Positions 1-64,000 of a stretch of DNA of 64,000 nt are shown here, one piece after another. This DNA comes from Escherichia phage vB_EcoM_Goslar. How positions within the stretch are numbered: the first letter of the stretch is position 1; each line of letters begins with the position of its first letter. Location of the stretch: the sequence record NC_048170.1; one strand, written 5' to 3'. A program made the position numbers and the translations under genes. Under the pieces are notes generated by a model. It saw only the letters and a list, made by a program, of their open reading frames with translations, searched no databases and had not been told where the DNA came from.

Positions 1-726
1 ATCGCGTACGGCGAGACGGCGGACGATGGCTTGTGAACGCAACCAGCCGGGCACTTTCTCCGTCGACATGTAATCCACGGTCATCGACAGCGTGATCTTT
101 TTATCACCCGTCTGTGCGCGGATATAGTCTTCCAGTCGGTCGTAAGCGGCGATATCATGAATGCATGTTTTATACATCAACGACATAGCCACTTCTTCTT
201 TACGGACTGTCCCGTACGTTTTCCCTGCGTCAATCAGAAACTCCGCCCAAATCGGCACCATCAGACGGACGTAGATCGCTAACGCCGTTAACTCAACGTA
301 ATCATTTCGTAAATAGGTTTTCTCAGGTATGTCATCCTCACCTAATGTTGTTTTCATGTCCGGTGGTAATTTTACCCAACCTGGGGTATTACACAACGCC
401 AGAATCTCTTCATACACAACCGGTTTGTAAATTTCACCAACAGCGCGACTCAACTCCTCCATTTGTTGTTGTGGAGCAATGTAGTTATCCATCGCTTCAC
501 GTGCTTTAACGAACCCTTCGAAGATGTCGTCAATTCGACGTGGGTTCTTTTGTTCTATCCAGGCGAGATACTTGTTAATCTCCCGCATCTGATTGCTAGC
601 CATATCCCCATCAATCTTGATGTAACCCTGGCCTGAAAATTCCACAGTACGTCCATCACGATGTTTGATGAGATAGTGATCCAGCTTTTCTTTTCCTTGC
701 GTCGTAATGACGGGCACTATGTGCAT
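1..726 (-). CDS. hypothetical protein, N-terminal 242 codons; gene continues past window start
   Basis: Open minus-strand frame from ATG at 726 to the window edge (MHIVPVITTQGKEKLDHY...); not in the ORF track because no stop lies in the window. Confidence 0.5.
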   Translation of the reverse strand, partial: MHIVPVITTQGKEKLDHYLIKHRDGRTVEFSGQGYIKIDGDMASNQMREINKYLAWIEQKNPRRIDDIFEGFVKAREAMDNYIAPQQQMEELSRAVGEIYKPVVYEEILALCNTPGWVKLPPDMKTTLGEDDIPEKTYLRNDYVELTALAIYVRLMVPIWAEFLIDAGKTYGTVRKEEVAMSLMYKTCIHDIAAYDRLEDYIRAQTGDKKITLSMTVDYMSTEKVPGWLRSQAIVRRLAVRD

Positions 727-930
727 AACAACCTCTTTTCGCGGTTCCCTGTTAAAACGTCTTCTGTGACGTCTACCACAAAGGTAATATAAGCGTGAAT
801 AATTTTGGATTCCGGCTGAGTTATCGCTCAGCATGCAAGGCATCCCGCCGAAGCGAGACACCTTGCACTAACGGAAAATATTCGCGTTACCTTCTGAATC
901 GAAGACTCAGAATGCGATGCTAAAGCATTA

Positions 931-1719
931 TTAGAACGCTAAGCCATCAAAGGCTACGGACGGATCATCATCGTCGTTTGCGCTTGGCGCATCCCAACGG
1001 GTATCAGGGGCCGCTGAAGCCGAACTTGATGCGTTAGAGTTACCGTTGTACTGGCCGTTACCAGCATTACGGTTACCGCCGCCGTTGTTATTGTTACGGT
1101 TATAGCTATTGTTGCCATTACTTACGCTACGGCTTTCACCGTCGAAATTGGTTGCGAGGATGCTCGGCAACACCGCACGATGAATACGTACAAATTCCAA
1201 CGCACAAAGCGGAGAAACAACCCCGATCTGTAAAGGTTGCCCAGACTCATCAACCAGAGCGTGGAAGCGCGGTGGCTTGAATACGAATTGGATGTTCGGT
1301 TTTTGGTACGCCGTTACAGCGATATATACCGAACCATCATCGTTCTTACCAACCCATGTTGTACTTTCGGTAATCTGTTTCTTCTTACCTGGGTTATTGC
1401 GATCGTCGATAACCTTTTCGTTCTTCATCGCAAAACGTTGGCCTGGTTTACCCTTAGCAACCTGCTCGAGGATCGCAAGCAGGTTATAGAACGCGTATGA
1501 GCTCATGCGTGCCCAAATGCTTTCAGCGCGACCCTGCTGGTCTTTACGACCGGTGTAAACCGTGATACGCGGTTGATTCTTAGCAACGCTAATTTTCAAT
1601 GAGGGGATTGAATTACCGCCCTCAACCTTTTCGTCCGCCCACAGTTTCCAGTTGTTGTCGTCATACGCTGTAGGAATAATGTTTCCTTGTGGTTTACTGC
1701 CCGAATTCCAATTGCTCAT
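931..1719 (-). CDS. hypothetical protein, possibly ssDNA-binding (N/G-rich linker and acidic C-terminal tail)
   Basis: 262-aa ORF with GAGG RBS upstream; C-terminus NNNNGGGNRNAGNGQYNGNS...DDDDPSVAFDGLAF resembles the flexible linker plus acidic tip of SSB-type proteins. Fold not verified. Confidence 0.4.
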   Translation of the reverse strand: MSNWNSGSKPQGNIIPTAYDDNNWKLWADEKVEGGNSIPSLKISVAKNQPRITVYTGRKDQQGRAESIWARMSSYAFYNLLAILEQVAKGKPGQRFAMKNEKVIDDRNNPGKKKQITESTTWVGKNDDGSVYIAVTAYQKPNIQFVFKPPRFHALVDESGQPLQIGVVSPLCALEFVRIHRAVLPSILATNFDGESRSVSNGNNSYNRNNNNGGGNRNAGNGQYNGNSNASSSASAAPDTRWDAPSANDDDDPSVAFDGLAF

Positions 1720-1791
1720 TTTCAGCCTCGTTACGTAGTTGAATCAATTTCTGGTTCAGATGATAGTTAATATTAGTTAAAAATTACAGCC

Positions 1792-2625
1792 TCAGCGGAA
1801 CATGTCCAACAGAAAACGTTTTGCAAAGGGGTCGCGTAACTGGTTGACACCGAAGCGTGTACGGTCTTCCGTTGTTAATGGATTCCACTGACTCTGTTTC
1901 GCAAGATCTAACAGCATCCTTTTTATTTTCACCGGCCCACTGTTAAACTGTACGGCTTGGTCACCGAACGTTCCCAAGGTCATCTTTGTAAATGGAAGAT
2001 TCGCAACCTCTGGACGATCCCCACCAGTAAGTTTAGTCGACCACTGATGTTTTCGTTTCAAGGTTCCGGTATGGCTCTCTACCAAAATAAGTTCACCAAA
2101 ACCGGTTCTTGCCAACAAGTCAGAAACATAGTGCGTGGTGATATACGATGTCTTGGTTATCGCGGGTAATTTACAATCCATCGATTCGATATTAGGGAGT
2201 CGATCTACAGACGCCATCAACCCACGATAAAGTGTAGCGAGTCCTTTTTGTTTTTCGGTGTGTGGCTCCTTATGTATAGCGTGCGGATAAACACGCTTTA
2301 TTGACGCATAGGTTGGCGCATATATCCGCAAGCGAATGTGGGGAACGAGTTCATTCACCAACTGTCTTAGCTGCAGTAACTCGTTTTGAAAATCCCCTGT
2401 TATCATCGATAACGGTAATTTATGTTGTTCAACGTCTTCAAAGCTTTCAACGAAATTGCGTGCTAAAGTACGCAGGTTGAACAACCAATCCATCGGTGTT
2501 TCTGGCTGTTGCTGTACTGCTGATAATGTTGCTGACGTCCCTACCGATAAAGGATAATCACCTAACGTGCGGGCGTACATATCGCTCATACCCCACAACT
2601 CCTTCTTATCATGGCAACGTATCAA
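1792..2625 (-). CDS. hypothetical protein
   Basis: 277-aa ORF in the minus-strand gene array, short overlap with the downstream gene. Confidence 0.6.
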   Translation of the reverse strand: MIRCHDKKELWGMSDMYARTLGDYPLSVGTSATLSAVQQQPETPMDWLFNLRTLARNFVESFEDVEQHKLPLSMITGDFQNELLQLRQLVNELVPHIRLRIYAPTYASIKRVYPHAIHKEPHTEKQKGLATLYRGLMASVDRLPNIESMDCKLPAITKTSYITTHYVSDLLARTGFGELILVESHTGTLKRKHQWSTKLTGGDRPEVANLPFTKMTLGTFGDQAVQFNSGPVKIKRMLLDLAKQSQWNPLTTEDRTRFGVNQLRDPFAKRFLLDMFR

Positions 2626-3751
2626 GCCAAGCAGAAACCTTTAAGGCATCAACGTTCGGGTATTTATTACGAATGCGTTCGACCAACAAACGCTTAACGT
2701 TGTCCTTTGTCAAGTCTCCACCTTTCTCGATAACGTTATTGACAAAACTGTTCTTTAATAGCGACTGGTTGTTCTTGGCATCCGTTTTAATTGACCAGAC
2801 AAAACCTGGATACAAAGAAGGAATAGAACGAAACGTTTTCGCCGCATCGTCTTCCTTATCGCAGCGTATTCGAATATGATCGCCCTTCTTCAGTGGAGCC
2901 AATTCCCGTTCCAACACACGGACAATTTCATCTCCAACAAGACCATGCAGTTTTATCGTCTTATAGACATCTGCTTTCTTGTTCTCAACAAATTCCCACT
3001 GGTCGTTAAACGATTCTGTTAACGTATAACGGAGATACCCCTTTGGACCTTCTTCGCCGTGCGCCAAGCGACCAAACGAACCGCCAACCATGATACGTCC
3101 TTTCTGGGATTGTAAGTGGATGTGCCCGCTCACAATCCATCCCTGGGTCTTCTCTACCATTGCGTTATACGCATCACTGCTATGAACACATGTTGCTTTT
3201 AACGCTTCTGGTGGAAGCTGATATTCGAACGCGCCATGCATCAGAATAAAGTCTGGCGATCCCTTCTCATCAATAAGTCGGTTCACGGCCGACAACGTCA
3301 CATCCGGATCGTGGCTGTAGTTATCTGGAAGATAAAGCACTTTTAAACCAAAGTCTTCATCAACCATGCAGAGGTCATCGTAATAACGAACTTTCGCTCC
3401 TATCTCCATGACCTCGTTCTGTTCAACGAACCACTGACTTTGCTTCTGGTCGTGTAAATTGGTACCCTCAAGAAAGATCAACGTAATATCGTGTTTTCTC
3501 GCATACCGTAACAACCAGGTACCCCAGGCACGAACAGCAACCACATCACTCGTCACAAATGTCGTAATACGATCGAAGACATCGCCACTGAACGTAATCA
3601 CATCAAGCAGCGCAGGATCTTCTTTTGTAATGTAATAACGCAGTTGGCTAATCAGGTTTACTGTCGGTGTTTGACGATGGATAAAGTGAATATCCGACAA
3701 ATTGATTCCACGTAATACCCCAGGCGTTTTATTTCGACTGAAGTCTCGCAT
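2609..3751 (-). CDS. calcineurin-like metallophosphoesterase, SbcD/Mre11 (T4 gp47-like) nuclease family
   Basis: Ordered phosphoesterase motifs in the translation: INLSDIHF (D-x-H), FSGDVFD (GD), EGTNLHD (GNH-D-like), LMHGAF (H), VSGHIHL (GH-x-H). Confidence 0.6.
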   Translation of the reverse strand: MRDFSRNKTPGVLRGINLSDIHFIHRQTPTVNLISQLRYYITKEDPALLDVITFSGDVFDRITTFVTSDVVAVRAWGTWLLRYARKHDITLIFLEGTNLHDQKQSQWFVEQNEVMEIGAKVRYYDDLCMVDEDFGLKVLYLPDNYSHDPDVTLSAVNRLIDEKGSPDFILMHGAFEYQLPPEALKATCVHSSDAYNAMVEKTQGWIVSGHIHLQSQKGRIMVGGSFGRLAHGEEGPKGYLRYTLTESFNDQWEFVENKKADVYKTIKLHGLVGDEIVRVLERELAPLKKGDHIRIRCDKEDDAAKTFRSIPSLYPGFVWSIKTDAKNNQSLLKNSFVNNVIEKGGDLTKDNVKRLLVERIRNKYPNVDALKVSAWLDTLP

Positions 3752-4533
3752 CAGAATTCCTCTAGGTTGCTGCTGCTAATAGTCCCCGTCGTAGACGGCA
3801 TGTTTCTACTGCTCGCTGACGCTGTTGTTGAAGAAGTTCTGGCTAGATTCAATCCATTTAATAACCCACGCTCTTTTACCGTACGACGTGAACCATCACG
3901 AACGTCGTAAAGGGGTACGTTATAATGGTCAAAAATCCGAAGCCATTGCACGTAATCAGCAACAACATGGTCTTTGCTTTCATTCGGGGCAAAGCGATCA
4001 AGCTGATGGTCGACGTAAGCTTTAGCGCTTTCAGGATTGAAGTTATACTGTCGACGTGCTTTGTCCACCATCGCGAGGAAACATGTGTTGGGGTCACGAT
4101 TGATGTATGAACGTGTCCGGATAAAGATAGCCGGTACCGTAAACAGAACCTTGTTGTTATTCCCATCAGCAACGATGTTAACCGCGCGATGTGGTTGGCC
4201 TGCTATCTTGCACCAATCGTGAACAATGGTACTATTACTCAGCATCTCCGCGTATTCAGGATCCTGTGAAAACATTCCTGCGAACGGATACAAGAAATGT
4301 TTAACAAACAGCGACTCAGGCAGGATGTTGGGACGCGTCATCTCTTGTAAACCTTTTCGTAGAAGCTCGCTGTTGTCTACCAGCTCCTGCCACATGTCTG
4401 GTCGTGTTTTCGGGATGGACGGATCCTGAGCGCGGCGAATGCGCTCTTCCTCATTTACAACCACTACCCCAGCCGGATACCCCAATAAATCCGTTCCTTC
4501 GCTAACGTTGCTGTTAGTTTGGCGCGCCTTCAT
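3751..4533 (-). CDS. hypothetical protein
   Basis: 260-aa ORF, start overlaps stop of upstream gene, same strand array. Confidence 0.6.
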   Translation of the reverse strand: MKARQTNSNVSEGTDLLGYPAGVVVVNEEERIRRAQDPSIPKTRPDMWQELVDNSELLRKGLQEMTRPNILPESLFVKHFLYPFAGMFSQDPEYAEMLSNSTIVHDWCKIAGQPHRAVNIVADGNNNKVLFTVPAIFIRTRSYINRDPNTCFLAMVDKARRQYNFNPESAKAYVDHQLDRFAPNESKDHVVADYVQWLRIFDHYNVPLYDVRDGSRRTVKERGLLNGLNLARTSSTTASASSRNMPSTTGTISSSNLEEF

Positions 4534-4921
4534 TTACTTCCTCCTGCCACTTGATAAAATTACCACGCTCGGATCGCAGAACACCACCCAAATCGTACGA
4601 TATACCTTTCTCTGTGACAATCCCACCAATCTGGAGATCAACACGTTCCGTCGTCGGATCGATATACTTGACGCGGACTTTCAATTCCACGCGATCGTAA
4701 TAACGCATTAAATAATCATACAACATCCGGTATGTCGCATCTTCCAATTTGGGTGCGCTATACTGCGATGTTGCAATGAGGTACGGTAATGAAACGATAG
4801 AGCCTTGGTAGCAATACGACTGGGAATAATTCGATATTGCAAAATTGGTCATTAACCCATCCAGCTTTTTTCCCGACGCGGTTAAAAAGCTTGACAGCCC
4901 AGGTAATGGATTCGATGCCAT
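4514..4921 (-). CDS. hypothetical protein
   Basis: 135-aa ORF in the minus-strand array. Confidence 0.55.
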   Translation of the reverse strand: MASNPLPGLSSFLTASGKKLDGLMTNFAISNYSQSYCYQGSIVSLPYLIATSQYSAPKLEDATYRMLYDYLMRYYDRVELKVRVKYIDPTTERVDLQIGGIVTEKGISYDLGGVLRSERGNFIKWQEEVNEGAPN

Positions 4922-4934
4922 GAGGAACTCCTCT

Positions 4935-5384
4935 TTAAGCGTAATTCATTCCAACCAATCTATCGTAGTTAGGCATATGTCCTAACTCCAGTTCGACAGG
5001 CATGGATACATTGGTGCGCGGCGCGTAAAATGTTCGCGTATGCATATCGATATACCCACAGTCCAAATAAACAATATCGGACAACTCCGTCGGATGTTTA
5101 GGCGCGGGAATCTTTAATCGATTATAACACTCAAGCTGCCACCAGGCGTGAAAAAAGTTATTGTAGGCGTACGATTTACTGTTAGCAATTTTAAGACCGT
5201 AGATCACCCATAACGCCGCCATGAAGTTGGTCGCGTTAATTCGCATCGGTTGTTCATTATTGAGCATGTACGTGTAGGTAAATAACGGTGTGTTACCATC
5301 ACCGAAACGTCCGACCAGGGTATTGTTCGTGTGTTCGACCTCAAAGGAAAAATGCTGGCTGCTATTGCCATCAAAATGGATCAT
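4935..5384 (-). CDS. hypothetical protein (start trimmed relative to ORF track)
   Basis: ORF track gives 4935..5474, but its first 30 codons translate the upstream terminator hairpin and U-tract (GRGCPFFFIFV). An internal ATG at 5384 is preceded by GAGGAG at 6-nt spacing. Confidence 0.5.
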   Translation of the reverse strand: MIHFDGNSSQHFSFEVEHTNNTLVGRFGDGNTPLFTYTYMLNNEQPMRINATNFMAALWVIYGLKIANSKSYAYNNFFHAWWQLECYNRLKIPAPKHPTELSDIVYLDCGYIDMHTRTFYAPRTNVSMPVELELGHMPNYDRLVGMNYA

Positions 5385-5440
5385 TCCGTTCTCCTCAAGC
5401 TTTTTCATTTCATAGAGTGGTGGAAATTCGTAGAAAGTTA

Positions 5441-5490
5441 CAAAAATAAAAAAGAATGGGCAGCCCCTCCCCACCCGAAGGTAGGGAGGG
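5441..5490 (-). terminator. rho-independent terminator (CCCTCCC..GGGAGGG hairpin plus U-tract)
   Basis: Hairpin at 5464..5490 followed on the minus strand by a run of U (plus-strand caaaaataaaaaag at 5441..5454), just downstream of the gene ending at 5504. Confidence 0.5.
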
Positions 5491-5503
5491 ACCGCAAATA
5501 TAC

Positions 5504-5989
5504 TTAAACCAAAGCTGCGATAACGTCGTTAACATTACGGCCTCGCAACTCTGCCGCTAAACGAATAACTTCATCCAGGGAACGGTTTGTACGAATCTTG
5601 GCCACTTTCCAATTTTCAGGATACTGTTCGAAGTTAAGCAACCAAGTCATTACCTTTGCTTGTTCCATACCGTTGAGTTTGATTGTCGTGCGCGGATTGG
5701 CTTTGAACCACTTCTTGCTCAGCTGTGCCATACGGCGAACAGGGTAAGCGTAAGCGCGAGTCCAGTCTTTGGACAGATTGTCGAGTAATTCACAGTAGCT
5801 GTTGTCGTAGTCTTTGTTGATACGACGTAATAACCAGTTGGCGGTCATCTGATAAAGTTTATCATCTTCACGTAACCGCATACCCGCTACTGCTAAATAA
5901 ACGATAAGACCTGCGCCCAGGATGAGAGACAGGATAAACAGAATTTGGGTTTCTTGTGCTAAAGTCATTTTACTATCCTCGGATTTCAT
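5504..5989 (-). CDS. hypothetical membrane protein
   Basis: 161-aa ORF with one N-terminal hydrophobic helix (ILFILSLILGAGLIVYLAVAGM). Confidence 0.55.
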   Translation of the reverse strand: MKSEDSKMTLAQETQILFILSLILGAGLIVYLAVAGMRLREDDKLYQMTANWLLRRINKDYDNSYCELLDNLSKDWTRAYAYPVRRMAQLSKKWFKANPRTTIKLNGMEQAKVMTWLLNFEQYPENWKVAKIRTNRSLDEVIRLAAELRGRNVNDVIAALV

Positions 5990-6087
5990 TAGGATTTAAT
6001 TTCCAATATAAGGGCAATGTGATATGCCTTATACAGTCGATTGATGTTGTACATCACGTAAGTAATATAGCCGTGAAAAATGTTGGA

Positions 6088-6885
6088 TTAACGTGTTCTC
6101 CTATCACGATGCGTATACGACTGAAGACCGATGTCCATATGCGGTAACGTCAGCGTCTGCCAGATCTGTCGTGCGTAACGATCGAGCGTATGATCATCAG
6201 TAACACAATCGACGGGTTCGATGAGGTGAGTCGTATACTGGCTTTTCTCAGAGAAAGGTTCGATGTTAGCTGTATCTCCTAATCCGCTTTTCACCGTGAA
6301 GACAAGACGTGTGACTACCATCGCCTTATGCTGCTGTTCATTATAGCGAAGGCTACGATATACCGCATAGCTCCCTCCTTTTAGGCTTCGGGTATAACGA
6401 AGGTCGGAGGTCGTCTCGGAAATCTGATACAGCATCCAGTCCAACGTATCACGCCAGTACGCATCATCCACATCAGGAACTGTAATACCATACCGCGTAG
6501 GCAGCAGTTCTAAAAGCAATTTATAAAGTCCGCGACGCAAGCCATGCTCTTCTGTTTCCGATAAACCGTTTCCAACATAACGTGAAATACGCGTACGTAA
6601 ATACGTACGGATGAACATATTCGCCATCAGTGTTTTCACTCTGCTACTGGTATCCTCAAAGCGATCAACGCTGAAACTCGTTTCAATCAGCCGTCCATTA
6701 AAATACAATGCGGCAACATACATCGCATTACTGCTATCACGTTCAATGTTTAAACGTCCGCAGATATTGGCTGCGTCGTTCATGGTAAATTCTAACTTAT
6801 CGTGTTCGATACGATAGATAATATCCTCTTGGGTTGCTAGGCTCGCAATACGACGATAGCCCGGAGAAGTACGTTTTACACTCAT
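6088..6885 (-). CDS. hypothetical protein (start trimmed to internal ATG with RBS)
   Basis: ORF track start 6924 abuts the terminator hairpin; ATG at 6885 is preceded by AAAACGAGGACAAUC (GAGGA RBS). Confidence 0.55.
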   Translation of the reverse strand: MSVKRTSPGYRRIASLATQEDIIYRIEHDKLEFTMNDAANICGRLNIERDSSNAMYVAALYFNGRLIETSFSVDRFEDTSSRVKTLMANMFIRTYLRTRISRYVGNGLSETEEHGLRRGLYKLLLELLPTRYGITVPDVDDAYWRDTLDWMLYQISETTSDLRYTRSLKGGSYAVYRSLRYNEQQHKAMVVTRLVFTVKSGLGDTANIEPFSEKSQYTTHLIEPVDCVTDDHTLDRYARQIWQTLTLPHMDIGLQSYTHRDRRTR

Positions 6886-6927
6886 GATTGTCCTCGTTTT
6901 CAATTTTAAGATTGCATGCGGCATAAA

Positions 6928-6952
6928 CCCTCCCCGCCTTATGCAGGGAGGG
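6928..6952 (-). terminator. GC-rich hairpin terminator (CCCTCCC..GGGAGGG family)
   Basis: ccctccc(6928-6934) pairs with gggaggg(6946-6952); followed on the minus strand by UUUAUGCC; sits after the gene ending at 6968. Confidence 0.45.
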
Positions 6953-6967
6953 TAGCCATTAAATGGA

Positions 6968-7606
6968 TTAACCTAATTTACCACCGGCGATGTTGGTGAA
7001 ATCTTCGCCATCAGGAACTTGCAGTAGGATACGTGCCATGTCCCAGTTGGTTAATGTGATTGCTTTATCATCGATACTCAGTTCTGGTAGGTCGAGTTCA
7101 TGATCATCAAACTCGTAGGAAATACTCCACGTTTCGTCTGTTTTAGGATCGGTTATCAACACACCGTCTGTTACACGCATGTAGTCCGGATGCAGTTCAT
7201 TACTGAATGTGCTGAACGGATCGGTGTAACATTCAGCATACCCCTCGATCTGCTGACGCTGTGCCTTCGTACGTAATTCAGGGCATGCCATGATCAGTTG
7301 TCGAGATATGCCGTTTGCGGCACGGAAGTCTTCCACGGTGTTACATGGCATAACCACATCGTCATGGAAGATGTTCTCCGATTGTCTCAGCAAAGTCTTA
7401 CGGAGTTCAGCATAGTTTATCTGATTGAATGCATCGAACGTTGCTAACGATTCAGCGTAAAAATGCTTTACGTGTTCGCTTGCACCGCCGAGACTATTCA
7501 TCAACTTGTGACCGTACTCCATGAAACTTTTATCGAGACCGGAGGACATTTCTCCGAACCTCAGTGCACGATAACTGTCTCGTCCACCTGTAAATATTTG
7601 CGCCAT
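6968..7606 (-). CDS. hypothetical protein
   Basis: 212-aa ORF in the minus-strand array. Confidence 0.6.
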   Translation of the reverse strand: MAQIFTGGRDSYRALRFGEMSSGLDKSFMEYGHKLMNSLGGASEHVKHFYAESLATFDAFNQINYAELRKTLLRQSENIFHDDVVMPCNTVEDFRAANGISRQLIMACPELRTKAQRQQIEGYAECYTDPFSTFSNELHPDYMRVTDGVLITDPKTDETWSISYEFDDHELDLPELSIDDKAITLTNWDMARILLQVPDGEDFTNIAGGKLG

Positions 7607-7621
7607 TACAGGCGTCCTCCT

Positions 7622-7846
7622 TTAGCAATGGGTGTTAGTTGCTTCTATTTCGTCAAGATAAGGTTCTACGTCATCGCCCTCCACGAATTCGTTGAACCAG
7701 CAGTCAATGGTAGAAATAACCGGTGACTGGTGTTCACATTTCTTAGATACCTTAAAAGGTACGTTATTATCCATCATACCGAGTTCGGGTCGAAAACGCC
7801 CGAAATGTTTCGCAGTCCAAATGTCTGGGACGATATGGTTGTTCAT
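7622..7846 (-). CDS. non-virion-type RNAP beta' N-terminal subunit, proposed exon 3 (post-catalytic segment)
   Basis: Translation MNNHIVPDIWTAKHFGRFRPELGMMDNNVPFKVS... aligns with the E. coli beta' segment just after NADFDGD (QMAVHVPL...ALMMSTNNILSP). Proposed 3' splice site after G at 7847. ORF track reports 7622..7861. Confidence 0.5.
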   Translation of the reverse strand: MNNHIVPDIWTAKHFGRFRPELGMMDNNVPFKVSKKCEHQSPVISTIDCWFNEFVEGDDVEPYLDEIEATNTHC

Positions 7847-8201
7847 CGTGGTGTTCAGCATGAGTCGCTACCTCATACCCGCAGCTTTACCTGCAGCTTC
7901 CGGTGTTACCGGAATGTCCAGAATACATCTTATCCATATTCCAAATGGAACGTAGGACTTCCGCGCTGGATCTCGCTTGAGACCACGTATTCGTTGAACG
8001 TTCTCCTGAACGGAGCTTCGCTGCTGATCGAACATTGTCGCGTACGGTAGGCGTCCCCGAAGGGATTGTCATTGAAGCCGCGTACATCCGCTACCTTGTT
8101 TCTACCTTATCGGTTCCTCTTACGAGGCGTAGCGGCCTTAGCCCTTCCCAGCAATTCACGGAATCCAAGCTCTTCCTTTCGGAAGGCAGGGCCTATGATT
8201 A
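7847..8201 (-). mobile_element. group I intron 2 (ORF-less, about 355 nt) in the nvRNAP beta' gene
   Basis: Minus-strand core elements: P AAUUGCUGGGAA (plus 8144..8157), Q AUCAGCAGCG (8019..8028), R GUUCAACGAAUACG (7986..7999), S AAGAUGUAUUCUGG (7918..7931). R and S carry compensatory changes keeping the P7 pairing GAAUAC/GUAUUC. Boundaries obey exon-ends-in-U and intron-ends-in-G. Confidence 0.5.
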
Positions 8202-8214
8202 AGCGTCACCGTCG
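8202..8214 (-). CDS. proposed 13-nt micro-exon (C GAC GGU GAC GCU) supplying the DGD of the beta' NADFDGD motif
   Basis: Joining exon 1 (...AAU GCC GAC UU) + micro-exon + exon 3 (AUG AAC AAC CAU...) gives in-frame ...GYNADFDGDAMNNHIVPDIW..., matching E. coli NADFDGDQMAVHVPL in length. Both flanks obey the U/G splice rules. Hypothesis only. Confidence 0.35.
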
Positions 8215-9654
8215 CTTACGTGCACCGACGTTTATTAACTCATGGTTATCCACTGAAATACGGCGTTAGGGAAATAATCCTTCTTGCCGCGTTTTGAGAT
8301 TTGCAATGCCATATTACTCGGAGACAATCTGTAATGCCATGCTGCTTCATCGATAGAACTAAACTTCTTTGTTTCACCGTTATCAAAGATGATTTTCAAC
8401 GCCAGTTTAGGTAAATCGTCTTCCGTTTCTACTAATTCGAAAGAATCGATATTCTCTGCCAGCGTCAACGGATCAACTGGTAATATCAGCCAACCAGCAC
8501 GCTGCAATCCTCCACGTAGACTAATTTGTTTATTCAACGCAGGGGTAGCCATGCCAACTAACTTAGCAGCCAGCTTGCGGTCTTTAATATAAAGACGATA
8601 ATCTCCGGTATTATTAATAGCATACACACCAAAGTTATTGAACGATACCTTTCCAGCATCGGAACTAGTAAAGCCTACAAAGTCGTGGCTGTCGGTAGCC
8701 ACGTCGTATTTAAATGCTAATGGCTTGTTTCGACTGCCGCTAAGATACTTCTTGGCTGTAGATACCGATATGTTGAGATATCGTCCAATAGCATTCAAAC
8801 TTTCTAGTTCGATGATTTCTCCTGTCAATATGTCCTTTAACCGAACATTACCCATCGGTATTGGTGGTTTACCGACATAACCCAATTCACGATATGCGTG
8901 TTTCAAGTTATCTGAATCAGTAGCCCATTCCAAATTTTCTAGTCTGTTATCCCAACGCACCCCATTAAGATGATTAGGGACACGACGGATTATACCTGAC
9001 GTCGGATCTGGGTTAAATGTTTCAAGGACAATCTGATGATGGTATTTCACTTTATTGTTCCTAGTGAAAGCGCGATAGTTGTTTTTGCCCGACTTGGGTG
9101 GTTCAGTACGAAACAACACTGTCAGACTAGACACATCTACTATCGTACCGTTCTTATTAACAACGATACCATCAAAACCATTAACAGGACGATAATCAGA
9201 CAAACAATCTTCAGAAATTGCCTGTCCAACTAAAGGTTCACTCAATTTGACCTCCTTTATAAAAGAAGTCGGTGCACGTAATTATCGACTATATCTTCAT
9301 CCTCGTTGCGAGGAGTCTCCCGTTTTGGTCTGTGTTTAACAGAGCCTACTCTACTCGACATCGCGTCTTTCGATAGTCTGTGAGCACACATCTTAACGAA
9401 CATTCGTGGATTCCTAAACAGGTGAACGTTCTTGTTGAGATGCTTCGCTGCGGATTATTCCCGTCCTACCTCTTTTACCCTACCCAGTTCATTACGCTGG
9501 CCCTCATCTGTGTCACCACGATGAGTTGGTGTGTAGTCCGATTACAGAAACTTCCCGTCAATTAGAGAGTTTTAACTACGTTCCTGTTACCAGAAACCCG
9601 ACTCCGACGATATCAATAAATCAACGTAAGTTATTGATTTAATTGAAGAAACTG
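8215..9654 (-). mobile_element. group I intron 1 (about 1440 nt) in the nvRNAP beta' gene, carrying an HNH homing endonuclease ORF
   Basis: Minus-strand elements: IGS GAGUCGG (plus 9598..9604) pairs with exon end CCGACUU (U-G wobble at the splice site); P AAUUGACGGGAA (9552..9563); Q AAUCCGCAGC (9447..9456); R GUGCUCACAGACUAUCG (9371..9387); S AAGAUAUAGUCG (9286..9297). The HNH ORF sits in the loop of a perfect 10-bp stem (9268..9277 / 8220..8229); the intron ends GUAAG at 8215. Confidence 0.6.
8235..9245 (-). CDS. HNH homing endonuclease (intron-encoded)
   Basis: 336-aa ORF with HNH motif RRVPNHLNGVRWDNRLENLEWATDSDN and a helix-turn-helix-like DNA-binding segment (SLNAIGRYLNISVSTAKKYL). TTG start 4-5 nt after AAGGAGGU. 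Confidence 0.8.
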   Translation of the reverse strand: MSEPLVGQAISEDCLSDYRPVNGFDGIVVNKNGTIVDVSSLTVLFRTEPPKSGKNNYRAFTRNNKVKYHHQIVLETFNPDPTSGIIRRVPNHLNGVRWDNRLENLEWATDSDNLKHAYRELGYVGKPPIPMGNVRLKDILTGEIIELESLNAIGRYLNISVSTAKKYLSGSRNKPLAFKYDVATDSHDFVGFTSSDAGKVSFNNFGVYAINNTGDYRLYIKDRKLAAKLVGMATPALNKQISLRGGLQRAGWLILPVDPLTLAENIDSFELVETEDDLPKLALKIIFDNGETKKFSSIDEAAWHYRLSPSNMALQISKRGKKDYFPNAVFQWITMS

Positions 9655-10910
9655 AAGTCGGCATTATAACCTTTGAGGATCATCACGCTTAACCCGATGG
9701 TGTTATCCTGCGGATCGCGTTTAACCTTGGTGATTTCAAGACATTGGTTACTGCTTCGGTCAAGTGATGGGTTTCGAACAAAGCCACACACAATCCCATC
9801 GAACGGTGTATCAGCAATAAGCTCATCGTGCAGCTCGCTCATCATCGGATGATAATTACGGACATGTTCCGCAACGAACGCACGTGCTGCTCTCGGTGAA
9901 TAACCACGATGGAATAACTTGGATTGGATATGTTCTTTATTGGTTAAAGTAAATGGTGCGTATGGGAAATGCAGATGATAATAACGATGGTTCGCTGTTA
10001 TCGAACTGATTACAGTACGCGTGGTGAATGGATGTAATGTACCTAATATGTTTTTACGTGTAATACCTTTCTTCTTACCGATGAACTCATCGAAAATCGC
10101 CGCGTGGTATTGCAGCAGCTTCAATTGCACTTTCGCCATCCAGTTTTCTTTCTTTCTGGCGCTCAAAGGTGTTGTTGGATGATAGATACTATTCAACGTA
10201 CCGATAGCATCGATCGCACCTTCCATTTTGCTATCTGCATAACGACCGGTCGGCGTATTTTCGATAACGAACATCATGGCCGCAGGAAAGCTGATATACT
10301 GACTGAAGAACTTATCACGATGGATTCGGATGAATTCTCGTAGCGTGTCAACTTTCTCCGTGTTCTTCGGTCCACGTAACGTAGGTCCTTTATACAAGAT
10401 CTCCATGATGCGATCGAAGTTCTGTATAAAGCTATTTACGCCACGACGTATCCCGAATACATCGAATTGCTGCTCCAGATAGTTCTTGAGTTCGATGGGT
10501 CGTTTTACATTTGGACGGTAACTGGCATCAATGAGCCACGTCATCGTTTCAAAGCTTTTGATATTCAACTCGCTTGCCAGCACGAGATGGACCAACGGGT
10601 TAATGAACGCATCGATTCCTTCAGGAACACGCGCCCAAACCGTCGAACGAATCTCTTGTTCTGCTGGGTAGGTTACAACCGTTTTACAGTTTGGACACAC
10701 CGTGCCGAGTAGCTCACCACGATTGTAGAAACCACAACCACATTGTGGTGTGATATCCAACGTATCGCTGGAATAAACACGGGTGATAAAACTGTTTAAT
10801 TTCTTCTTCTCTTCGACGACTTTTGTATCGTAATCGTTCAACAAAATCGGCGTAAAAGGAAGTTCTGCGAGCTGTCTATCGAAACTCACGATATCGAGCA
10901 TGATGGCCAT
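9655..10910 (-). CDS. non-virion-type RNAP beta' N-terminal subunit, exon 1 (phiKZ gp55-like by position)
   Basis: Zn-binding CGCGFYNRGELLGTVCPNCK, beta' motif FIGKKKGITRKNILGTLHPFTTRTVISSI (cf. [23 protein letters not shown]), and the genomic ORF stops inside the catalytic motif (...ILKGYNADF-SFFN*). AGGAGA RBS before ATG at 10910. ORF track reports 9639..10910. Confidence 0.8.
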
Positions 10911-10952
10911 GGGGTATCTCCTACAAATGAAAAAGAACGTTAGGACGTATAA

Positions 10953-10976
10953 GGGAGGGAGGTTGCCCTCCCTCCC
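10953..10976 (-). terminator. GC-rich hairpin terminator
   Basis: Perfect hairpin gggagggagg-ttgc-cctccctccc followed on the minus strand by a U-rich stretch; lies between the 631-aa gene and the RNAP beta' gene. Confidence 0.55.
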
Positions 10977-11002
10977 GTCAGATTACATCGAACGTTCTTC
11001 CA

Positions 11003-12898
11003 TTAGAACAGGTTGAATGCCCCACCCATGTTGTTAACGCCAACATTCGGACGATCGCTACGTGCGTAGATGTTACCGGAGATGTTACCCAGACCACGAG
11101 CACGTGCTGCCATGTTACCACGAACAGCGGTACCTGCCAGATGCTGGATGTTCTCAGGACGGATGGTGAAGCCAGCATCAGCAGCGGCTTCGATCAGCGC
11201 CTGCAGTGCTAACGGATCGAAGTCGTAACGCATTGCCCAGCCGGTTTGTTCCCAGCTACCAGACAGAACACGATCGATGATTTCGTGACGAGCGACAACA
11301 CGCTGAGACATCGTCATATCGGTACGGTCGAAGCTGTCTTCCCAAGCTTCTACGGTATCCGGGTTAGTGATGTTCATCATGTACAGATCGTCCATATCAC
11401 GAATATCGTGACGGTGACCATCCTGGTGGTTGTAGTGACCCAGCGGGATACGGTTACCGGTAGCGTAGACCAGCGGTAAGCCGTATTGATATTTCTTGCT
11501 GAAGCAACCCAGGGTAACATCATCGAACGCACGGTAAAGCGCTTTGTAACCTTCGGAGATTTCACGGACTTCACCTTCAACTTTGCCCGTATAGATCTTC
11601 TCAGCCGCCGGGATCATACGCAGCAGCCAGCTGTACTCACCTTCTTCCGGTACGTCGATAGAAATCAGCAGAGACGGATACAGTACCTGTTGCAGGAACT
11701 TGTAAATCTGCTCGTTGGTTTGAGTGGACAGATCCAGCGGTGCGGTAACTTCCGGATCCAGTACCATCGCCAGAGCACCCGGGTTATGCGGACCAATACC
11801 ACGGGCAGCGTTGCTGATTAAAGACTGTGCCCACGCCATACCGCTGTTCAGCGTAGCGATGGTGCCAATCAGCCCCAACACGAAAGTGTTCGGCGTGAAC
11901 GCATCCAGCTCCAGCGGGTAAGCGCTGGTCATCACGTAACGCGGCTGGTATTGTACAGTCGGCGGTACCGGATAACCGTTAACCAGAACAGGGCCTTGGT
12001 TGAAGGTCGGGTTCTGCGGGCTGTAGGTCAGGTCGATGTAACCGGTGGTGGCGACCAGACGCTGTTGACTATCGTAATCGCTCATCGCTTGACGGATACG
12101 GTTAGAGATAGTTACAGTGATGTCAGAACGCACAGGGTTACCAACAATATCGCTGTCCTGCATACCGCTGGTGTTATACTGAACGCTGCTGATTGGCTGA
12201 TCGCTTGCCATCATGCCCAGGTTGAACTGCGGCAGACCCAGTTTATCACCGAGACGGATTTCGATCGCGGTTTGGATTGCGTTATCTGCAGCAGACAGCA
12301 GGGTGGTTGCCAGATGCGCAGATTCAGCGGTGATTTCATTGGTCACCACAGCCAGACCAGCGATACGAGCAGTACCATTAGACTTACCGCCAATAGCTGC
12401 ATACATTGCCGCCATGACTTCGTTGATGAACGTACCGTTCAGGTTATCAACCCAGGTACGCGGTACCAGAATGTTACCATGCGGACCTTGTTCTTCACGA
12501 CGCGGCAGCGGAGCCAAACCGGCAACCAGCGGAAGCACATAACCAAAGAAGTGGTTATGGTCACCAACTTTTGCACCACTCATAACGACCAGGGTCGGAT
12601 ACGGTACGCTGTACTGGTTCGGGTCAACCGCAACAAAGATGAAGTCGTCTTTGAACCGGGTATCTTCCAGATATTTCTCCATCAGACGACGGAGATTCAG
12701 TACCTGCTCGGAGCCAGTATTACGGCTAATACGACGGCTCAGTGTACGGTTGATCGTACGCATCGTATGAGTTACTTTAGGCTGGCCAGCAAAATCTGCA
12801 GCGGTTTCCAGCGCCTCATCAGCACGTTGTGCGGTGCGGGTTTCAGCTGCACGAATTTCTACATTATCGTTACCGTTATTACGTACGTCTAAGCCCAT
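11003..12898 (-). CDS. probable phage-nucleus shell protein (chimallin/ChmA-like); highly expressed structural-type gene
   Basis: 631-aa ORF immediately upstream of, and co-oriented with, the nvRNAP beta' gene, as phiKZ gp54 is to gp55; strong terminator after it. Identity is inferred from size and synteny, not from motifs. Confidence 0.45.
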   Translation of the reverse strand: MGLDVRNNGNDNVEIRAAETRTAQRADEALETAADFAGQPKVTHTMRTINRTLSRRISRNTGSEQVLNLRRLMEKYLEDTRFKDDFIFVAVDPNQYSVPYPTLVVMSGAKVGDHNHFFGYVLPLVAGLAPLPRREEQGPHGNILVPRTWVDNLNGTFINEVMAAMYAAIGGKSNGTARIAGLAVVTNEITAESAHLATTLLSAADNAIQTAIEIRLGDKLGLPQFNLGMMASDQPISSVQYNTSGMQDSDIVGNPVRSDITVTISNRIRQAMSDYDSQQRLVATTGYIDLTYSPQNPTFNQGPVLVNGYPVPPTVQYQPRYVMTSAYPLELDAFTPNTFVLGLIGTIATLNSGMAWAQSLISNAARGIGPHNPGALAMVLDPEVTAPLDLSTQTNEQIYKFLQQVLYPSLLISIDVPEEGEYSWLLRMIPAAEKIYTGKVEGEVREISEGYKALYRAFDDVTLGCFSKKYQYGLPLVYATGNRIPLGHYNHQDGHRHDIRDMDDLYMMNITNPDTVEAWEDSFDRTDMTMSQRVVARHEIIDRVLSGSWEQTGWAMRYDFDPLALQALIEAAADAGFTIRPENIQHLAGTAVRGNMAARARGLGNISGNIYARSDRPNVGVNNMGGAFNLF

Positions 12899-13152
12899 TT
12901 GGGATTCCTCTTTTCTTAAACTTTATTAAATGACGTCATTGAATCAGCTTCTACTCGCTCATTCACCTAGGTAATATAACCCTGAAATTTTTTTCAATAT
13001 TGGTGTAACCACATTGAACGATATAAACCCCTAGGCGAACGCTGCCGAGAAGCAACATTCTTTCTACATATAATCAGGATATGTCTGTAAACTTTTACTT
13101 CTCTTATTGAGAGTAATGTCATATCCGTTTACTACCTTCTTACGGAGTTCGT

Positions 13153-14247
13153 ATGTTTCGTGTTTTAAATAACCTCCCGCGAACATCATCGGGTGTGCAA
13201 CCCGTCCCTCAGAAAGACTATCTAATACGCGAAGTTCAAAGAAACCTACAGACAATCCAGAACCACTATCAAGGTTTTACCTTCGCGGTTCAGAGCGATC
13301 ACATCCTTGCGTTGCTGCTCGCACAGCTCCCTATGAGATACGACATCTCAGTACAAACTTACTACGACATGATTCTCGATCTTACCCCAGAATTGGGTAA
13401 TCGTGTCAAGTTGACAACATCAAGATACGCGGGTAAGTTATTCGACGGTGCTTTCTATCCGGGACTGCACGAAGCTATTATCGCAACCGGTGAAAGTCGT
13501 CTTATTTCACGTGATGTTCTTGACAACTGGCGTAATTGGTCACCAGTTAGAATCGTGACGCACCCATACGCAAATCTTCGTTACATTCCTCTTCACCAAA
13601 AGCAGGTTGAAGAAGGACGAGGTTTTGCGGTCATTATGGTTGATGTGCCTTTGTTAGCGCTACAGTATCGAATGTGGTCTTTGGTCATGGGTCATAACGT
13701 CGACGGTAAATGGGTGGTTAAAGAACCGGTTACAAGCTTCCTTGCGAGTTTTCCGTTGGTTAACGCATTATACTCACACAACGATGTTGTTATACGCAAT
13801 CGTTGTTTGTGGGTATCACCGGCTAAGAATCCACTCAAATCACCAATTTACGTTAACGACCTTGATAACGTATTCAGCCAAGTCGTTCTGTCCGTACAGC
13901 ATCATTTATTACGAAGAAGACGAAGCTACACCGATATGCTTAAACAGATACCGAGTTTATACGGGGATCAGTACCAAGCAACCCGAATGGGTTACACCGT
14001 CGATCTTCGACAAACACGATGGGCAAGGGATCTGGGTTGTCTGTCATTATGGCAACAACTCGTCACATTGCAAAACGTATCTGAAAGCGTCGGGTTCAGC
14101 AGTCAAATCGATAACGACCTGTACCGTGCTGCTGACCGTAGTCTAAAAGAAGGTAACTGGGAGTCCTCTCCGTTACCTGGCGATTTAAGACGTGAAGTTA
14201 TCGCACAGGTTGCCGACCTCTTAAAAATTCTTCCCGCCGGTGCATAA
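13153..14247 (+). CDS. hypothetical protein
   Basis: 364-aa plus-strand ORF, divergent from the 631-aa gene and convergent with the 717-aa gene. Confidence 0.6.
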   Translation: MFRVLNNLPRTSSGVQPVPQKDYLIREVQRNLQTIQNHYQGFTFAVQSDHILALLLAQLPMRYDISVQTYYDMILDLTPELGNRVKLTTSRYAGKLFDGAFYPGLHEAIIATGESRLISRDVLDNWRNWSPVRIVTHPYANLRYIPLHQKQVEEGRGFAVIMVDVPLLALQYRMWSLVMGHNVDGKWVVKEPVTSFLASFPLVNALYSHNDVVIRNRCLWVSPAKNPLKSPIYVNDLDNVFSQVVLSVQHHLLRRRRSYTDMLKQIPSLYGDQYQATRMGYTVDLRQTRWARDLGCLSLWQQLVTLQNVSESVGFSSQIDNDLYRAADRSLKEGNWESSPLPGDLRREVIAQVADLLKILPAGA

Positions 14248-14257
14248 TCACCCCCCT

Positions 14258-14297
14258 CTTCCCTTGCATCCTCCCAACCCGTAAGGGAAGGGAGGAT
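14258..14297. terminator. bidirectional GC-rich hairpin between convergent genes
   Basis: atcctccc...gggaggat and cttccctt...aagggaag pairings within the 66-bp gap between the plus gene ending 14247 and the minus gene ending 14314. Confidence 0.45.
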
Positions 14298-14313
14298 GGG
14301 GTGGTGGGTTATG

Positions 14314-16467
14314 TTATTCTGCGGTTTCTTGCTTCGGTAAATAACTTGCTGCAATGTCTTGGGCTAACAATGTATTGTTTTTATTCGAGATGAAAATACC
14401 GTAACTTTCCATTAACGCGTAATACGAACGAACGAGCGTAGAGATCAATCGACGAATATCCATACCTTGAATAAAGATATCAGGAAGCCCGGAGGCTTCG
14501 ATCACCGGTAATGGTATCGTTAAGTTGCTTATCGTTTTCTTATCGTTACGTACAATCCAATCACGGAAACGTTGTTGTAACCCTTTATCCTCCCAGGAAT
14601 CAATCCAATCGTTAAGAAGCGTTTTGTTCTTCGTCGCCAACGGCACACGAACCCCAACATAGGGCGGTTCCTGGCAATGGCCGTACGATTGAGCAAACAC
14701 CTCTTCCCACATATCGTAAGACTGTTTCGTTACCGCAACATGTGGCTTCACTTTAACACGTGTTAAGAAATCGGGATCACCTCGTTTCATGGACTCAACG
14801 ATTTCGTTTTCTAACGAGATAATATCATCAAGAACCAATCGAATGCTGATCTTCTCGTTACGTAACAGCTTATCCATGATACCACACATCATGCGTTCAA
14901 CACGTTTGACGATCATTTTTGGTGCTGACGCGTCACGCATAACCGGACCTTTCAATTCCAGCTTCGGTGGGTTGATAGGAACCCCCTCACGCATGGTCAT
15001 GTAACCGTAATAGTTTTTACCCATCGAGGTTAACGACAGAATCAAGAACATATATTCGTTCTTCATTTCCATCACGTACATATGCTCTTTCGCTACACCG
15101 ATATTACCAGAACACATCGCCATCAGATGAACCGTAATCTGCGTAACCAGATAGATAAGCGTATTTGCTAAGCGCGTCGAAACTGGATTGATCTCCATAT
15201 TTCCAAATCGCCACTGCACCCACTCCTGGCAGGTAAACACCGTCGAGTCGGTATCAGACAACACACCCACTTCACGGATTGCTGATGGGAAAGCATAAAC
15301 GCCAGCCGGTTGGTTCTCGGTACGCCAGAATGCCATAATCAAATCTGCGTAGCTTTGAATACGCTGTAGCATTAATTTTGTCGTCGCCGCAGTAAGACGA
15401 TAACCAAGTTCATTTCCTTTTTCTAGCGCTACGTAAATCGCTTCCCCGTTCAAGAACTCCGTGCATTGTGCTGTAATCCAAGCGACCGTGTTGTTATCCA
15501 TGGAAGCAATAATGGCTTTAGCCTCTTCCATCGTTTCAACAGGTTCGGATGCCAGCTCACATAACGAGTCAAGAAAATCTCGAACAAATTCAGGATTAAG
15601 CTCACGTAACGAGTACAGGTTATTGCTGTACATGTAGCAGGCACGTTCCAACGGTGTTAAACCGGTAATTAACTCCCGGATAGTCAGTTCTTTCTCTGGG
15701 TCGAAAGTATATCGATGCAAGCATTTCGATACGTTAGCCCAAACCTCTTCCGGCGTAGGGTAATGTAGTTTGTATTTTACCATTACCTGCTCAATGGCTT
15801 TGCGATCGCTGTTACGAACAATACTTACGATGTTTTCAATTGCGATATCACAATCGTAATAATGGAAATTGCCCGCAAGGAAGCGTTCGTTGTTCGCATT
15901 GGCTGAACCTGAAGCACAGCGACATGTTGTCGTTAAACTTGGATGCGCGATCGGATTATAAAAAGGGTTAAACTTGGACGCCTGGGTTCCTGACAAACTG
16001 TTGTTGTCTAACTTGGTGTTGGTTTGTCGTTTATCGTGTAACTCAGCTTCGTCTTTACGTCCGTGTGCTTGCGCTATCGACATTTGTTTCTTTTGTTTCT
16101 TACGCAACTTACCGTTTTCAACCGCGAAGTCGCTTAGCACACTGGAACGTGTTTCACGTGGATAACAGTTAGCCCATACCGGCGTGATAATTAAATTATT
16201 TTCTTTAATATCATTGAAGTATTGGCTGAACTTGATGACTTCTTTTTCACGATTTCCTTCGGTACGCTGTGTTAATACAAGACAGTCGGGATCAACCATC
16301 CCGTATTTTCCACCGGGACGAACCGTATCAAGGACAAACTGCAACGCTTCCTGCTGTGATATCCCACGCATGCGCATTAAGAACAGGGTATAATCCTGTA
16401 CCGCTTCTTTGGTCATATCCAACGTACGACCATATCCGTTTTCATCGTAAAAGAACGGATTTTCCAT
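14314..16467 (-). CDS. hypothetical protein with weak polymerase/nucleotidyltransferase-like motifs
   Basis: 717-aa ORF with GGAGGA RBS. Contains KLDNNSLSG (KxxxNSx[Y/S]G-like), MYSNNLYSL and VLSDTDS (cf. pol B YGDTDS), but the motif order is not canonical. Confidence 0.6.
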   Translation of the reverse strand: MENPFFYDENGYGRTLDMTKEAVQDYTLFLMRMRGISQQEALQFVLDTVRPGGKYGMVDPDCLVLTQRTEGNREKEVIKFSQYFNDIKENNLIITPVWANCYPRETRSSVLSDFAVENGKLRKKQKKQMSIAQAHGRKDEAELHDKRQTNTKLDNNSLSGTQASKFNPFYNPIAHPSLTTTCRCASGSANANNERFLAGNFHYYDCDIAIENIVSIVRNSDRKAIEQVMVKYKLHYPTPEEVWANVSKCLHRYTFDPEKELTIRELITGLTPLERACYMYSNNLYSLRELNPEFVRDFLDSLCELASEPVETMEEAKAIIASMDNNTVAWITAQCTEFLNGEAIYVALEKGNELGYRLTAATTKLMLQRIQSYADLIMAFWRTENQPAGVYAFPSAIREVGVLSDTDSTVFTCQEWVQWRFGNMEINPVSTRLANTLIYLVTQITVHLMAMCSGNIGVAKEHMYVMEMKNEYMFLILSLTSMGKNYYGYMTMREGVPINPPKLELKGPVMRDASAPKMIVKRVERMMCGIMDKLLRNEKISIRLVLDDIISLENEIVESMKRGDPDFLTRVKVKPHVAVTKQSYDMWEEVFAQSYGHCQEPPYVGVRVPLATKNKTLLNDWIDSWEDKGLQQRFRDWIVRNDKKTISNLTIPLPVIEASGLPDIFIQGMDIRRLISTLVRSYYALMESYGIFISNKNNTLLAQDIAASYLPKQETAE

Positions 16468-16765
16468 AAATCCTCCAAAAGTTATTTAGTCTGTCTACAT
16501 CATCTCGTATATCTGTTAAAAAAGAAGGACGGCATAAAAAAGAACCGATCCAGCCGAAGCCAGATCGGTTAAAAAGGATAATAACTGACAGAAAGATATC
16601 GATGATGTTCGTGAAACAAGATCTTCTCTCGTGTACAATGATGCTAGATCAGAGGGAGGTTGTAACACGAGAGGTGGTTCGCCAAAGAAGGAATAAAAAC
16701 ACGAACCTATCTTATTTCACTGATGGCACTAACCACTCAAAATATATAGTACTGTATGTAAAAGT

Positions 16766-17179
16766 TTACTGATTAATCAAGTCGTTAGCAACAATCTTGG
16801 TGTAACCTGCCTGATTAAGAATCTGATTAATTTTCGTTACGTCGGTCGCATCCTCAATAACGATGCTGGGTTTATAGATCAGCGTCTTGGTAACGACGAT
16901 TGTACTCTCCTTAATCCAAGGAATCCCTAGAATCACATACTCGCCATCGGCTGTAATGACCTCGACGTAATTGTATTTCGTCGGATCGTTCGGTACACTA
17001 GACGGGAGCCGGGAATAAATCTGTTGGTGAATGGCGTCTACATCACGGCCGTTGCGCACAGCCGTACGATAGTTGTACACGGCGCTAATTTCTACTCCGT
17101 TGAAGTTAACCCCAAGTTCTGGGGCGTATACATCAAAACTCACAACAGAGCCAATCTTTTCTAAATCAGAAGCTGGCAT
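16766..17179 (-). CDS. hypothetical protein
   Basis: 137-aa ORF. Confidence 0.55.
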   Translation of the reverse strand: MPASDLEKIGSVVSFDVYAPELGVNFNGVEISAVYNYRTAVRNGRDVDAIHQQIYSRLPSSVPNDPTKYNYVEVITADGEYVILGIPWIKESTIVVTKTLIYKPSIVIEDATDVTKINQILNQAGYTKIVANDLINQ

Positions 17180-17190
17180 AATAGCATCCT

Positions 17191-17712
17191 TTATTTAAAA
17201 ATGTATTCGTATCCGAAGGTCGTCGCCGACCAGACCCGGATAGATGATAGTGTTCCGCCACGATAAAACGTTTTTGTGAATTCCATATCCTGGGCAACAC
17301 GATAATAAACACGTCCGATAATACGCACGATAAGGTTTCGTGATAACGATCTCTCCTCGCAGTATTCATCGATAAAGTCATCGTCGATATCCGATAAGAC
17401 AACATCCGCAATTTCTTGCAGTAGGTTCCTCATCAGCATCTGCCTTCCTTCGGTACCCCACCCAGACAAACAGTAATCGTCTTCTGCCTGACTATAGATG
17501 TCGTTAACCGCCTGTTCGAGCAGTTGCTCAAGATAGTAGTCATCGCGTTTTATAACGTGGCGACGGCGCTCAGTGGCGTATTTTTCCATCCTGTGTTTCT
17601 CTTGTTCGGCGTATGTATTAACGACGCCACAGTCTTTTCTGGATCGTCCCACAATGCACGACGAAAACTGGATACTACCATAACGGTAGGATAGATTTGT
17701 ACAACCTCCCAT
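17191..17712 (-). CDS. hypothetical protein (true start probably internal, near 17589)
   Basis: 173-aa ORF; its N-terminal 40 codons overlap the upstream gene and look non-protein-like; MEKYATERRRHV is a plausible start. Confidence 0.4.
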   Translation of the reverse strand: MGGCTNLSYRYGSIQFSSCIVGRSRKDCGVVNTYAEQEKHRMEKYATERRRHVIKRDDYYLEQLLEQAVNDIYSQAEDDYCLSGWGTEGRQMLMRNLLQEIADVVLSDIDDDFIDEYCEERSLSRNLIVRIIGRVYYRVAQDMEFTKTFYRGGTLSSIRVWSATTFGYEYIFK

Positions 17713-18038
17713 CCGTAACGATGTGCGTTAGTCGTACGTCCGACATTGAACAGACATAGCTGATTTAAGAAACAGAGCTGCATCTTCGTAAACAACACCA
17801 TGTCTTCACGTTTAACGTATCCGAGGATATACGCATTCTCGAACGCCTCGCGTGACAAGACGGGACGATTAAGATACCGCAACGACAGTACCAACAACGT
17901 TGTTATGCGCAACGGATCTTCTGGGTCATTCATGGTGCTCAGCTCTGCTTGTAACCAGTCAGGGATAGTAACCGTCAGACGATAGGTATCTGTTCCACGA
18001 TCAACCACATTCAATGTTGAAAAAGGCAACATATCCAT
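17550..18038 (-). CDS. hypothetical protein
   Basis: 162-aa ORF; C-terminal overlap with the next ORF. Confidence 0.45.
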   Translation of the reverse strand: MDMLPFSTLNVVDRGTDTYRLTVTIPDWLQAELSTMNDPEDPLRITTLLVLSLRYLNRPVLSREAFENAYILGYVKREDMVLFTKMQLCFLNQLCLFNVGRTTNAHRYGWEVVQIYPTVMVVSSFRRALWDDPEKTVASLIHTPNKRNTGWKNTPLSAVATL

Positions 18039-18495
18039 GAATTCCTTCTAGCTCGAGGTTGTTCTCGCCGGTCTTCGGTAATAACCCACTGGCCGTTAAC
18101 ATCTGCGTCATCGAGTAGTCAAAGCACGGAAATATCAGGTTAACGGTTTCCTGGATCGCGTCAACATAACTATAAATGGCTTCATAATACTCACCGTCAT
18201 GATCTACGCTAACCAGTTCCTGACACAGTTCTTCGCTTATCATTTCATATACCGGTGGATACCACGATTGAAATGGTCGCTGCATACGTAACGACCAATA
18301 CTCGTACGTCGTATACTGAAGCACGTCATAAGCCGATACGTTAATGCGGTCGAAGAAAGCATACTTGTCCATATGCTGATACAACATCGCCAGCACGGTT
18401 TCCAAGCACACCGATATCCGCACGCCGTCATCTTTCCCGTTAAGAAAATTAGGTTTCTGCCGATAACGCACAAATGCCGACGGCTTTGATTGCAT
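18001..18495 (-). CDS. hypothetical protein (start trimmed to ATG overlapping upstream stop)
   Basis: ORF track 18001..18576; the internal ATG at 18495 (MQSKPSAF...) overlaps the stop codon of the upstream gene. Confidence 0.5.
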   Translation of the reverse strand: MQSKPSAFVRYRQKPNFLNGKDDGVRISVCLETVLAMLYQHMDKYAFFDRINVSAYDVLQYTTYEYWSLRMQRPFQSWYPPVYEMISEELCQELVSVDHDGEYYEAIYSYVDAIQETVNLIFPCFDYSMTQMLTASGLLPKTGENNLELEGIHGYVAFFNIECG

Positions 18496-19046
18496 TATTC
18501 CACCACCAACCATAACGTCATACTCGTATCTAACGTAAAATTGAAATGCCACCAATCTTCTACACGTGGAATCCACGTACGAAGGATTTGGTTAACTTCG
18601 CTTCGCATCACCGATAAACGACAACGAAAATCGAACTTCTCATCATGACCGTAGTCTTCATGCATGAAAACTTCATCCAAAACGAACTCAAGTTGCATGT
18701 CGACATCACGGCCAGAGATATTCCGTTTGTACAAATACAACTCAATCGTGTCGTAAAGCAACGTATGAATATCATAATTTCCGTTCGGTGAGAAATAAGG
18801 TAATCGCTCATCGAGCATCGAAAACAGATATTCACTGTAGTTTAATAACGGGATGATGTACCGACGCCCTGTCTGTGGTGTGCGAATATGTATCGAAACC
18901 TGACTTGGGCGCGGAATAACCGACGGCTTAGAATCGTCTCTCTGAAATTGCTCTAAAGATCGCAACAAAGGTGGCCGCATTGTAACTCTCCAACGCCCAA
19001 TTGTAAGGCCCTTCCAACATGTGTTCCCATACGTGAATAAACTCAC
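18495..19046 (-). CDS. hypothetical protein (start uncertain)
   Basis: 183-aa ORF; N-terminus overlaps the upstream ORF by 118 nt, so the real start is probably internal (e.g. MRPPLL at 18980). Confidence 0.45.
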   Translation of the reverse strand: MSLFTYGNTCWKGLTIGRWRVTMRPPLLRSLEQFQRDDSKPSVIPRPSQVSIHIRTPQTGRRYIIPLLNYSEYLFSMLDERLPYFSPNGNYDIHTLLYDTIELYLYKRNISGRDVDMQLEFVLDEVFMHEDYGHDEKFDFRCRLSVMRSEVNQILRTWIPRVEDWWHFNFTLDTSMTLWLVVE

Positions 19047-19557
19047 TACCGAAGACAGGCTCTAGTGCCATAGTGAGATTCGTAAGTTCTGACGCGGCCG
19101 CATGGTAAGCATCAACATGTCTTTCCATTGACGGATCGTCTTCATTGAAAATACGTTCTGTATCGCCAGCGCGCTCAATAAGTTCGGTAATGAGATCTGT
19201 CCATGTCTCGTGACACGTCATCATTTCCTGTTCTCGACTTAGTATGCCGATGTCTGCGTGGACGCTGGACTCGAACCGGTCTAAAAGGACCCGAAGAACG
19301 TGCACCTTGTCGATGTATTTCACCGTTATCCAGGAAAGCGGTTGCCACCGACTCAGCATCCATCCGGTACTCGGGAACCCCAAACTCATATAGTACGGGT
19401 TGCACCGGACCGAAGACGGAGCGACGTTGTTTAAATCGCTCCTTAAGGGCAAGGCCTTGTTTAATATAAACGGGTTCATTGGCGAGCTGTTCCGCTTTTC
19501 GTTTTGCGTGAGCCAATCGAAGTTCTTCCAATTGCCCAAGCCATTCAAATTGTTCAT
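18928..19557 (-). CDS. hypothetical protein, 3' part of a possible frameshifted gene
   Basis: Protein-like from about WITVKYIDKVHVLRVLLDRF (near 19332) onward; the N-terminal 76 codons look like out-of-frame translation. Confidence 0.45.
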   Translation of the reverse strand: MNNLNGLGNWKNFDWLTQNEKRNSSPMNPFILNKALPLRSDLNNVAPSSVRCNPYYMSLGFPSTGWMLSRWQPLSWITVKYIDKVHVLRVLLDRFESSVHADIGILSREQEMMTCHETWTDLITELIERAGDTERIFNEDDPSMERHVDAYHAAASELTNLTMALEPVFGSEFIHVWEHMLEGPYNWALESYNAATFVAIFRAISERRF

Positions 19558-20152
19558 CTGTTAGCTCCTGGGGACGTTCAACAATCGCGCCAGATGGGCA
19601 GACATTGATCGTGATGTTAATTGACGGCATCGCCATCACTCGAGGATTACTATTACGTACGCGGACAACGTGTTCGGTTGCTGATTTACGATCGACGCAA
19701 TACTCTGTTTCTTGGAACTCAAATGCTTTTAACGGTGTTGGTTTTGTTTGACGTTTAGGAACGCGGCCAAGATCGACAATATAGGCATAATCGCACACAC
19801 GTTCTATTCCGTAAATACGGTTATCCGACCAGTTCTTACCAAACAGCTTGTTGTGATGATAAGACAAATATTCGGTTACCATACCCTGGACAACATCGAA
19901 GTCTTCTCGAAATTCAGGTTGGTACCAAATCGGGCCGAGAATATCTGCGAACGATTCATGACGATATCGAGGATCATGTCGAGTCCAGGTCATTCTCTGA
20001 TTAAGATCGAAATCCACCAACAACTCGGTTAATTGCAATTTTTCCTTCGGAGAAAGCTGGCGTTGATGATGCAAACTCAGGCAATCGATAAGCGGTAATG
20101 AAACCCACGATGCTAATGTGTACAAATCGATCCTGGCTAATCTCTTGGTCAT
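19175..20152 (-). CDS. hypothetical protein, 5' part of a possible frameshifted gene
   Basis: 325-aa ORF; protein-like to about ...VATAFLDNGE, then an Arg-rich tail (RPVRVQRPRRHRHTKSR) typical of out-of-frame reading. Confidence 0.5.
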   Translation of the reverse strand: MTKRLARIDLYTLASWVSLPLIDCLSLHHQRQLSPKEKLQLTELLVDFDLNQRMTWTRHDPRYRHESFADILGPIWYQPEFREDFDVVQGMVTEYLSYHHNKLFGKNWSDNRIYGIERVCDYAYIVDLGRVPKRQTKPTPLKAFEFQETEYCVDRKSATEHVVRVRNSNPRVMAMPSINITINVCPSGAIVERPQELTDEQFEWLGQLEELRLAHAKRKAEQLANEPVYIKQGLALKERFKQRRSVFGPVQPVLYEFGVPEYRMDAESVATAFLDNGEIHRQGARSSGPFRPVRVQRPRRHRHTKSRTGNDDVSRDMDRSHYRTY

Positions 20153-20243
20153 ACTCTTTTCCTAAGTCCCCATTGTTTATACACACGATATCTGGGAATA
20201 GTTAAAATATACGGCGTAAAACGAAGCAGGAGAGTTTCTGACG

Positions 20244-20564
20244 TCATTTTCTCCCTCTTCGAATACCACCGATACCTCTTTCGTCTAAGACGTCCCAAGC
20301 ACGCTTTATTTCATCCTCCGTTGCTCTGGTATCTGGAGGGACAACCATAACACAGTCGTGGAATGGCCAATGTGTAGGTCTGGGGTTAGCGAACAAATCA
20401 TCCCATTCAAATGTCCATTCTTTCTTTGAGCGATTGTAGTAGAGCGTAAGGTACGTGTTGGTATACGCCGGATAACCACGCATAACTTCAATATCCTTAC
20501 GATCTTGCCGTTCCTGATTCCAATCGTTAAACCGCTTTCTTATTTTCTCCCACCACTTTCCCAT
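20244..20564 (-). CDS. hypothetical protein
   Basis: 106-aa ORF. Confidence 0.55.
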   Translation of the reverse strand: MGKWWEKIRKRFNDWNQERQDRKDIEVMRGYPAYTNTYLTLYYNRSKKEWTFEWDDLFANPRPTHWPFHDCVMVVPPDTRATEDEIKRAWDVLDERGIGGIRRGRK

Positions 20565-20617
20565 GCTTTCTCCTACACGGCATAAAAGCCTGCCCCGAAG
20601 GACAGGCTCGATAGAAC

Positions 20618-20818
20618 TTAATAACCATCCAATTTCAATGAAGGATGGTTGACGATATGTGCGTGTTTTGCTGGGTCATATAGCTGATATGGAAAATAGC
20701 CATGCCATTGACGGCCTTGGCATTTCGTACACAGGAACTGACCAACACCTTGTCGATTCTCGTAAGCGAGTTCGGTACTATCAACATGTCCGCAACGTTC
20801 GCAGATAAACAGCGACAT
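20618..20818 (-). CDS. small zinc-ribbon protein
   Basis: 66-aa ORF with CERCGH...CTKCQG (two CxxC pairs). Confidence 0.5.
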   Translation of the reverse strand: MSLFICERCGHVDSTELAYENRQGVGQFLCTKCQGRQWHGYFPYQLYDPAKHAHIVNHPSLKLDGY

Positions 20819-20855
20819 AGCGCATCCCCATTCACTTGAACCTTTTGGTTCGGCA

Positions 20856-21836
20856 TTAGAAAAGCAAGAAACCGCTATTCTTCGCTTCCGCTACAGTTTC
20901 GTCACCAACTTTCGGTGCTTGTTGACGTGCGTTACGATGTTCGATGTAACGTTTCGCTTCGTCAGCGATTTGTTTGATAATACCCCCTAAACGATCGGTA
21001 CTTAAAACAAACGACGTCGCTTCACGAATCGGGCTGCTTTCAGGCACAAAACCATCACAGCTATAAATAGCGCTAACACCCATGACTTTTGTCGCGTCTT
21101 TCGGATAAAGCGTACAGAAAGCAATCGGGCTATCGTTCTCTTTCGTCCATTCGTATCCCATGAACGTATTCAGTTCGGTGATCGTCGGTTCCAAACCGGT
21201 AACACGTGGATGGTTTAAGAAGTTTTCCAGGTCGGCGCTGTCAAGACGACGGTTCTCGCCAGAAAACAGAACACAAAGCTGGCTAATAACAACCTGCACG
21301 TCCAGGTTGACATCCTGCTCCGATTTCCCATTTTCGCCATTCATGTGATAGCTAACAATCACTGGACGTTTCAACCCTTCTGCAGCCGCCATCAGTCCTT
21401 TGAAGGTGCGATCGGCGTTGATCGTCTGGCGCTCATCATCGAACGAGGCAACGATACAACACACCACACGTTCACCGCGTTCCAGCAGGTTAGCAACCAA
21501 CGCAGGACCGGCAACAGAACCTGAACCACCGCTCAAACTAAAGACCACGATATTAAATTTACCTGGCGTATGCTTATTGAGAATACCTGGGATTTGTGAA
21601 CAGATCAGTTCAGCGTTCTCATCACGCTTCTTACCAGAACCGTCTAACTCACGACCAGCTGCATCTTTAAAGATGTAAATATGATCGTCGCCCAGTGTGC
21701 TATCGCGTAGGTTAGCGCGGCTGGTATCAACATACGTCATGCTGTGTAATCCTTTCGCGACTTCGCCTTCAAATGCTGAGCCGATTTCGCCACCACAACC
21801 ACCGACAGCCCAAATATGTACTTGGTTCTCTTGCAT
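20856..21836 (-). CDS. phuZ: PhuZ-like phage tubulin (FtsZ/tubulin superfamily)
   Basis: 326-aa ORF with nucleotide-binding loop VGGCGGEIGSAF and tubulin signature FSLSGGSGSVAG (GGGTGSG-type), plus a C-terminal tail; size matches PhuZ (about 315 aa). Confidence 0.7.
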   Translation of the reverse strand: MQENQVHIWAVGGCGGEIGSAFEGEVAKGLHSMTYVDTSRANLRDSTLGDDHIYIFKDAAGRELDGSGKKRDENAELICSQIPGILNKHTPGKFNIVVFSLSGGSGSVAGPALVANLLERGERVVCCIVASFDDERQTINADRTFKGLMAAAEGLKRPVIVSYHMNGENGKSEQDVNLDVQVVISQLCVLFSGENRRLDSADLENFLNHPRVTGLEPTITELNTFMGYEWTKENDSPIAFCTLYPKDATKVMGVSAIYSCDGFVPESSPIREATSFVLSTDRLGGIIKQIADEAKRYIEHRNARQQAPKVGDETVAEAKNSGFLLF

Positions 21837-21900
21837 GTGAACTCCTAATTTAATATGTATTTAACGCACAATGAATCTTTCTTTGCTAAAGGGGTGACCC

Positions 21901-22743
21901 ATGGGTGCTATTGACTACAGTGTAGATCGTATCTGTCGTACAATACCGGCAGACATCCTACAGTATTGCTATATCGATCGCTACGACTGGCGTAATCGCT
22001 ATCCTCGTTCCGTAGAAGACATCATTACCGATTGGGTAATCCGTAAACGGGTTATCGGCGACATCGATATCTACGGGGGACTACAAACCGTTATTCCCCT
22101 TGATGATGCCGGTGTCACTATCGAAGAAGTCACCATCAACTGTTATGTTTTCCACATTCCGTTGGAAGCCACGCAGGGACGTTATATCACGTCTGCATTA
22201 TCCATTATCTCAGGGAGCGTGAACAACTACGGAATAAACTATAACGGGCAATGGGGCGCTTTCAACCAAACCCAATTTCAACGTCAGCTTTGTGGGTGGA
22301 ACCCCGCAAGCAACACGTTACAGCAAGGGATGAACGCGTTCGGTCCCATGAACGTTCTTAGTACAGCCAACGTTGATATCATCGCACCTAACACCATCAT
22401 GGTGAACAACGTCACGCCGGTACAATTTCCCCTGAGCCTACGCTGTTTCCTTGCCCACGATCCGGAACTTACCAACCTCAGCATGGAGGTTTGGAACGAC
22501 TTCTACAAACTCTGTTTATACGCCACACAAAGTGACATCTACAACAGAACCGTTATCCGTCTCGATAGAGGTGTTACAGCACAAGGACAAGAAGTCGGTG
22601 CATTCAAGGAATACATCGATCGCTTTGCCGATGCTGAAAACACATATCAGGAATTCCTGAACGAAACGTGGGCTGGCGTTGCTGCCTGGAACGATCCACA
22701 AACTAAACGTCGCGCCATTCGACTACAAACCGGTTACTTCTGA
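21901..22743 (+). CDS. hypothetical protein
   Basis: 280-aa plus-strand ORF. Confidence 0.6.
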   Translation: MGAIDYSVDRICRTIPADILQYCYIDRYDWRNRYPRSVEDIITDWVIRKRVIGDIDIYGGLQTVIPLDDAGVTIEEVTINCYVFHIPLEATQGRYITSALSIISGSVNNYGINYNGQWGAFNQTQFQRQLCGWNPASNTLQQGMNAFGPMNVLSTANVDIIAPNTIMVNNVTPVQFPLSLRCFLAHDPELTNLSMEVWNDFYKLCLYATQSDIYNRTVIRLDRGVTAQGQEVGAFKEYIDRFADAENTYQEFLNETWAGVAAWNDPQTKRRAIRLQTGYF

Positions 22744-23270
22744 TTAACGACAGCTTCCTCCCTCGGCGTTTTCGAGGGAGGTATTTGCCGTTTGAACACT
22801 TTCAGCATGTTCGCAAAATCAGCAGCAATAATACAGGCCGAGCTTGATAGCTTATTGCTGAAAATGAGATCGTCCGGTAAACAATCGAACTGAATACCGT
22901 ATTGCGTCTTTGTCTCATCAACGATCAATGATGGTGTCGATCTTGTCTTCGCGATGTCGGTGATATACAAACGTAAAAATAATTCACCGTCTTCGCTATC
23001 CATAAAACGATAAGCGTTACCAGAAAACGCAGCATGCGGCGTAACGATAAATTGAACACGATCGTCGGTCGGATGGATATTTAACCAACGTTCGATATCA
23101 TTACTACTCACATTTCGCATATTTACTACGGTAAAAGCAAATAGCGTATCGTGATGTTTGGAATAATGCAGCACATACGCCGCATCTTTCTTTCCGTGAA
23201 TCCCTTCAATGTATTCTATTGTCGTATAGCCGGATTTATATAGCTTTACTTGCGGTTTATCACTCATCAT
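22734..23270 (-). CDS. hypothetical protein (start trimmed to ATGATGA overlap)
   Basis: ORF track 22734..23351; tandem ATGs at 23270/23267 overlap the TGA stop of the upstream gene (minus strand reads ATGATGA). Confidence 0.55.
   Translation of the reverse strand: MMSDKPQVKLYKSGYTTIEYIEGIHGKKDAAYVLHYSKHHDTLFAFTVVNMRNVSSNDIERWLNIHPTDDRVQFIVTPHAAFSGNAYRFMDSEDGELFLRLYITDIAKTRSTPSLIVDETKTQYGIQFDCLPDDLIFSNKLSSSACIIAADFANMLKVFKRQIPPSKTPREEAVVNQK
22757..22781. terminator. GC-rich hairpin at convergent gene ends
   Basis: cctccctcg-gcgtttt-cgagggagg; overlaps the last codons of the minus gene and follows the plus gene ending at 22743. Confidence 0.4.
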
Positions 23271-23566
23271 AACAACCCTTCCCGTTTCATCGCGGCACGC
23301 ATACTTGCGTAAAGCGCATTCTTCATTGCACCCGGACGCAACGGATAACAAATCTCATATCGACGTCCTTGTTTTACAGCAATTTTCCTTCCGTTCAGAA
23401 ACAACGTGCCGTTATCCAGCAACAACTCACCTTGTAGTACCATGAGTCCTGCTTTAACATGACGTCCTTCTTCTTTAGTTAAGACCTTATAGCCGTGTTT
23501 ATCCAATAACCACAATTCGTAGATACCGTGCGCAGCCTTCGGCATTACTTTCTTCTTCGTCGTCAT
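23267..23566 (-). CDS. hypothetical protein
   Basis: 99-aa ORF. Confidence 0.55.
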   Translation of the reverse strand: MTTKKKVMPKAAHGIYELWLLDKHGYKVLTKEEGRHVKAGLMVLQGELLLDNGTLFLNGRKIAVKQGRRYEICYPLRPGAMKNALYASMRAAMKREGLL

Positions 23567-23578
23567 GGAAGATCCTCC

Positions 23579-23953
23579 TTAAACTCCTTGTCGGATCATC
23601 ACCAACCGGAGCATGTTGTATTCCAATGTAGCGCTTTCTAATTCGAATTCATATCGATACCAGAAATTCGGCTCTAATTGACCTACAACACATTTACGAA
23701 CATCTGTCTGCACCTTCCTCGACAACACCTGTAACAGTTGTGTTATCTCCGGCTTGAAGTAATACGCCAAACCTAACTGATCAGAATAAAACAGGCCACA
23801 ATCAAAGATGGCCTGTAAAATAACATATTCAACCATCAGGTGACGCGCATCGGGGTCAGGGAATGGCGAACGTAAAGCGAGGTCTAACACATCGACAATT
23901 GGGCCGACATAAATGGCGGCACGGTACTCACGAATAACACTGATGTTATCCAT
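23579..23953 (-). CDS. hypothetical protein
   Basis: 124-aa ORF. Confidence 0.55.
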   Translation of the reverse strand: MDNISVIREYRAAIYVGPIVDVLDLALRSPFPDPDARHLMVEYVILQAIFDCGLFYSDQLGLAYYFKPEITQLLQVLSRKVQTDVRKCVVGQLEPNFWYRYEFELESATLEYNMLRLVMIRQGV

Positions 23954-23966
23954 GATAACCTATTCG

Positions 23967-24791
23967 TTAACTGTCGCTTTCTGATGTATCGACGTAGTTG
24001 AAAATACGATCCCGTAAACACTCGTAACGAGGCAACGCACTAAGAATGATCATCTTCAGCTGCATCGCGATCGATACACGTTCTTCATCCGACGCATCGT
24101 CTCCCCATTTACCCGGCTTAACCTGAATGGGTTCGTGCGGATCCTGCGGGAATATAAAACTTAACAACAGATAATCCGTACGGAACTCCCATACTTCTCG
24201 ACCGTCGTTATCGGTTTCTTTACGCAACGTGAAGAGTTGGCGTTCGGTGGTTGGATCCAGCATCAGCGGTCGGCCACGAACAATCTCCAGTTTACGTGGG
24301 CTGACGAACGTCGTACGTTCAGGAAGGTATTTTTCAACATCATCCGTATCCAACAAGAACAAAATGATATCGTCGAAATACTTCGGTGCGTACGTGTGTA
24401 TCGGTTCGCCGTCGCTATACGAAGAGATCTCTTGAAGTATTGGTGTCTTACACGAAAAGTTCTGGCACGAACCACGGGTTATCGGTAAGGTGGTCCATTG
24501 ATGTTCTGTAGACAATTCAACAGGCACCAACGGATAATCATCGATGAAGACCACGCACGTTGTACTAATGGGTATTCTTCCATCATTACCTGGTTCAAAA
24601 ACCAAACGTATCTTACCGGTAATCAGCGCCATCTCATCTGGCATTAAATGGCTTGCTGAACGAGCAAGTCTGAAACCGCTCGCCTGTTTATAAGGTTCGG
24701 GTTTATAGCCACGGACAATAAGAGAGACATCCGCAAGTTCAACGCTCACGAATACATCTTTGGTGTCTTCATTGTTCGTCGTTAACGTCAT
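23967..24791 (-). CDS. hypothetical protein
   Basis: 274-aa ORF. Confidence 0.6.
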   Translation of the reverse strand: MTLTTNNEDTKDVFVSVELADVSLIVRGYKPEPYKQASGFRLARSASHLMPDEMALITGKIRLVFEPGNDGRIPISTTCVVFIDDYPLVPVELSTEHQWTTLPITRGSCQNFSCKTPILQEISSYSDGEPIHTYAPKYFDDIILFLLDTDDVEKYLPERTTFVSPRKLEIVRGRPLMLDPTTERQLFTLRKETDNDGREVWEFRTDYLLLSFIFPQDPHEPIQVKPGKWGDDASDEERVSIAMQLKMIILSALPRYECLRDRIFNYVDTSESDS

Positions 24792-25806
24792 TGTTCATTT
24801 TCTCCATTGCAACAAATCGTTCAAGCTCGCGTAATAAACGCTCTTTTAACGCAGTATCAACTTCCGGAGCATGTTTATCACGATACCACTCTGTCCCGTT
24901 GTATTGCAGGCTAACGTGCCATGTTCCTAACGGGCTTTCCTCTGCAGCAGCAATGAAATTCTTAACGCCGGTTTTGGTAGGATACTCCATGATAGGAACA
25001 GCCTGCTTCAGATCCATTACGGTAAGATCCTGGAAGTTATAATCCAGAAGCGTTAATGCACGTTTGTCGCGTAACAGTAACCCGCAATCTAAGATAGTGA
25101 AATCGATACCCCAAAATTGTAGCTTACCACCCGTACTGATAGGAATATGACCGCGATAGACCGCGAGATAGATCTCCCCTTTATCGGTTTCTTTATTGTA
25201 TCCTGCGATGAATGCTGCGGTAATTAACGGCTGATCGCCTTTCGCAAAGAAAACAGGATGCGTACGATAAAGCCAATCATTACGAATTAAATCTGATACT
25301 TGACCTAAACGTGCCGTAGGCACCATTGTCGATCCTAAGTCACCATTACTAACTTCGAATTGGTAATATTCAAACAGAACACCGTCGACTTCTTCTTTGG
25401 CGTATGGCTCACGAGCCGGGTTAGCGAGTAGGTAACGCAACTTGCTATCGATTTCGGTTACGCGTTCCTCATGGGTATCCATACGACTAGCGACGACGAA
25501 AGCGGCCAGATTACGTACGCTAAGGAACACGTCGTCTTTCTCTTGGTCAGTTAGCCCTTCTTCATCTGCTATCGTTGTCCAATGCAGTGGTCCCTCCACC
25601 ATCTTTAACCATTTGTCTTCACGTTCTGGGTAAACAAAGGGTTTATGTACAGGAACATTGGTATGCTGAACGCGCAATAGTAACGAACAAGGGGATTGCA
25701 TTATCGACTCCCATGGCACTATACCACTCGTGACAGCGATGACGTGACGATTAAGAACAAGAGAAGCTGAATAGGTGATGTTATCTAATCCTGGTAATTG
25801 ATCCAT
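24769..25806 (-). CDS. hypothetical protein
   Basis: 345-aa ORF; AAGGA RBS; AT-rich region upstream. Confidence 0.6.
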   Translation of the reverse strand: MDQLPGLDNITYSASLVLNRHVIAVTSGIVPWESIMQSPCSLLLRVQHTNVPVHKPFVYPEREDKWLKMVEGPLHWTTIADEEGLTDQEKDDVFLSVRNLAAFVVASRMDTHEERVTEIDSKLRYLLANPAREPYAKEEVDGVLFEYYQFEVSNGDLGSTMVPTARLGQVSDLIRNDWLYRTHPVFFAKGDQPLITAAFIAGYNKETDKGEIYLAVYRGHIPISTGGKLQFWGIDFTILDCGLLLRDKRALTLLDYNFQDLTVMDLKQAVPIMEYPTKTGVKNFIAAAEESPLGTWHVSLQYNGTEWYRDKHAPEVDTALKERLLRELERFVAMEKMNNDVNDEQ

Positions 25807-26040
25807 GATAGGAATCCTTAGTATGTTTGATATGTTGTTTAATTGACATATTAAGTTTAAAAGAGGTTATGTTTTACGTAATGTTAATAACGTATTCTTA
25901 TCTCTATTAAGTTATGTTCTATCTAAAGATAGTAAACAGATATAATGCTCCCCACCTCCCCATTCTCCCAAGTAATACTGGCCTACCGGCCCTCTCCTTT
26001 TTAAGGGAGAGAGTAAGCATTCAGTATTGCTCAAATGAAT
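25807..26040 (-). promoter_or_regulatory. AT-rich intergenic region, putative promoter region for the 24769..25806 operon
   Basis: About 230 nt of AT-rich non-coding sequence with repeated ttaagtt/taatg motifs immediately upstream (minus sense) of a gene start and downstream of a terminator hairpin. No consensus asserted. Confidence 0.3.
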
Positions 26041-26085
26041 AAGCAAAACAGTATAAACTTACCGTCTCGAGACAACTCGAGACGG
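26041..26085 (-). terminator. rho-independent terminator
   Basis: Perfect hairpin ccgtctcgag-acaa-ctcgagacgg (26062..26085) followed on the minus strand by UAAGUUUAUACUGUUUUGCUU; downstream of the gene ending at 26115. Confidence 0.55.
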
Positions 26086-26114
26086 CGTAGTAGTATCTGT
26101 TTATCTCTTTTATG

Positions 26115-26468
26115 CTAACAGCCTATTTCTGCATGAACCTTTAACGATTCGAATACATCTTCCTTCTTTGTCATCGTCTTGTATAAACGCGATTGAGCGA
26201 TGATCTTTATCCATTGTTGGGGATCGTGTAAATTCACATTTTCAAAACGGGGTGGGGTATTATCTCCGTCGAGTCGGATATACCCTAAGAGCAATCCTTC
26301 ATGGTCTCCTCGACGGATTTCGATATGTGGTTTGAGGAAGACACGATTGTCTGGTGGATACCAGCTTACGGTGTAGTAATGGTTTCCTGAAACAACGAAT
26401 TCGTGAACGATTTTTGTCTCATCGTCAATGACCGCATTTACGCTGGGAATCATTAATTTTTGAAGCAT
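26115..26468 (-). CDS. hypothetical protein
   Basis: 117-aa ORF. Confidence 0.6.
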   Translation of the reverse strand: MLQKLMIPSVNAVIDDETKIVHEFVVSGNHYYTVSWYPPDNRVFLKPHIEIRRGDHEGLLLGYIRLDGDNTPPRFENVNLHDPQQWIKIIAQSRLYKTMTKKEDVFESLKVHAEIGC

Positions 26469-27052
26469 GGGACATAAACCTCCATCAACATCGCATAAAG
26501 CGCACCAAGCCCATGCAGGACTTGGTTAGGTGCAAAGGTCGGAGTGTAACATACTTGTTCGGTTGGTGCTTGTTGACGTAAGTCTAACGGATCTCCGTTG
26601 ATAAGCATCTGCAGGAGATCAGCATCATCTTGCAATGTGTCTTCATCGATATACGCATCAACACAAAGCAGTCGGTGTAACTGTTCGGGTTTAATTGAAA
26701 TACCTACAACCATGCAGTTGTTGTAGGTGGCGTTGTCCAGAAAGAAGTGGATGACGCCTGCTTGAGGATCGCCACCGTAGTGAAGCCAACGCGTAAAACC
26801 AGCCGACATCATCCATAGCGGGTTGTGTTGTAACGCACTGACGACACGGGTCTCGAAATCCAAACCAAACTTCTGGAAGATTGCACCCATCTGGAAACGA
26901 TCTTCATCGAGACGGTAGCGGAATATACAGGCATCCGATCCCGTTGAGTTATCGTACACCGAAAGATACCCACGATGGATTTCCACGGTAACATTGTTAT
27001 CGTCAAGCGTAGCGCTCGCAACGCCGTTAGAAAAGGTTGGAACAAAGCTCAT
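26453..27052 (-). CDS. hypothetical protein
   Basis: 199-aa ORF. Confidence 0.6.
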   Translation of the reverse strand: MSFVPTFSNGVASATLDDNNVTVEIHRGYLSVYDNSTGSDACIFRYRLDEDRFQMGAIFQKFGLDFETRVVSALQHNPLWMMSAGFTRWLHYGGDPQAGVIHFFLDNATYNNCMVVGISIKPEQLHRLLCVDAYIDEDTLQDDADLLQMLINGDPLDLRQQAPTEQVCYTPTFAPNQVLHGLGALYAMLMEVYVPCFKN

Positions 27053-27600
27053 CTTGTAATCCTTAATTTACCTGAATGAATTATCGTTGATGGGTCCACG
27101 ACGCGACCATATTTCGCGTTACGTAATACACGATGCCCAAAGAAGTCAGCGGTTTCCAAAACAACCGTATAACAACCCAGCTGATGTTGATGTCCCCAAA
27201 ACCGTTCAATGGGAATCCAGCAGGGCGACATGCCTTTGTGTCGCCAATCCGTAACACAGCCGAATTCAGCAAACTGTTCAGTAAACCACTCGTCAATGTC
27301 GGTATCCGTAAAGAGAAACACGTGGTTTTTAACCAGATAAGCGAACCCAGGATAAAAAAGCTGAGGGTCATCTGGGTCACGGAGATAAACACGAAGTTTG
27401 TCTAGCGTACCCTCGACAACGATCGTATCGGGTAATCCCGGCGGCGTGAACCGAAGTTGGAAGTTATCCTCGTTTGCCGAGGCGTTAACCAAATACCCCA
27501 ATTGAAGGGGCCGATGCAATTCGAAAAGGTTAAACGTTAATGCATATTCGATATACTCTAATCCTATATTCATGTCTGACCTATGTGGTATGGACGGCAT
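27049..27600 (-). CDS. hypothetical protein
   Basis: 183-aa ORF; ATGA start/stop overlap with the downstream gene. Confidence 0.6.
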   Translation of the reverse strand: MPSIPHRSDMNIGLEYIEYALTFNLFELHRPLQLGYLVNASANEDNFQLRFTPPGLPDTIVVEGTLDKLRVYLRDPDDPQLFYPGFAYLVKNHVFLFTDTDIDEWFTEQFAEFGCVTDWRHKGMSPCWIPIERFWGHQHQLGCYTVVLETADFFGHRVLRNAKYGRVVDPSTIIHSGKLRITR

Positions 27601-27705
27601 TGCATTGCCTTCCGCGAGTGTAATCAGGAAGGTAATGTAGGTTTATTTTAATCTCCATTTCGCGATGATATGACAGTCTTTATTACGTTTACCATCTGAG
27701 GGAGC

Positions 27706-28950
27706 ATGCTCATGTCTTCTATTTTACAGGTGTTTAATGCGCATGCGGAAGGCATTGACATCGACGAGTATTTTGTTAATCAGGTTATCCGTTACGCGAC
27801 ACGCTTCCGTACGCAAGACCAAGAACACATGCGTTTTTTCGGTGGGGTTCTGTTAGGTGTACAGAAAATCCGATTCACAACAAGACATAACGATACATGG
27901 TTTTCAGACGTCTTGATGATGGATGAAGAAAGCTTACGACGCGATTTGAGTAAACTACCCTTCTACAATACGCAGACCAACCGTGTTGCCTCAAACGCCT
28001 TTAACCTAAGTTGCTGTTGGTTGCTTTATGCGATCTTCCACAGCAAACAAATCAAAAAAGAAAAGGTTCGTGAAGCCGGGATGCTTGCAGCAATGCAAGT
28101 CCTCCATTATAAATTCATTTGCGGTCTGGTAGCACGACGTTATCCTTATAACGCTGATCCGGCTATCGCTATTAAAGCGTACGATGAGTTAACCCTCAAA
28201 TCAGGCATCAAGCGCATGAATAGCTGGAATGAGTACATCGACGAACGCTGTAATGCCATCATTGCGCGTAATAGTACACATTTCAGTCGTTGGTCAACCC
28301 TGGAACCTGATAGCGTCGCCGAACGTTTTGTGCGTGATGTGAATACCGGAATCCGTAAGGTTATCAACCGTATCACCGATACGTACTACGCGATGTACGA
28401 AGAAGGTAAGAAGATAGGCACGTCTTCTCAAACTGTAGAGTTAGACGATGGTCTCGCTGTCCGCGATATTAAACGCAACGAAACCACTTATCGTCAATAT
28501 CTGTTCGAAATCGCTTATGACCGAACGAGTTTCGTTAAACGCGAACTCATGGTCGTCATCCTTGACGTACACCATACTACCAATCTTTTATCCCTTGAGC
28601 GAGCGTTAAGCTATATCAGCGCTAACGTAGAACGACCGACAAGAGACGGAAAACAGGTCTCTCAGATGTTGCGGCTTGTAATGGAGCATGCTATCGAGTA
28701 TATCATCTTGAATAAGGTCGATATGCGCGATCTTACGTTCTTATTCTACATGCGTAACGTGTACACGTCTAACCGCACTAGCAACCCGAAACTGTTAGAA
28801 CTGCGTAAAATTGGCTCTGAAGTCATTAAGAAAGCAACCAATGCGAGAAATGACGCTGAGGCTGCGGCGACACGCACCGGTGTCTTTCTGTATATCCTGC
28901 TTCGTGTGTTTAGCCGTAACTATTACGTTCGACGTGCGATGTCACGTTAA
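27706..28950 (+). CDS. hypothetical protein
   Basis: 414-aa plus-strand ORF, divergent from the preceding minus array. Confidence 0.65.
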   Translation: MLMSSILQVFNAHAEGIDIDEYFVNQVIRYATRFRTQDQEHMRFFGGVLLGVQKIRFTTRHNDTWFSDVLMMDEESLRRDLSKLPFYNTQTNRVASNAFNLSCCWLLYAIFHSKQIKKEKVREAGMLAAMQVLHYKFICGLVARRYPYNADPAIAIKAYDELTLKSGIKRMNSWNEYIDERCNAIIARNSTHFSRWSTLEPDSVAERFVRDVNTGIRKVINRITDTYYAMYEEGKKIGTSSQTVELDDGLAVRDIKRNETTYRQYLFEIAYDRTSFVKRELMVVILDVHHTTNLLSLERALSYISANVERPTRDGKQVSQMLRLVMEHAIEYIILNKVDMRDLTFLFYMRNVYTSNRTSNPKLLELRKIGSEVIKKATNARNDAEAAATRTGVFLYILLRVFSRNYYVRRAMSR

Positions 28951-29102
28951 CAATGTAACGGTAAAACTTTACTGACGTTGGTTATTATTTGAAGCATAGG
29001 GCTTCACCCAGGAGTACCATCCCTTTAAGTCGTTTGTCCTCTCCTGGTTAACTGTCGTTCTCTCACAGTGCTCGACAGACCAAAAATGCTCAGGCCTCAT
29101 AG

Positions 29103-29131
29103 CCTCCTCTGGGAATGGAACCCAGAGGAGG
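29103..29131. terminator. bidirectional hairpin between convergent genes
   Basis: cctcctctggg-aatggaa-cccagaggagg, between the plus gene ending 28950 and the minus gene ending 29144. Confidence 0.5.
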
Positions 29132-29143
29132 ACTATGTTTGCC

Positions 29144-29464
29144 TTAAAATTCAATGCGACCTTTTGTCGTAAACAATACACCTCTTTGCCAACAGAAAAG
29201 ATCCTCCGATTGAGCGCAAACACGAATACCCGCATCGAATAGATGTTTTGTTCTAGCGCTTAAACAATCAGGATCTTCTACATACAACAGAAGACGTTGG
29301 CATTTATTTTGAATGCGTTCGACAAGGATGTTCTTATCGCTTAAAATAAAATGCGCGTTATCTGTTAAGTTATCGTCGGTTTCCAGCTGCTTGACAAGTT
29401 TGATTAAAATACGTAATTGCTCAAGTGTGTCATGATCAAGTGAATCACCCATGGCGTACCTCAA
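29144..29464 (-). CDS. hypothetical protein
   Basis: 106-aa ORF. Confidence 0.55.
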   Translation of the reverse strand: MRYAMGDSLDHDTLEQLRILIKLVKQLETDDNLTDNAHFILSDKNILVERIQNKCQRLLLYVEDPDCLSARTKHLFDAGIRVCAQSEDLFCWQRGVLFTTKGRIEF

Positions 29465-29499
29465 CGTTATACGTCGTTTGTATTATAATACGCTATCGT

Positions 29500-29523
29500 C
29501 TCCCCGCCTGTATTAACGGGGAG
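29500..29523 (-). terminator. hairpin terminator after the terminase gene
   Basis: ctccccg-cctgtattaa-cggggag, followed on the minus strand by an AU-rich stretch. Confidence 0.4.
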
Positions 29524-29537
29524 TCTGCAAACTACTC

Positions 29538-31769
29538 TTAGAAAAAACCGCCCGGACGGTATTGACCCATCGTCATCCACGCATTACGAGAAATATTCCG
29601 TTCATTCGAAGAGCGGCTTATTTGACGATAAGTATTCGCTCGTTCCTCCCTTGCTTTCGTGATCATCGCATCAATAGAAACAGCCGCTGAATCTTCCCCA
29701 CGTATTTTTCCTTTATACGTAAGAAGCTCTGCCTCCAATCGATCCAAGATAAGGCCGTTGGTTTCGGTCTTAAGCAACTCATAGATTTCAGCAACGCGTT
29801 GACGAAGCTTCGCCTGCTGTTGGTTAAGATAAGCTTCATACGGATCGATTTCACCCGTCACAGATGCCGGTAAACGACTCATGACTTTAAGCGGATCGAT
29901 ACCATAATGAATCTGTTTCTTAGCGCGCTTGATGAACCACATCGCTAACATCCAGGCGAACGTCATGTCGTCGTGCATTCCATCCTGGTGATCGACACGC
30001 CCATCTTTGATAACCAATCCAAGGATCTCGGAACACAACATCTTATCACGTAATTGCCCGCGGGTTTCTACAATACCTTCCATCAAGATGTCGGAATACA
30101 ACTCCATACGTTTGCGTGCATCCGTTGTGAAGCCCAAATGCCGTTTACGTTGAGCATACCAACTTTCATCACGCATGCTCAATGGTAATTTCAGGTCTTC
30201 GAACATCGCTGGGTTATCAGCATGTCTGTCCACAATTGTGTTGTATACGCGTTTGAATACGTCGATGCCCGCTTGTCTCAGGAACTCTTCAATTGCGTCT
30301 AACAACATGATTGCGCTGCTTTTACGTTCAGGAATCAACGTAACGTTCTTAAAACGCATCATGAAGTTGGCCATCCAACGAGCAAAAGAAAGCAAGCTCA
30401 GTTTATTAAAACGTCCTGTCGCAACAACTTCTGCTGTTTCTACATCCACCATCACCAAACCGATAGCGTCACGACCTATTGCATCGCTGGTGTCTAAACC
30501 AGCAACCACCTTATTGTTCTGCATGTATGTCTCGATTTGACCTCGAGGTATATACCAGTTAATGCAGTAGCCTTCAGGTGAGATCTCGATGTGGTCGATT
30601 TCACGTTGTCCTGCCATGATCATCTCAACCATCTCAGCGGTTAACGGGCTTTCTGCTGAACCGTTGGTCCAGATGTTCATGTAGTCGCGGTCTTTCTGAA
30701 GTTTATCACCTTCCGTTTCGTTCATGGTTTTTGCTAACCATTCATCACTGAATCCCAACTGAGCATGGTTCCATTGTGCCCCGATCCTGACGGTCGCTTT
30801 GCTGAGCTCGCACGGTACGTTGTTCAATACCGTCTGATGCAGATGCTTTTCGTTACGGCAGTCAAAGAAACTTTCAGAGAACGGCGCGGAACGCATGAAA
30901 ACTTCATAAGCCCATTTGCCTTCGCGTTTATCCAATTCACCTGCTGTTGTCGTATAGATGATACTTGTCAGGTCGCCGTTGCTTAATGCTTCATCGCGTG
31001 CCGCACCCATCGCACCGATACCAGCAGGAACAATAATTTCGATGTATTTCGTAAACGCGGTTTCGTCGCTATGGAATAGCGGGGTTGTTAGACCACGGCC
31101 GATGTTTGTTGCTTGTTTCTTATCCGAACGTGGAATCTTTACCGATAACTTGTTCTTGAAACGTGTGTAGGTTACGTTCTCTTTGTTCGATGAATCCCGA
31201 CTATCCAGCGTCCAGAGATACGCAGGTAACAGATCGCGTATACTACGCACGTCTTCTACCGTTTTCGTACGGGCGTCACCGTCTTTTGTTAATTGAATAA
31301 CCTCGGTGTTTCGACTACGAACATAGGTTAGATAACAGAACAGTCCTAACATGGTCATGGATTTACCGGTCTGACGTATCTGTATCTGATACCAGTTCGT
31401 TCGGGTAAATATCCCCCAGAGCATCGGAATGTTACCGCGGTTAGCACGGAATGAAATTTTGTTATCACCCGCTTTAGCCGGAACACGCATCACTTCACGG
31501 AAGAAGTACCATGGATTAAGATAGCATTCCGCACTGATCATCTGAATCTGTTCTGACGTCAAATTCGGTGCGTGGGGATCAACACCAATCAATCTTGGGT
31601 TTAATAACGCCATGAAAAACGCAGAGTTCCGGACACCGAATTCACGACGATACAAGATCGCTAAATCACGCCAACTTGTGTTTGTTGTTTCCCAGTGTGG
31701 AACAGCCTGAGGAAAATAATCCCAATCTTCCTCAAACAGGATGATTTTCTTCGGATCGACAATCGACAT
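29538..31769 (-). CDS. terL: terminase large subunit (T4 gp17-like ATPase plus nuclease)
   Basis: 743-aa ORF; Walker A-like QIRQTGKSMT (cf. T4 gp17 SRQLGKT) and acidic RNase H-like nuclease residues (VDHQDGMHDDMTFAW); GGAGGAG RBS. Confidence 0.75.
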   Translation of the reverse strand: MSIVDPKKIILFEEDWDYFPQAVPHWETTNTSWRDLAILYRREFGVRNSAFFMALLNPRLIGVDPHAPNLTSEQIQMISAECYLNPWYFFREVMRVPAKAGDNKISFRANRGNIPMLWGIFTRTNWYQIQIRQTGKSMTMLGLFCYLTYVRSRNTEVIQLTKDGDARTKTVEDVRSIRDLLPAYLWTLDSRDSSNKENVTYTRFKNKLSVKIPRSDKKQATNIGRGLTTPLFHSDETAFTKYIEIIVPAGIGAMGAARDEALSNGDLTSIIYTTTAGELDKREGKWAYEVFMRSAPFSESFFDCRNEKHLHQTVLNNVPCELSKATVRIGAQWNHAQLGFSDEWLAKTMNETEGDKLQKDRDYMNIWTNGSAESPLTAEMVEMIMAGQREIDHIEISPEGYCINWYIPRGQIETYMQNNKVVAGLDTSDAIGRDAIGLVMVDVETAEVVATGRFNKLSLLSFARWMANFMMRFKNVTLIPERKSSAIMLLDAIEEFLRQAGIDVFKRVYNTIVDRHADNPAMFEDLKLPLSMRDESWYAQRKRHLGFTTDARKRMELYSDILMEGIVETRGQLRDKMLCSEILGLVIKDGRVDHQDGMHDDMTFAWMLAMWFIKRAKKQIHYGIDPLKVMSRLPASVTGEIDPYEAYLNQQQAKLRQRVAEIYELLKTETNGLILDRLEAELLTYKGKIRGEDSAAVSIDAMITKAREERANTYRQISRSSNERNISRNAWMTMGQYRPGGFF

Positions 31770-31780
31770 ATAAACTCCTC

Positions 31781-31809
31781 CGATGGAGGGTGCCGGGCAC
31801 CCTCCATCG
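31781..31809 (-). terminator. GC-rich hairpin (13-bp stem) between genes
   Basis: cgatggagggtgc-cgg-gcaccctccatcg, between the 579-aa gene and the terminase start; its 5' arm includes the terminase RBS. Confidence 0.5.
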
Positions 31810-31819
31810 TTGTATTACC

Positions 31820-33559
31820 TTATGCGACTTTACTAATAACGACTGCAGTGATACCAAGATGTAGGTCGACGCCATTCTGTACTTTAATCCAGCGGATATA
31901 CAGGTTAGCGTTATCCTGTCCCGTACCACCTGGGACGTTATTGTTCCTATTCCATTGCGAGATTTCGAAACGTTTCTGCACGTTAGGACCAACCATGATT
32001 TCAAAGTGAGTCGGTTCTGGTGCTTTCGATTCCGTCTTCTCAAGATAGAGTGGATGTGTCGGGTAGTAAAGTTGGTTCAACCATTCACCCAGATCTGAGT
32101 GTTTGTTCGTCAAGTCAACATACGCGTTACCAGCAACATCGTAAGTAAACAACGCTTTCGTGTTACGACCGTACACATCCGTTGTCGTCGGTGTTGTTTG
32201 CGAGCTGAACGTTACTGTCCAGTAATCACCGGATGTCGCCGAACCTGCTTGCAGTAACGTCATTCGAATAGTCTGCGTATGACGTACGCGTTTGTAAACA
32301 GTAGGATCGACTTCATCTAACCAGATGTTGTACGCAAATTCCTGAGGTTGTCCGTATTTCTTCGGATTAAACTCAGGGCTGTTCAGCGCCAATTGTACTT
32401 TATCGGTTACGTTGTAGTATCGTTCACGGTCAACGTTGTACAACCAGAACACCAGCTCGTATCCCACCGCATCAGATACCCATTGTGGATAGCAGAACAG
32501 TTTAACACTGTATGCCCCTTTCGCTTCTTTAGAAACGACGGTATAAGGTACGCTGATGTGTTTCACTGCGCCAGGTAACGCGTAGGATGTGTCCTCATCA
32601 TCGTCCAGGTAGTAGTGTAACGCCAGCGGGTGTTTGCTGTTGATAACCTGGGACGTGAAGACGTTAAGGCCATCCAACACAACCTTGTTGCCAGTAACCG
32701 GCCAATGTTTAATGGATCCGTCGCTGTAGGTGACTTCAGCTTGAAGGTCAACGGAATCCAGGTTGACGTTGATCGGCAACTCAAGCAGTTTGGTATCGCT
32801 GCTGTTCAGCCACGTTGATTTCAGTCGTACCCCGTCTTCCAGAATATATTTAATACCCTGGTCTGGTGTGCGTACATAGTCGGTGATACGAACGATCATA
32901 CGTTTCATGGATAGCGGCTGTGGACCATCGCCATAACCTACCACCATCACCTGCTCAAAATCTTCGACGGGCTTAATGCAGTAACCTTCGCGGGGTGCCC
33001 AGATAGCTTTATTCGTTCCGTCTTTGTAAGCGATAAGCTGACACGGAATAAAGTCACTGATCTTATTCCCACTGTTGTCATACATCGCACTGATGATTTC
33101 GCCTTTGGCGCTGATATCAGAACCACGGAACACGGCGATACGTCGAATATCCGAACCATGCAGATGGAAACGGCGATCGATATTCATCGTAGCAGGGATC
33201 GTGTTCGTATTAATCAATACGCGCCATGTATCGTACGACCATGTCGGATCAATACCCTCAAAGGTTGTCGTCCCATCGTCCTGACCATCGAACGGAGCAG
33301 AAAGCTGACCGATAAGTTTAAGGGTACTTAGTTTAGTGCGATCGTCTACGGCGATAACACGATATACTGCGTTGGTATCCCAGTCTTCAACTTTATCGTC
33401 CACGTTGGGAACGTAAAGTTTCCAGTCTTCTTCAACGCCATTATAGATCTCTTTATACGCATAGGTGGTATAGCGTCTGTCGAGATCCTGAATAGCGAGT
33501 TTATCCGGATGCTGTTGTGCATAAAGCACCGGATTGGTAATCTCTCTTCCCATTATCAC
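31820..33559 (-). CDS. hypothetical protein (likely virion-associated)
   Basis: 579-aa ORF in a run of large structural-type genes. Confidence 0.6.
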   Translation of the reverse strand: MIMGREITNPVLYAQQHPDKLAIQDLDRRYTTYAYKEIYNGVEEDWKLYVPNVDDKVEDWDTNAVYRVIAVDDRTKLSTLKLIGQLSAPFDGQDDGTTTFEGIDPTWSYDTWRVLINTNTIPATMNIDRRFHLHGSDIRRIAVFRGSDISAKGEIISAMYDNSGNKISDFIPCQLIAYKDGTNKAIWAPREGYCIKPVEDFEQVMVVGYGDGPQPLSMKRMIVRITDYVRTPDQGIKYILEDGVRLKSTWLNSSDTKLLELPINVNLDSVDLQAEVTYSDGSIKHWPVTGNKVVLDGLNVFTSQVINSKHPLALHYYLDDDEDTSYALPGAVKHISVPYTVVSKEAKGAYSVKLFCYPQWVSDAVGYELVFWLYNVDRERYYNVTDKVQLALNSPEFNPKKYGQPQEFAYNIWLDEVDPTVYKRVRHTQTIRMTLLQAGSATSGDYWTVTFSSQTTPTTTDVYGRNTKALFTYDVAGNAYVDLTNKHSDLGEWLNQLYYPTHPLYLEKTESKAPEPTHFEIMVGPNVQKRFEISQWNRNNNVPGGTGQDNANLYIRWIKVQNGVDLHLGITAVVISKVA

Positions 33560-36150
33560 TCACCTTTGATTGTGTAAAACTTCGTGAAGTCCACGCGATC
33601 TTTCAAGAACTCACGACTGACACGTTCTAAGAACCGCAGTTGTTTAACCGTAACTTCGAGCGGCGTCCAACTGTCATGTGGATGAATAGAAACCATACGC
33701 CAATCGTAATTACATAACGCAGGATCGTAGTCATAGAACCATTTATACGGCTCCATGAAATCCATCAGTTTAACGTCCTGCATATCAGGATCGGGATCGA
33801 TAACACCATTGATAAGATCGTACGTTACGGCCATCAGCGTTGGACTGATAAGCTGGTATTTGTTTTCAATCGTTACCGGCGTATCGTACTTCACACGAGG
33901 GAAATACAAGGACATATAGTCTTCAACGCGTTTATCGGTTTCAAGACTTTTGTCGCGTAGATAATACGTGTCTGTGTTCACGAGACCACGGATAGGGGCA
34001 ATAACGTGGTAGATCGCATAAGGCACCCCATCGTTGACTTTGATGTCGGCAGGGTATTGCGTGTCCTCAGCTGTAACCACTTCGCTACGATCGTAAATAC
34101 GTCCACCAACCACAATACGAACAACATGATCGTCACGAACATTAAACACATCGTCGTAAGAAAGCTGGTTATGCATCGTCCAACCGGTATCGTAAACGGT
34201 TTCACCGGTTAAGTCCGTACGTGGAAAACCAGTACATCTCACGGTAACCGTGTGCGTGTTCCCTTCACCGAAATACCGTTTCGCGTTGATCACGATCGTT
34301 GGCCATTTTACGATATAATCGATATCGCGTACCAAGCTGTAGCTTTTGGTTGCTTGCTCGTCACCTAACCATACTTCGATTTGACCGGGTTCGAAAGGCA
34401 GCGGATATTCAACATCAATACCCGTCGTAACATCCAACCATACAGTGTGATTACGATGTTGTATCGTGGTCTTATACGCTAAGAAGTAGGTGTCGAACAA
34501 TACTAAACCGGTTTGCTTTCTTCCATCCAGCGACCATTTTATTACCCCGTTCTCTTCCGTTACCACAGAAGCATCGTCGGTAACATCCTTCCAGGTGTTC
34601 GCAACAGGTTGTCCGTTACGAAGGTTTACGCTATAACAGCGGTAACTCGCCCATTCACGGATTGGGACGTCGGCAACACCCATTACGTAATCAAGCGTTC
34701 TCCCACCAACACCCGATCGACCCTCAACATAGGACGTGGTTTCATATTGCGGATAAAAATGTCGGCCCGCCGGATGTTGCGTGATACCCAATAATAGACC
34801 GTCACTGTCGTACTCAAAGAACGTCGCATTTGCACGCAATCCCCATGGTACTTCAGCAGTAGGTGTACCCATATCGTCAGTAACGCGTTGTGGGCTATCT
34901 GCAACCAGTTTTGCCATCGCGTTATACCCGTAAGCGGAGGTCACCATGTCGATCGTGATATTGCTTTCCTTATTACGCATGATGCGCGTATAATCACTGG
35001 CTTCAAGGGTACGTGCAAAGAACTCAGGTATATTAGCGTTCTGTTCTAACATTGCACCGACGATGACGTCGTCTGGAAGTTTATACAATTCGTGGATGCG
35101 GTTATGTTCGAAGGTTAACTGCGTTTTCAGCCCACTATCGCGGACAACCACTTCCAGGGTTAAATCACGAAGCGATTCTGCTCCATCAACCCGTTCAACG
35201 AAGTAGCTGACATAATCAACAGGAATCCCGTAATCACGATGCGTGAGCATGCGGATACTATTTTCCTGGTTGGTGTGGTAATAACGCCCTTTTCCGTTAG
35301 GCCCTTTCACGTAGATATCAACGTCATCACGATACCGGATTTTAGTATCCGCTTCATCTTTCGGCGGATGAATAAGATACTTCACTTTTTTGTCCAGATC
35401 GCTGTTGTATGTTTTAAGATCTTCTACACGGAAACTATAACGATGAACAACTGTGCCATCATAGATGACCTGAATGCTATCGCCGATCTTAAAACTTGAC
35501 GGTGGGATGTCTTCAACCGCTTCACCATTGATGCTACAGTGCGTCCAACCGATCCCGGTTTCTTGGATCTTTTTACGCCAAGCGTATAGCTGACGCTGCC
35601 ACTGTAGAACCTGCGTTGAACTGGTTACAATCCCGCCAAGGACATGCACCTCGCGTCCCGTCGGTTTCGTGTATGACGGATAGCCTTCCGCGAAGTCAGC
35701 ATTGAGATAGGTGCGCCAGTAATAATTGCCAACGCCAAGGTCAGCGATATTCGGTTGGTCGAGCACACAGACCAGCATCGTTTCGTTTTCCAGATTACCC
35801 GTCCACGTTAATGTCAACGGGAATTCTTTACCGTCCTCGGTATAGATATTGTAATACGATCCCTTCACTTCACAGAACTTGCTGAGTTCTCGCCACCATA
35901 ACCGCCCAGCCCCGACATTAAAATCCTCCCCCATATGTCGTCCAATAACAAACACATGGAACGTATTCGTATCGTCAGGAAGATTGAATGTACGATGCCA
36001 AGCCGTAAAGTTTTTTACTGCGCCGGTCTTTCCGGTAATACGACGCATCTTGATACGATGCTGGTTGTCCATTAATGGACGGCAGTTCACATTCAGCGCA
36101 GCATGATTTATCAAGTATTGCGCTGTAGGATTAGAAGCGTTCAACACCAC
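33556..36150 (-). CDS. hypothetical large protein (likely virion structural)
   Basis: 864-aa ORF; 4-nt overlap with the downstream gene. Confidence 0.65.
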   Translation of the reverse strand: MVLNASNPTAQYLINHAALNVNCRPLMDNQHRIKMRRITGKTGAVKNFTAWHRTFNLPDDTNTFHVFVIGRHMGEDFNVGAGRLWWRELSKFCEVKGSYYNIYTEDGKEFPLTLTWTGNLENETMLVCVLDQPNIADLGVGNYYWRTYLNADFAEGYPSYTKPTGREVHVLGGIVTSSTQVLQWQRQLYAWRKKIQETGIGWTHCSINGEAVEDIPPSSFKIGDSIQVIYDGTVVHRYSFRVEDLKTYNSDLDKKVKYLIHPPKDEADTKIRYRDDVDIYVKGPNGKGRYYHTNQENSIRMLTHRDYGIPVDYVSYFVERVDGAESLRDLTLEVVVRDSGLKTQLTFEHNRIHELYKLPDDVIVGAMLEQNANIPEFFARTLEASDYTRIMRNKESNITIDMVTSAYGYNAMAKLVADSPQRVTDDMGTPTAEVPWGLRANATFFEYDSDGLLLGITQHPAGRHFYPQYETTSYVEGRSGVGGRTLDYVMGVADVPIREWASYRCYSVNLRNGQPVANTWKDVTDDASVVTEENGVIKWSLDGRKQTGLVLFDTYFLAYKTTIQHRNHTVWLDVTTGIDVEYPLPFEPGQIEVWLGDEQATKSYSLVRDIDYIVKWPTIVINAKRYFGEGNTHTVTVRCTGFPRTDLTGETVYDTGWTMHNQLSYDDVFNVRDDHVVRIVVGGRIYDRSEVVTAEDTQYPADIKVNDGVPYAIYHVIAPIRGLVNTDTYYLRDKSLETDKRVEDYMSLYFPRVKYDTPVTIENKYQLISPTLMAVTYDLINGVIDPDPDMQDVKLMDFMEPYKWFYDYDPALCNYDWRMVSIHPHDSWTPLEVTVKQLRFLERVSREFLKDRVDFTKFYTIKGE

Positions 36151-37078
36151 GGCATGCCTCCAGGAGGTATTTCATGTTGGCTTGGAAATCATTGACATCA
36201 CGCGCCATACGACGCTGATCTGCCATGAGACGAGCCAACACGGTATCACGGTAACCACGATCGTGGTCAGCAGCAGAGCATAAAAGAATAAATGTTGGTG
36301 GGTGCTCTAAAGCAATCCCGGCAACTTCTTTACTATAACCCCCAACCCAACTGTAAGCGGTGATTTCAAACAACAACGCCTGGGTTAACGTGTTCAAACG
36401 GGGACTGATATTACTTTCTTTTAACGCTGTTACAAAAGCTGCCATGTTAGGGATGTAACCCAGGTTTTCGGTTGCGATACCGATGCTCGCAAAATCGTAA
36501 CGAAGCGTTGTCTGGATGGTGCGCACCATAGTTAGTCTTTCATTATTTGTAAGGCTATCTTTAAACAAGCAAAGATAATACCATGCTGTTATGATGGCAA
36601 CATCACGACGTTGTTGAAGGTCCAACCCTAAACGCTGTGTGATTTGTCCGCTAATCCAATCACAAAAGACACGCATCGGGATAGGGCCAAGACGTTCAAA
36701 AGGGCGTGTGCCCAAGGATTCCCATCCTACCTGAAGATACGCACGTGATTGAAGAAAGTTATATTCACGTTCGTTAACAACGGTAGTACGCGATCCTGGG
36801 CGTGAAGTGTCTGTTGGGGTGCGTGCGTAAGCGCGTTGGTCGATAACAACGCGCTGTCCGTCCATCACTGTTTTAATGACCAGCGGATGGCCGAAAGAAG
36901 GGATATCGTCCAACGTATTTTTGTTGCCGATGACTTCGAGAACGGGAGTGTTTACGCCACTTTCTTCACCGGGTGCACTTAACAATCCGCCGACGTAAGC
37001 AACTTCGATAGCGGTTCGGATACGGTCAATGCCTTTTAGTTTTGTTCCAACAGTTGTGTCGTAAGGAGAGATGAACAT
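36131..37078 (-). CDS. hypothetical protein
   Basis: 315-aa ORF. Confidence 0.6.
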   Translation of the reverse strand: MFISPYDTTVGTKLKGIDRIRTAIEVAYVGGLLSAPGEESGVNTPVLEVIGNKNTLDDIPSFGHPLVIKTVMDGQRVVIDQRAYARTPTDTSRPGSRTTVVNEREYNFLQSRAYLQVGWESLGTRPFERLGPIPMRVFCDWISGQITQRLGLDLQQRRDVAIITAWYYLCLFKDSLTNNERLTMVRTIQTTLRYDFASIGIATENLGYIPNMAAFVTALKESNISPRLNTLTQALLFEITAYSWVGGYSKEVAGIALEHPPTFILLCSAADHDRGYRDTVLARLMADQRRMARDVNDFQANMKYLLEACRGVERF

Positions 37079-37221
37079 ATGTAATTCCTTTATTACGGCA
37101 TATAAGAAAACGGGTTAAGCACACAGATTTACGCATAATTGTAATATTTTACGTTATGCCTATGACATTGTGTCACGTGTGCAATTATGTCATACAATTT
37201 CCTTAAATTAAGGAGAGTTCC

Positions 37222-39294
37222 ATGAGGCTTAAGAATAGCACGCCTCGCGCGATTTTTACGGGCTTTAAAGAGGGTCTTACCACGGATCCGGTTACAGCCC
37301 CAGAGATCACGCCCATTCACCTCCCGTATGTTTTCATTCAGGGTGGTCGTGGTAAAGAGGACACCTTGCTGTTAACAGGGGACGCCCTGTCTACAGTCTA
37401 CGGTGAAGATATGCTGAACTACCGCAGTAAGTACGCTTCTCCAGCAACACTGATTGCTCGTCAGGCTGCTTCTACAGGTAGCGCGATCTTCACAAAACGT
37501 TTGGTTGCGCCGGATGCAACGGCAGCACGCATCCGTATCGGTGTTGAAGTGGTCGCCGATAAACTGGTCGTTTACCAGCGTAACGCTGACGGGTCCTTTG
37601 TGAAGGACACGCTCGGCAACAAAATCCCTGACGGCGATAAAACCGTTGACGGGTTGAAAATGCGTTGGGTTGTTAACCACGACAAAGATGCCGAAACACC
37701 TAATGCTTTCGGTAAAGATGAAGTGGTTCTCGGACAACTGACTGCAACTGGTGGTGCCCAGAGCAACTACTATCCTATTCTGGATGGATTGGTGAGCTGG
37801 CGTGGTGCTGAAGGGGACAACATCGGCATACGTCTGGAAGCACCGACCGCGCTGAGCAGTAACCCTACCCGTACCGATATTATCGAACGTATCGGTGCTT
37901 TCCTGTACCGCATTCAGTTCGTGGAACGCAAGTCTTCACGTACTGCGCCGACGGTCATTCGTACGATCAGCGGTATGGAACAAGAAACCTTCGCGTTGCA
38001 GGAAGGTGTTATCCAGCCTGATGACGAAACCGATCTGTCCTTCGGTAAAGTGGTCGTTGACGCCTACGAGTATAATGAGACGGGTAATACCCCGATCTTT
38101 GCTCCGATGGATCAGATGCATCTTTATCAGAAGAACATCGATGACGTCGTCAAGATGCTGTACGAATCTGAACGCAAAGTTAACAACGATCTGTTAACCG
38201 ACGTTGAATTCGTCGAAGGCCAGATGAACATCTTCACCGGTGTTGATTACAACGGCATCCCGTATCAAACCATCGAAGTTCTCGATGCGGATCAGGGCGG
38301 TGCTATCTTCGACGGTACCAGCACCTTCTACGCGATCGATGGTAGTGACGGTGACGTAAACTGGGATACCTTCGATGCGTTAGCGAAGCAGCAGTTCGAA
38401 TCGTTCGGCAACATGGGCGAAGATCTGGAAGACATGGCTTTCTATCCGTTCTCCATCGTGTATGACATTGGTTACAAAGTCGACACGAAGAAAGCGATGG
38501 CAAACGTCTTGTCTCTGCGTCCGGATGTCATGATCATTGCGTCAACCCATACCTGGAAGGGTGTGGAACTGAATGTCGATGAAGAAAGCTCCATGGGCGC
38601 AATGCTGCGTAACTACTACCGTCTGCATCCAGAAAGCGTGCTTTACAATACCCCAGCTTGCCGTGCTGCTGTATTCATGCAATACGGTGAAAGCATCGAA
38701 GCGCCAAGCCTGGGTAAAGTTCCGTTGACGCTGGAAGTTGCTAATAAACTCGCAACTTACATGGGTGCTTCGGATGGTGTTATCCGCGGTACTCGCATCG
38801 ATAACAACCCTGGTAACGTTGTCACAACGATGCGTAAAATCAACAAGACGTATCGTAACGCAACGGTCCGCGATCGTGATTGGGAAAACGGCTTGAACTA
38901 TGTTCAGACCTACAACCGTAATTCCAACTTCTTCCCGGCTTGGGGCACGATCTACAATAACGACCGTTCGGTATGGCGTTCGTTGATCAACGTGATCATC
39001 GGTTGCGATCTGACGCGTGTCTGCTATCGTCTCTGGGCAGAAACCACCGGTACTACAGGAATGGATGAAACGCTGTTCCTGAAACTGATGGGTGAACGCT
39101 TCCTGGAATACACCACGGGTCGTTACAACGACCACGTGACTGTTAAGGGACGTTTCTACCTGGATAAAGAAGACGGCTATAACGGCTTCAGCTATCACGG
39201 CGATATCAGCCTGATCGGCGATCCAGGCATGACCGTGGGTACGTTTACCATCACCGGGCTGCGTCGTAACACCGAAGCAGCAGAAGCGGCGTAA
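37222..39294 (+). CDS. probable tail sheath protein
   Basis: 690-aa ORF with AAGGAGAG RBS, directly followed by a 296-aa ORF and a strong terminator; size and sheath-then-tube arrangement match contractile-tail phages (phiKZ gp29 is about 695 aa). Inference from size and synteny. Confidence 0.5.
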   Translation: MRLKNSTPRAIFTGFKEGLTTDPVTAPEITPIHLPYVFIQGGRGKEDTLLLTGDALSTVYGEDMLNYRSKYASPATLIARQAASTGSAIFTKRLVAPDATAARIRIGVEVVADKLVVYQRNADGSFVKDTLGNKIPDGDKTVDGLKMRWVVNHDKDAETPNAFGKDEVVLGQLTATGGAQSNYYPILDGLVSWRGAEGDNIGIRLEAPTALSSNPTRTDIIERIGAFLYRIQFVERKSSRTAPTVIRTISGMEQETFALQEGVIQPDDETDLSFGKVVVDAYEYNETGNTPIFAPMDQMHLYQKNIDDVVKMLYESERKVNNDLLTDVEFVEGQMNIFTGVDYNGIPYQTIEVLDADQGGAIFDGTSTFYAIDGSDGDVNWDTFDALAKQQFESFGNMGEDLEDMAFYPFSIVYDIGYKVDTKKAMANVLSLRPDVMIIASTHTWKGVELNVDEESSMGAMLRNYYRLHPESVLYNTPACRAAVFMQYGESIEAPSLGKVPLTLEVANKLATYMGASDGVIRGTRIDNNPGNVVTTMRKINKTYRNATVRDRDWENGLNYVQTYNRNSNFFPAWGTIYNNDRSVWRSLINVIIGCDLTRVCYRLWAETTGTTGMDETLFLKLMGERFLEYTTGRYNDHVTVKGRFYLDKEDGYNGFSYHGDISLIGDPGMTVGTFTITGLRRNTEAAEAA

Positions 39295-39309
39295 TGAGAG
39301 GAGTCCATA

Positions 39310-40200
39310 ATGCGTCCTGATAATACCCTACTCGGTGAACAGGGTGTTGGTGCTCTTAGCAACGCGGCTATGGTCGATATTCGTGCAGGTGCCCAAAACG
39401 GGTACATCAGCAATATCGGTACGTACGTTGCTAACGCCAACTACATTCCGAACCAAATGTTCTGTCTCCTGCTGGAGGCACCACGTGGTTTCAACTATCT
39501 ACCTAACCCGGATGTACAGATTGGTTATCTGAAGGCGCTGGTAGAAGAGGTTGCGCATTCGATTACCGGTCTGCAACGCGGATTGGAAGTTGAATTCGTT
39601 AGCGTCCCGGTTTCTGGTTCCGGTGAAATCCAGGAAGAAGTTTCTGACGTTAAACGTCCTCGCTCTAACCCGACTTTCGGGATCTATGAGAAAGAAGGTC
39701 GTTCCGTTAGTTACTTCCTGGAACAATGGATCACGTATCTGTTGATGGATCCGGATGCCAAATATCCGATGTTGTCGTCTATCGTATCCACCGGTGGTCC
39801 AACCGACCTGCTGGCGGATTATCGTAGCGCAACAATGCTGTTCGTTGAACCAGACCGTCAACACAAGAAAGTGGTTAACGCCTGGCTGTGCACGAACATG
39901 ATGCCTCACGGTACCGGTGACTGGACATCACGTCGTAACAAGAACGATGCGCCAAACGTGGTAGAATTGAGCATTCAGTTCACAGCGTTAACACAGACCA
40001 ACTACGGTGTGCGTGCTTTTGCACAACGTCTGCTGGATAAGATGAACCTGCTCAAAGTGAACCCGGATTTCCGTCCGGCTTATCTGAGCGACATCGATCC
40101 TGCTGTGGCAGCGCAGAAGGTTGGCTATACCTTCGACTTTGATAACAACGATACCTTTGAGGTACCGAATACTTATCAAAACGTAACACCTCGCGTGTAA
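39310..40200 (+). CDS. probable tail tube protein
   Basis: 296-aa ORF 15 nt after the sheath-like gene, GAGAGGAG RBS, terminator immediately after. Confidence 0.4.
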   Translation: MRPDNTLLGEQGVGALSNAAMVDIRAGAQNGYISNIGTYVANANYIPNQMFCLLLEAPRGFNYLPNPDVQIGYLKALVEEVAHSITGLQRGLEVEFVSVPVSGSGEIQEEVSDVKRPRSNPTFGIYEKEGRSVSYFLEQWITYLLMDPDAKYPMLSSIVSTGGPTDLLADYRSATMLFVEPDRQHKKVVNAWLCTNMMPHGTGDWTSRRNKNDAPNVVELSIQFTALTQTNYGVRAFAQRLLDKMNLLKVNPDFRPAYLSDIDPAVAAQKVGYTFDFDNNDTFEVPNTYQNVTPRV

Positions 40201-40203
40201 CGT

Positions 40204-40275
40204 AAAAAAAAAAAAGCATATTAACCTCCCTTCCTTCCCTAGCCGTCAAGGCCGGGGAAGGAAGGTTTATGGTTT
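40204..40275. terminator. bidirectional rho-independent terminator
   Basis: A(11) run, hairpin ccttccttccc(40229-40239)/gggaaggaagg(40255-40265), then tttatggtttattt; serves the plus sheath/tube operon and the convergent minus gene ending at 40278. Confidence 0.6.
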
Positions 40276-40277
40276 AT

Positions 40278-40817
40278 TTACTGTTTGTTCGTGGCTTCAC
40301 GAATGAAAATGACATCAGGATATTCTTGAGATTCAATGAATTCAGGATTACGATAACGACGAATATGACGCATCGTTGTACAAGCAAGTTTGTAAAGATG
40401 TTCCTCCTCACGTTGTGTTAATAACATCAGTTGCGCGTCTGGAATCACGAATGGGAGTCTTTCATTCACATATTCTCGAAGGTCATCGAGATCATCGTGA
40501 TGAATGCCCTCTGAGAGCTTATATAACGCTTCCAGCAATTCTAATCCGCCGAACTGGTAACTTCCTATTGTCGTCGTAAACAATGCGCCAGAACGCGTGG
40601 TGGATGCTCTATCGGCGACATCGTATTGTTCTAACATATATCCGTAGACCATGCTACGTCGATCCAGTGTATCCGTAACGAGATTACGCCACCGTTCCAG
40701 TCTTTCGAGCGCTTTGTCGATAGAGTAAACGATCATGCCATGTTCATCCAACTCTTCCGCAATACCCAATAGTTCGTTGTTGTTAGGTTTTGCTGCACCG
40801 ATAAGAAAAACACTCAT
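40278..40817 (-). CDS. hypothetical protein
   Basis: 179-aa ORF. Confidence 0.6.
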   Translation of the reverse strand: MSVFLIGAAKPNNNELLGIAEELDEHGMIVYSIDKALERLERWRNLVTDTLDRRSMVYGYMLEQYDVADRASTTRSGALFTTTIGSYQFGGLELLEALYKLSEGIHHDDLDDLREYVNERLPFVIPDAQLMLLTQREEEHLYKLACTTMRHIRRYRNPEFIESQEYPDVIFIREATNKQ

Positions 40818-41230
40818 TACTCAAACTCCTTATTCCAAAACTCGATTAATGAATCGAGCTGTTCCTTACTGGTTATCTCACCTCCCCTAACAAAATGAAA
40901 TCGTTCTTGAATGGCGATCTTTTCAAGGATATCGGTAAGCAAATGACGGTGACAGAAATTTCCTGCAGGACAATAACACCCTAACACCACAACCGGATGG
41001 GAGAATAAAGCCAACCATTCCGGTGTATGATCAACAAAGCTTTTACGCATAAGCGTGTAGTAGCCTGCGGTATATTCATCCTCGGTTAACGTTTTTGATT
41101 TGATTCCTGTAACAAGTTCCCATGAAGGTGCGAAGAGCGGGTTACCTGTTTTCACCGTCGTGTCCAGTAGGAACGCTCGTGTGTCTGAAAGCCAACGATA
41201 TTTGGCTAATTGAAGGGTGTATAAAAACAC
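40817..41230 (-). CDS. hypothetical protein
   Basis: 137-aa ORF; 1-nt overlap with the downstream gene. Confidence 0.6.
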   Translation of the reverse strand: MFLYTLQLAKYRWLSDTRAFLLDTTVKTGNPLFAPSWELVTGIKSKTLTEDEYTAGYYTLMRKSFVDHTPEWLALFSHPVVVLGCYCPAGNFCHRHLLTDILEKIAIQERFHFVRGGEITSKEQLDSLIEFWNKEFE

Positions 41231-41273
41231 AGCGCTAACCCCAAAGGATAAAAATAAAACCTTGACATAACCA

Positions 41274-41303
41274 CCACCGTAGCCCTGTATGGGGCTACGG
41301 TGG
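41274..41303 (-). terminator. hairpin terminator (12-bp stem)
   Basis: ccaccgtagccc-tgtat-gggctacggtgg, followed on the minus strand by UGGUUAUGUCAAGGUUUUAUUUU. Confidence 0.55.
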
Positions 41304-41333
41304 GGTCATACAGAGAGACGTGTTAAGTTACAA

Positions 41334-41813
41334 TCAGTCTTTCAGCAGCTCAGCCGCATACGCGCTGATGTTGTCGCGAATATGCTTAACCTGAGTTGTC
41401 GGGAAAGATTTCTTATACGCGGTAGTCAGGCGTCCGTAAACCTGTTTCTTCTCGTTAGAGCCGAAACCAACTTCAGCGCTGCGTTGAACCGTTGCAGACA
41501 CAACGTCTTTGCCCAGCGGCAGGGTTACAGAAACAACGTCAACCTGTTTGTTATCCGCCATGAACTGCGCGCCAACGCGACCTACCGCCAGACCATGAGC
41601 CAGACCGATATCGGTGGTCAGTTTCTGTGCTTTTTCCAGGATTTCTTTTTCTTCCGGCGTTACCAGAGTACCCAGGAAATCACTACCTAACTTCTGGCTA
41701 CCAGATTCGTCCAGTTTAATACCAGCGGCGATTTTATCAGAAAGAGCCTGAACTTCCGGACGTACGTTAGAAGTGGTTTCAGTCGCTACGGTGGTTTCTA
41801 CAGCTTCAGACAT
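41334..41813 (-). CDS. hypothetical protein (possibly abundant; flanked by a terminator)
   Basis: 159-aa ORF. Confidence 0.6.
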   Translation of the reverse strand: MSEAVETTVATETTSNVRPEVQALSDKIAAGIKLDESGSQKLGSDFLGTLVTPEEKEILEKAQKLTTDIGLAHGLAVGRVGAQFMADNKQVDVVSVTLPLGKDVVSATVQRSAEVGFGSNEKKQVYGRLTTAYKKSFPTTQVKHIRDNISAYAAELLKD

Positions 41814-41948
41814 GTTAATACTCCAATTAGTTTTTTCGATCGATCAAAAGGATAAAATCAGAAGATTCTTTCTTCATAGGGAAAACACAAGTCGGTTAAG
41901 GTTTACTTCTTAAACTCCTTGCGTTCTATCAGTTAGGTAATATAGACC

Positions 41949-42749
41949 TCAACTTTTTTCCAATAATGCCGCAACGTTCCGTGCGAAACGAATTACCTTG
42001 TAATTGCGGGTCTGTTTGATATCTTCTTCCCCATCACTGTCACCTTCAGACGGATCTTCCCACATGAAGTCTTGTTCGTCCGCTTTCTGTAAATAGCGGT
42101 ATAACTGCACCATGCTGCGTGCGGTCGGAGAGATAGCGCGAAGCTCATCCAATTCTTCATCAGTCAACAGAACATGCGGTGAACGCAGTGGTTCCATTGT
42201 TGTATTACACAACAGACGAATCAGCAGATCGACGCACGGAATAACCGAACCTGGTGAGGCGATTTCTGGGTGTAACGTATAACCCCAATATACGGTGTTA
42301 AAATACGTCAAAACAGCAGGTAGTGACGGATGTTCCATCGCACGGCCAATTTGTTGTCTTACGATAGATGCACGATCGTTCAATACATCGAAAGTAATCT
42401 GTTGCGGTTCCATAACCGCAAGTGAAATACCGTACGCGTCAGCCACACCCAGGATTTCATGAAGGGTCGAACGTTCTTCTTCGGTGGATATTGTCCCGAT
42501 CGCCTTACGCCCCGCAAGGTCAATCAGCATCGGTGAAACAGCTTCTTTAACCGCATTAAAAGAAGCCTGGTAAGCGTGTTTATGAATATACAGTGTCCAC
42601 GCTAATGCGCGCTCAGCCGCATGAAGCAGATCGACATAAGACAGTTCTTGATGGCATGGGCCATACACACTCACAGCAAGCTTGGTGGCTTTCTCAGAGG
42701 CTTGCATAATAACATCTGGTGATTTAGGCATATCGCGTTCTTCTTGCAT
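41949..42749 (-). CDS. hypothetical protein
   Basis: 266-aa ORF. Confidence 0.6.
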   Translation of the reverse strand: MQEERDMPKSPDVIMQASEKATKLAVSVYGPCHQELSYVDLLHAAERALAWTLYIHKHAYQASFNAVKEAVSPMLIDLAGRKAIGTISTEEERSTLHEILGVADAYGISLAVMEPQQITFDVLNDRASIVRQQIGRAMEHPSLPAVLTYFNTVYWGYTLHPEIASPGSVIPCVDLLIRLLCNTTMEPLRSPHVLLTDEELDELRAISPTARSMVQLYRYLQKADEQDFMWEDPSEGDSDGEEDIKQTRNYKVIRFARNVAALLEKS

Positions 42750-42854
42750 CTTTTTAAATTCCTACTTAACAATAAAGTTCATATACGGCGTATGTATCCG
42801 TAGAATAATGGGTTCTGGTAAGATCTTACATCAAAATGACGGCATAAAAAGTAC

Positions 42855-42879
42855 CTCCTTACCCATGTGGGTAAGGAGG
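42855..42879 (-). terminator. hairpin terminator
   Basis: cctccttaccc-atg-gggtaaggagg followed on the minus strand by GUACUUUUUAUGCC. Confidence 0.5.
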
Positions 42880-43032
42880 TTCGTCCATCACGACGAAAGG
42901 ACGTTATGTGACGCGGTGTCCATAACGGCCCTGGTAGCAGGCATTAAAGATAACAAAAAGGATGTAAGTTGAGCTAAACCACCTAAATACGGTAACGATT
43001 ACTTCCGTACACAATATAACGCAACATCTTTT

Positions 43033-43842
43033 TTACCAATGATTAAAGCTGCCCGCTTTAACGACGTCACAGCGCAGATGGTTACGTAACTGATCCAGGA
43101 AGACAACCGGACTGTCACCAGACAACATAGCCAGCGCGTGTTGGCCACCGGAACGAACAACAAGCTCATCAACCATTGGTGCTGTAATCGGGAGATCATA
43201 CGCATCCATGATTGCCTTGGCTTCCTGTTCTACGTCTTTCTGGAACCCTTCCATCGTCGGAGAGTCATATTTGGTTGCAAACTCGATCCCAGGTAAGTTA
43301 ACGTAATCGTAAGTCATGACACGGGTCATAACACGACGGCGCTCACGTTGCCAGATCTGAGGATCGGTTAACGCGCGAACCGAAAAACATACGTTCACTA
43401 GCGGTGTTTCAAAATCTTTACGTAATGGATCACCGTACGGTCCGCAAGGAATAACATCCCCCATCACCATCACGACAGGACGACCACGACGATCACGTCC
43501 AGCTTCCTCTAACCAAATCTTAGAAAAGCAATGGCTTACCTTCGTTTCTTCGATTCGTAATGCCCGCTGCAAAAAGCTGGTTGCATCCTGACCGATCTCT
43601 GGTTTAGGGTGACCGTATTCACCTTTCAACGAACGATTGCGTGCGTTTGTTTGCAATAAACTGTTTTCCAGGAACAGCGGTTTCGAACGCTCAAGTTCGT
43701 AATATTCTTCGGTATTGTTAAAACAGTTAAACCCGCCTATAACACAGGTGTAGGCACCGTCAGCATTAGGACGGATAATACCTTTCTTATTCACACCAAG
43801 ATAACTGGTGCAAACAAGATTACTAATTGGTGGTTGCATCAT
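43033..43842 (-). CDS. hypothetical protein
   Basis: 269-aa ORF. Confidence 0.6.
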   Translation of the reverse strand: MMQPPISNLVCTSYLGVNKKGIIRPNADGAYTCVIGGFNCFNNTEEYYELERSKPLFLENSLLQTNARNRSLKGEYGHPKPEIGQDATSFLQRALRIEETKVSHCFSKIWLEEAGRDRRGRPVVMVMGDVIPCGPYGDPLRKDFETPLVNVCFSVRALTDPQIWQRERRRVMTRVMTYDYVNLPGIEFATKYDSPTMEGFQKDVEQEAKAIMDAYDLPITAPMVDELVVRSGGQHALAMLSGDSPVVFLDQLRNHLRCDVVKAGSFNHW

Positions 43843-43921
43843 AACCCCTTTATAAGCAACTGAATGAAAAAAGCGTTACATTCCCGCTTTTACGTCAAGA
43901 AGGTGACGCGTAAGCGTTATA

Positions 43922-44653
43922 TCACCATTCATACGATCCGGCGCACTGATGCCCCAACAGTACCAACGCGTCGTCTTTGGCAGCTAGGTATTTCTCTAAC
44001 GTTATCCGTGAAACAGACACATTAGAGAAATCCATCACACCTAAGCGATGATCGTAATGGTTAATTTGCATCCGGTAGTAACCTTTCTTTACCACCAGAA
44101 ACTCGCCTTGACGCAACCATAGCGGAACGTTGTCAACCTCCGCATGGATATAAAACACTGGACATTCTGTCGTAACGGAGTTTTCCTTCCCATCGCTATC
44201 TGTAATCTTCCCTTTGGGAACAGCCGCGATAAAACATTCTCCGATACGCTCGGTTTGATACCCGTTTGGATAGCGCGGATCGTGAAATAACCAGTGCTCA
44301 TCGCTAATATCAACATCGGATAATAACGTACGATGTGGACGTAAGGCGATATCAAACGGAACACGATAAATAACGTACCCGCCTAACCAATGGGCTAAGT
44401 GACCGCCAGAAAAATACTGCTTGATTGCGGTACTGTAACCGTATATACAACCCATCAAACTGCTGGATACACAGATCCTTGGAAACGACCCGTCTTCCAT
44501 ACGCAAAGTACGTTGAGGGATACGTGGCATCATCGTTTTCAGTTCGGTATCGGTGCTGATGTGCAATAAACCGAAAGGAAGCGTTTTACTCGGCACCCAC
44601 GCACAACGTTCCATAATCGCTCTTGGGACAATAGTCTCGATAGACGATAACAT
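43922..44653 (-). CDS. hypothetical protein
   Basis: 243-aa ORF. Confidence 0.6.
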   Translation of the reverse strand: MLSSIETIVPRAIMERCAWVPSKTLPFGLLHISTDTELKTMMPRIPQRTLRMEDGSFPRICVSSSLMGCIYGYSTAIKQYFSGGHLAHWLGGYVIYRVPFDIALRPHRTLLSDVDISDEHWLFHDPRYPNGYQTERIGECFIAAVPKGKITDSDGKENSVTTECPVFYIHAEVDNVPLWLRQGEFLVVKKGYYRMQINHYDHRLGVMDFSNVSVSRITLEKYLAAKDDALVLLGHQCAGSYEW

Positions 44654-44654
44654 A

Positions 44655-45365
44655 TCACCCCCTCAGAATCGCTTCTGTTTCGCTGATCGTATCCGCAGGA
44701 TAAACCAAACTACTATCGATTGCGTTATTCACGTAACCACCCATTAAGTTGGTGATGGTGTTTGTGCCGCTATCGATAATGTTTCGTAATCCGATGTCGA
44801 TGGCTTTTAAGGTGCTGCGTTCCTCATCCGAAAGCAAACGCCATGCTCGACGACGATCGTTGGGGTCACGTGTGGTGATAGAAGCCAGAACAGAATAGAT
44901 GCTGCTATCCGCATTCAGTTTAACGCCTGCCAATTTCGCTGACGTGTAGAGCAGCTGATATTTTTCTTTCTCAGTGTACCACCATGGCACCTTACCGAGC
45001 GTATAGATCTCGTTATACATCAGCCATGGGAAAGAGTTTCGCATCACGACATCGGTCGACACCAACACCGTGTCGCCGGGAAGAAACACAAATTCATAAA
45101 ACGGCTGGCCATCCATGGTAATTTCACGGATGTCAGAAGGGTCGATATGGAGCTGGGTCAATGCGTGGCTGACACCATACTGACCATCAGGAAGAATAAT
45201 CGGGCAGCACGCACAAACCCGGTTCTCACTCCCGATGATAGATAAACCCAATCCCTCGTAACGGACGGGTGTCAGAATCGAACACCCGCCACGAGTAACA
45301 ACAGATTTATCTTCTTGTATGTCCCAGTCCGCAAGCACCGCAGCACCGTTGCGGACAAGCGCCAT
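44655..45365 (-). CDS. hypothetical protein
   Basis: 236-aa ORF tightly packed with neighbours. Confidence 0.6.
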   Translation of the reverse strand: MALVRNGAAVLADWDIQEDKSVVTRGGCSILTPVRYEGLGLSIIGSENRVCACCPIILPDGQYGVSHALTQLHIDPSDIREITMDGQPFYEFVFLPGDTVLVSTDVVMRNSFPWLMYNEIYTLGKVPWWYTEKEKYQLLYTSAKLAGVKLNADSSIYSVLASITTRDPNDRRRAWRLLSDEERSTLKAIDIGLRNIIDSGTNTITNLMGGYVNNAIDSSLVYPADTISETEAILRG

Positions 45366-46889
45366 TTACACCTCGCTAATCTGGATAACGTAAAGCTGCT
45401 GGACCACGTAATCGGTGGTCAGATGCATCGTTGCGATGGTTGCTGCTTCGAACACCGTGAGTTCAGGACGTTCACGCATAATCAAATCGATCTCATCGAT
45501 AAGACGGTTAACGCCTTGAGCGTCTTCATGATGCATCGTTTTCACGTACAGCGTACGGAAATACTGCTGGAAATTAGCTACGTCGGTATCGGTAAGGGTA
45601 GCAACTTCACCACGCACAATTTCCATGACCTTCTTACGGGTATCTTCATCGAGGTCCACAGTAATCAGATCAGCAAATACACCCTGCAATGCCAGCGCAT
45701 ATGCACGTAAGCGGTTTGCGGCTTGCTGGCTGGCTTTCATGTTGATGTAGTTACGGTAATGCTGCATGAAGCCTGCGCCGTTAGCCAGCAGCTCATCTTT
45801 ACTGATGAGTTCGCGCTCTAACAGGACAGCTGCGGTTAGTGCTTCCGGTGAACCGCCTTCTTGCAGATAACCCATGTAGACATCCGCGTTAACGAAAATC
45901 GTCATCGTTGACGCATCTTCAGCACGTTGAATCTGAGAAGCTGACGGTGCAGAAAGAATCAGTTCACCACGCTCCATACGCAGAATACGATCACGACCGA
46001 CGCGTGCCATCCCGTTGATCGCCGCAGCACGAGCTTGTTGCATTTTAGCGCGGTAGTTTTCAAGCATCATGTCGTTGCCGTCCTGGATGTCTTCCAGCAG
46101 GTTAACGGCCCACATATAGCAGAGGAATGCAGGAGTTGCCGCAGCGCGGGAACCGTGGAATGCAACGTTATCGCTATCCGGATATGTAATCAGATAAGCG
46201 GTGTTGTTCGAAGAAGGAGCGGAACCACGGAAGAAATAGTTGTAGATGTCTTCCAGTGCCTGATCGCTCATCCCTTCCGTCGCTTGCTGTACAAAACGAT
46301 CCAGGTTTTCATTACCGGTATACAGCAACGTACGCAGCTTGTCACCAGTGATAAACGCAAGCTTTTCGGTTGGGGTGAAATCGTTATTAATCGAAATCAA
46401 GCCATTGAGATCGTAATCGCTAACTAAGGCCTGGTACTCTTCGGAGTTATAAAACTCAGGATAGTAACTCAGACTTACCGTCGGGATCAGTTTCGGTGCC
46501 AGGATGATCGAATCGATACGTTTTTCCAGTTCCGGGTACAGCGCACGGCATTTCGGCAGGATGGTATTACGCGCCAACTCTTTGGCATACACCACTTTTT
46601 CCACCACGTCTTGAACTGCGGTCTGTAAAACTTCATCGTGGATATAAACCTCGCGTTCGCTGGCAGGTGCTACAACGCCATCTTCGGTTTCATCGAGTGT
46701 TTCAGCAACAACCATACGTTCAGCACTAAGTTGCACCAACGCATCCGCGTCTTCCGGTGGCTGGTTCCAATGCATGGTTTCACAAACCGCGGCTAACGGG
46801 GTACCTGGAATCGCAGCGACGATTTGGTTACGTTTGATAAACCCTTCGACAATAGGCTCAACAGCATAAACGGTTTTATTGGTGATCAT
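45366..46889 (-). CDS. hypothetical protein
   Basis: 507-aa ORF immediately downstream (minus sense) of the RNAP beta-like gene. Confidence 0.65.
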   Translation of the reverse strand: MITNKTVYAVEPIVEGFIKRNQIVAAIPGTPLAAVCETMHWNQPPEDADALVQLSAERMVVAETLDETEDGVVAPASEREVYIHDEVLQTAVQDVVEKVVYAKELARNTILPKCRALYPELEKRIDSIILAPKLIPTVSLSYYPEFYNSEEYQALVSDYDLNGLISINNDFTPTEKLAFITGDKLRTLLYTGNENLDRFVQQATEGMSDQALEDIYNYFFRGSAPSSNNTAYLITYPDSDNVAFHGSRAAATPAFLCYMWAVNLLEDIQDGNDMMLENYRAKMQQARAAAINGMARVGRDRILRMERGELILSAPSASQIQRAEDASTMTIFVNADVYMGYLQEGGSPEALTAAVLLERELISKDELLANGAGFMQHYRNYINMKASQQAANRLRAYALALQGVFADLITVDLDEDTRKKVMEIVRGEVATLTDTDVANFQQYFRTLYVKTMHHEDAQGVNRLIDEIDLIMRERPELTVFEAATIATMHLTTDYVVQQLYVIQISEV

Positions 46890-47122
46890 TACTGCGCTCC
46901 CTCCAACGCATTACTACCTACGGGTTCTTTGGTTTCCAGACGGCTGTTTAGGCGCGCAGCAACCGCATCTTCCAATCCCAACGGCATAACCTTTTTGTTC
47001 ACGTCAGGATCGGCGGCATCATTACCAACGGTTTGACGTACGACCTCAGCAACCAACGTTACCGCGTTCGTCAGCGCAACAAAGCTCGCTGCCCGAGCCG
47101 TGTTAAGTTGTTCTTGGTTCAT
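46889..47122 (-). CDS. hypothetical small protein
   Basis: 77-aa ORF. Confidence 0.45.
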   Translation of the reverse strand: MNQEQLNTARAASFVALTNAVTLVAEVVRQTVGNDAADPDVNKKVMPLGLEDAVAARLNSRLETKEPVGSNALEGAQ

Positions 47123-47197
47123 TCACTTTTCCTTTTAATGTCAGAGCATCGCATTCTTGACATACGTCAAGAAGGTACTGCGTTCAGCGAAATAAAC

Positions 47198-47223
47198 GAG
47201 CAGGGGCATGAAGCCCCCTGCTC
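47198..47223 (-). terminator. hairpin terminator after the RNAP beta-like gene
   Basis: gagcaggggc-atgaa-gccccctgctc directly after the stop at 47224. Confidence 0.5.
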
Positions 47224-50200
47224 TTATTTGGCGTCGTTAAAATAAATATCAACAGCTCGTTCCGTTGCGTAGAGGAGACCAAGATTCACAGTCCCAACCA
47301 CTTCCGGTGAACCGATGATACGGTTAGCGATACTGGTGCCACTGAAGATAGCATCAAGGGTGTGCCCGTCTTCGGTTTTGTTCACACCATGACCCACGGA
47401 AGAGACAACGGATTTCGCTTGTGCTGCGAAGGTACCTTTATCACCCATCCCCGCACCAAGGTCGTAACGCATGAAAATACGGATGGCGATCTGGTTCTCG
47501 CCTAACGGATTACCGTCTATTCTTACGTTACTGTTGTTGATACGCCCCGTTGTTGCTTCGTTGAGTTTCAGTTCCTTAACGCGTTTAGCTCGTGCTTTAT
47601 CCGCATCGCCGACGAGCGCTGCCATGGTTTCACTCATATCCTCAATCTGAGCGCGGTACAATACATCGATCTGTACAACTTCACCATGAACGTCAGCACG
47701 TGGGTTATACTGACTCATACGCCGTAATGCTTCAACGGCTTCCTGACTCTCATCACTCAGATCGGTCGCAATCGGTTCTTCCAGTGTTGCAAGGATCGTT
47801 CGTGGTTCAACATGATCGCCGATTTTCACGAGACCACGAATGTTGAGATGGGCGTCAACGATGAGTGTACGACTCTTAATCGATGGTGTTACGAGACGAT
47901 CGGCAAGATTGTCGAAGATATACGAACTGTCCTCGTGCGTCTCTGGAATATCCAGAATACCGACAAGAGACAGAACACCTGCGCGCCAAACAACCTGACC
48001 TGGGTTCCACCAATCGCGTTTAAAATAAAGACGATGGAAAACCACCACATCCTGATCCTTAACGCGATCCCCGACTTTATAATCGGTAATGAGATCGTGA
48101 GGATAATACTTACCTGGTCCTTTCCCGATTATCGTGCCGAGTTGGAAAACCTCTTCTCCTAACTCTGGATCGTCGTATTGTATCGTAAGCGCAGTTTTGG
48201 TGACCTTCTTAACAACACCATCGCCTTGGGCAGCTGCTGCGAAGAGTTTACCAACACGATGCGCGATGACTGTCTCGCCACCCGTACGCCATGGTTGTAC
48301 ATCGTAACCTTCAGCAGCAATCATGCGGTTGTGTTGGATTCCGACAAAAACCAGACGTTTTCCATCGTCACGGTCTACAGCCGGAACAGCTAACGCCGAC
48401 GTACTCATTACCGATGAGATACCATCTGTCTTTTCATCGAATGGTCGTGTTTCACCATACACCGACACGATATTAGCATTAGGTGCAAGGTAAGCAGAGA
48501 TACCCACATCCCCACTATCTTTCGTACCCTCTGACACAATACCAACATCAGACTTGTCGTATTCACGATCGCGTGCGCGTCGAAGCGATGTCTTTGAACG
48601 ACCTCCGATACCGGTCATCGTTGCTTCTTCACCTTGCTTGATATCCAGCATTGGGTTGGTTTCATCAATGACGATAGAAGCACTGTCGTCAAGGATTTGG
48701 TTCCAAACGCTCACCGGACTGATTGAGATCTTCTGTCGGTTGCCTTGGCTGCTGTTCTCATTCTGACGAATAGCGCCAACCAGGTCCTTATACACCAATT
48801 CAGCGAACTTATCGTACGTTTTAAAACGTTGGTAGTTCACATCGTTCGTGTTAGGTGCCCAATCATCCAGAAGCAGTTCAACAGCACGCAGTAGCAACAT
48901 GGCGAAATCAGTAGGTTCTCCCATGTTCTGTAATAGCGTACGGCTTACCGGATCAACGAAAAGACGCTCCATGAGTTCAAGTTCGCGTAAATGGCGAACC
49001 TTAAGTCCAGCACCATCGACAACGTTAAAATAGATATCACGATTGTCAAAAGCGCCGCGAGCGTAACCGATGTAGTTACGGTACTCGTTAAACCCACCCA
49101 GCAACAACGTCGTCATGCGATCGTCTTTACTGAAAATCAAACTTTCATCGTCAAAGCTCACCGCGAATTCATCTGCTGCTAACCCCATACGAGAACCACG
49201 AGGTACCGTACGATAGTTTGCTTTAAGATGTTCTAATAACGGGGTAAGTCCGCCCAGATAACTTAGAACAACGCCAACCGGAATACGTACACCCATGAAT
49301 TCAAGATCGGCGGCTTCGATCGGCATCTTAGCCGCATTGATACCGAAGAAATCAGGGAACGTCCCTACAGGTGTTGGTGTTTGTCCTGACTGACAGATAT
49401 AGAGCTGATTGCGTTCATCGATCGCTAGGAACTCACCCGATGTGTTACGTGCGAACGTCAGGAGTCCTTCGGCTAACTGTTCGTTGAACCGATCTTCCCC
49501 AATGAACTCCGGCAATGTTTTTATATCGAGACGTATATCCCAATCAGCAAATTGGATTTGGGTATAGTTGCGTGCAAGCACAGCGAAGTAATACGGGACT
49601 TTGACAGCCGGATCAAAGACGTTACCACGTTTTAACGTTGTTAAGGGTGAGGACTTATCGTAATACATCGCCGTAAGTTGACGTGTTAGCCAACGACCGG
49701 CGTTATTAACGACGCGCTCTGAACGTTTAACAAACACCTTACCGTAGGCGGTACTTAATGCAACTTCGGATGATGATACCTTTCTAATAGGTTTATCAAC
49801 ACGTTGTTTACGCATCCGGTACTTGATGCCGTTAACAACATAAATGCCATCCTTACGAACCTTCGGCAACATCACCGGGAACGTGGTTGGGACACCGCCT
49901 ACAGGGGCCAGTTTAATCGTGATGACTTGATAATCCCCCATCACGTCAACAACATCTTCGACTTTATATCCCGTAACAGGGTAACCTGCTTGCTGTACCG
50001 CAACAACGGCAGCTGCGATGTCCTTTTGCATTACATGCTCAACGTAATGTTTATCCCACACCGCAAGCGTCGATTTACATAGGCTCTTATCGACGATAAC
50101 ATCCGCTTCCGGCATAACCTTTGCGGGAGCTAATTTTGCGGCTTTTGGTTTAACTTCAACATACTCGGCAAGCGTGAGTCCAGAACCGTCGGGCGCTTCG

Positions 50201-51570
50201 ATTTCATGAATAGCGTCGGCATTACGCATCGCTGCTTTATATTGGACGCCGCTTAACTGACCCGCATCCGCCAGATCGCTCGCGCGCACCAACACCGCAT
50301 CCGATAACGACTGAATATATTCACCGTGCGTTTTTGGTAACGTTGCCGCGTCAAAGACATCAACCTTTTCTTCTTCGGTATCGTCGGTAACGACTTCGAA
50401 GAGATCGTCGGTAATGTCCTGATCTTCATCGGGTTGGAAATCTGGTTGTACTTCTACCCCGGGTACTTCACGGACATCTTCGAACGCGCGTTCTACAATG
50501 GCGTTCCACGCATCAGCGTCATCGTCTTCATCCGACCCACCGACCAACTCCGCTTCTAACTCGTCGGGGTCAAGAACAGTGGCCAGATCCTCCCCGTTAG
50601 GAAGCATGACGTCACGATCATCGTACTCCGCATCCGGGCTGTCCGCAAGAATATCTCGCTCTTGACGAAGAACCTGTTCCTCTTCTTGTTTCTGTTCTTC
50701 TTCATTCGCACTCTGCGACCACAGACGTGTTACCGCCATCATCCAACGACGCTGGAAGGTTTCAAGTGTCGTTTTATCGAGTTCTTCCCCTTCCTTTACA
50801 AGTCCGGTACGCCATTCTTCCAGTAGACCAAGATTCAGCGTAAAGAAGTACACACCGTCTGTAAATACAACGTTAAGCTTATCCAGCGTGGCTCTGTCTA
50901 ACGAAGCCATCGTGCTGTTCTCACGATCGACGCCCAGCCAGCGGAAGAAGTCAAAGAACGACAGCTCCTCCGGCGTGGCGAAATTCATGAGGTTGTTACG
51001 GGTCGGTGCCTGTTGCGTGGTACGCATCAACGAAATCTTCGGCAATGTTGACGGTATACGGAACAACAAAAAGTGTTGACGATCGCTTTGCTGTGCGATT
51101 TCGTTGGCTTTCGACCAAATTGTTTTACGCACGTTGAACCATTCATCATACCAACGGGTGAGCGTTGGACGATAGATGTACATGTGGTTAAGATGTGCGT
51201 AGTTAGCAACGATCTGAGCGTTGATGTTTTTCTCCACCGTACTTAGATCGGTAACCAAACGAAAACGACGATGCGATGCACGATAATCCAATTTCGCTCG
51301 TGGAAGTTGGAATCGTTGATCGCGTCGAGGTGCACCCTGTTTGGTTGCGAGATCATCAGCAAACGAAATCCATAGTTGAGCACTTTCTTTACTCAGCATG
51401 TATTCGTTTTCTGGAGGACCTATCAATGAAGGATCCGTTGCGGTGTAATGATAGACAGCATAACGCGGCAGCTGCAATAGCTGCACTAAACGTAATCTCG
51501 GTGACAATAGCTCTTGGTAGCGTCTGACACCAAACTGTCGGTAGTAATCAAGGTATTTAAGTTTTGCCAT
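47224..51570 (-). CDS. virion-type RNA polymerase beta-like subunit (N-terminal extension plus beta core; phiKZ gp180-like by position)
   Basis: 1448-aa ORF. Beta motifs: DGIYVVNGIKYRMRKQ (cf. DNGTFVINGTERVIVSQ), TGIGGRSKTSLRRARD...SEGTKDSGDVGISAYLA (cf. GPGGLTRERAGFEVRD...PEGPNIGLINSLSVYA), GAGMGDKGTF...EDGHTLDAIFSGTSIANR (cf. AGRHGNKGVIS...[20 protein letters not shown]). The first 480 aa or so are non-homologous and include an acidic stretch. Confidence 0.75.
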   Translation of the reverse strand: MAKLKYLDYYRQFGVRRYQELLSPRLRLVQLLQLPRYAVYHYTATDPSLIGPPENEYMLSKESAQLWISFADDLATKQGAPRRDQRFQLPRAKLDYRASHRRFRLVTDLSTVEKNINAQIVANYAHLNHMYIYRPTLTRWYDEWFNVRKTIWSKANEIAQQSDRQHFLLFRIPSTLPKISLMRTTQQAPTRNNLMNFATPEELSFFDFFRWLGVDRENSTMASLDRATLDKLNVVFTDGVYFFTLNLGLLEEWRTGLVKEGEELDKTTLETFQRRWMMAVTRLWSQSANEEEQKQEEEQVLRQERDILADSPDAEYDDRDVMLPNGEDLATVLDPDELEAELVGGSDEDDDADAWNAIVERAFEDVREVPGVEVQPDFQPDEDQDITDDLFEVVTDDTEEEKVDVFDAATLPKTHGEYIQSLSDAVLVRASDLADAGQLSGVQYKAAMRNADAIHEIEAPDGSGLTLAEYVEVKPKAAKLAPAKVMPEADVIVDKSLCKSTLAVWDKHYVEHVMQKDIAAAVVAVQQAGYPVTGYKVEDVVDVMGDYQVITIKLAPVGGVPTTFPVMLPKVRKDGIYVVNGIKYRMRKQRVDKPIRKVSSSEVALSTAYGKVFVKRSERVVNNAGRWLTRQLTAMYYDKSSPLTTLKRGNVFDPAVKVPYYFAVLARNYTQIQFADWDIRLDIKTLPEFIGEDRFNEQLAEGLLTFARNTSGEFLAIDERNQLYICQSGQTPTPVGTFPDFFGINAAKMPIEAADLEFMGVRIPVGVVLSYLGGLTPLLEHLKANYRTVPRGSRMGLAADEFAVSFDDESLIFSKDDRMTTLLLGGFNEYRNYIGYARGAFDNRDIYFNVVDGAGLKVRHLRELELMERLFVDPVSRTLLQNMGEPTDFAMLLLRAVELLLDDWAPNTNDVNYQRFKTYDKFAELVYKDLVGAIRQNENSSQGNRQKISISPVSVWNQILDDSASIVIDETNPMLDIKQGEEATMTGIGGRSKTSLRRARDREYDKSDVGIVSEGTKDSGDVGISAYLAPNANIVSVYGETRPFDEKTDGISSVMSTSALAVPAVDRDDGKRLVFVGIQHNRMIAAEGYDVQPWRTGGETVIAHRVGKLFAAAAQGDGVVKKVTKTALTIQYDDPELGEEVFQLGTIIGKGPGKYYPHDLITDYKVGDRVKDQDVVVFHRLYFKRDWWNPGQVVWRAGVLSLVGILDIPETHEDSSYIFDNLADRLVTPSIKSRTLIVDAHLNIRGLVKIGDHVEPRTILATLEEPIATDLSDESQEAVEALRRMSQYNPRADVHGEVVQIDVLYRAQIEDMSETMAALVGDADKARAKRVKELKLNEATTGRINNSNVRIDGNPLGENQIAIRIFMRYDLGAGMGDKGTFAAQAKSVVSSVGHGVNKTEDGHTLDAIFSGTSIANRIIGSPEVVGTVNLGLLYATERAVDIYFNDAK

Positions 51571-51573
51571 GGG

Positions 51574-51754
51574 TTAGGCTCCACGAGGTCCCGTTAAGTT
51601 GCGTAATAGGAACGCAACCGTATCGTAACCAATATCAATGTTGAATTTATTTTTACCACTTACCCAGAAAGCTCGCTTCTTGTGCGAGTTGGTAATTTCG
51701 TCAATAGCTTCCATGGAATAAAGAACGTTAACCGAGACCGTATCACCGTCGAAC
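51574..51754 (-). CDS. virion-type RNAP beta' N-terminal subunit, proposed exon 2
   Basis: In-frame segment (G)FDGDTVSVNVLYSMEAIDEITNSHKK...GPRGA* aligns with E. coli [20 protein letters not shown]; a stop lies 3 codons upstream, so the exon must begin here; it ends 3 nt before the beta gene ATG. Confidence 0.5.
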
Positions 51755-53807
51755 CTTGTCTTCGCCTCAGGTCGCTACGCTGAGACCGCCTGCATGGATA
51801 CGTACATCACAGGCTGCTTGCACTTTCATGCAAGAGGAGACTATATCAAACCGTCAGCTTCACTTTCTCGATCATATCGAGAATGCGGCGCTGAAGTATT
51901 CTTCAGCAGCACCTGTTACGGTAACCTACACTTCGAAGACGCTTGTCCTCTACAGGGTGGTAAATCCCTTAGTCGTTGAACCTGCGTTGTTTCACATTCT
52001 TACAACCAAGAATGCCGTATTGCTACGCAATAACCAGGCTGCTGATTGCCCATTGTCTCGCACCTTAGCACCGCTTACGCGGCTTTTCTTTCAGCCTAAG
52101 CCTCTTACGGAGGTAGTGCATCTCAACTGTTGTTTCTGCCTTTCGGCACCTCATGGGTCGTTGAGCTTTAGGGGTTCCCAGCAATTCGTAGGTTTTTCAA
52201 GCACTCCCTTTCAGGAATACCGGACCTTATAGAAAAGCTATTTATTCAAGTATCTGAAATCCCACTTATCCTTACGTCTATTATCGCACTTGATGTCAGG
52301 ATGTCTAACACGGTGTTGAATCGTAGTCGCTGGTAATTGACTCACATTCACAGCCGATTTCGCGCCAAGAACAATTGTTTTTGTGTTGTCCGGACGAGTA
52401 ACTTCTACCGCTCGATGATGTTTACGTAACACATCACGCCAATACTCACGCCGTTCCGGTTCCGCGTATTCGAGCATATAACCGTTGGTATCGACCAGAC
52501 CGTAACTCTCGTTTAAACGAGAGGTGGCGGCTGGTCTACTAATACCAATCGCTTTAGCCGCGTCAACCACGGTTTTATACGGGGTCTCATTACCGTCTCT
52601 ATCTACAACCACAATAAAATCTGGACGCGAATCGAGCAGCTGCTGTCTTCGTTCAAGGGCTTGTTGATGAAGCACCTTATTAACATGTTCGAACCCGTAA
52701 CCTTCTGGACCGTGCCACCCTGGATTGTTATTCGCTCGATAAAGTATCGTCGCAGATTTCACTCCCGTCTGACGTGACGCCTCGTTCGCACTATGGACAA
52801 CCGTGGTAGTGCCATCAGGGTGATATATCCGTATCTGGTTCATTATACCAGAACCAACGAAATTACCATCAGCTGATTTAATGTCCGGCCAGGGTTGTGG
52901 ATCATCTTTGAATTTAACCACCCAACGGTTGTTAAACAATTTGACTTTCCGAGCATGTTTACCTAATGTCGTGTCTGTAACACCGGCTACAGCAGAGGCT
53001 TGCGCGATACTAGGATATTCCGTGACCACATCTTCTTCAGTATCCCAAAGGAGAACCGGTTTGTTATCATCACGTAGTCCGGTCTCAACCGCATGTAGAA
53101 TATTTCTAAGGCGGGTTGCCCATTCTAGATTGTCTAACGCGTAATTCCACTTATCGCCATCAAGATGGTTAACGTCCATCCTATCGACATCAGCCGGATA
53201 ATCTTTCCACGCTAAGAGCAGACAGCGATGAAGCGATCTTCTCTGGGATTTAAATCGGCAATCATGCTGCATACTAACGAAAACATAGCTATCGTCAACA
53301 CACCAGTGAGGACACTGACGGCCAGTAATACGGTTGATGATTCTACCTTTCCGGTTGGCCAAATAACGAGTGTGTCCGGGAATGACACGATAACCTGGGT
53401 ACTTAGCGATTTCGTAAGCAGGCTCGAACCGATAGGATAAATTATCAACATCCCAGTTAGATTCGTCACCATCAACAAACATCGCTTTGACGTATTTCTG
53501 TGTTTCAATATCAACCAGGATGTTTTTGTGTGCGATACAAATCAATGCTGGGATATTGAATTCGCGACCGGCTATGATAACCGTGTCGCCATTTCTCGGT
53601 ACCTCGACGTGGGTATCGCGATACCGTAAGTTTCCATAGCCGTCTATTTCAATCCAGCTTAAAAACGGAATGGGTATAAACTCTTTTTCAGATACTCGCC
53701 ATTTAAACATTTCAATACCTATTAATTACCACTTTCATATTAATAGGTTTAAAAGTTAAATTTGCCAGAAAACTGGCATTTTGTTAGCCTTTCCTTGATC
53801 ACCGCCA
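51755..53807 (-). mobile_element. group I intron (about 2.05 kb) in the vRNAP beta' gene, HNH ORF in the P1 loop
   Basis: Minus-strand elements: exon end CCGGACU (plus 53808..53814) pairs with IGS GGUCCGG (52220..52226) with U-G at the splice site; P AAUUGCUGGGAA (52175..52186); Q AAUCAGCAGCC (52037..52047); R GUUCAACGACUAAG (51968..51981); S UUGAUAUAGUCUCC (51836..51849). Intron ends in G at 51755. 5' splice site could instead be at 53798. Confidence 0.55.
52238..53710 (-). CDS. HNH homing endonuclease (intron-encoded)
   Basis: 490-aa ORF with HNH motif DRMDVNHLDGDKWNYALDNLEWATRLRNILH, similar to the HNH in the other RNAP intron; lies between the beta' exon 1 and the intron core. Confidence 0.8.
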   Translation of the reverse strand: MFKWRVSEKEFIPIPFLSWIEIDGYGNLRYRDTHVEVPRNGDTVIIAGREFNIPALICIAHKNILVDIETQKYVKAMFVDGDESNWDVDNLSYRFEPAYEIAKYPGYRVIPGHTRYLANRKGRIINRITGRQCPHWCVDDSYVFVSMQHDCRFKSQRRSLHRCLLLAWKDYPADVDRMDVNHLDGDKWNYALDNLEWATRLRNILHAVETGLRDDNKPVLLWDTEEDVVTEYPSIAQASAVAGVTDTTLGKHARKVKLFNNRWVVKFKDDPQPWPDIKSADGNFVGSGIMNQIRIYHPDGTTTVVHSANEASRQTGVKSATILYRANNNPGWHGPEGYGFEHVNKVLHQQALERRQQLLDSRPDFIVVVDRDGNETPYKTVVDAAKAIGISRPAATSRLNESYGLVDTNGYMLEYAEPERREYWRDVLRKHHRAVEVTRPDNTKTIVLGAKSAVNVSQLPATTIQHRVRHPDIKCDNRRKDKWDFRYLNK

Positions 53808-55264
53808 AGTCCGGCGAGGTATGGCGCAGGGACAATAGTAGTTTCTACGAACGAGGCATTAGGTAACCAGTCGGGGTATTCCCACGCAATAAATCGCTCA
53901 TCCGTTATTGGTTCCCAGTTACTATCAAGTTCAGTTTTCGGTTTTGCTGCAACGGTCGTACGCGCGTAACAGGTTAACGGAATGACGGATTGCATACCCG
54001 ATACCGGATAACGTGTTACCATTGCAGCCAGGTTATTCCAGTATTTATATCCTGCGATATACACTAATTCGGTATACGTGATAGGGTGAACATCTGCACC
54101 AGGTTTGTTAAGCATCTCCGGAGGTAATTCACTCATACCACGGAATAACCGAAACGAATCATTGTTCACATAGACAAGACAAAGATATCGTCCATTAACC
54201 ATGATAGGTTCGTTACGCACACCCGGATCGCTTAAGGTGTTCAGTAAGCGTTCTATTCCGTCCCAGGTTGTAAAGTCATCGATGGTGTCTGGATCAAGCG
54301 TGACGCGTTCACGTTCCATCGTTTCGGTATCAATAAGTTCAACTTCTGTAACATCACGGACAAATATTTCCTGCAAAATCCCCGTACGTAATGCATGTTG
54401 CGTTACAGGGAGAGCAGCTTTACTCATCTGGTATAACCCTAACTGAACCGCGGTACAGGAAGGCTGGTTAGGCGACCCTAGTACCTCCGTTGTGGGGTTA
54501 ATTGCTGAAATAACGTTACGGGTTGAGTTCCAAACGCGACGTGAACCAAACTTACCTTGGAAGATCCCTTTCTTACCTTGGAACATATCCAACAACAAAG
54601 CGTAGATATCGTTAAATGTTCTCTGTAAGCTCCAGCGCTGGCCGTCGTAAACGGGATCAGAATAATCTTTTAATCCATCGGGGACGGTGTTAGAAATTGC
54701 AAGGAAACGACGATACAACTCTGTAATCTCTTGCTCGCTTTCATACCCGCCTTCTTTTACTTCTATTTCACGTAAGCCTGCAGGCAATACCAGTAAGTGA
54801 CGGGTCATCGCTTTGAACATGTTCTCTTCGACAACTTTAATTCGTAGCTCTCGTTGAGCTGAGCCCGTTGAAACGAACTTGATATCCGCGACGTGTTGTG
54901 CAAAGAACCCGTATCCTGTTTGTCCTGTTAACGCATCAGACGCAACGAAGTCGCGTTGTTCAGGATCCCAACGAGCGTACGCCTTCCCCGACATGATATC
55001 ACCATAGAGGTGTTTTAGTCGAATGAGGCGGTCGTAAATGACAGGGTGCAGGATTTCAACTTTACATTCAATCACCGCAAATCGACGGTCTCGATCTTCA
55101 CTACCCGCACTACCAAAGATGGTGTAAGAATAGAAACCATCATCGTGGAAATTACCGGTGCTTGGGTCACGAATGCTCATGCTCGTGATCTTGGGGAGAA
55201 AACGTAACTGCTGTTTATCGAGGTGTAAAATGCTAATGTTAAACGGCTCTCTGACTTTAGCCAT
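53808..55264 (-). CDS. virion-type RNAP beta' N-terminal subunit, exon 1 (phiKZ gp178-like by position); start trimmed
   Basis: Beta' motifs RFAVIECKVEILHPVIY (cf. RMGHIELAAPVAHIWF) and FQGKKGIFQGKFGSRRVWNSTRNVISAINP (cf. [27 protein letters not shown]). ORF track gives 53756..55306; ATG at 55264 has an AGAGGAG RBS; 3' end set at the P1-predicted splice site. Confidence 0.65.
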
Positions 55265-55509
55265 GGAGACACTCCTCTTTACCACCACCGGCTGCGGCGG
55301 TATCATCTGAACACACGAGAGACGTAATGGGTGATGGCGTCACCCATCGCTTCCTTGCTTGAGGCGAGGAAGTTATTAGGTTACGTACCTGCGTGATAAA
55401 ATCAAGCAGGCGATGTGTGAAGTTACGCTTCAACATTATCAATGCCGAAGGTAAACTTCGTGCATCACGTTCCAACGTAACATGGGAACGTATCGAACTG
55501 GAGGTATAC

Positions 55510-58500
55510 ATGGTAGATAAAACCCGTGTTGAGGGTGATGATAATTGGGATAACTGGGATGAAGACTTCTCCCTGGATCTCGATTTTAACGAACCCAAAG
55601 ACGATCGTAAACCGATAACACGCTTTGCGATAGGAGCGGTTAAAGGTGCTGCTGAGGATCTTACTTCCTACGAAAGAATGAAGGAGATCGCCAGAAACGC
55701 ATTGCCTAAGGGCTACAGCGACGGTATGGATCTTATCGATTCCGCCGTCGGATCCACGAAGGAACTATACAATGAAGCCGTTCGTGACGTTCTTCCTAAG
55801 GTCCAAAGCTCAAAACGGTTAGCAGCACAACTGACCAAGAAATACCGTGCGAGCATGCCCGATTTCTCGAAGAAAATTCTTGAGCAATGGGAGCGAGAAG
55901 CCAAGGAAGAAGACGAACGTAAACAAGCTGAAGAAGCCCTTCGTCAACGCATGGCGAGCGCGGGGGACGATGAGATCGCCCGCAAGGTTGCCGAGGCATT
56001 AGGCGAATCAGCAAACCAAAGCGCGGATCAGTTTGCTGAACAGCAAGCGAAAGAAAGTATCCGTGACGATATCGCTGACAAACGGTACGCTGTAACCAAC
56101 AAACAAATGAGTGCGATGCAAGAAGGCGTCGCCAAGATGGTTGGTTTCAACAATGAATTCGCTGCACGCTACATGCGTAAAAGCCTGGAACTGAAATATC
56201 GTTCCTTAGCGATTCAACGTGCAAGTTTCGATCAGCATAAAAAGTTAGCCGAAGTCTATATCGGTCTATTACAAAACATCCAGAAGAATACGGCTTTACC
56301 TGATGCAGCTAAAGCGAAGATGTCGGAAGAATTCCGTCGTAGTGCATACCAACGTTTCTTTGGTAATGCGTTAGATGCGATGGGTTCTTTCGAGAACCGT
56401 TTCTTTGCCGATGTTAAGAAGAACCTCGCCACCAACGCATTAGGTGCTTTAAAAGGCGTCGTGTCTGGCGCAAACGATGCGTTATACGGTTTAAACGAAG
56501 CACGTGACTCGATGTCCATGATGGACGGGATGGGGTCAGAAGGCGATATTAAGGAAATGCAAGGAAGGATGTTGGGTCAGTTCATTGGCTCAACTGTCGC
56601 GCCGTGGATGGCTAATAAAGGCAGGATGGCGTTACGCGATTTAGCAAAACGTCACCCCAATGCTAAATTCGCAGGTGCGTTAAAAGCCGTGGATCAAGGT
56701 GGTGAGGCTGCCGCTTACACGACGCGTAATCTCGGTAAACTGCTCCAGGAAGATATTCGTAAGAACGAATTCAATCTTAGCGATCCATTTTACAAGCAAT
56801 TGTTACGCGGCGCAGGGCGTTGGGCGTTCAACATGGACAGCGGACGTAACTTCCGTGTGATGAACGACACCGCTGAAACACTGGCAGAGCAAACATCTTT
56901 CGACGGTTTAACCTACCGCAGCATCAACGAGGTTATTCCGGGCTTTCTTGCACGCATTCTGAAAAGCAGTGAGGGTATCCGCACCGGAAACAGCGATCCT
57001 GACTACGAGGTCTATGACGGCATCAGCGGGCAATTCGTGGCTCAGCGCACGCGCGAACAAAGCGTCAACGACACGCTGTTTAACAAACGTTCGTTTGGTT
57101 ATTACGCAAGCCGTTTCAATGAGGTTATCTCGGTCATCGATCCCGATAAACAATTATCGGAAAAAGCCAGAAAGGCGCTGGCCAAGCAGTTGGCACGAGA
57201 TAGCGACGCAAACATTGCATTCGACCCAGCTCGTTTTACGGATGAAAGCAACTTCGATCGTAGTATCGACCGTGACGCTATTAAGGAACTTTCCACATAC
57301 TTTCGAGACCGTTACGGTATTCGTGATGATGTCAACGATAAGGGCGAACGTCATCAGGTCATTGGAAACCGCGGGCAATATTACACGGAACGTAACCGAG
57401 CTGACCTTCGCTACGGAAATCTGAAATCGTTACAACCGGATATTCAGCGTAACCTTAACCTACTGAAACGTACTGGTGACGTCCAATATCTGGAACGTAT
57501 CGGTATCGTAACGAGAAATAGCGACGGAAGCTACTCAGTTAATCACGATCGGTATTTCTCTGAAATCGATCGATACATCGACCGACCGGAGTACGCTGAC
57601 CGCGGCGATGTTAATACGCGATTAACCGCTCAGGAAACAAGAGCGCTGGCGTTGGGTTATCGTGACGCAAAACCATCAACTGGTGACGTCCAAAATGCGG
57701 GTCTGCCGAACATCGATCGTAAGGCTGCTGGAACAGTAACCGTTGATGAAAACATCGGCTACGATAAATGGTGGAACGACGCTGGCGTTATCACTACATC
57801 GCTTGAAGAACAGAATCGAGCATGGCAAGAACTCTATCTCGAAGCGTTATCTGAAGCATCCGAACAACGTGTCGAAATGCTTGCGTTGCTGAAAGCCATT
57901 TCTGAGAAAGACTGGTCTAATAACGTTTCGCTGGATGGTGAAGACGTACCTGAAGGTGCAGCGCCCATTTCATTTATCGATCGCGCCAAACAAAAACTCG
58001 GCGGACGCAACCTCTTTAAAGGTGGCCGTAATCTCCTCTGGAAAGGAATTAAAAATACCGCACGATTGGGTGTTAAAGGCGCACGTTGGGGTGCAGAACG
58101 TACATTAGGTAGTTTGGTAAATTCCGGCCGACGTATTATCAATTTCAACCGTTTTGTGTTCGGCGCATTATCCAAGGTCGATCAGGTTCCGTTTGACATT
58201 TACGTTAAAGGGGAATCCCAACCACGCATACTGGCTGCCAAACTTCGTCAGGGGTTATACTTCGACGAGGCGACAGGAAAAGCCGTAAAACGGATGAAGG
58301 ATATCAAAGGCCCACTCGTTGATGCGGATGGAAACGTCGTAATCAGCAACGAGGATATCGAGAAAGGGCTGGTCACTCGCGCTGGTCGTGCCTTTGAGAA
58401 TTCAGGACTTAAGGCGTGGGCGCATGAAGGTCTTAATGGAATAACGACGGTATTAAGTCTGCCACGGATGTTAAAACGCGGTGCGGTTGAGATCTACAAA

Positions 58501-61500
58501 CAGCTTGACAGAACACCCGACGTTTACGTCAAGGGAGAATCAACGCCTCGTCTATTATCCATGGTGTTAGCAGCGGGTGGGTATTTCCGTCGCTCTGATG
58601 GGCAAGTCATCAAAAATCTTGAAGACATCGATGGTGATGTTGTTGATGCACAAGGTAACGTCGTACTTACGCTTGCCGACATGCAGAAAGGACTTGTCGA
58701 TAAATACGGTAAAGCGATTCGTCGCTTAAAAGAAAAGCTCATCAACTTCGGTGTGAAAGCTTTCACGTTACCGTTAACCTTACTACGCAAGACAAAGGAC
58801 ATCCTTAAAGCCCTTCCAGGTAAAACCGTTAACGGTCTACGACGGATGGGATTAAATTTCCAATCACCTGACGCATTACTGGTGGGAACAACGTCGAGCA
58901 TGGTAGATCGGCTCGATGCGATTTACCAGCTTCTTGACCAGCGTATGCCGGGTGGTGATAAGGATTACCGCGATTGGGATGGCGATGGTGTTCGAGAAGG
59001 ATCGTTGGAAGACCTGAAACGTAAACGTGCAGCCAAGGAAAACGGTGAGGATGACGCAGGCAAAGATTCCAATAAAGGGGAAGAAAAGGAGAAGAAACGA
59101 GGATTACTCGGAAGCCTTTTCGATATGCTCGGCGATACCGCATTAGGTAAACGCCTCATGGCGAGTCCGCTTGGAAAAATTCTAGGTGGTCTTGGGGCGG
59201 TGTTAAGCGGCGGTGCATCGTTAACCGGGTTGTTGGGCAAAGGTCTCATTAGAGGAACCGGTGCACTGGTCAAGGGAGGACTAAGTGCGGCAGGATGGTT
59301 AGGACGTGGTGCGTTAATGGCGGGCGGGGCCGCATTGAACGCCGTTGGTGGGTTATCGGGATTAGGTGCATTCCTCATCTCACCTGTTGGGCTTGCTATC
59401 GCTGGCGGCGCATTGGCTGCTTATGCTGGATGGAAGATCTATCAGCATTTCGCCGAGAAGCCTGACCCGATGCAGAAGCTCCGTCTTATCGCATACGGTG
59501 TAAAAGGTGACGATAAAGACTTCAATAAGAAGCTGCTTGCGACAGAAACATACCTCACCGACCATGTGGTTATGACCGGGGATACCATCGGATTCGATCC
59601 GAAAGCCGATTCTGAAAAGATTCTCGAAATCTGGGAATTGTCCCTGGAAGATTCCGACCGAATGAACGAATGGAAACGTTGGTATCTACATCGTTTTATT
59701 CCTGTTTTCGCTCGTGCGTACAAACTCTGGAAAGAGCATATGCCGGACGAGAAGAAATACATGGAAATGGATAAATATCCAAACGGTGAGAACAAAGTGA
59801 AATGGTCGGAAGCGTTTATCTGGCCTTCCGATAGTCCTGATGGTCCGTATTACGTCGAAGCTAACCCGTTGGGTTCTTCTGGTGCGACGCGTTATATTGC
59901 TGGTCAAGACGTCAAAACCTTGATGCTGAAACAACTCGAAGCCATCAAGAAAGAGTACCAGAATCAGATTAAGCAATACTCTCATGATGAGGCTATTGCT
60001 GATTGGTCACGGATGTCTGACACACAACGTAAATCCGTTGCGCCTAACGCATTACGCGGTCAGAAAGCGTCGTTACGTTTTAACGATAAACGTTACAACA
60101 GTGCTGGCGCTAAAGGACGACAGAAACTGGATGCAACCGCGGTTATTGAAAGCGTAGACCGCCGCGGCAGGAAATGGGTTGCCGGTGGATACATCGATGA
60201 ACTCACCAGTCTCCGTGTTCGCGCGTACGGTATCAAGGTTCCGTTGTTAAGCCAGATAAAAGTGCTGATGGAACTTGAAGACGCTGTAGAACCTGGCGTT
60301 GTCGCTGAAGGTAAAGGTGTTAAATACGGTGGCGATCTTGTCGCGCTCTACAAGAAATTCGCGACGAAGTTCGGAAGAGACGTTAACAGCAAGCATGATC
60401 AGGATATCTGGTTTGCTTGGATGAATAACCGTTTCCTGCCCGTCTTTTTAACCTATTACCAACAAGTTAGCGAAATGGGCGGTCAAGGACTTCTGTCCGA
60501 CGTGGTACAGAACCTGAAAGACAGCCAGCGTTGGGAAATCGGTGAAGCACTTGTCGCAACGCAATACCGTGATGAGAAAGGTGCATTACAGCCTGTATGG
60601 TCGTGGAACAGTTGTGGTTTCTCCGGTACTGAAGCTAACACCACCAGCAGTTCAACAAAGAGCCAACTCGATCTGTTAAAAGAATATGCGGATAAAGAGA
60701 AGGTTCGTGAGAAGAACGCGGAAGCATCGCAAGAGGATACCGATAAATTATCGAAGATCCAAGAGCTGATGATGAAGCAGGCTGGGTACGAGAAGAAAGA
60801 CGGTGTCTGGCAGAAGAAATCTCGCATTACTGGTGGGATGAGTAACTCCGAAGCGAATTACAACCCCAATGGGAATAAGGTCGGTGCAAGCAGCTTTACT
60901 GCTTCGGCTACTTCCAATGCGGGATTGGGATCAACCGGCGATCTTACTGGATTGCCTAACATGGGCTTACAGAAACCGGCAACGGGACCGGGTCCTGAAG
61001 CTGGACGTCGTGCGCTTGTTAAATCCGCTGTAAAACGCGGTATTACCGATCCAATGGAAATGGCGATGTTCCTTGCGAACATCGAACATGAATCGGGGAA
61101 CTACACTCACGTACGTGAGGGGAACTATAAGACACCTGAGCGTCTTAAACAGGTCTTCCCTTACAAATTCCGTGATGTGCAGGATGCCGCACAGACGATC
61201 AGCATGGGGCCGGAAGCGGTATTCGAACGTGTGTATGGTAATCGTAAAGACCTAGGAAACACACAGAAAGGAGACGGGGCGAAGTATTTAGGACGTGGAT
61301 TCATTCAGGTTACCGGTAAAGCTAACTACGCTCGTCTGTCTAAGACCTTGAATAAGGATCTTGTCAGCGATCCGACATACCTGGAAACGCCGGAAGGTGC
61401 AGCGGAAGGTAGTGTTGCATGGTGGCTCAACCGAGGTAACGTATTACGCGATCCCGCAAAACGGGGTGACGTGCGCCAAGTTCGTTATCTGGTTAATGGT

Positions 61501-62175
61501 GGCTATAACGGATTACGTGATGTTGAACAACGTTCTGCATATTGGATTCAGGCGGCTAAGAATGGCACCCTGAAGAAAATGATGGACGAGTTATCAGGGT
61601 CAACATCAGACGATCAAGCTGAAGGACCGACCACTGCCGAACAGGTGAAGAACGAAGCAGCACAAGAGGCAAACGGAACACCAGCTGTAAGCAACGATCC
61701 GCAAGCCCCAGTATCTTCTACTACCCCTGAAGCTAAACCGTCTGCAGCTGCCGGGACGGCCCCAGCACCTGGAGAAGCATCACCAACGCCTGGAAGTTTC
61801 GAAACAGCAAAAGCCGCGGCAGGACAACCGACATCAACTCCAGCACCTAGCGATTTGCCGTCAAACCCGGGCGCAAATCGAGGGATATCGGTTCCGAATA
61901 CGCCTGCACAGGTTGCACAGTCTGCGACACAAACGTCGGCTGCAAGTGAGAACTTCTACGGTAGCGCAGGTGAAATTCTCCGACAGCAGCTGACCACGCA
62001 GCAGAACATCGAGAAGAACACCGGTAGAACGAATGAACTTATTTCGGAATTAATCCAAGCCGTTAAGGGTTCTTCTATCGGTAAGGGTTCTGCAGGTCCT
62101 TCTCAACAACAGACGATGTCGCTACCTAATCGTCCGCAAGGAATCTCTCCAACACGGACAAGGTACGCACAGTAG
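55510..62175 (+). CDS. giant virion-associated peptidoglycan hydrolase with C-terminal GH19 domain (phiKZ gp181-like); start trimmed
   Basis: ORF track 55393..62175 (2260 aa); ATG at 55510 follows CUGGAGGUAUAC. C-terminal GH19 signatures FLANIEHESGNY, YLGRGFIQVTGKANY, VAWWLNRG (about 61000..61570); Gly/Ala-rich hydrophobic segment (about 59160..59450). Confidence 0.8.
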   Translation: MVDKTRVEGDDNWDNWDEDFSLDLDFNEPKDDRKPITRFAIGAVKGAAEDLTSYERMKEIARNALPKGYSDGMDLIDSAVGSTKELYNEAVRDVLPKVQSSKRLAAQLTKKYRASMPDFSKKILEQWEREAKEEDERKQAEEALRQRMASAGDDEIARKVAEALGESANQSADQFAEQQAKESIRDDIADKRYAVTNKQMSAMQEGVAKMVGFNNEFAARYMRKSLELKYRSLAIQRASFDQHKKLAEVYIGLLQNIQKNTALPDAAKAKMSEEFRRSAYQRFFGNALDAMGSFENRFFADVKKNLATNALGALKGVVSGANDALYGLNEARDSMSMMDGMGSEGDIKEMQGRMLGQFIGSTVAPWMANKGRMALRDLAKRHPNAKFAGALKAVDQGGEAAAYTTRNLGKLLQEDIRKNEFNLSDPFYKQLLRGAGRWAFNMDSGRNFRVMNDTAETLAEQTSFDGLTYRSINEVIPGFLARILKSSEGIRTGNSDPDYEVYDGISGQFVAQRTREQSVNDTLFNKRSFGYYASRFNEVISVIDPDKQLSEKARKALAKQLARDSDANIAFDPARFTDESNFDRSIDRDAIKELSTYFRDRYGIRDDVNDKGERHQVIGNRGQYYTERNRADLRYGNLKSLQPDIQRNLNLLKRTGDVQYLERIGIVTRNSDGSYSVNHDRYFSEIDRYIDRPEYADRGDVNTRLTAQETRALALGYRDAKPSTGDVQNAGLPNIDRKAAGTVTVDENIGYDKWWNDAGVITTSLEEQNRAWQELYLEALSEASEQRVEMLALLKAISEKDWSNNVSLDGEDVPEGAAPISFIDRAKQKLGGRNLFKGGRNLLWKGIKNTARLGVKGARWGAERTLGSLVNSGRRIINFNRFVFGALSKVDQVPFDIYVKGESQPRILAAKLRQGLYFDEATGKAVKRMKDIKGPLVDADGNVVISNEDIEKGLVTRAGRAFENSGLKAWAHEGLNGITTVLSLPRMLKRGAVEIYKQLDRTPDVYVKGESTPRLLSMVLAAGGYFRRSDGQVIKNLEDIDGDVVDAQGNVVLTLADMQKGLVDKYGKAIRRLKEKLINFGVKAFTLPLTLLRKTKDILKALPGKTVNGLRRMGLNFQSPDALLVGTTSSMVDRLDAIYQLLDQRMPGGDKDYRDWDGDGVREGSLEDLKRKRAAKENGEDDAGKDSNKGEEKEKKRGLLGSLFDMLGDTALGKRLMASPLGKILGGLGAVLSGGASLTGLLGKGLIRGTGALVKGGLSAAGWLGRGALMAGGAALNAVGGLSGLGAFLISPVGLAIAGGALAAYAGWKIYQHFAEKPDPMQKLRLIAYGVKGDDKDFNKKLLATETYLTDHVVMTGDTIGFDPKADSEKILEIWELSLEDSDRMNEWKRWYLHRFIPVFARAYKLWKEHMPDEKKYMEMDKYPNGENKVKWSEAFIWPSDSPDGPYYVEANPLGSSGATRYIAGQDVKTLMLKQLEAIKKEYQNQIKQYSHDEAIADWSRMSDTQRKSVAPNALRGQKASLRFNDKRYNSAGAKGRQKLDATAVIESVDRRGRKWVAGGYIDELTSLRVRAYGIKVPLLSQIKVLMELEDAVEPGVVAEGKGVKYGGDLVALYKKFATKFGRDVNSKHDQDIWFAWMNNRFLPVFLTYYQQVSEMGGQGLLSDVVQNLKDSQRWEIGEALVATQYRDEKGALQPVWSWNSCGFSGTEANTTSSSTKSQLDLLKEYADKEKVREKNAEASQEDTDKLSKIQELMMKQAGYEKKDGVWQKKSRITGGMSNSEANYNPNGNKVGASSFTASATSNAGLGSTGDLTGLPNMGLQKPATGPGPEAGRRALVKSAVKRGITDPMEMAMFLANIEHESGNYTHVREGNYKTPERLKQVFPYKFRDVQDAAQTISMGPEAVFERVYGNRKDLGNTQKGDGAKYLGRGFIQVTGKANYARLSKTLNKDLVSDPTYLETPEGAAEGSVAWWLNRGNVLRDPAKRGDVRQVRYLVNGGYNGLRDVEQRSAYWIQAAKNGTLKKMMDELSGSTSDDQAEGPTTAEQVKNEAAQEANGTPAVSNDPQAPVSSTTPEAKPSAAAGTAPAPGEASPTPGSFETAKAAAGQPTSTPAPSDLPSNPGANRGISVPNTPAQVAQSATQTSAASENFYGSAGEILRQQLTTQQNIEKNTGRTNELISELIQAVKGSSIGKGSAGPSQQQTMSLPNRPQGISPTRTRYAQ

Positions 62176-62185
62176 TCATTAGTTA

Positions 62186-62206
62186 AGGGCGGGAATCTCC
62201 CGCCCT
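62186..62206 (+). terminator. hairpin terminator after the giant virion protein gene
   Basis: agggcggga-atc-tcccgccct followed by cttcttg. Confidence 0.45.
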
Positions 62207-62224
62207 CTTCTTGAGGAATGTTAC

Positions 62225-64000
62225 ATGGGTATTCTTGTTCAAAACGCCCTAATTACCAAACAAGCGTTTTTATTACCAGGCGATAGCAGCACGCTTAGTG
62301 CCGACATGATTAAAGCGAGACATACACCGTATTCCTACGATAACGTCGATGATACCACCTTAGGTGGGAACTGGGTGCTTAACCCACCGCCGCAATATAC
62401 CAAATTTGCCGACATCAAAGAACGCCGACGTGCGGTTATGCCGGGATCAACGGGCATGGGTCGAGGCTATAGTGAAAGCATTAACAGCTTTAAAGAGGTC
62501 GTTACGTTACGATTCGGTAAACCTCGCTTTACAGGCGCAAGTATCTTCTTTACTGATTTCTACGATGCGGATGTTGCCGTAACGGTTAAAACCGGTCGCG
62601 ATCCCGGTATCCTTTATTACGCAGCCAAAGCGTATACCACCGTTCTTTCTTACCTCACACCTCTACCCTACTTGTATATGGTTGGACGTATTGGTCGATA
62701 TTTCCTGGGTAAGCCTACCAGTCAATATTACTATCAAGTACCAACCATGCATGTGTATTGGGCGTCTTTCCAGACGCTGGTAAACCAAACAGCGATAAAC
62801 ATGGGTCTTATCGCCGGTGCCGGTAAAGATAAAGGCTACGTGGAAGAAGGAGGTACCGTACTCCATCAATATTCAATCGGTGGTCAGAACGTTGAAGAAT
62901 TCATCAACTACGCGTCTAAGACGCTACCTGGGATTTATAAGAAAGGTGGTGGGATCGATATCTACCAGATTGCAACACGTCGTCAGCGTATACAGAACGC
63001 ATGGGTACGTCGTATTCAATCCATGATGGAAAACGATTACTCGTCTTACGAAGAATTCTGGAACGATCTTGATAAACGACTTGATAGCGGAGCGTTTCCA
63101 TCGGATGTAACCGGCCGTACGCTAACGCAGTATCTCGCCGACACACAGAAGTCTGCTGTTTACAGCGCGACAGCTGGTGATAATAAACAAACGATGGACG
63201 ACCTTTTATTCGGAAGGGCCTCGTACACCAATAAAGATGCTGACGCCAACTTCAATGTCTCAGCGGCTACCTCCGACGGAGGTACGTCAACACAGAGTCA
63301 GGGTACAACAGCCAATGTCGGTAATTCAACGTCAGGGACAACACAGGCTTCAACAGCAGCATCAACAGCTGGAGGCGCGAACGTACAGAGCAAAGGAATC
63401 GGGCAAACGAACGCAGCCGAAGAAGCTACGTTTCTTGATCTGATGGATGCTGAATTGGCCGACGGTGCTCAGTTCATCAGTTTTCGAGTCGATTCTGTCA
63501 CCAGTGTAACCGAAACGTTTTCAAACAGCGCTTCAGAAAGTTCTATCGCGCAGACGATGAACAGTCGTGCGCAAGCGAACATCGAACGTCGTTTCACCCT
63601 CTCCGGTGGTAATACCGGTTGGGCTGTACTGGACGAAGCCATCAAAGCCGGTTCCGACCTCGTCAATGGTGCTATTTCCGGGATGGGTCTGGATGGTATT
63701 TTTGGTGCCTTCATGGGTTCCGGCTTCGCTGACATTCCGAAATTCTATTCTGGTTCATCGGTAAGTCTTCCGCGTGCAGATCTGACGATGGAATTACGTT
63801 CCTGGAGTGGGGATCGCTGGTCGATCTTTACGAACCTCATGGTACCTCTTTTAGCGATCCTTGCAGGCGGTTTGCCTCAGGCTACCGGTAAATCGTCCTA
63901 CGGGATGCCGTTCATGTGTGAGTGTTATATTCCCGGTAAAGTCCAGATTAAAATGGGCCTTATCGACAACATCACTGTGACGCGTCATGTTGGAAACGTG
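62225..64000 (+). CDS. hypothetical protein (likely virion structural), N-terminal 592 codons; continues beyond window end
   Basis: Open frame from ATG at 62225 (MGILVQNALITKQAFLLPGD...) to the window edge without a stop; co-oriented with the giant virion protein. Confidence 0.6.
   Translation, partial: MGILVQNALITKQAFLLPGDSSTLSADMIKARHTPYSYDNVDDTTLGGNWVLNPPPQYTKFADIKERRRAVMPGSTGMGRGYSESINSFKEVVTLRFGKPRFTGASIFFTDFYDADVAVTVKTGRDPGILYYAAKAYTTVLSYLTPLPYLYMVGRIGRYFLGKPTSQYYYQVPTMHVYWASFQTLVNQTAINMGLIAGAGKDKGYVEEGGTVLHQYSIGGQNVEEFINYASKTLPGIYKKGGGIDIYQIATRRQRIQNAWVRRIQSMMENDYSSYEEFWNDLDKRLDSGAFPSDVTGRTLTQYLADTQKSAVYSATAGDNKQTMDDLLFGRASYTNKDADANFNVSAATSDGGTSTQSQGTTANVGNSTSGTTQASTAASTAGGANVQSKGIGQTNAAEEATFLDLMDAELADGAQFISFRVDSVTSVTETFSNSASESSIAQTMNSRAQANIERRFTLSGGNTGWAVLDEAIKAGSDLVNGAISGMGLDGIFGAFMGSGFADIPKFYSGSSVSLPRADLTMELRSWSGDRWSIFTNLMVPLLAILAGGLPQATGKSSYGMPFMCECYIPGKVQIKMGLIDNITVTRHVGNV

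What the first reader, a model, noticed from the sequence alone, without database searches (positions are those of the whole stretch)
5441..62206. Recurrent family of GC-rich CCCTCCC..GGGAGGG-type hairpins at gene boundaries
At least a dozen intergenic sites carry near-perfect 7 to 13-bp GC-rich palindromes, often with U-tracts, frequently between convergent genes or after structural-type genes. Several share the CCTCCC/GGGAGG arm, which also contains the Shine-Dalgarno complement, so they may both terminate transcription and occlude downstream RBSs.
Basis: seen in the sequence. Interest (0 to 1): 0.45.

Follow-up and report, generated by a model that had tools for sequence, protein, structure and literature searches.

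The report
phiKZ-type transcription terminator hairpins
The GC-rich hairpins between genes are real, and they match a conserved transcription-stop signal (CCCTCCC-loop-GGGAGGG followed by TTATG) already described in phiKZ-like giant phages. The window comes from a new, distant member of that phage group, so the finding is sound but ordinary.

Summary
The window is part of a nucleus-forming jumbo phage (ChmA, PhuZ and split RNA polymerase genes) with no close cultured relative.

- **Hairpins.** It carries about 17 strong hairpins. Eleven reach dG <= -17 kcal/mol, against 0.6 expected from shuffles. Ten of those 11 lie in the 7.7% of the window that is intergenic.
- **Arms.** Eight of 17 have CCTCC/GGAGG arms (P = 0.0008 against shuffled arms).
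- **RNA-level and oriented.** G·U pairs and UUCG loops occur only on the sense strand.
- **Tail.** The sense-strand tail is usually not a U-tract. It is TTAT(G) in 13 of 21 cases, and TTATGCCGT at four sites.

This is the published phiKZ terminator motif, BCCYCCCCHWWDGGGRRGGBYTTATKYYGT (Putzeys 2024). That motif was mapped to RNA 3' ends, and also found in 201phi2-1, where eight mapped terminators were validated in vivo. I found the same signature directly in phiKZ, LucasX, RAY and RSL2. A covariance model trained only on those phages hits two window sites at E < 0.01.

The RBS-occlusion idea is not: only one or two sites put the GGAGG arm at Shine-Dalgarno distance from an ATG, and neither is a convincing gene start.

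Verdict: a new member of a known kind, of low to moderate interest. The open point is why the tail equals the TATG late-promoter motif.

The parts
834..867 (-). Hairpin after gene 931..1719; cUUCGg loop; no TTAT tail
   Evidence: dG -24.2 on the sense strand vs -15.1 on the antisense. The downstream gene's likely start is at ~726 with its own AGAGG.
5460..5495 (-). 16-bp hairpin with CCCTCCC/GGGAGGG core and cUUCGg loop after gene 5504..5989; tail CCATTCTTTTTTATTTTTG
   Evidence: dG -32.6 sense vs -19.8 antisense.
6914..6953 (-). ACCCTCCC...GGGAGGGT hairpin (6927-6953) plus tail TTATGCCGC, after gene 6968..7606
   Evidence: Matches the phiKZ consensus. CM R2 scores 20.5 bits, E=3.7e-3; R1 gives E=0.011. 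dG -22.0 vs -17.4.
10953..10976 (-). GGGAGGGAGG-GCAA-CCTCCCTCCC hairpin 27 nt after the stop of the ChmA-like shell gene; tail TTATACG
   Evidence: ChmA identity.
14242..14316 (.). Two-tier bidirectional palindrome between convergent genes 13153..14247(+) and DNA polymerase 14314..16467(-); core CATCCTCCC...GGGAGGATG (14267-14298); mirrored CAUAA/UUAUG flanks
   Evidence: dG -41.6 (+) and -40.4 (-).
16529..16570 (-). 12-bp hairpin with cUUCGg loop (16543-16570) plus tail CTTTTTTATGCCGTCC
   Evidence: dG -16.9 vs -11.9; tail matches.
20573..20608 (-). AGCCUGUCC-UUCG-GGGCAGGCU hairpin plus tail TTTATGCCGT, downstream of the PhuZ gene 20856..21836
   Evidence: Best CM hit: R2 22.9 bits, E=7.7e-4. 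dG -15.2 vs -10.7.
22757..22781 (.). CCTCCCTCG...CGAGGGAGG hairpin at convergent junction 21901..22743(+) / 22734..23351(-); + tail TATTTGCCGT
26062..26085 (-). 10-bp hairpin CCGTCTCGAG...CTCGAGACGG after gene 26115..26468; tail TAAGTTTATACTG
29100..29135 (.). Bidirectional palindrome CCTCCTCTGGG...CCCAGAGGAGG between convergent 27706..28950(+) and 29144..29464(-); CAUAG/CUAUG flanks
   Evidence: dG -34.3 / -35.5, z = -5.8 / -6.2.
29500..29523 (-). CTCCCCG...CGGGGAG hairpin 15 nt after the terminase large subunit stop
   Evidence: dG -14.9 vs -11.4.
31781..31809 (-). 13-bp hairpin CGATGGAGGGTGC-CCG-GCACCCTCCATCG between the virion structural gene 31820..33559 and TerL; followed by GAGGAGTTTATATG (TerL SD and start)
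   Evidence: dG -24.7. A hairpin at this position is found in 7 of 7 chimalliviruses with this gene order, with unrelated sequences.
40230..40264 (.). Bidirectional palindrome CTTCCTTCCC...GGGGAAGGAAG between the tail-tube-like gene 39310..40200(+) and 40278..40817(-); tails GTTTATGG (+) and GGAGGTTAATATGC (-)
   Evidence: dG -31.5 / -33.8, z about -5. CM R2 gives E=0.07 on the - strand.
41271..41305 (-). CCCCACCGTAGCCC...GGGCTACGGTGGTGG hairpin after gene 41334..41813; tail TTATGTCAAGG
   Evidence: dG -27.3.
42839..42880 (-). ACCTCCTTACCC-ACAT-GGGTAAGGAGGT hairpin (42853-42880) plus tail ACTTTTTATGCCGTC, after the prohead protease gene 43033..43842
   Evidence: dG -21.8; tail; protease identity.
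47198..47223 (-). GAGCAGGGG...CCCCTGCTC hairpin starting directly after the stop of the 1448-aa RNAP beta-like gene; tail GTTTATTTCGC
62186..62206 (+). AGGGCGGGA-ATC-TCCCGCCCT hairpin 11 nt after the stop of the 2260-aa tail-fibre/lysin-like gene; no TTAT tail

Best explanation
The hairpins are factor-independent transcription terminators of the type conserved in phiKZ-like (nucleus-forming, own-RNA-polymerase) jumbo phages.

**Anatomy.** Each has a GC-rich stem, often with a C-rich CCYCCC 5' arm and a G-rich GGGRGG 3' arm. It is closed by a stable loop (UUCG or GNRA in several). It is followed on the transcribed strand by a short UUAU(G)YYGU tail instead of a long U-tract.

**Proposed action.** The nascent RNA folds behind the polymerase while a weak rU:dA hybrid (UUAU) is in the active site. 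The polymerase then releases at or just before the G. At convergent gene pairs the element is a two-tier palindrome with mirrored CAUAA/UUAUG flanks and stops transcription from both sides.

**Shown here:** existence, intergenic placement, strand-specific RNA stability, the oriented tail, and identity of the signature with the phiKZ, LucasX, RAY and RSL2 elements.

**Inferred:** that RNA 3' ends form at these sites in this phage, and which polymerase (virion or non-virion) responds.
For: 1. The window is a chimallivirus. It has ChmA, PhuZ, DNA polymerase and three RNAP beta-like genes. TerL is 41% identical to Xanthomonas phage LucasX.
2. Hairpins are about 20-fold over shuffles and 10 of 11 are intergenic. 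All 4 convergent junctions are occupied.
3. They act at the RNA level and are oriented. Sense-strand dG is lower at 9 of 13 co-directional sites, equal at 3 and higher at 1, through G·U pairs (for example -32.6 vs -19.8). cUUCGg loops on the sense strand occur at 4 sites.
4. The tail is oriented. On the sense strand TTAT is 13/21, TATG 11/21 and TTATKYYG 5/21. On the antisense they are 2/13, 1/13 and 0/13. Background is 0.067, 0.036 and 0.002 (p about 1e-9 to 1e-11).
5. The published phiKZ terminator consensus is BCCYCCCCHWWDGGGRRGGBYTTATKYYGT. It covers 61 of the 133 ONT-cappable-seq termination sites, those predicted intrinsic (PMC10914365). The same motif was found in 201phi2-1 (n=59), and eight 201phi2-1 terminators were validated in vivo (PMC11512511).
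6. I saw the same hairpin plus TTATG(C/T)YGT directly in phiKZ, LucasX and RSL2; RAY by the TATG-tail count and one TerL-upstream tail.
7. Covariance model R2, built only from other phages, hits window 20573..20610(-) at E=7.7e-4 and 6914..6956(-) at E=3.7e-3. Ten of its 18 top hits coincide with hairpin sites, nine on a terminating strand.
8. The hairpin between the gp26-like gene and TerL is kept in 7 of 7 phages although the sequence has turned over completely.
Against: - There are no transcript 3'-end data for this phage, and the host is unknown.
- Most sites lack the long U-tract of canonical intrinsic terminators (4 of 21 have >= 4 T).
- Three sites (834, 29500, 62186) lack a recognisable tail. 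29500 has only TTATA at offset 11.
- Only 2-3 sites reach significance with the cross-phage model, because stems and loops here are longer than the phiKZ 8-bp/4-nt geometry.
- One hairpin with an ATGCCGTCC tail (27603-27637, - strand) lies in a divergent promoter region with no gene upstream to terminate.
Confidence: 0.82

Rival explanations
1. Dual terminator and translational operator. The GGGAGG 3' arm would be the Shine-Dalgarno of the next gene. Read-through transcripts would then be translationally silent, as with the T4 e, soc and 49 hairpins.
For: At 6927-6953 and 42853-42880 the 3' arm (GGGAGGG, TAAGGAGGT) lies 4 and 7 nt before an ATG. The arm plus tail of the consensus (GGAGG-N4-7-ATG) looks like a translation initiation region.
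Against: - The ATG belongs to the recurrent TTATGCCG tail, which also follows hairpins without SD-like arms (16543, 20587).
- At 42853 it opens a 4-codon ORF. At 6927 a better start (GAGGA-N5-ATG at 6885) lies downstream.
- The other 11 co-directional sites have the next gene's SD outside the stem, 12 to about 250 nt away.
- The same arms occur at convergent junctions, where no downstream gene exists.
Confidence: 0.07
2. Terminator-promoter cassette. The TATG in the tail would be a phiKZ-type late promoter (TATG, G = +1), so that transcription stops at the hairpin and restarts immediately for the next gene.
For: - The phiKZ late promoter is TATG with +1 at G (PMC4666361), read by the beta-like subunit (PMC12809450).
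- The full TTATGCCGT tail occurs only at co-directional junctions, 12-105 nt upstream of the next gene.
- A hairpin plus ATGCCGTCC lies in a divergent promoter region at 27603-27637.
Against: - TATG tails are as frequent at convergent junctions (5 of 8 oriented tails) as at co-directional ones (6 of 13). A promoter at a convergent junction would only make antisense RNA.
- The best-studied late promoter P119L has no upstream hairpin.
- The papers place the motif at 3' ends and do not mention start sites there.
Confidence: 0.08
3. DNA-level palindromes (protein-binding or cruciform sites) or copies of a mobile REP/MITE-like repeat, with no role in RNA.
For: They are near-perfect inverted repeats concentrated between genes, as REP elements are.
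Against: - G·U pairs make the sense strand much more stable than the antisense. A DNA palindrome would be symmetric.
- UUCG and GNRA tetraloops and the tail are strand-specific.
- All-against-all BLAST of the 17 loci (+/-50 nt) finds no shared segment longer than 14 nt, and those are the arms or the tail.
Confidence: 0.03

Closest known systems
Conserved intrinsic terminator motif of Pseudomonas phage phiKZ (5'-BCCYCCCCHWWDGGGRRGGBYTTATKYYGT-3'; Putzeys et al. 2024, PMC10914365) and its counterpart 'motif A' in phage 201phi2-1 (PMC11512511)
   Same: - C-rich 5' arm and G-rich 3' arm (CCCTCCC/GGGAGGG).
- TTAT(G)YYGT tail directly after the stem; TTATGCCGT is an exact instance of TTATKYYGT.
- Placement at gene ends, with bidirectional versions at convergent genes.
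- The host genome is a chimallivirus with its own multisubunit RNAPs.
- A cross-phage covariance model hits two sites at E < 0.01.
   Different: - Stems (7-16 bp) and loops (3-12 nt) are longer and more varied than the phiKZ 7-9 bp / 4-6 nt geometry.
- Only about half of the sites use CCTCC/GGAGG arms.
- Four sites have the arms in the reverse order (GGGAGG first).
- The phage is very distant: ChmA is about 23% identical at best to any catalogued phage (about 25% over 60% of the query for phiKZ-like phages), TerL about 37% to phiKZ-like phages.
- No transcript mapping exists for it.
Canonical bacterial Rho-independent (intrinsic) terminators
   Same: A GC-rich stem-loop just downstream of a stop codon, with a U-containing 3' tail, working on the nascent RNA.
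   Different: The tail is UUAU(G), not a run of 4-8 U; only 4 of 21 tails have >= 4 T. A specific sequence (GYYGU) follows. Related phages PCH45 and SPLA1a use the canonical UUCG-hairpin plus long T-run form instead.
T4-type SD-sequestering hairpins (genes e, soc, 49), recalled from my own knowledge and not checked in a paper here
   Same: A stem containing GGAGG close to an ATG at two sites.
   Different: Here the ATG is part of the terminator tail and is not a convincing gene start. The other 11 co-directional sites do not sequester the next gene's SD.

Membership tests
phiKZ-type conserved intrinsic terminator (Putzeys 2024) | Stem-loop with C-rich 5' arm (CCYCCCC) and G-rich 3' arm (GGGRRGG) | tested here: met
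   8 of 17 sites carry CCTCC/GGAGG arms (P=0.0008 vs shuffled arms). 12 of the 17 5' arms are >= 60% pyrimidine and 4 are purine-rich, i.e. reversed order. The remaining sites are generic GC-rich stems, as are many phiKZ and LucasX sites.
phiKZ-type conserved intrinsic terminator (Putzeys 2024) | 5'-TTAT-3' region directly 3' of the stem, extended as TTATKYYGT | tested here: met
   Sense tails: TTAT 13/21, TTATK 9/21, TTATKYYG 5/21. Antisense: 2/13, 2/13, 0/13. Background: 0.067, 0.026, 0.002. TTATGCCG(T/C) follows the stems at 6927, 16543, 20587 and 42853.
phiKZ-type conserved intrinsic terminator (Putzeys 2024) | Location in intergenic regions at gene 3' ends; bidirectional copies between convergent genes | tested here: met
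   10 of 11 strong hairpins are intergenic. All 4 convergent junctions carry a two-tier palindrome.
phiKZ-type conserved intrinsic terminator (Putzeys 2024) | Recognised by a sequence-plus-structure model trained on terminators of other chimalliviruses | tested here: inconclusive
   R2 gives two hits at E=7.7e-4 and 3.7e-3 and one at 0.07. Seven further hairpin-site hits rank among the top 18 but at E > 0.5. E-values are rough because calibration was shortened.
phiKZ-type conserved intrinsic terminator (Putzeys 2024) | Coincides with mapped RNA 3' ends and terminates in a reporter assay | not testable with these tools
   No transcriptome exists for this metagenomic phage. The literature evidence concerns phiKZ and 201phi2-1 only.
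phiKZ-type conserved intrinsic terminator (Putzeys 2024) | Resides in a phiKZ-like phage that transcribes with its own multisubunit RNAPs | tested here: met
   ChmA-like shell protein; PhuZ and RNAP beta-like genes 9639..10910, 47224..51570 and 53756..55306.
Canonical Rho-independent terminator | Run of >= 4-8 U immediately after the stem | tested here: not met
   Only 4 of 21 sense tails have >= 4 T. The generic terminator scan is only mildly enriched: 26, 34 and 34 found vs 18-21 expected.
SD-sequestering translational operator hairpin | The downstream gene's Shine-Dalgarno or start codon lies inside the stem | tested here: not met
   11 of 13 co-directional sites have the SD outside the stem, 12 to about 250 nt away. 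The two candidates (6927, 42853) involve the tail's ATG, not a convincing gene start.
REP/MITE-like repeated palindromic element | Copies share extended sequence beyond the stem | tested here: not met
   No shared segment longer than 14 nt among the 17 loci +/-50 nt.

The most novel reading that the evidence does not exclude
The UUAUG tail may be more than a weak U-tract. It could be a polymerase-specific signal: the same TATG that the phage non-virion RNAP reads on the non-template strand at late promoters (+1 = G).

Because this polymerase carries its promoter-recognition module permanently, an elongating enzyme could re-recognise TATG just after the hairpin. That position also fits the Y(-1)/G(+1) elemental-pause pattern, a point I recall from general knowledge and did not check here. 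The enzyme would then pause, which would make a short UUAU sufficient for release, or allow immediate re-initiation.

This would explain three things:
- why the tail is conserved from phiKZ to this very distant lineage;
- why it is nearly absent from two chimalliviruses sampled here, PCH45 (0 of 24) and SPLA1a (2 of 13), whose strong hairpins are mostly followed by T-runs;
- why late promoters and terminators share four bases.
Probability: 0.18. Interest if true: 0.65.

Novelty: new member of a known kind. Interest (0 to 1): 0.3.

Why it matters
- **Annotation.** The result gives a simple rule for marking transcription-unit ends in an uncultured, deeply branching chimallivirus. It also flags a hazard: the tail's ATG, preceded by a GGAGG-like arm, mimics a ribosome-binding site and can pull ORF starts upstream (for example 6924 and 27600).
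- **Biology.** The CCYCCC/GGGRGG plus UUAUGYYGU signature survives between phages whose shell proteins are about 23% identical. In two other chimalliviruses sampled (PCH45, SPLA1a) most strong hairpins carry T-runs and few or no TATG tails. This suggests the signal co-evolves with the phage RNA polymerases, and it yields a cheap in vitro test of sequence-specific termination by these non-canonical enzymes.

Tried and rejected
- **Close relatives by DNA.** Megablast of window pieces against the phage and E. coli collections gave no match.
- **Covariation at orthologous sites.** This was not possible. TerL searches found only near-identical IMG/VR contigs (L002, L003) and one 67% relative on a 5.2-kb contig (L004). 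The next relatives are at about 40%. L004 does show a different-sequence hairpin at the same place upstream of TerL.
- **Published TSS/TTS tables.** Supplements of the two ONT-cappable-seq papers are not held, and Ceyssens 2014 is not held. I could therefore not test whether mapped start sites coincide with terminator tails.
- **P119L.** I checked the best-characterised late promoter for an upstream hairpin and found none. This weakens the idea that late promoters need a hairpin.
- **RNAalifold on a MAFFT alignment of phiKZ terminators.** It gave a poorly registered structure. I supplied the structure by hand and realigned with the model instead.
- **Mobile-repeat origin.** Rejected.
- **Rfam.** It has no family for these hairpins; the only hit in the window is a group I intron.
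Full report
**What the window is**

The 64-kb window has 46.7% GC, and most genes lie on the - strand up to about 55.3 kb. It encodes:
- a nuclear-shell (ChmA-like) protein at 11003..12898(-), which hits annotated 'nuclear shell protein' genes at only about 23% identity;
- tubulin PhuZ at 20856..21836(-);
- a phiKZ-type DNA polymerase;
- three RNA polymerase beta-like genes;
- tail sheath, tail tube, prohead protease and terminase genes in the phiKZ gene order.

Megablast finds nothing in the phage or E. coli collections. TerL is at best 41% identical to a cultured phage, Xanthomonas phage LucasX. Two IMG/VR contigs are essentially the same phage, and a single 5.2-kb contig is a 67% relative. 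The window is therefore part of an uncultured, deeply branching chimallivirus that should transcribe with its own multisubunit RNAPs.

Yes. A 36-nt RNAfold scan of both strands adds three imperfect ones at 834-867, 14267-14298 and 40230-40264. The counts below use a seeded search (>= 6 perfect pairs).

| Threshold | Observed | 40 dinucleotide shuffles | Intergenic share |
|---|---|---|---|
| dG <= -17 kcal/mol | 11 | 0.58 +/- 0.63 | 10 of 11 (binomial p = 7e-11) |
| dG <= -20 kcal/mol | 7 | 0.15 +/- 0.36 | 7 of 7 |

Observed and shuffle counts are, and the intergenic shares. Intergenic DNA makes up only 7.7% of the window. The one exception lies 14 nt past the stop of a convergent gene.

The shared arm is also real. 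All seven CCCTCCC occurrences lie in three hairpins. Eight of 17 arms contain CCTCC/GGAGG, against 2.6 +/- 1.4 when each arm is shuffled (P = 0.0008). The loci share nothing else: all-against-all BLAST of the 17 loci with 50-nt flanks finds no common segment longer than 14 nt. They are independent instances of a motif, not copies of a repeat.

**Anatomy**

Three features show that the elements work as RNA and in one direction.

1. *Strand-specific stability.* At 13 sites flanked by co-directional genes, the sense strand folds better at 9, equally at 3 and worse at 1. The differences are large, for example -32.6 vs -19.8 at 5460-5495 and -24.2 vs -15.1 at 834-867. They arise because G·U pairs on the sense strand become C·A mismatches on the other strand.
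2. *Loops.* Four sites have the extra-stable cUUCGg loop on the sense strand, and 10953-10976 has a GCAA loop.
3. *Tail.* The 16 nt after the stem on the sense strand carry a specific tail rather than a U-run.

| Tail pattern | Sense | Antisense | Random windows |
|---|---|---|---|
| TTAT | 13/21 | 2/13 | 0.067 |
| TATG | 11/21 | 1/13 | 0.036 |
| TTATKYYG | 5/21 | 0/13 | 0.002 |
| >= 4 T in a row | 4/21 | 0/13 | 0.046 |

Four sites share T-run plus ATGCCGT: 6927, 16543, 20587 and 42853. All four convergent junctions carry two-tier palindromes with mirrored CAUAA / UUAUG (or CAUAG / CUAUG) flanks. These fold to between -23 and -42 kcal/mol on either strand.

**What it is**

Putzeys et al. 2024 mapped 133 termination sites in phiKZ by ONT-cappable-seq. 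[quoted passage not shown] The 201phi2-1 study found the same motif (n = 59) and showed that eight terminators work in a terminator trap (PMC11512511).

The window's ACCCTCCC...GGGAGGGT-TTATGCCGC is an instance of that consensus, and TTATGCCGT is an exact instance of TTATKYYGT. I tested this rather than relying on the resemblance.

- In 66 kb of phiKZ, the same CCTCCC-loop-GGGAGGG-(T)TTATG elements sit at gene ends.
- LucasX shows hairpin plus TTATGC(C/T)GTC(TTTT), and RAY, 201phi2-1 and RSL2 show TATG tails. PCH45 has no TATG tails (0 of 24) and SPLA1a few (2 of 13); their strong hairpins are mostly UUCG-loop stems followed by T-runs.
- The composite pattern CTCC-N3-20-GGAG-N0-14-TTAT occurs 7 times in the window, against 0.95 expected (0 of 100 shuffles reach 7).
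- A covariance model built only from 15 phiKZ terminators ranks window 6914..6956(-) and 20573..20610(-) first, at E = 0.011 and 0.034.
- A model from 43 terminators of phiKZ, LucasX, 201phi2-1, RAY and one SPLA1a site (no PCH45 or RSL2 site reached E 0.5) gives E = 7.7e-4 and 3.7e-3, with 40209..40269(-) at 0.07. Ten of its 18 top hits fall on hairpin sites (nine on a terminating strand; 5469..5486 is the antisense strand of the 5460-5495 hairpin).

Most other sites score poorly because their stems and loops are longer than the 8-bp/4-nt model geometry.

**Positional conservation**

Only one intermediate relative exists, so covariation at orthologous sites could not be measured. One site is informative all the same. 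In all seven chimalliviruses where the gp26-like structural gene directly precedes TerL, the 50-75-nt spacer holds a 10-16-bp hairpin of -20 to -38 kcal/mol. These phages are the window, its 67% relative L004, LucasX, RAY, PCH45, SPLA1a and RSL2. The seven hairpin sequences are unrelated to one another.

**How it most likely works**

The elements are best read as intrinsic terminators. The hairpin forms in the nascent RNA directly upstream of a short, weak UUAU hybrid, and the transcript is released there.
- *Shown here:* structure, placement, strand specificity and identity of signature with mapped terminators in relatives.
- *Inferred:* that 3' ends form here in this phage, and which of the two phage RNAPs responds.

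Confidence is about 0.8.

**The RBS-occlusion idea**

I checked each co-directional site against the next start codon. Eleven of 13 have the next gene's own Shine-Dalgarno outside the stem, 12 to about 250 nt downstream. Examples are GTAGGAGAAAGCATG after 20587, GAGGAG directly after 31781 and AGAGG at about 735 after 834.

Two sites put GGAGG 4-7 nt before an ATG. In both, the ATG is the one inside the recurrent TTATGCCG tail, which also follows stems without SD-like arms. At 42853 that ATG opens a 4-codon ORF. At 6927 a better start (GAGGA-N5-ATG, 6885) lies downstream. The same arms also occur at convergent junctions, where no downstream gene exists. Occlusion is therefore not a general function. 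The SD-like appearance follows from the conserved CCYCCC/GGGRGG arms.

**What remains open**

The tail contains TATG, which is also the phiKZ late-promoter motif with +1 at the G (PMC4666361). The beta-like subunit reads that motif on the non-template strand (PMC12809450). Neither transcriptome paper, in the passages I read, comments on this overlap.

*Against a pure promoter role:*
- TATG tails are as common at convergent junctions (5 of 8) as at co-directional ones (6 of 13).
- P119L has no upstream hairpin.

*For some polymerase-specific role:*
- The tail, including GYYGT, is conserved across very distant lineages yet missing from PCH45 (0 of 24) and rare in SPLA1a (2 of 13).
- The full TTATGCCGT form occurs only upstream of co-directional genes.
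- A hairpin plus ATGCCGTCC sits in a divergent promoter region at 27603-27637.

I rate a polymerase-specific pause, termination or re-initiation signal at about 0.18. It is directly testable in vitro.

**Verdict**

- The terminator interpretation is supported.
- The RBS-occlusion interpretation is not supported.

The feature is a new member of a known kind, the phiKZ-type conserved intrinsic terminator, in a novel chimallivirus lineage. Interest is low to moderate (0.3).

Noticed in passing
window 51817..52245 (-), with ORF 52238..53710 (-): A complete group I intron (Rfam RF00028, 67.7 bits, E=4.9e-15) lies next to an HNH endonuclease ORF (PHROG 59). Both sit between two RNAP beta-like genes (53756..55306 and 47224..51570). 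This resembles the intron-plus-HNH arrangement I recall for an RNAP gene of phage PhiPA3; that comparison is from memory and was not checked.
   Followed up: partly
window 42839..42880 (-): The hairpin arms are exactly ACCUCCUUA and UAAGGAGGU, the latter a full Shine-Dalgarno consensus. From memory, the former matches the 3' tail of E. coli-type 16S rRNA. A 7-nt spacer and an AUG opening a 4-codon ORF (MPSF*) follow. This is probably an extreme case of the CCYCC/GGRGG arm rule, but it is a perfect mimic of a translation initiation region.
   Followed up: partly
window 6924, 27600, 20582, 16534 (- strand ATGs): The ATG inside the terminator tail TTATGCCG(T) is picked as an ORF start by mechanical ORF calling (ORFs 6088..6924 and 27049..27600 both begin 'MP...'). 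This is an annotation hazard for phiKZ-like phages.
   Followed up: partly
window 27603..27637 (-) and 55349..55373 (+): Two hairpins lie in divergent promoter regions, with no upstream gene to terminate. The first is followed by caATGCCGTCC, the terminator-type tail. They may be 5'-UTR attenuators, as reported for phiKZ, or promoter-associated elements.
   Followed up: no
L008 (Serratia phage PCH45) and L009 (Salmonella phage SPLA1a) vs L001, L005, L006, L007, L010: Terminator style differs by chimallivirus lineage. The fraction of strong hairpins with a TATG tail is phiKZ 0.60, LucasX 0.53, RAY 0.50, 201phi2-1 0.43 and RSL2 0.32, but PCH45 0.00 and SPLA1a 0.15. In the last two, most strong hairpins are UUCG-loop stems followed by T-runs.
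   Followed up: partly
window 31766..31822 (-) and the same junction in L004-L006, L008-L010: A strong hairpin between the gp26-like virion gene and the terminase large subunit gene is kept in 7 of 7 chimalliviruses with that gene order, with complete sequence turnover. It suggests regulated read-through into TerL.
   Followed up: yes
window 16766..20152 (-): A run of mutually overlapping ORFs in different frames (17191..17712, 17550..18038, 18001..18576, 18495..19046, 18928..19557, 19175..20152) has low coding scores. These could be small genes with mis-called starts, or frameshifts in the assembly.
   Followed up: no

Follow-up and report, generated by a model that had tools for sequence, protein, structure and literature searches.

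Two predicted group I introns and a 13-nt micro-exon in the NADFDGD codons of a jumbo-phage RNA polymerase beta-prime gene

How can an RNA polymerase subunit be made when its beta-prime reading frame stops inside the Mg-binding motif? This question is raised by an ORF on the minus strand (10910..9639) of the window, i.e., the whole stretch of 64,000 nt that was analyzed, which terminates as ...LKGYNADFSFFN*. A first-pass annotation made from the sequence alone had pointed out this stop, which we found as described, and had read the interval 7847..9654 as group I intron sequence carrying an HNH endonuclease, inserted in the NADFDGD codons of an RNAP beta' gene. Those limits are the exact first and last intervening bases. 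Within these limits, however, we found two ribozymes and, between them, a 13-nt exon, a division that the annotation had not made. The beta-prime gene is very probably interrupted twice within 13 nt, in its NADFDGD codons, by two group I (IA-like) self-splicing introns whose mobility would be driven by the HNH protein. This reading draws on direct observations, described below, of sequence anatomy, homology, covariation and alleles with empty and occupied sites.

The split gene and its three predicted exons

The whole split gene occupies 10910..7622 (minus strand). Exon 1 (9655..10910, minus strand) ends in ...GGU UAU AAU GCC GAC UU, encoding G Y N A D and two-thirds of F, and the ORF runs on to a stop five codons past this junction. 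Exon 3 (7622..7846, minus strand) was recovered as an ORF call; it opens with AUG AAC AAC CAU... (MNNHIVPD...THC*) and supplies the last 74 residues of the subunit. The Pfam domain RNA_pol_Rpb1_2 was found in the exon 1 ORF (E=5.8e-9). Exon 3 could be aligned to intron-less homologs and to the phiKZ gp56.1 part of the chain in PDB entry 7OGP, and the predicted spliced protein matched that chain, 7OGP_A (PHIKZ055/056.1; phiKZ gp55+gp56.1), with E=1e-74. Its alignment to intron-less homologs was free of gaps across NADFDGDAMNNHIVPD, including NADFDGD. A tblastn search returned 305 jumbo-phage matches to the gp55-type subunit, and a megablast search of the locus against cultured phages returned no match. 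The adjacent ORF (12898..11003) matches chimallin (Pfam PF25677, E=5e-25). With homology that includes the double-psi beta-barrel NADFDGD motif and with a chimallin gene as its neighbor, the gene is, as judged from sequence, a homolog of phiKZ gp55, the N-terminal beta-prime subunit of the non-virion RNA polymerase, and the phage is a nucleus-forming, chimallin-encoding jumbo phage. The initial assignment to an RNAP beta' gene was correct and is hereby refined to this subunit. Both flanking exons appear to be constrained by purifying selection. Compared with the sister locus L130, 103 of 1230 nt differ in exon 1 but only 3 of 410 amino acids, and in exon 3 the corresponding figures are 19 of 225 nt but 3 of 75 amino acids.

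Between the two introns lies exon 2, the 13-nt micro-exon CGACGGTGACGCT (8202..8214, minus strand), which consists of the third base of the Phe codon and the Asp-Gly-Asp-Ala codons. The predicted junction reads AATGCCGACTT-CGACGGTGACGCT-ATGAACAAC. The splice junctions are fixed by relatives whose empty sites read DFDGDAMNNH contiguously: the intron-less alleles have GACTTTGACGG[TC]GACGC[AG]ATGAAC (L125-127) or GATTTCGACGGGGACGCGATGAAC (L131), and the empty-site sequences are ...AATGCT-GACTTTGACGGCGACGCAATGAAC for the L125 type, after removal of another intron (intron A), and ...AATGCTGATTTCGACGGGGACGCGATGAAC for the L131 type. The 13-nt exon of the window differs from these alleles by one or two synonymous third-position changes, and the protein specified by the exons, ligated as predicted, is identical to theirs, all codon differences being synonymous. 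A single excision of 9654..7847 would bring GAC UU next to AUG A.., creating the stop UUA UGA and losing DGD, so that an exon at 8214..8202 is required.

Three other arrangements were considered and rejected. An alternative 3' junction of intron 2, G|CUGAACACCACG..., would add four extra residues (LNTT) compared to all homologs; moreover, its CUGAAC... is part of an intron tail conserved in the family (YUGAAGAU..G) and is absent from intron-less alleles. A twintron does not fit, since both ribozymes are complete and separate and the 13 coding bases between them are needed for DGDA. Finally, an intein was dismissed on account of the early stop in the frame, the lack of a Pfam Hint domain and the nature of the intervening ORF, which is an HNH protein.

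Two predicted ribozymes and an endonuclease cassette

Intron 1 is a group I intron of 1,440 nt (8215..9654, minus strand), with its 5' splice site after U9655 in a U.G pair and with G8215 as its last base. Its catalytic core (P1 extension, P2 and P3-P8) covers 9269..9645 (minus strand) in the Rfam alignment. All four core elements were present where the first-pass annotation had placed them on the minus strand: P, AAUUGACGGGAA (9563..9552); Q, AAUCCGCAGC (9456..9447); R, GUGCUCACAGACUAUCG (9387..9371); and S, AAGAUAUAGUCG (9297..9286). The internal guide (9598..9608, minus strand) accounts for both P1 and P10. Its GAGUCGG portion (9604..9598) pairs with the end of exon 1, CCGACUU (9661..9655), a pairing that had been proposed at the outset and that covaries in relatives, and GUCG (9608..9605) pairs with the CGAC that opens exon 2. 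P1 was also predicted independently by RNAalifold, with two compensatory pairs. In five relatives the exon/guide combination is CAGAUUU/GGAUCUG instead of CCGACUU/GAGUCGG, which amounts to two compensatory exon/guide changes and one U-A to U.G change; the covarying exon changes are synonymous.

A search with Rfam group I models on this strand had been suggested as a check, and RF00028 indeed gave a full-length model alignment (9645..9269) with 46.9 bits and E values of 3e-10 in a local search and 9e-9 in the whole window. This signal is more than chance. Intron 1 was missed by the default gathering search because 46.9 bits is just below the curated gathering cut-off of 50 bits, which is an operational and not a biological criterion. 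The core shared 98.4% identity over 373 nt with an ORF-less copy in L005. When either ribozyme was compared to cultured phages by blastn, only short core matches were obtained, including one in PhiPA3 gene 065.

Intron 2 (7847..8201, minus strand) is a group I intron of 355 nt that has no ORF and ends with G7847. Its P, Q, R and S elements are located at 8156..8145, 8029..8020, 7999..7986 and 7931..7921 (minus strand), respectively. P1 is formed by GCU|UA with UAGGC (5 bp, covarying), to which the exon contributes three bases only, and P10 is formed by UCAU with AUGA. RF00028 gave only a partial match to intron 2 (16.7 bits, E=0.35 in the window; cut-off, 50 bits) and scored 26-28 bits on the related introns of L004 (I2' and intron A). 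Covariation was counted directly on an alignment of the 11 members of the intron 2 family. Across 94 pairs, 99.3% of cells were paired, compared to 35-44% in slid controls, and 37 pairs carried compensatory changes, a level reached by 0 of 500 shuffles. The core helices were 95-100% paired, with three compensatory pairs in P7 and an invariant, always paired P3, the two helices making up the P3/P7 pseudoknot. In L004, intron 2 is preceded at its 5' splice site by C, not U. The 3' domain of intron 2 shared ~72% identity over 85 nt with that of the phiKZ intron. A 15-mer from P3-P4 occurred in at least 119 stretches of IMG/VR, among which only L004 and L005/L109 were family members and the others were chance or unrelated matches. 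Group I insertion in the NADFDGD codons is backed by covariance-model matches, by covariation and by intron-less sister alleles.

The tail of intron 1 contains an endonuclease cassette of 1,065 nt (8217..9281, minus strand), a hairpin situated after P7' with an ORF in its loop. The hairpin arms, ACGUGCACCGAC (9279..9268) and GUCGGUGCACGU (8229..8218), form 12 perfect bp. The HNH ORF that the annotation had seen in this place encodes 336 aa (8235..9245, minus strand) from a UUG start at 9245, preceded by an AAGGAGG ribosome-binding site (9257..9251). Two of its Pfam matches exceeded their cut-offs, HNH_3 with 31.1 bits (cut-off, 24.8) and NUMOD1 with 24.0 bits (cut-off, 22.8), and a weak I-HmuI_NUMOD-like match (16.9 bits) was under the cut-off of 27. 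The best full-length cultured relative was PhiPA3 gp210 (23% identity, 92% coverage, E=4e-9). EL ORF025 matched with 32% over 59%, and phiKZ gp56 matched in the HNH region only (30% identity over 87 aa, E=9e-8). A sequence search of PDB gave nothing significant, the best hits (E=0.12) being unrelated fiber proteins. Exactly this cassette is absent from five relatives, which read ...GAUAUAGUCGAUAA(A)CAG|CGAC and in which the remainder of intron 1 is mostly 96.5-98% identical (93% in L130). The HNH and NUMOD modules, the location in a peripheral loop and the presence/absence polymorphism of both ORF and intron mark the ORF as a putative I-HmuI-type HNH homing endonuclease, with nicking and homing as its predicted activities.

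Sister alleles, the proposed pathway and its rivals

In ten near-identical (93-98%) metagenomic phage loci, introns occupy four sites within ~30 nt in four combinations that differ from that of the window, which makes four insertion sites and five combinations for the whole population, window included. Sites c and d are both empty in L125-127 and L131, and L004 lacks an intron only at site c, the site of intron 1. The intron 1 ribozyme is found at this same site, without its ORF, in five sister loci, and the site is empty in the five others (L125-127, L131 and L004). L004 has intron 2 but not intron 1, and in L125-127 the related intron A is the only one present. Some relatives have three introns and two successive 13-nt exons within 26 coding nt; an allele without any intron was not found in this clade. 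Among the jumbo phages that we checked, the insertion sites numbered at least six in total.

From these observations we infer the splicing chemistry, the endonuclease activity and the co-conversion as follows. Each ribozyme would fold independently once transcribed. In intron 1, the P1 between guide and exon 1 would set the U.G pair at the 5' splice site, together with the GUCG-CGAC P10 and the terminal G. Intron 2 would use a 5-bp P1 hairpin on the three bases that end the micro-exon, the pairing of UCAU with the AUGA that opens exon 3, and again a terminal G. Since the two guide targets in the 13-nt exon, the 3' one for intron 1 and the 5' one for intron 2, do not overlap, either splicing order is possible. 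Two rounds of guanosine-initiated transesterification would generate ...AAU GCC GAC UU|C GAC GGU GAC GCU|AUG AAC..., a ligated product predicted to encode GYNADFDGDAMNNH and a subunit of 497 aa. The endonuclease of intron 1, which would be of the I-HmuI/PhiPA3-gp210 type, most likely nicks intron-less alleles in co-infecting relatives and so causes gene conversion (homing), and the ORF-less intron 2, located 13 nt away, probably spreads inside the co-conversion tract.

Splicing might be real and the tandem layout regulatory, with exon skipping or slow splicing giving a truncated, inactive subunit and thereby timing or throttling the non-virion polymerase. Skipping is known in Twort orf142 (23-nt exon), Coxiella 23S rRNA (34 nt) and phage SIOphi (PMC10136302, PMC11878797), and in the present gene it would produce a premature stop. 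However, no sequence feature demands regulation, and the variation of intron combinations among near-identical genomes is more in keeping with selfish turnover than with regulation by a conserved device. In addition, the guides of the two introns differ, and in engineered systems such a difference favors exon inclusion (PMC10136302). We consider a regulatory role very improbable.

Still less probable is a decaying pseudogene, or a set of ORF pieces that act as separate polypeptides without splicing, the ribozyme-like sequences being relics in either case. Such decay would agree with Rfam scores that are both below the gathering cut-off (46.9 and 16.7 bits) and with ONT-cappable-seq of phiKZ, which detected no spliced reads for the predicted introns of that phage (PMC10914365). 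Against it, exons 1 and 3 change almost only synonymously across the ten related loci, pairing in the ribozyme helices reaches 99.3% and is accompanied by compensatory changes, and an enzyme made without the micro-exon would miss all three catalytic aspartates. The fused product is, moreover, present in the phiKZ enzyme (7OGP; PMC4666361), and native phiKZ gp55 runs at 56 kDa, above the 421-aa unspliced ORF (PMC4666361). The first-pass annotation had noted that a contiguous NADFDGD gene elsewhere could make this copy a pseudogene; we searched the window for a second, contiguous NADFDGD ORF and found none, and the other beta-prime gene there, the virion polymerase paralogue, is itself split by its own intron in the DFDGD codons.

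Least probable of all is the removal of 9654..7847 in a single event as one large group I intron (or twintron), a reading that matches the one-unit coordinates of the first-pass annotation and the origin of the strong Rfam match in the window from intron 1 only, but that is contradicted by the stop and the loss of the DGD codons at an exon 1-exon 3 join, by the separate P/Q/R/S, P1 and 37 compensatory pairs of the segment after the ORF, by the occurrence of intron 2 (L004) and intron A (L125-127) without intron 1, and by the near identity of the intervening 13 nt to intron-less alleles.

With two self-splicing introns as the preferred reading, a more tentative and rather doubtful proposal can be made, namely, that the ~30 nt encoding GYNADFDGDAM are a contested landing strip with 13-nt exons near the minimum length, with ORF-less introns that hitch-hike or block and with local spread of intron lineages. 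The 13-nt exons may be kept near the shortest length that still accommodates two targets, P10 for the upstream intron and P1 for the downstream intron. Introns that lack an ORF may persist through co-conversion driven by the endonuclease of a neighbor or by disrupting the recognition site of a rival endonuclease. Two Ala codons lying 18 nt apart have AYGCY as their common 5' context, and the intron A/intron 2 lineage may have passed from one to the other; if it did, reverse splicing or illegitimate homing would be suggested as a means of transposing locally.

Related systems and implications

The arrangement had initially been called striking, but phiKZ gp55/gp56/gp56.1 is a direct precedent for it. 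Introns in this motif reach Rfam gathering level (55-88 bits) in phiKZ, EL, SPN3US-like EC001, Aeromonas D3, Serratia BUCT660 and Vibrio Aphrodite1, and those of phiKZ are cited in PMC11512511 and PMC10914365. The locus thus belongs to a known kind, and it is mainly the intron density and the micro-exon that are unusual. phiKZ shares with the window the gene, the synteny with chimallin, and a group I intron (75.6 bits) that interrupts the NADFDGD codons and contains an HNH ORF. In phiKZ, however, a single intron separates the N codon from the A codon (AAU|GCU) and has its ORF at the 5' end, whereas the window has two introns (UU|C and GCU|AUG), a 13-nt exon and an ORF in a 3' terminal hairpin.

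PhiPA3 gp210, an HNH nicking endonuclease whose activity and competitive benefit were shown experimentally (Birkholz et al. 2024, PMC11620839), resembles the ORF described here in lying within a group I intron of a jumbo-phage RNA polymerase gene, beside conserved aspartates; in contrast, its intron is in a different gene, that of the virion polymerase beta-type subunit gp211/209, and it is only 23% identical to the window ORF. I-HmuI and I-BasI, from the DNA polymerase introns of SPO1, SP82 and Bastille, likewise combine HNH_3 with NUMOD-type modules in a peripheral-loop ORF, and there, too, one and the same intron occurs with and without its ORF, but the host gene differs. Twort orf142 is similar in that one phage gene contains several group I introns, with a very short exon between them and related introns at neighboring sites (PMC10136302, PMC11878797). 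It has three introns and an internal exon of 23 nt, whereas the exon of the window is shorter (13 nt) and the target is a polymerase catalytic motif. Exons under about four codons between introns occur regularly in organelles (PMC10352661); mitochondrial mini-exons, however, belong to eukaryotic organelle genes and often need protein splicing factors, unlike the bacteriophage gene considered here.

The DNA that mobile introns target here is the most immutable part of an essential enzyme's gene, namely, the codons for the three catalytic aspartates, and this holds for both polymerases of the phage. What is new is the set of near-identical genomes with differing intron combinations, which constitutes a natural experiment on intron gain, loss and competition and can also throw light on co-conversion of introns without an ORF and on how short an exon group I splicing can accommodate. 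PhiPA3 gp210 was shown to serve as a weapon between co-infecting jumbo phages (PMC11620839), and by analogy the endonucleases of the present phages may likewise shape competition and gene flow. Such genes are easily mis-annotated, and gene callers would not see a 13-nt exon. In GenBank, the gene is annotated in several cultured jumbo phages as two CDSs, the first of which often runs on into the intron.

Split non-virion polymerase gene and its two introns

The minus-strand ORF that starts at 10910 stops at 9639, with the C-terminal end ...LKGYNADFSFFN*. The interrupted gene encodes the N-terminal beta-prime-like subunit of the non-virion RNA polymerase and is homologous to phiKZ gp55 and 201phi2-1 gp107. 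The nearest cultured homologs share ~35% protein identity, and a megablast search of 50,697 records of cultured phages gave no match. The upstream neighbour in gene order (ORF 12898..11003) matched PF25677, the Phikzvirus chimallin family (E=5e-25); the window therefore comes from a nucleus-forming jumbo phage. The interrupted gene adjoins this shell gene, as it does in phiKZ and 201phi2-1.

The first-pass annotation had placed group I intron(s) with an HNH endonuclease in the NADFDGD codons of this gene (7847-9654). The feature is real and the claim essentially right, and we refine it to two group I introns (9654..8215 and 8201..7847) separated by a micro-exon, with splicing and endonuclease activity as predictions. 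Inspection of the sequence located all the P, Q, R and S elements and the guide proposed for intron 1, and the HNH ORF (9245..8235) carries HNH_3 and NUMOD1 domains above Pfam cut-offs. In the Rfam check that had been proposed, a default search reported no intron here, its only intron in the window being 52245..51817, and a local search aligned the complete RF00028 model to 9645..9269 with 46.9 bits (E=3e-10), just below the curated cut-off of 50 bits. A second local RF00028 match, partial (P3-P7), was found downstream of the HNH ORF at 8163..7959 (16.7 bits, E=0.35). Reading on 3' of this ORF, we found every core element once more (P, AAUUGCUGGGAA; Q, GAUCAGCAGC; R, GUUCAACGAAUACG; S, AAGAUGUAUUC); here P7, GAAUAC/GUAUUC, shows a compensatory difference from that of intron 1.

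Between the two ribozymes lies the 13-nt micro-exon CGACGGTGACGCT (8214..8202). Joining exon 1 (...GAC UU), the 13-mer and AUG AAC AAC CAU... (from 7846) in silico gave ...GYNADFDGDAMNNHIVPD... within a predicted 497-aa protein, which aligned without gaps to intron-less homologs over the motif and also aligned to the phiKZ subunit of known structure (PDB 7OGP chain A, E=1e-74). Excision of 9654..7847 in a single piece was rejected, since it yields UUA UGA and loses the catalytic aspartates. A second, contiguous NADFDGD ORF, which the first-pass annotation had considered as a possible intact copy, was sought within the window and none was found.

In intron 1, P1 joins exon CCGACUU to GAGUCGG with a U.G at the splice site, P10 joins CGAC to GUCG directly 5' of the P1 guide, a position matching canonical group I introns, and the last base is G8215. 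In intron 2, P1 is a 5-bp hairpin (GCU↓UA with UAGGC; the arrow marks the splice site), P10 joins AUGA to UCAU, and the last base is G7847. The 13-nt exon holds the intron 1 P10 target (4 nt) and the intron 2 P1 target (3 nt) without overlap, suggesting that each intron should be able to splice independently of the other.

Intron occupancy and covariation in related genomes

We compared the window with ten contigs carrying the same gene, two from IMG/VR and eight from metagenomes, several of them ~238-249 kb long. Protein identity of the gene was 99-100%, and flanking DNA identity, measured for the contigs L004 and L005, was ~95-98%. Relative to contig L130, exon 1 differed at 103/1230 nt and 3/410 residues, and exon 3 at 19/225 nt and 3/75 residues; this is a pattern of strong purifying selection on both flanks of the interruption.

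Four insertion sites were occupied in five different states across the 11 genomes: a (GGG U↓AU AAU), b (GCU↓GAY), c (GAY UU↓Y) and d (GCY↓AUG). In L125, L126 and L127, only site b was filled, by the 350-nt intron A, and sites c and d read uninterrupted as GACTTTGACGG[TC]GACGC[AG]ATGAACAACCAT. L004 carried intron A at b and an intron 2-like element at d, with a and c empty. In five genomes (L005, L128, L129, L130 and L132), intron X occupied a, an ORF-less intron 1 occupied c and intron 2 occupied d, leaving b empty and internal exons of 13 nt + 13 nt. L131 had intron X alone, at a, and there this intron contains an HNH-like ORF; the uninterrupted sequence of L131 was ATAATGCTGATTTCGACGGGGACGCGATGAAC. 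In the window, a and b were empty, c held intron 1 with its HNH ORF and d held intron 2. The empty sites fix the exon junctions without recourse to any folding rule, and every intron in this comparison had Rfam support (E from 4e-9 to 5e-3). A stretch of 13-26 coding nt of the polymerase catalytic motif takes two introns in the window and three in sister genomes. Introns A and 2 are homologous (71% identity). Each comes after an Ala codon with the context AYGCY, the two positions being 18 nt apart, and a single intron lineage may therefore have spread locally. Site b was never filled together with a or c in these 11 genomes, a small sample of related genomes.

Covariation was observed for both introns. 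In the five genomes whose intron 1 lacks the ORF, the exon is CAGAUUU and the guide GGAUCUG; compared with CCGACUU and GAGUCGG in the window, two P1 pairs thus show compensatory double changes, which fall at synonymous codon positions, and there is one U-A to U.G change. RNAalifold predicted this helix unaided. The 11 sequences of the intron 2/intron A family (71-99% identical) share a canonical group I fold with 94 pairs, in which P3 and P7 form the pseudoknot and P7 is separated from P3' by a P7.1-type hairpin. In this family, 99.3% of cells were paired, compared to 35-44% with partners slid by 1-3 columns. Compensatory changes occurred at 37 pairs, and the observed values were reached in 0/500 shuffles, the 11 sequences representing few lineages and hence fewer independent events than the cell counts suggest. 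P7 occurs in three independent versions (GAAUAC/GUAUUC, GAGUA/UACUC and GAUCAU/AUGAUC).

The intron 2-like element of L004 follows GAU GCC (7617..7625), placing a C paired with G before the 5' splice site instead of the near-universal U.G wobble. The site d codon is GCU in the other intron-bearing alleles and GCA or GCG in intron-less alleles. In genomes with intron 2 and without intron A, the NADF Ala codon (window 9664..9662) is GCC or GCA, never GCU. A GCU there would mimic the intron 2 5' splice-site context (AYGCU), and its avoidance might prevent a cryptic splice site that deletes DFDGDA in frame, which is only a lead in so small a sample of related genomes.

Endonuclease ORFs

The HNH ORF of intron 1 has a UUG start and an AAGGAGG ribosome-binding site, and it sits directly after P7' inside a hairpin loop with 12-bp perfect arms. 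The five ORF-less copies lack precisely this cassette (1,065 nt), and the rest of the ribozyme is mostly 96.5-98% identical to that of the window (L130, 93%), indicating that the cassette was gained or lost recently. Among full-length matches from cultured phages, the HNH protein is closest to PhiPA3 gp210 (23% identity, 92% coverage, E=4e-9); over the N-terminal 59%, EL ORF025 is the nearer of the two (32% identity). Experiments have shown gp210, from a polymerase intron of a jumbo phage, to be a nicking homing endonuclease (PMC11620839), which makes nicking and homing the most likely functions of the window protein.

L131 intron X, at site a, lies at 34..1415 of the extracted hot-spot region (anchor ACCATCGGG... 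at L131 826), about L131 859..2240. Its 323-aa HNH-like ORF precedes the ribozyme core and closely follows the 5' splice site, a position also seen for phiKZ gp56, and shares 27% identity with the window HNH ORF (E=2e-26). Intron X lacks this ORF in five other genomes, a second case of ORF presence and absence in the same hot spot.

Split motifs in the virion polymerase and in other jumbo phages

A third group I intron (51754..53797, minus strand, 2,044 nt; exons 55306..53798 and 51753..~51574) interrupts the beta-prime gene of the virion RNA polymerase, where it separates D from F (...AGLGGD↓FDGDTVSV). Within it lie a 490-aa HNH_3 ORF (53710..52238) and an RF00028 match of 67.7 bits (52245..51817). 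The predicted spliced product (562 aa) gave a gap-free alignment with gp163 of Erwinia phage RAY (LGGDYDGDTMS; 41% identity, E=4e-147). With introns in both beta-prime motifs, both polymerases of this phage would require splicing to form the catalytic motif.

The arrangement, called striking in the first-pass annotation, is already known in kind, with phiKZ as a direct precedent. The phiKZ gp55 CDS ends in ...APN+GQLNN* and is followed by gp56 (HNH), an RF00028 match of 75.6 bits and gp56.1, preceded by ...ACG↓GCUGAUUUUGACGGCGAUCAA (ADFDGDQ); the intron thus separates the N codon of the NADFDGD motif from its A codon. The PDB 7OGP chain is a fused PHIKZ055/PHIKZ056.1, and native gp55 migrates at 56 kDa (PMC4666361). 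Introns involving gp55, gp56, gp72, gp179 and gp180 are credited to Mesyanzhinov 2002 and Ceyssens 2014 in later papers (PMC11512511, PMC10914365). Gathering-level motif introns were present in five of six further cultured jumbo phages: EL (with HNH ORF025; NA↓DFDGD, 54.9 bits), EC001 (SPN3US-like; before DFDGD, 69.4 bits), and Aeromonas phage D3, Serratia phage BUCT660 and Vibrio phage Aphrodite1 (all DFDG↓D; 88.4, 58 and 55 bits). In Serratia phage PCH45, the motif is contiguous, with no intron and no Rfam match.

Short exons between tandem group I introns are known from Twort orf142 (23 nt) and from Coxiella 23S rRNA (34 nt), and phiNIT1 is reported to have a "small exon" (PMC10136302, PMC11878797); at 13 nt, the exon described here is shorter than those that we found in the literature for phages and bacteria. 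In mitochondria, mini-exons of less than about four codons are common (PMC10352661). The locus is moderately interesting, offering a natural setting in which to study how introns compete and how short an exon can be.

The intron 1 core (P5-P6 region) shares 76% identity over ~90 nt with PhiPA3 (HQ630627.1, 55215..55304), inside gene 065, annotated as a non-virion polymerase beta subunit fragment (phiKZ gp71-like), which suggests that related introns circulate among different jumbo-phage polymerase genes. The motif introns of phiKZ, EC001, EL, D3, BUCT660 and Aphrodite1 (L133, L134, L136-L139; 55-88 bits) occupy three further positions in the NADFDGD codons, N↓A, A↓D and G↓D. GenBank annotates the gene as two separate CDSs in all six of these records, the first CDS extending into the intron in at least five, and the split pieces are labelled "beta subunit 1/2" or "RpoBC" in two.

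Follow-up and report, generated by a model that had tools for sequence, protein, structure and literature searches.

In the 64,000-nt stretch of DNA analysed here (the window), a nucleus-forming jumbo phage encodes the N-terminal half of the beta' subunit of its phiKZ-like non-virion RNA polymerase (nvRNAP) in a gene that is very probably interrupted by two independent group I introns, which flank an exon of 13 nt within the coding sequence of the NADFDGD motif. Removal of both introns would give a protein of 497 aa whose Asp triad is intact. What we observed are features of the sequence and its reading frame, covariation, and the pattern of intron occupancy among relatives; splicing at both introns, and its autocatalytic nature, are what we infer from them.

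The gene lies on the minus strand throughout, as do all of its exons, introns, ORFs and structural elements whose positions are given below. Exon 1 (9655..10910), which was delimited by the ORF list, by translation and by full-length alignment with uninterrupted homologues, ends in AAA GGT TAT AAT GCC GAC TT (K G Y N A D F-). The micro-exon (8202..8214) is CGACGGUGACGCU, or CGACGGTGACGCT; it finishes the Phe codon and then encodes Asp-Gly-Asp-Ala of NADFDGDA. Exon 3 (7622..7846) begins with AUG AAC AAC CAU AUC... and is translated as MNNHIVPD...THC, followed by a stop; in the alignment, its counterpart is the last 75 residues of P0002, P0003 and phiKZ gp55. Joined together, 9655..10910, 8202..8214 and 7622..7846 form 1494 nt that are in frame and encode 497 aa, reading ...KGYNADFDGDAMNNHIVPD... 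across the junctions. The frame that the preliminary description of this region had proposed for the three-part join is thus confirmed. When exon 1 is joined directly to exon 3, both the frame and DGD are lost, and the NADFDGD motif is intact in the product only when the micro-exon is included. The predicted mRNA would contain the junctions ...AATGCCGACTT / CGACGGTGACGCT / ATGAACAACCAT..., and the junction-spanning tryptic peptide predicted from the join is GYNADFDGDAMNNHIVPDIWTAK.

The boundaries also have the letters expected by the preliminary description, in which both upstream exons end in U and both introns end in G: exon 1 ends in ...GACUU (9655) and intron 1 in ...GUAAG (8215), while the micro-exon ends in ...GCU (8202) and intron 2 in ...CCACG (7847). 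Gene callers, on the other hand, give three separate objects in place of the predicted 497-aa catalytic subunit. These are a truncated 423-aa protein (9639..10910), which reads ...KGYNADF and continues with non-homologous residues, an HNH gene, and a 79-aa orphan ORF (7622..7861) that contains MNNHIVPD....

Uninterrupted proteins of about 490 aa match the joined protein over 95-100% of its length. The closest uninterrupted homologue, P0002 (496 aa, PF00623), is 65% identical and contains YNADFDGDAMN, aligned without a gap and exactly as the join predicts; in the multiple alignment of homologues, NADFDGD is nearly invariant. The match to 7ogp_A (PHIKZ055, which is phiKZ gp55 in the solved phiKZ nvRNAP) has E=1.1e-74 over residues 21-476, and this alignment is likewise gapless at NADFDGD (...NADFDGDAMNNHIVPD against ...NADFDGDQLNLTLMPD). 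Among annotated phages, a tblastn search identified genes described as 'RNA polymerase beta/beta' subunit' of phiKZ-like jumbo phages, at no more than about 35% identity, and a megablast search of the 4-kb region against the INPHARED phages gave no match. The IMG/VR contig UViG_2974650247_000001 is 100% identical to the window over 4 kb. Exon 1 adjoins the chimallin gene (PF25677; 11003..12898), and beyond chimallin there is a divergent family-B DNA polymerase gene. The order from chimallin to beta' is common to intron-less and intron-containing relatives, and the adjacency to chimallin is the same as in L001, L002 and L004. A spliced or intron-less full-length protein of 100% identity was not present among 5.8 billion protein clusters, and a search of IMG/VR with a degenerate 36-nt pattern found no intron-less or cDNA-like junction.

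An exon of this size raises the question of whether a DGD-encoding 13-mer between two ribozyme-like sequences is a mere coincidence, a reading for which the shortness of the segment speaks and nothing else. The 13-mer occurs only once within the 64-kb window, is in frame on both sides, and gives (F)DGDA exactly as in the nearest homologue. Among close relatives, the micro-exon and the exon ends differ by synonymous changes only (CGACGGGGATGCT in L063 and ..GACGGTGATGCC in L007). In addition, the 13-mer is complementary to the guide sequence of intron 1, and analogous micro-exons are found at at least eight other loci (both described below). A coincidence is already refuted by these comparative sequence data, and we assign it practically no probability. 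The same properties, together with the gapless alignment of homologues, support the DGD-encoding exon that the preliminary description had put forward as possible.

Intron 1 (8215..9654) is a predicted group I intron of 1440 nt, with its core at the 5' end, an HNH ORF looped out near the 3' end, and a terminal G at 8215. The Rfam model RF00028 matches 9269..9645 over the full model (positions 1-253) with 46.9 bits and E=5.4e-10, about 3 bits under the gathering score of 50; a copy of intron 1 in L008 that contains no ORF scores 46.5 bits. The internal guide sequence (9598..9610; 5'-UCGUCGGAGUCGG-3') can pair with both exon 1 and the micro-exon. In this guide, 5'-UCGUCG-GAGUCGG, the seven nucleotides on the 3' side pair with CCGACUU at the end of exon 1 as P1, placing a U.G pair at the splice site, and the six on the 5' side (UCGUCG) pair with the micro-exon start CGACGG as P10. 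P1 and P10 together make 13 contiguous pairs, which was matched in 1 of 20000 shuffles of the first 120 nt of the intron. In L008 and L063, the exon has CAGAUUU and the guide has GGAUCUG, so that two pairs of P1 are changed on both sides (C-G to U-A at -3 and C-G to A-U at -6), and P10 is retained; these are two double compensatory changes.

The I-HmuI-like HNH homing-endonuclease ORF of intron 1 (8235..9245) encodes 336 aa and has a TTG start with AAGGAGG upstream, within a strong Shine-Dalgarno-like sequence at 9243..9257. In Pfam, the protein matches HNH_3 with 31.1 bits (cut-off 24.8) and NUMOD1 with 24.0 bits (cut-off 22.8), whereas the match to the NUMOD-like domain of I-HmuI is weak (16.9 bits) and under the cut-off. 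In L008 and L063, intron 1 is 376 nt long, ends in ...GAUAA-C-AG and is otherwise identical except that it has no HNH ORF. The window has a cassette of 1065 nt (8217..9281) in place of the single C of this ORF-less intron. The cassette is closed into a stem by a 14-nt inverted repeat, with the 5' arm at 9268..9281 (UUACGUGCACCGAC) and the 3' arm at 8216..8229 (GUCGGUGCACGUAA). The terminal G of intron 1 (8215) directly follows the 3' arm and is thereby kept beside the core, and the HNH ORF is located within the stem-closed loop 3' of the core. By analogy with known systems, the HNH protein would nick intron-less alleles and drive homing. This role has indirect support from two polymorphisms: introns that are otherwise identical differ in whether they carry the ORF, and phages of about 98% identity differ in whether they carry intron 1 itself.

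Intron 2 (7847..8201) is a candidate group I intron of 355 nt without an ORF, inserted after GACGCU and having its terminal G at 7847. The preliminary description had placed a second complete core between the HNH ORF and exon 3, and all four of its elements could be located at 7918..8156: P (8145..8156; AAUUGCUGGGAA), Q (8019..8028; AUCAGCAGCG), R (7986..7999; GUUCAACGAAUACG) and S (7918..7931; AAGAUGUAUUCUGG). The structure that we drew by hand consists of P1, P2 with a GAAA loop, P3, P4, an extended P5, P6/6a, P7, P7.1, P8, P9, P9.1 and P9.2. The covariance-model check proposed earlier for both introns had a divided outcome. Intron 1 was matched by the full-length model, as described above, but intron 2 was not: RF00028 gave no match to it in the 4-kb scan, and in a 461-nt scan it gave a partial match covering model positions 50-157 (the P3-P7 half) with 16.7 bits and E=0.067. 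Since this is under the gathering score, the assignment of intron 2 to group I rests on structural features. Its homologues in L007, introns X and Y, score 26.4 and 28.0 bits with RF00028, respectively, and the z-score of MFE folding of intron 2 is modest (-2.19).

The structure of intron 2 was tested on an alignment (A3) of the sequences from the window, L008, L063, L007 Y and L007 X. In these five sequences, three of which are near-identical, the structure, with the P3/P7 pseudoknot included, has 95 pairs and 98.9% of the cells are paired; 28 of the 95 pairs are changed on both sides. Three pairs in P7 and all six pairs in P7.1 show such compensation. As controls, none of 500 shuffles reached the real value, and sliding the partners by 1-3 columns reduced the paired fraction to 35-44%. 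Intron 1 of L004 was left out of the covariation set because several of its helices were misaligned in the MAFFT alignment. A covariance model built on intron 2 (R1) was used as a family finder only, and its scores are not taken as structural evidence; R1 does not match intron 1 at E<=1, and the two introns of the window are dissimilar. The structural features support the view that intron 2 is a complete group I intron despite its poor Rfam score.

The guide sequence of intron 2 (8191..8198; UCAUAGGC) has the form UCAU-A-GGC. Its P1 would pair the exon end GCU and the first U of the intron with AGGC, which amounts to three exon pairs (GCU/GGC) plus the pair between intron positions +1 and +8, and its P10 would pair AUGA, the first 4 nt of exon 3, with UCAU. 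The preliminary description regarded the short P1 as the weakest link, and in the single sequence this judgement holds, because a run of at least six pairs in P1/P10 occurs in 26% of the shuffles and is not significant. The P1/P10 complementarity and the folding z-score are too weak alone, so comparative data are needed, and the relatives lend the link support. The +1:+8 pair, which is U-A in the window, is A-U in L007 Y, where the guide CAUGGC is a perfect 6-bp complement of the ligated junction GCC-AUG. The terminal G is found in all five members of the intron 2 family. At the 5' splice site, L007 Y has C-G, not U.G; a C instead of U at this site is unusual among group I introns. For this intron, an alternative 5' splice site after GGUGAU, which has U at -1, was considered and rejected because its use would remove a residue between DGD and M that is present in all aligned homologues.

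The weak Rfam score might also be taken to mean that intron 2 is a decayed relic that does not splice, in which case the gene would be a pseudogene or a pair of separate fragments (423 aa and 79 aa) and the polymerase function would come from elsewhere. Yet compensatory changes preserve every helix of intron 2 across members of its family, which occupy two insertion sites. A start for the 79-aa product could be provided by the AUG at 7861, which has GAGG 9 nt upstream, but both the GAGG and the AUG fall within the P9.2 hairpin, which is conserved, and L007 X does not have this AUG. Similarly, jumbo-phage beta' is already split into separate polypeptides, which makes a further split conceivable; the fragments in question, however, are without the catalytic Asp triad, which every aligned homologue has, and the gene is the single syntenic neighbour of chimallin, as in intron-less relatives. 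We therefore consider a relic very unlikely and regard intron 2 as a probable functional intron.

The close relatives L007, L008 and L063 have exons that are 94-98% identical to those of the window (about 98% in exon 1), with differing sets of introns. In the window and in L006, the layout is exon 1, intron 1 with the HNH ORF, CGACGGTGACGCT, intron 2, and exon 3. In L007, it is ...TACAACGCT, intron X, GACTTTGACGGTGATGCC, intron Y, and ATGAACAAC.... Here the site of intron 1 is empty, that is, GACTTTGACGGTGATGCC is uninterrupted and the DNA runs straight from the end of exon 1 into the micro-exon; the L007-type intron-less sequence at this site is ...AACGCTGACTTTGACGGTGATGCCATGAAC.... L007 has a homologue of intron 2 at the intron 2 site and a second member of the same family after AACGCU, and its introns X and Y are paralogues of each other that flank an exon of 18 nt. 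In L008 and L063, the layout is ...AAAGGGT, intron A, ATAATGCAGATTT, intron 1 without the ORF, CGACGGTGACGCT (CGACGGGGATGCT in L063), intron 2, and ATGAACAAC.... These two loci thus contain a third intron (A), 13 nt upstream of intron 1, and two 13-nt micro-exons each, with three introns within 27 coding nucleotides. In the first micro-exon of L008, nt 2-6 pair with the guide of intron A and nt 7-13 with the guide of intron 1, so that 12 of its 13 nt are claimed. Since L007 is without intron 1 yet has a homologue of intron 2, the comparison supports intron 1 and intron 2 as separable elements, in agreement with the two separate group I introns of the preliminary description. The polymorphism in presence and absence among phages of about 98% identity suggests active homing and possibly reflects endonuclease-mediated competition.

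The same comparison bears on the alternative that 7847..9654 is excised as a single unit, either as a composite intron or through obligatory exon skipping, so that the functional mRNA would not contain the 13-mer. Skipping of a short exon by tandem group I introns has been documented in two cases, the 23-nt exon of Twort orf142 and the 34-nt exon of Coxiella 23S rRNA (both as cited in PMC10136302), and a skipped molecule may possibly arise here as a minor product. As the main route, however, single-unit removal is highly improbable: it would yield the out-of-frame join without DGD, and P10 of intron 1 fits the micro-exon (CGACGG) and not exon 3 (AUGAAC). Moreover, the two introns occur independently in relatives, the changes in the micro-exon are synonymous only, and the dissimilarity of the ribozymes, with intron 1 missed by the R1 model, does not suggest a composite element.

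For two independent introns, the following course of splicing can be proposed. Each intron would act as an autonomous group I ribozyme whose splice sites are set by its own guide sequence. P1 would present the 5' splice site to an exogenous guanosine, and P10 and the terminal G would then position the 3' splice site, leading to exon ligation. The guide of intron 1 would form P1 with the final 7 nt of exon 1 and P10 with the 6 nt at the start of the micro-exon; that of intron 2 would form P1 with the final 3 nt of the micro-exon and P10 with the 4 nt at the start of exon 3. Within the micro-exon, nt 1-6 are used by P10 of intron 1 and nt 11-13 by P1 of intron 2; because the introns use different parts of the 13-nt exon, they could act independently, and either could go first. 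Once both are removed, the mRNA would carry exon 1, CGACGGUGACGCU and exon 3 joined in this order and would encode the 497-aa protein.

Distant jumbo phages have micro-exons of 9 to 20 nt between introns that score above the Rfam threshold. For example, in L004, whose protein is about 30% identical, introns of 54.8 and 68.3 bits, both above the gathering score, flank GATTTCGACGGT (DFDG, 12 nt). L051 has four tandem introns that reach the gathering score, of which the last three are separated by CCAAATGCTGAT (12 nt) and TTTGATGGT (9 nt), and L045 has three tandem introns with TTTGACGGT (9 nt) between two of them. By inspection, L014, L019, L053 and L054 have similar layouts. The lengths of the short exons are thus 13 nt in the window, 18 nt in L007, 13 and 13 nt in L008 and L063, 12 nt in L004, 12 and 9 nt in L051, and 9 nt in L045. 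Across about 30 nt of the motif, the relatives show at least eight insertion positions. In IMG/VR, by our own count, the protein match is broken at or just upstream of the motif in 19 of 57 loci.

As many as three introns are packed into 27 coding nucleotides, a single beta' gene (L051) has as many as four in tandem, and near-identical co-circulating phages do not have the same sites occupied. This density of insertions led us to a more speculative explanation. The stretch of about 30 nt encoding NADFDGD may be a contested hot spot for homing, in which stacked introns serve as mutual immunity or as weapons between co-infecting nucleus-forming phages and the micro-exons are the footprint of an arms race; we hold this idea tentatively and would, on balance, lean slightly against it. 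Its rationale is that each intron in a stack would disrupt the recognition sites of the endonucleases of the others, and competition between co-infecting phages through an intron endonuclease has a precedent in PhiPA3 gp210 (PMC11620839). A corollary is that in 9-nt micro-exons, where the upstream P10 and a downstream P1 of 6 bp cannot form at once, splicing would have to follow an order.

The closest precedent for the arrangement itself is orf142 of the Staphylococcus phage Twort, which has three group I introns, the second and third of them separated by an exon of 23 nt (Landthaler and Shub 1999, as cited in PMC10136302 and PMC11620839). The two cases are alike in that tandem group I introns in a phage protein gene enclose a very short exon, to which each intron needs P1/P10 pairing. 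The differences are that the exon, of 23 nt in Twort, measures 13 nt in the window and between 9 and 13 nt in relatives, that the flanking introns are dissimilar in the window whereas introns 2 and 3 of Twort are highly similar, and that the exon of the window, unlike that of Twort, encodes most of a catalytic metal-binding triad. Exon skipping has been demonstrated for Twort, whereas the window is known from sequence. A 34-nt exon between two group I introns is also found in the 23S rRNA of Coxiella burnetii (PMC10136302). This case resembles the window in having two group I introns of different subgroups and a short exon in an essential gene, but the exon is longer and, being in an rRNA, is free of the reading-frame constraint that applies to the protein gene of the window.

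Among jumbo phages, PhiPA3 has the HNH homing endonuclease gp210 in a group I intron of the vRNAP beta gene (PMC11620839) and an intron in the nvRNAP genes gp65-66 (PMC11077065). Like the phage of the window, PhiPA3 belongs to the Chimalliviridae, and it has a group I intron with an HNH gene near conserved catalytic aspartates of a polymerase. The PhiPA3 introns, however, are single and are described with no micro-exon, and gp210 is in the beta subunit (PMC11620839, PMC11077065), whereas in the window two introns, and in close relatives three, crowd the NADFDGD coding sequence of beta'. Endonuclease activity and competition effects have been shown for gp210, while the HNH protein of the window is known from sequence. 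Mini-exons between group I introns are also present in fungal and other mitochondrial genes, such as cox1 (PMC10352661, PMC12308204). These are alike in being very short exons within highly conserved coding sequence that gene finders routinely miss. Mitochondrial splicing, on the other hand, often needs maturases or host proteins, while the gene in the window belongs to a lytic phage and would have to be spliced within one infection cycle.

The predicted mechanism is ordinary group I splicing, and it is not new, since HNH introns in jumbo-phage polymerase genes and short exons between tandem introns are both known. What appears to be new is a phage exon of 9-13 nt, its content, which is most of the catalytic Asp triad, the density of insertion sites, and the polymorphism among near-identical phages. 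A literature search that mostly did not extend to subscription journals found no paper on these introns or on a phage micro-exon of this size.

In practical terms, most of the active-site triad is encoded on a 13-nt exon, and annotation based on proteins or on Rfam thresholds is not expected to find such an exon. The correction of this core-enzyme annotation also exposes a general intron hot spot, and the annotation problem extends to many metagenomic jumbo phages, as the interrupted IMG/VR loci indicate. For RNA biology, these genes offer natural cases in which group I ribozymes would work with an internal exon as small as 9 to 13 nt, below the size of the Twort exon, and in which P10 of one intron and P1 of the following one divide the micro-exon between them. 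In nucleus-forming phages, transcription takes place in a compartment free of ribosomes, and the introns must therefore splice without help from translation.

A second beta'-like gene in the window is also split within DFDGD, with ...GGCGGTGAT and TTCGACGGTGAT... separated by an intron at 51754..53797. This intron carries a 490-aa HNH ORF and a core of 67.7 bits.

The window contains a second beta'-like gene on the minus strand (51574..55306), which probably encodes a subunit of the virion RNA polymerase and whose DFDGD motif is likewise interrupted. Its first exon ends at 53798 with the bases ...GGC GGT GAT, and exon 2, which opens with TTC GAC GGT GAT ACG, runs from 51753 to the stop at 51574. 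The predicted intron between them (51754..53797, minus strand) has its core at 51817..52245, with an Rfam score of 67.7 bits, and a 490-aa HNH_3/NUMOD1 ORF (52238..53710, also on the minus strand) lies upstream of this core. Since DFDGD is split here as well, a catalytic-loop intron would be present in both RNA polymerases of the phage.

In the non-virion beta' gene, a third group I intron of 365-366 nt (intron A) is found in two loci that are about 98% identical to the window (L008, 6244..6608; L063, 1468..1833). It is inserted after ...AAAGGGT, and intron 1 lies 13 nt downstream. Intron A scores 30.3 bits with Rfam and 55 bits with R1, a model built on intron 2 that serves only as a family finder and whose scores are not structural evidence. 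The database protein P0001 (449 aa) is the product of reading through intron A, and because its 90% cluster has 159 member sequences, the intron A variant may be common in public read archives.

When the stretch 8216..9281 of the window (minus strand) is set beside L008 6990..6997, the HNH ORF of intron 1 acts like a discrete cassette. An inverted repeat of 14 nt (UUACGUGCACCGAC / GUCGGUGCACGUAA) bounds this cassette, which takes the place of a single C in the ORF-less intron 1 of L008 and L063. In that ORF-less form P9 is nearly absent, with just 8 nt between P7 and the terminal G. Intron 2 (7847..8201) differs from its flanks in G+C content: 52%, against 43-45% for the exons and 41% for the HNH ORF.

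A homologue of intron 2, intron Y, occupies the identical insertion site in the related locus L007 (6619/6620). The U.G wobble at the 5' splice site is near-universal; intron Y, however, is preceded by GAUGCC, so that a C-G pair is predicted instead. Its guide, CAUGGC, is otherwise a perfect complement of the ligated junction.

Some metagenomic jumbo phages have stacked introns: the beta' gene contains four tandem group I introns in L051 (6143..7664) and at least three in L045 (6140..8696). The conserved RNPSL motif, which precedes NADFDGD by about 35 codons, is the site of one insertion among L051, L045 and L057 (~6077), with the exon ending in ...QRN or ...RNPTL.

In one jumbo-phage contig, an IS605 OrfB/Cas12f-like TnpB gene (L004, 9019..10251; PF12323, PF01385, PF07282) is located about 1 kb downstream of the intron-rich beta' gene. 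In another, a GIY-YIG/NUMOD3 endonuclease ORF (L002, 12454..13278) is found a few kb downstream of beta', one more indication of heavy homing-endonuclease traffic within the beta' gene block.

Follow-up and report, generated by a model that had tools for sequence, protein, structure and literature searches.

The chimallin (ChmA, gp189) of Escherichia phage vB_EcoM_Goslar is a protein of 631 aa with structures deposited as PDB entries 7SQT-7SQV (PMC9365700). It superposed on the chimallin of phage 201phi2-1 with an r.m.s.d. of 1.8 Å, and its CTS2 segment was shorter and made different contacts compared with those of the Pseudomonas phage chimallins (PMC9365700). The shell formed by this protein around the phage DNA in infected cells has been published from GFP-ChmA imaging (PMC9891218) and cryo-electron tomography. 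The Goslar tubulin PhuZ made a vortex and not a bipolar spindle, the vortex drove the rotation of the nucleus whose GFP-ChmA shell enclosed the phage DNA, and the hydrolysis mutant D202A was dominant-negative and slowed this rotation (PMC9891218). The subunits of the Goslar virion RNA polymerase (vRNAP) were given as gp78, gp196, gp205, gp207, and gp210 (2026 preprint). In related phages, introns have been predicted in phiKZ gp56, gp72, and gp179 (Mesyanzhinov 2002), introns in the PhiPA3 RNA polymerase genes gp210 and gp65-66 had likewise been predicted or demonstrated, and intron-based interference has been shown for PhiPA3 gp210.

The window analyzed here, a stretch of 64,000 nucleotides numbered from its first letter, was compared with these systems. 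It was almost certainly derived from Goslar, a chimallivirus (nucleus-forming jumbo phage), with chimallin, PhuZ, genes of both RNA polymerases, and beta'-N genes that would need splicing (Table 1). This assignment is based on the protein identity to PDB sequences together with the published papers; at the nucleotide level, nothing close was found in the phage collection searched. The ORFs of the initial annotation were all present at the coordinates given. Chimallin and PhuZ of this phage are already solved and experimentally characterized, and the initial annotation, which had read this region as that of a phiKZ-like phage building a proteinaceous nucleus, is correct but describes what was already known.

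Table 1. Genes, exons, and introns located in the 64-kb window, with the evidence for each
Feature	Coordinates	Strand	Evidence
nvRNAP beta'-N exon 3, MNNHIVPD... to stop codon	7622..7846	(-)	intron-less alleles
Group I intron 2, site d, 355 nt, no ORF	7847..8201	(-)	covariation, intron-less alleles
13-nt micro-exon CGACGGTGACGCT, completes F codon, encodes DGDA (catalytic Asp residues)	8202..8214	(-)	
Group I intron 1, site c, 1440 nt	8215..9654	(-)	Rfam RF00028, P1/P10 pairing, empty alleles
HNH homing-endonuclease ORF in terminal loop of intron 1	8235..9245		Pfam HNH_3, NUMOD1
nvRNAP beta'-N exon 1 (phiKZ gp55 homologue), ends ...GYNADF	9655..10910	(-)	PHROG 2987, spliced alignment
Chimallin ChmA (Goslar gp189), major nuclear-shell protein, 631 aa	11003..12898	(-)	PDB identity, Pfam, PHROG
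Conserved gene between DNA polymerase and chimallin (position of phiKZ gp52)	13153..14247	(+)	PHROG 3938, 14481
Divergent family-B DNA polymerase (position of phiKZ gp50)	14314..16467	(-)	Pfam PF20286 681 bits, PHROG 2927, phiKZ order
PhuZ tubulin (Goslar gp201), 326 aa	20856..21836	(-)	PDB identity, PHROG, motifs
Tail sheath gene	37222..39294		
vRNAP beta subunit (phiKZ gp178 homologue), 1448 aa, uninterrupted	47224..51570	(-)	PHROG 3148 1389 bits
vRNAP beta'-N exon 2, FDGDTVSVNV... to stop codon	51574..51753	(-)	
Group I intron of vRNAP beta'-N, 2044 nt, splits GGD/FDGD	51754..53797	(-)	RF00028, intron-less allele
HNH ORF in vRNAP intron	52238..53710		HNH PHROGs
vRNAP beta'-N exon 1 (phiKZ gp180 homologue), ends ...GLGGD	53798..55306	(-)	PHROG 2986 3e-161

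Identity and neighborhood of chimallin and PhuZ

Sequence comparison with the PDB showed that the 631-aa protein, which had been called chimallin-like, was identical at 631/631 residues to the “Chimallin” of 7SQT/7SQU/7SQV, and no difference from Goslar gp189 (YP_009820873.1) could be detected in the sequence or in the published length. This full-length identity to the 7SQT/7SQU/7SQV assemblies also established the chimallin fold, including the segments at both termini by which protomers are linked into a lattice. The chimallins of metagenome-derived Goslar-like relatives differed from that of the window at 9-24 residues, and the exact PDB match therefore distinguished Goslar from these relatives. 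Residues 22-595 matched the Pfam family PF25677 (Chimallin_Phikzvirus) at 88.2 bits (cut-off 27), and the protein also matched PHROG 4795 “nuclear shell protein” with an E-value of 4e-52. The chimallins of phiKZ (gp54), 201phi2-1 (gp105), and PhiPA3 (gp53) belonged to the same Pfam family and lay, as in Goslar, just upstream of nvRNAP beta'-N, although they were only ~19-25% identical to the Goslar protein (phiKZ gp54, 25%, E 8e-18). The low identity to the phiKZ-group chimallins (21-25%) would also suit a virion structural protein of the capsid or sheath type in a neighborhood that is merely phiKZ-like, as would the opposite-strand gene adjoining chimallin (PHROG 3938, 4e-53), which additionally matched PHROG 14481 “virion structural protein”. 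However, the 631-aa protein was the solved lattice protein itself, its Pfam score was well over the cut-off, and the tail sheath was encoded by a separate gene. A capsid or sheath protein, an extremely improbable reading, was ruled out by the score and the identity to the solved chimallin.

The order of DNA polymerase, reverse-strand gene, chimallin, and nvRNAP beta'-N was the same as in phiKZ gp50-gp56.1, RAY, and Eowyn, and chimallin was flanked by reverse-strand genes in these three phages too. The placement of the 631-aa gene directly upstream of the nvRNAP beta' gene, on which its initial reading was based, recurred in phiKZ gp54-gp55, RAY gp222-gp223, and Eowyn. The phiKZ gp175-gp181 order was likewise matched in the window. 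The phiKZ gp50-gp56 block can serve as a guide for reading the window genes at ~11-22 kb.

The 326-aa protein, whose gene begins ~8 kb away from that of chimallin (gap from 12898 to 20856) in agreement with the initial annotation, carried the expected LSGGSGSVAG signature at residues 101-110. Residues 2-326 were identical to PDB 9PM9/9PMK (325/325), and the sequence and length agreed with those published for Goslar PhuZ (gp201). The entry 9PM9, a solved structure of the tubulin/FtsZ family, was deposited under the generic name “Tubulin/FtsZ GTPase domain-containing protein”, and no paper linking it to Goslar was found in the literature search. PHROG 4733 “tubulin PhuZ” matched over the full length (1.9e-68), and the Pfam tubulin domain PF00091 was found with 29.9 bits, under the curated cut-off of 33 (E 8e-7). 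The relationship to PhuZ was borne out by matches to phiKZ TubZ (gp39; 3ZBP, 5e-29) and 201phi2-1 PhuZ (gp59; 3R4V, 4e-15). These two proteins were ~27% identical to Goslar PhuZ and shared with it the Tubulin/FtsZ GTPase family, the T1 and T4 loops, and the catalytic Asp. In the window protein, the glycine-rich loops were GGCGGEIG at residues 12-19 (T1) and SGGSGS within the signature (T4), and the catalytic Asp was D202.

Identity to the orthologues from Pseudomonas phages was only ~20-27%. The identities of chimallin and PhuZ were shown by sequence identity to solved structures, and for shell formation, the vortex, and rotation the evidence comes from the published work on these very proteins. 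A nucleus is lacking in some jumbo phages that have two multisubunit RNA polymerases (10.1101/2023.02.24.529968), and tubulin homologues are also used in the partition of plasmids and prophages. A phage of the AR9/PBS1 type, with multisubunit RNA polymerases, no nucleus, and a TubZ-like DNA-segregation protein, was nevertheless hardly credible here, since the chimallin was identical to the protein that forms the shell in infected E. coli and the identical PhuZ forms the vortex around it, with rotation slowed by D202A. The published imaging of these same proteins ruled out such a phage. In the nucleus-forming phage, chimallin uses the tails at its two termini to self-assemble into a square lattice, which encloses the replicating phage DNA, and GTP-dependent PhuZ filaments form a vortex around the phage nucleus and rotate it. 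The non-virion RNA polymerase (nvRNAP), whose N-terminal beta' piece is encoded just downstream of chimallin, acts inside the nucleus, and the vRNAP, with two of its subunits encoded at 47-55 kb, is the packaged enzyme.

Interrupted beta' genes of the two RNA polymerases

The ORF immediately downstream of chimallin, in the same orientation (9639..10910(-), 423 aa), matched PHROG 2987 “RNA polymerase beta subunit” (2e-117) over profile positions 1-419 of 478, and its RAY homologue was annotated “nvRNAP beta' subunit 1”. The nvRNAP beta' gene initially placed beside chimallin was therefore real, but the 423-aa ORF represented exon 1 only, because it stops inside NADFDGD and reads ...NADFSFFN before the stop codon. 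The gene was split by a pair of group I introns, with a micro-exon of 13 nt between them. The predicted junction peptide of the spliced product was ...GYNADFDGDAMNNHIVPDIWTAK, the conceptually spliced piece read ...GYNADFDGDAMNNH, and the catalytic (NA)DFDGD loop was present only after conceptual splicing. The spliced protein aligned in one piece (aa 6-476) with intron-less homologues.

Intron 1 matched RF00028 at 9269..9645 with 46.9 bits (E 3e-10), below the gathering score of 50, and formed P1 (CCGACUU with GAGUCGG) and P10 (CGACG with CGUCG). An ORF-less intron of 376 nt occupied the same site in allele L004 and in loci related to it. The guide changed there together with the exon (CAGAUUU with GGAUCUG), so that both P1 and P10 of intron 1 co-varied with the exon. 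The site was unoccupied in alleles L003, L006, L011, and L012. The RF00028 match of intron 2 alone was weak (16.7 bits, below the gathering score of 50). In its family of 10 homologous introns, 99.3% of the cells were paired, with 36 compensatory pairs versus 1-4 in slid controls, and the pairing extended to the pseudoknot P3/P7 and, at the splice site, to a U.G pair. The junction of intron 2 was placed at GCN/ATG (the slash marks the insertion point) because it was fixed by the intron-less alleles L006, L011, and L012, in which the micro-exon region was uninterrupted and read DGDAMNNH. The identical 13-nt micro-exon was present in L004, L008, L009, L010, and L013.

The vRNAP beta'-N gene was interrupted as well. 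Its ORF before splicing covered 53756..55306(-), and the match to phiKZ gp180 ended at aa 503. After conceptual splicing, the piece read ...GLGGDFDGDTVS, again with the catalytic loop present only in this form, and aa 4-557 aligned in one piece with intron-less homologues. The intron matched RF00028 at 51817..52245 with 67.7 bits, above the gathering score of 50. Allele L014 was intron-less and read GLGGDFDGDT, and L015 had an ORF-less intron. The vRNAP beta subunit was 32% identical to phiKZ gp178 over the full length. The homologues of gp180 and gp178, both of which are virion proteins in phiKZ, represented the second RNA polymerase set. Of the two gene sets initially proposed, both were thus represented, but complete sets of 4-5 subunits were not found in the 64-kb window, which held one nvRNAP and two vRNAP subunit genes only; the remaining subunits are encoded elsewhere in the genome.

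These sequences suggest that, in both beta'-N genes, the catalytic DFDGD loop would be restored only when the group I introns are spliced out. The support for splicing consisted of the Rfam matches, the single-piece protein alignments over the junctions, the intron-less natural alleles, and covariation. All 22 intron copies ended in G, and the preceding base was U in all but one (C). No experimental data on self-splicing in Goslar were found in the literature. In phiKZ, splicing of the analogous introns in gp56, gp72, and gp179 was undetected in the long-read transcriptome (PMC10914365), and the database annotation lists gp55, gp56, and gp56.1 as separate genes. Both points would agree with interrupted genes that stay unspliced, split by free-standing HNH genes into separate polypeptides or inactive remnants. 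However, the 13-nt exon could not be translated alone, and without splicing the beta' enzyme would miss its Mg-binding DFDGD loop. Each interruption also started after U (once C) and ended in G, full-length RF00028 matches were found, P1 co-varied with the exon sequence, the compensatory pairs including P3/P7 supported a folded ribozyme, and the exons, when ligated as predicted, were exactly colinear with the intron-less alleles. Unspliced genes were accordingly improbable, and splicing remained the preferred reading. In annotation, the truncated RNA polymerase ORFs should be joined across the introns.

Intron sites in Goslar-like phages and related systems

In ten Goslar-like genomes, nvRNAP beta'-N was interrupted by 1-3 introns, which used four sites in a stretch of 31 nt inside the gene (GGN T/AT, GCT/GAC, GAY TT/C, and GCN/ATG), and an empty allele of each site was also found. 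Up to three introns lay in tandem, with two 13-nt micro-exons between them, and two of the introns existed both with and without the HNH endonuclease gene. The 31 nt, which encode the Mg-binding NADFDGD loop of nvRNAP beta', are reasonably likely to be a hotspot of mobile group I introns in Goslar-like phages, in which one intron lineage may have spread by copying to another of the sites, at a distance of 18 nt. By analogy with the interference shown for PhiPA3 gp210, the intron polymorphism suggests that homing is ongoing and that nucleus-forming phages interfere with each other through their introns during co-infection.

The hotspot was the only fresh item beside the already known chimallin and PhuZ, and it would matter more if it is undescribed; no description of it was found in the searchable literature. 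In that case, it would provide a natural series of alleles with and without intron, and with and without endonuclease, in a genetically tractable E. coli phage. Such a series could be used for studies of intron homing and phage-phage interference within a protein-bounded nucleus, and could also show how group I ribozymes handle 13-nt exons.

The RNA polymerase introns of phiKZ and PhiPA3 interrupted the same host genes as those of Goslar (the gp55 and gp180 homologues), and were similar in containing an HNH ORF and in being located at active-site codons. Unlike in phiKZ and PhiPA3, the gp55 homologue of Goslar had two introns around a 13-nt exon. phiKZ used a fifth intron site, AAT/GCT, compared with the four of the Goslar-like genomes, whereas the intron site of PhiPA3 gp210 (the gp178 homologue) was empty in Goslar.

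Chimallin, PhuZ and their gene neighbourhood

The ORFs named in the initial annotation were present as described. The 631-aa protein matched the Pfam family PF25677 “Phikzvirus chimallin family” (88.2 bits, cut-off 27) and PHROG 4795 “nuclear shell protein” (4e-52), and a PDB sequence search showed that all 631 residues were identical to the “Chimallin” chains of 7SQT, 7SQU and 7SQV, the published models of Goslar chimallin (gp189, 631 aa, YP_009820873.1; Laughlin et al., PMC9365700). PhiPA3 PhuN (1.5e-20) and 201phi2-1 chimallin (1e-9) were its remoter PDB relatives. The exact match was discriminating because the chimallins of Goslar-like metagenome genomes, 95-98% identical in DNA, differed from that of the window by 9-24 residues. 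The 326-aa protein contained the motifs GGCGGEIG (residues 12-19) and LSGGSGSVAG (residues 101-110) and matched PHROG 4733 “tubulin PhuZ” over its full length (1.9e-68); its score with the generic Pfam tubulin domain was 29.9 bits, slightly below the 33-bit cut-off. Residues 2-326 were identical to 9PM9 and 9PMK in the PDB sequence search, with phiKZ TubZ (3ZBP, 5e-29) and 201phi2-1 PhuZ (3R4V, 4e-15) as relatives; a literature search on 9PM9 returned nothing useful. Identity with solved structures established the first protein as the nuclear-shell chimallin, not a capsid or sheath protein, and the second as a tubulin, so that neither a capsid or sheath fold in the former nor the lack of a tubulin fold in the latter was found. 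In the phage collection, 11003-21836 had no megablast match, and tblastn with chimallin reached 23% identity at best; without a close relative in that collection, both identities were drawn at the protein level from the PDB sequences.

Goslar gp189 and gp201 were reported as chimallin and PhuZ, respectively (Birkholz et al., PMC9891218). In that study, GFP-ChmA formed a shell around the phage DNA and PhuZ formed a vortex around the shell, while PhuZ(D202A) abolished the vortex and slowed nucleus rotation; residue 202 of PhuZ in the window was Asp. According to the published mechanism, terminal segments lock chimallin protomers into a closed lattice that keeps phage DNA from the cytoplasm, and dynamic PhuZ filaments push tangentially on the chimallin compartment. 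The interpretation as a nucleus-forming jumbo phage was supported, and the chimallin/PhuZ system has already been characterised in depth, from atomic structures to cell biology; this finding itself is not new. The chimallin and PhuZ genes shared a strand and were separated by 8 kb. Both proteins ended in a short hydrophobic sequence, GGAFNLF in chimallin (11003..11020) and NSGFLLF in PhuZ (20856..20873), which may be a coincidence or a common docking motif.

The minus-strand order of DNA polymerase, opposite-strand gene, chimallin, N-terminal subunit of nvRNAP (non-virion RNA polymerase) beta' and HNH gene was the same as that of phiKZ gp50, gp52, gp54, gp55 and gp56, and the chimallin-nvRNAP pair was also found in RAY (gp222-gp223, annotated so) and Eowyn. 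The genes around the RNA polymerase at 47-55 kb matched the phiKZ gp175-gp181 block; they encode virion structural proteins, a head maturation protease and a protein of 2260 aa that contains a tail-associated endolysin domain. The layout of the virion RNA polymerase (vRNAP) genes was that of phiKZ gp180-gp179-gap-gp178, where gp180 and gp178 are annotated as head (virion) proteins. No further RNA polymerase subunits were found among the remaining ORFs of the window. Both proposed polymerase sets were therefore represented, but not as full sets, with one nvRNAP and two vRNAP subunit genes present.

Small, partly overlapping ORFs ran along 16766..20564(-), between DNA polymerase and PhuZ, and 22734..27600(-), beyond PhuZ. 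Where PHROG scans of those at 16.7-20.2 kb and several other ORFs matched a family at all, its function was unknown, and the gene calls in both runs are uncertain because most ORFs there had no PHROG family. The 743-aa terminase large-subunit ORF (29538..31769, minus strand) matched terminase PHROGs over its first ~210 residues only; the rest appears to be divergent or a different type of domain.

Features of the window and nvRNAP intron alleles of Goslar-like loci (introns and exons as predicted; slashes mark insertion points; a-d, insertion sites)
Feature	Coordinates	Strand	Details
nvRNAP beta'-N gene, three exons	7622..10910	-	
Exon 1 end ...AATGCCGACTT	9655	-	sequence reading
Intron 1 (site c), group I, with HNH ORF	9654..8215	-	1440 nt
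HNH ORF of intron 1	8235..9245		Pfam HNH_3 and NUMOD1
Exon 2, 13-nt micro-exon CGACGGTGACGCT	8214..8202	-	encodes catalytic DGD
Intron 2 (site d), group I	8201..7847	-	355 nt
Exon 3 start ATGAACAAC	7846	-	
Chimallin ORF, 631 aa	11003..12898	-	Pfam PF25677, PHROG 4795, PDB identity
Conserved opposite-strand gene	13153..14247		between DNA polymerase and chimallin
Divergent family-B DNA polymerase	14314..16467		first in minus-strand order; PF20286, 681 bits
PhuZ ORF, 326 aa	20856..21836	-	PHROG 4733, PDB identity, motifs
vRNAP subunit ORF, 1448 aa, phiKZ gp178 counterpart	47224..51570	-	32% identity, full length
vRNAP beta'-N gene, phiKZ gp180 homologue	51574..55306	-	split inside GGD/FDGD
vRNAP beta'-N ORF, 516 aa, phiKZ gp180 counterpart	53756..55306	-	PHROG 2986
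Alleles: window			c with HNH (1440 nt) + d (355 nt)
Alleles: L003	6252-6976		b + d
Alleles: L004 (coordinates), L008, L009, L010, L013	6244-7365		a + c without HNH (376-380 nt) + d
Alleles: L006 (coordinates), L011	3429-3778		b only
Alleles: L012			a only, with a different inserted ORF (1381 nt)

Predicted introns in the two beta'-N genes

Chimallin was next to nvRNAP beta', as the initial annotation stated, but the 423-aa ORF regarded as the beta' gene was exon 1 read into an intron: its end, ...GYNADFSFFN and stop, fell inside the universal NADFDGD motif. A local Rfam scan by E-value revealed two group I matches that were missed at the gathering threshold, one of full length at 9269..9645 (46.9 bits, E 3e-10) and the other partial, at 7959..8163. 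The predicted spliced junctions read GACTT/CGACGGTGACGCT/ATGAAC. P1 of intron 1 was formed by CCGACUU, at the end of the exon, and GAGUCGG, and placed a U.G pair at the splice site; for P10, the adjacent CGUCG paired with the start of exon 2. The HNH ORF occupied a loop, which ACGUGCACCGAC/GUCGGUGCACGU closed, immediately ahead of the 3' splice site. The conceptual product of 497 aa (...NADFDGDAMNNHIVPD...) aligned in one piece over residues 6-476 to homologues from many phages with uninterrupted genes, Eowyn and RAY among them. Other placements of the exon 2/exon 3 junction, among them ...DGDARLMLNTTMNNH and ...DGDALNTTMNNH, also satisfied the U(-1)/G(omega) rule but were rejected since intron-less alleles read DGDAMNNH and homologues had no extra residues there.

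The vRNAP beta'-N gene was interrupted in the equivalent manner. Exon 1 ended with GGC GGT GAT at 53798 and exon 2 started with TTC GAC GGT GAT at 51753, restoring GGDFDGD. In the predicted group I intron of 2044 nt, a 490-aa HNH ORF at 52238..53710 lay after the 5' splice site and ahead of the guide sequence, and the ribozyme core of the intron scored 67.7 bits, above the Rfam gathering score. Residues 4-557 of the spliced product aligned in one piece to intron-less homologues, and the phiKZ gp180 match stopped exactly at the junction. Among the related loci, L014 (about 5490-5520) had an intron-less allele, GLGGDFDGDT, and L015 (about 5505-6020) had the intron without an ORF. Splicing would be expected to yield the junction peptides GYNADFDGDAMNNHIVPDIWTAK and ...LAGLGGDFDGDTVSVNVLYSMEAIDEITNSHK.

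Natural alleles at the proposed nvRNAP intron hotspot

Ten more Goslar-like loci were obtained from IMG/VR and metagenome scans; nine were parsable, giving ten genomes with the window. A scan of genome contigs with a 27-nt exon 3 word gave no match. Four insertion sites were located within 31 nt, at GGN T/AT (a), GCT/GAC (b), GAY TT/C (c) and GCN/ATG (d). Each was empty in some genome, while every genome carried one to three introns, in five configurations; half of the genomes (a + c + d) contained three tandem introns split by two 13-nt exons. The uninterrupted GAC GCN ATG AAC AAC of L006, L011 and L012 proved the exon 2/exon 3 junction. All 22 intron copies ended in G and were preceded by U, except the site-d copy of L003, which followed C. 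At this site (6619/6620), C-G replaced the near-universal U.G at the 5' splice site, which would indicate either an unusual or impaired ribozyme or a shifted boundary. Genomes with the exon CAGAUUU instead of CCGACUU had the site-c guide GGAUCUG instead of GAGUCGG, which is a compensatory change within P1.

The site-b and site-d introns, 18 nt apart, were paralogues, ~71% identical over their full length (window 7847..8201 against L003 6252-6601, L006 3429-3778 and L011 4312-4661), and an ACGCT-like exon end preceded both, which suggests that a single intron lineage moved by transposition to another target of similar sequence. In an alignment of ten site-b/site-d introns, the consensus fold had compensatory changes in 35 of 93 pairs. 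After the P3/P7 pseudoknot was added by hand, 99.3% of cells were paired and 36 pairs were changed on both sides, against 34-44% pairing and 1-4 such pairs in slid controls; none of 500 shuffles reached the observed values. This pairing and covariation indicated that intron 2, although it scored poorly with Rfam, was a genuine group I RNA with a defined structure.

Introns of other chimalliviruses

No description of the Goslar introns, micro-exons or multi-site polymorphism was found in the searchable literature, the coverage of which was incomplete, including the Goslar and chimallivirus core-genome papers. The hotspot, with its predicted splicing, is possibly undescribed, and it may not be new. 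The kind of element is already known, since introns of phiKZ and PhiPA3 are on record. Introns with endonuclease genes were predicted at phiKZ gp56, gp72 and gp179 in 2002 (per PMC10914365), and long-read data showed no splicing at these introns (PMC10914365). The nvRNAP gene of PhiPA3, gp65-66, has a self-splicing intron. In phiKZ (L016 7924-10762, gp55/gp56/gp56.1), gp55 ended with ...KAPN followed by intron-derived residues, next came the HNH gene, gp56, then a ribozyme core and finally exon 2, ADFDGDQLNLTLMPD, which placed the intron at AAT/GCT. Together with sites a-d, this made five sites in the motif, and the 3' terminal hairpin of the phiKZ intron resembled those of the Goslar-like introns. 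The HNH intron gp210 of PhiPA3, in the gp178 homologue, nicks the phiKZ allele and confers a competitive advantage (PMC11620839). The corresponding site was empty in the window, where the conserved Asp-Asp at residues 1066-1067 of the gp178 homologue was uninterrupted, and Goslar would thus be an intron-minus target there.
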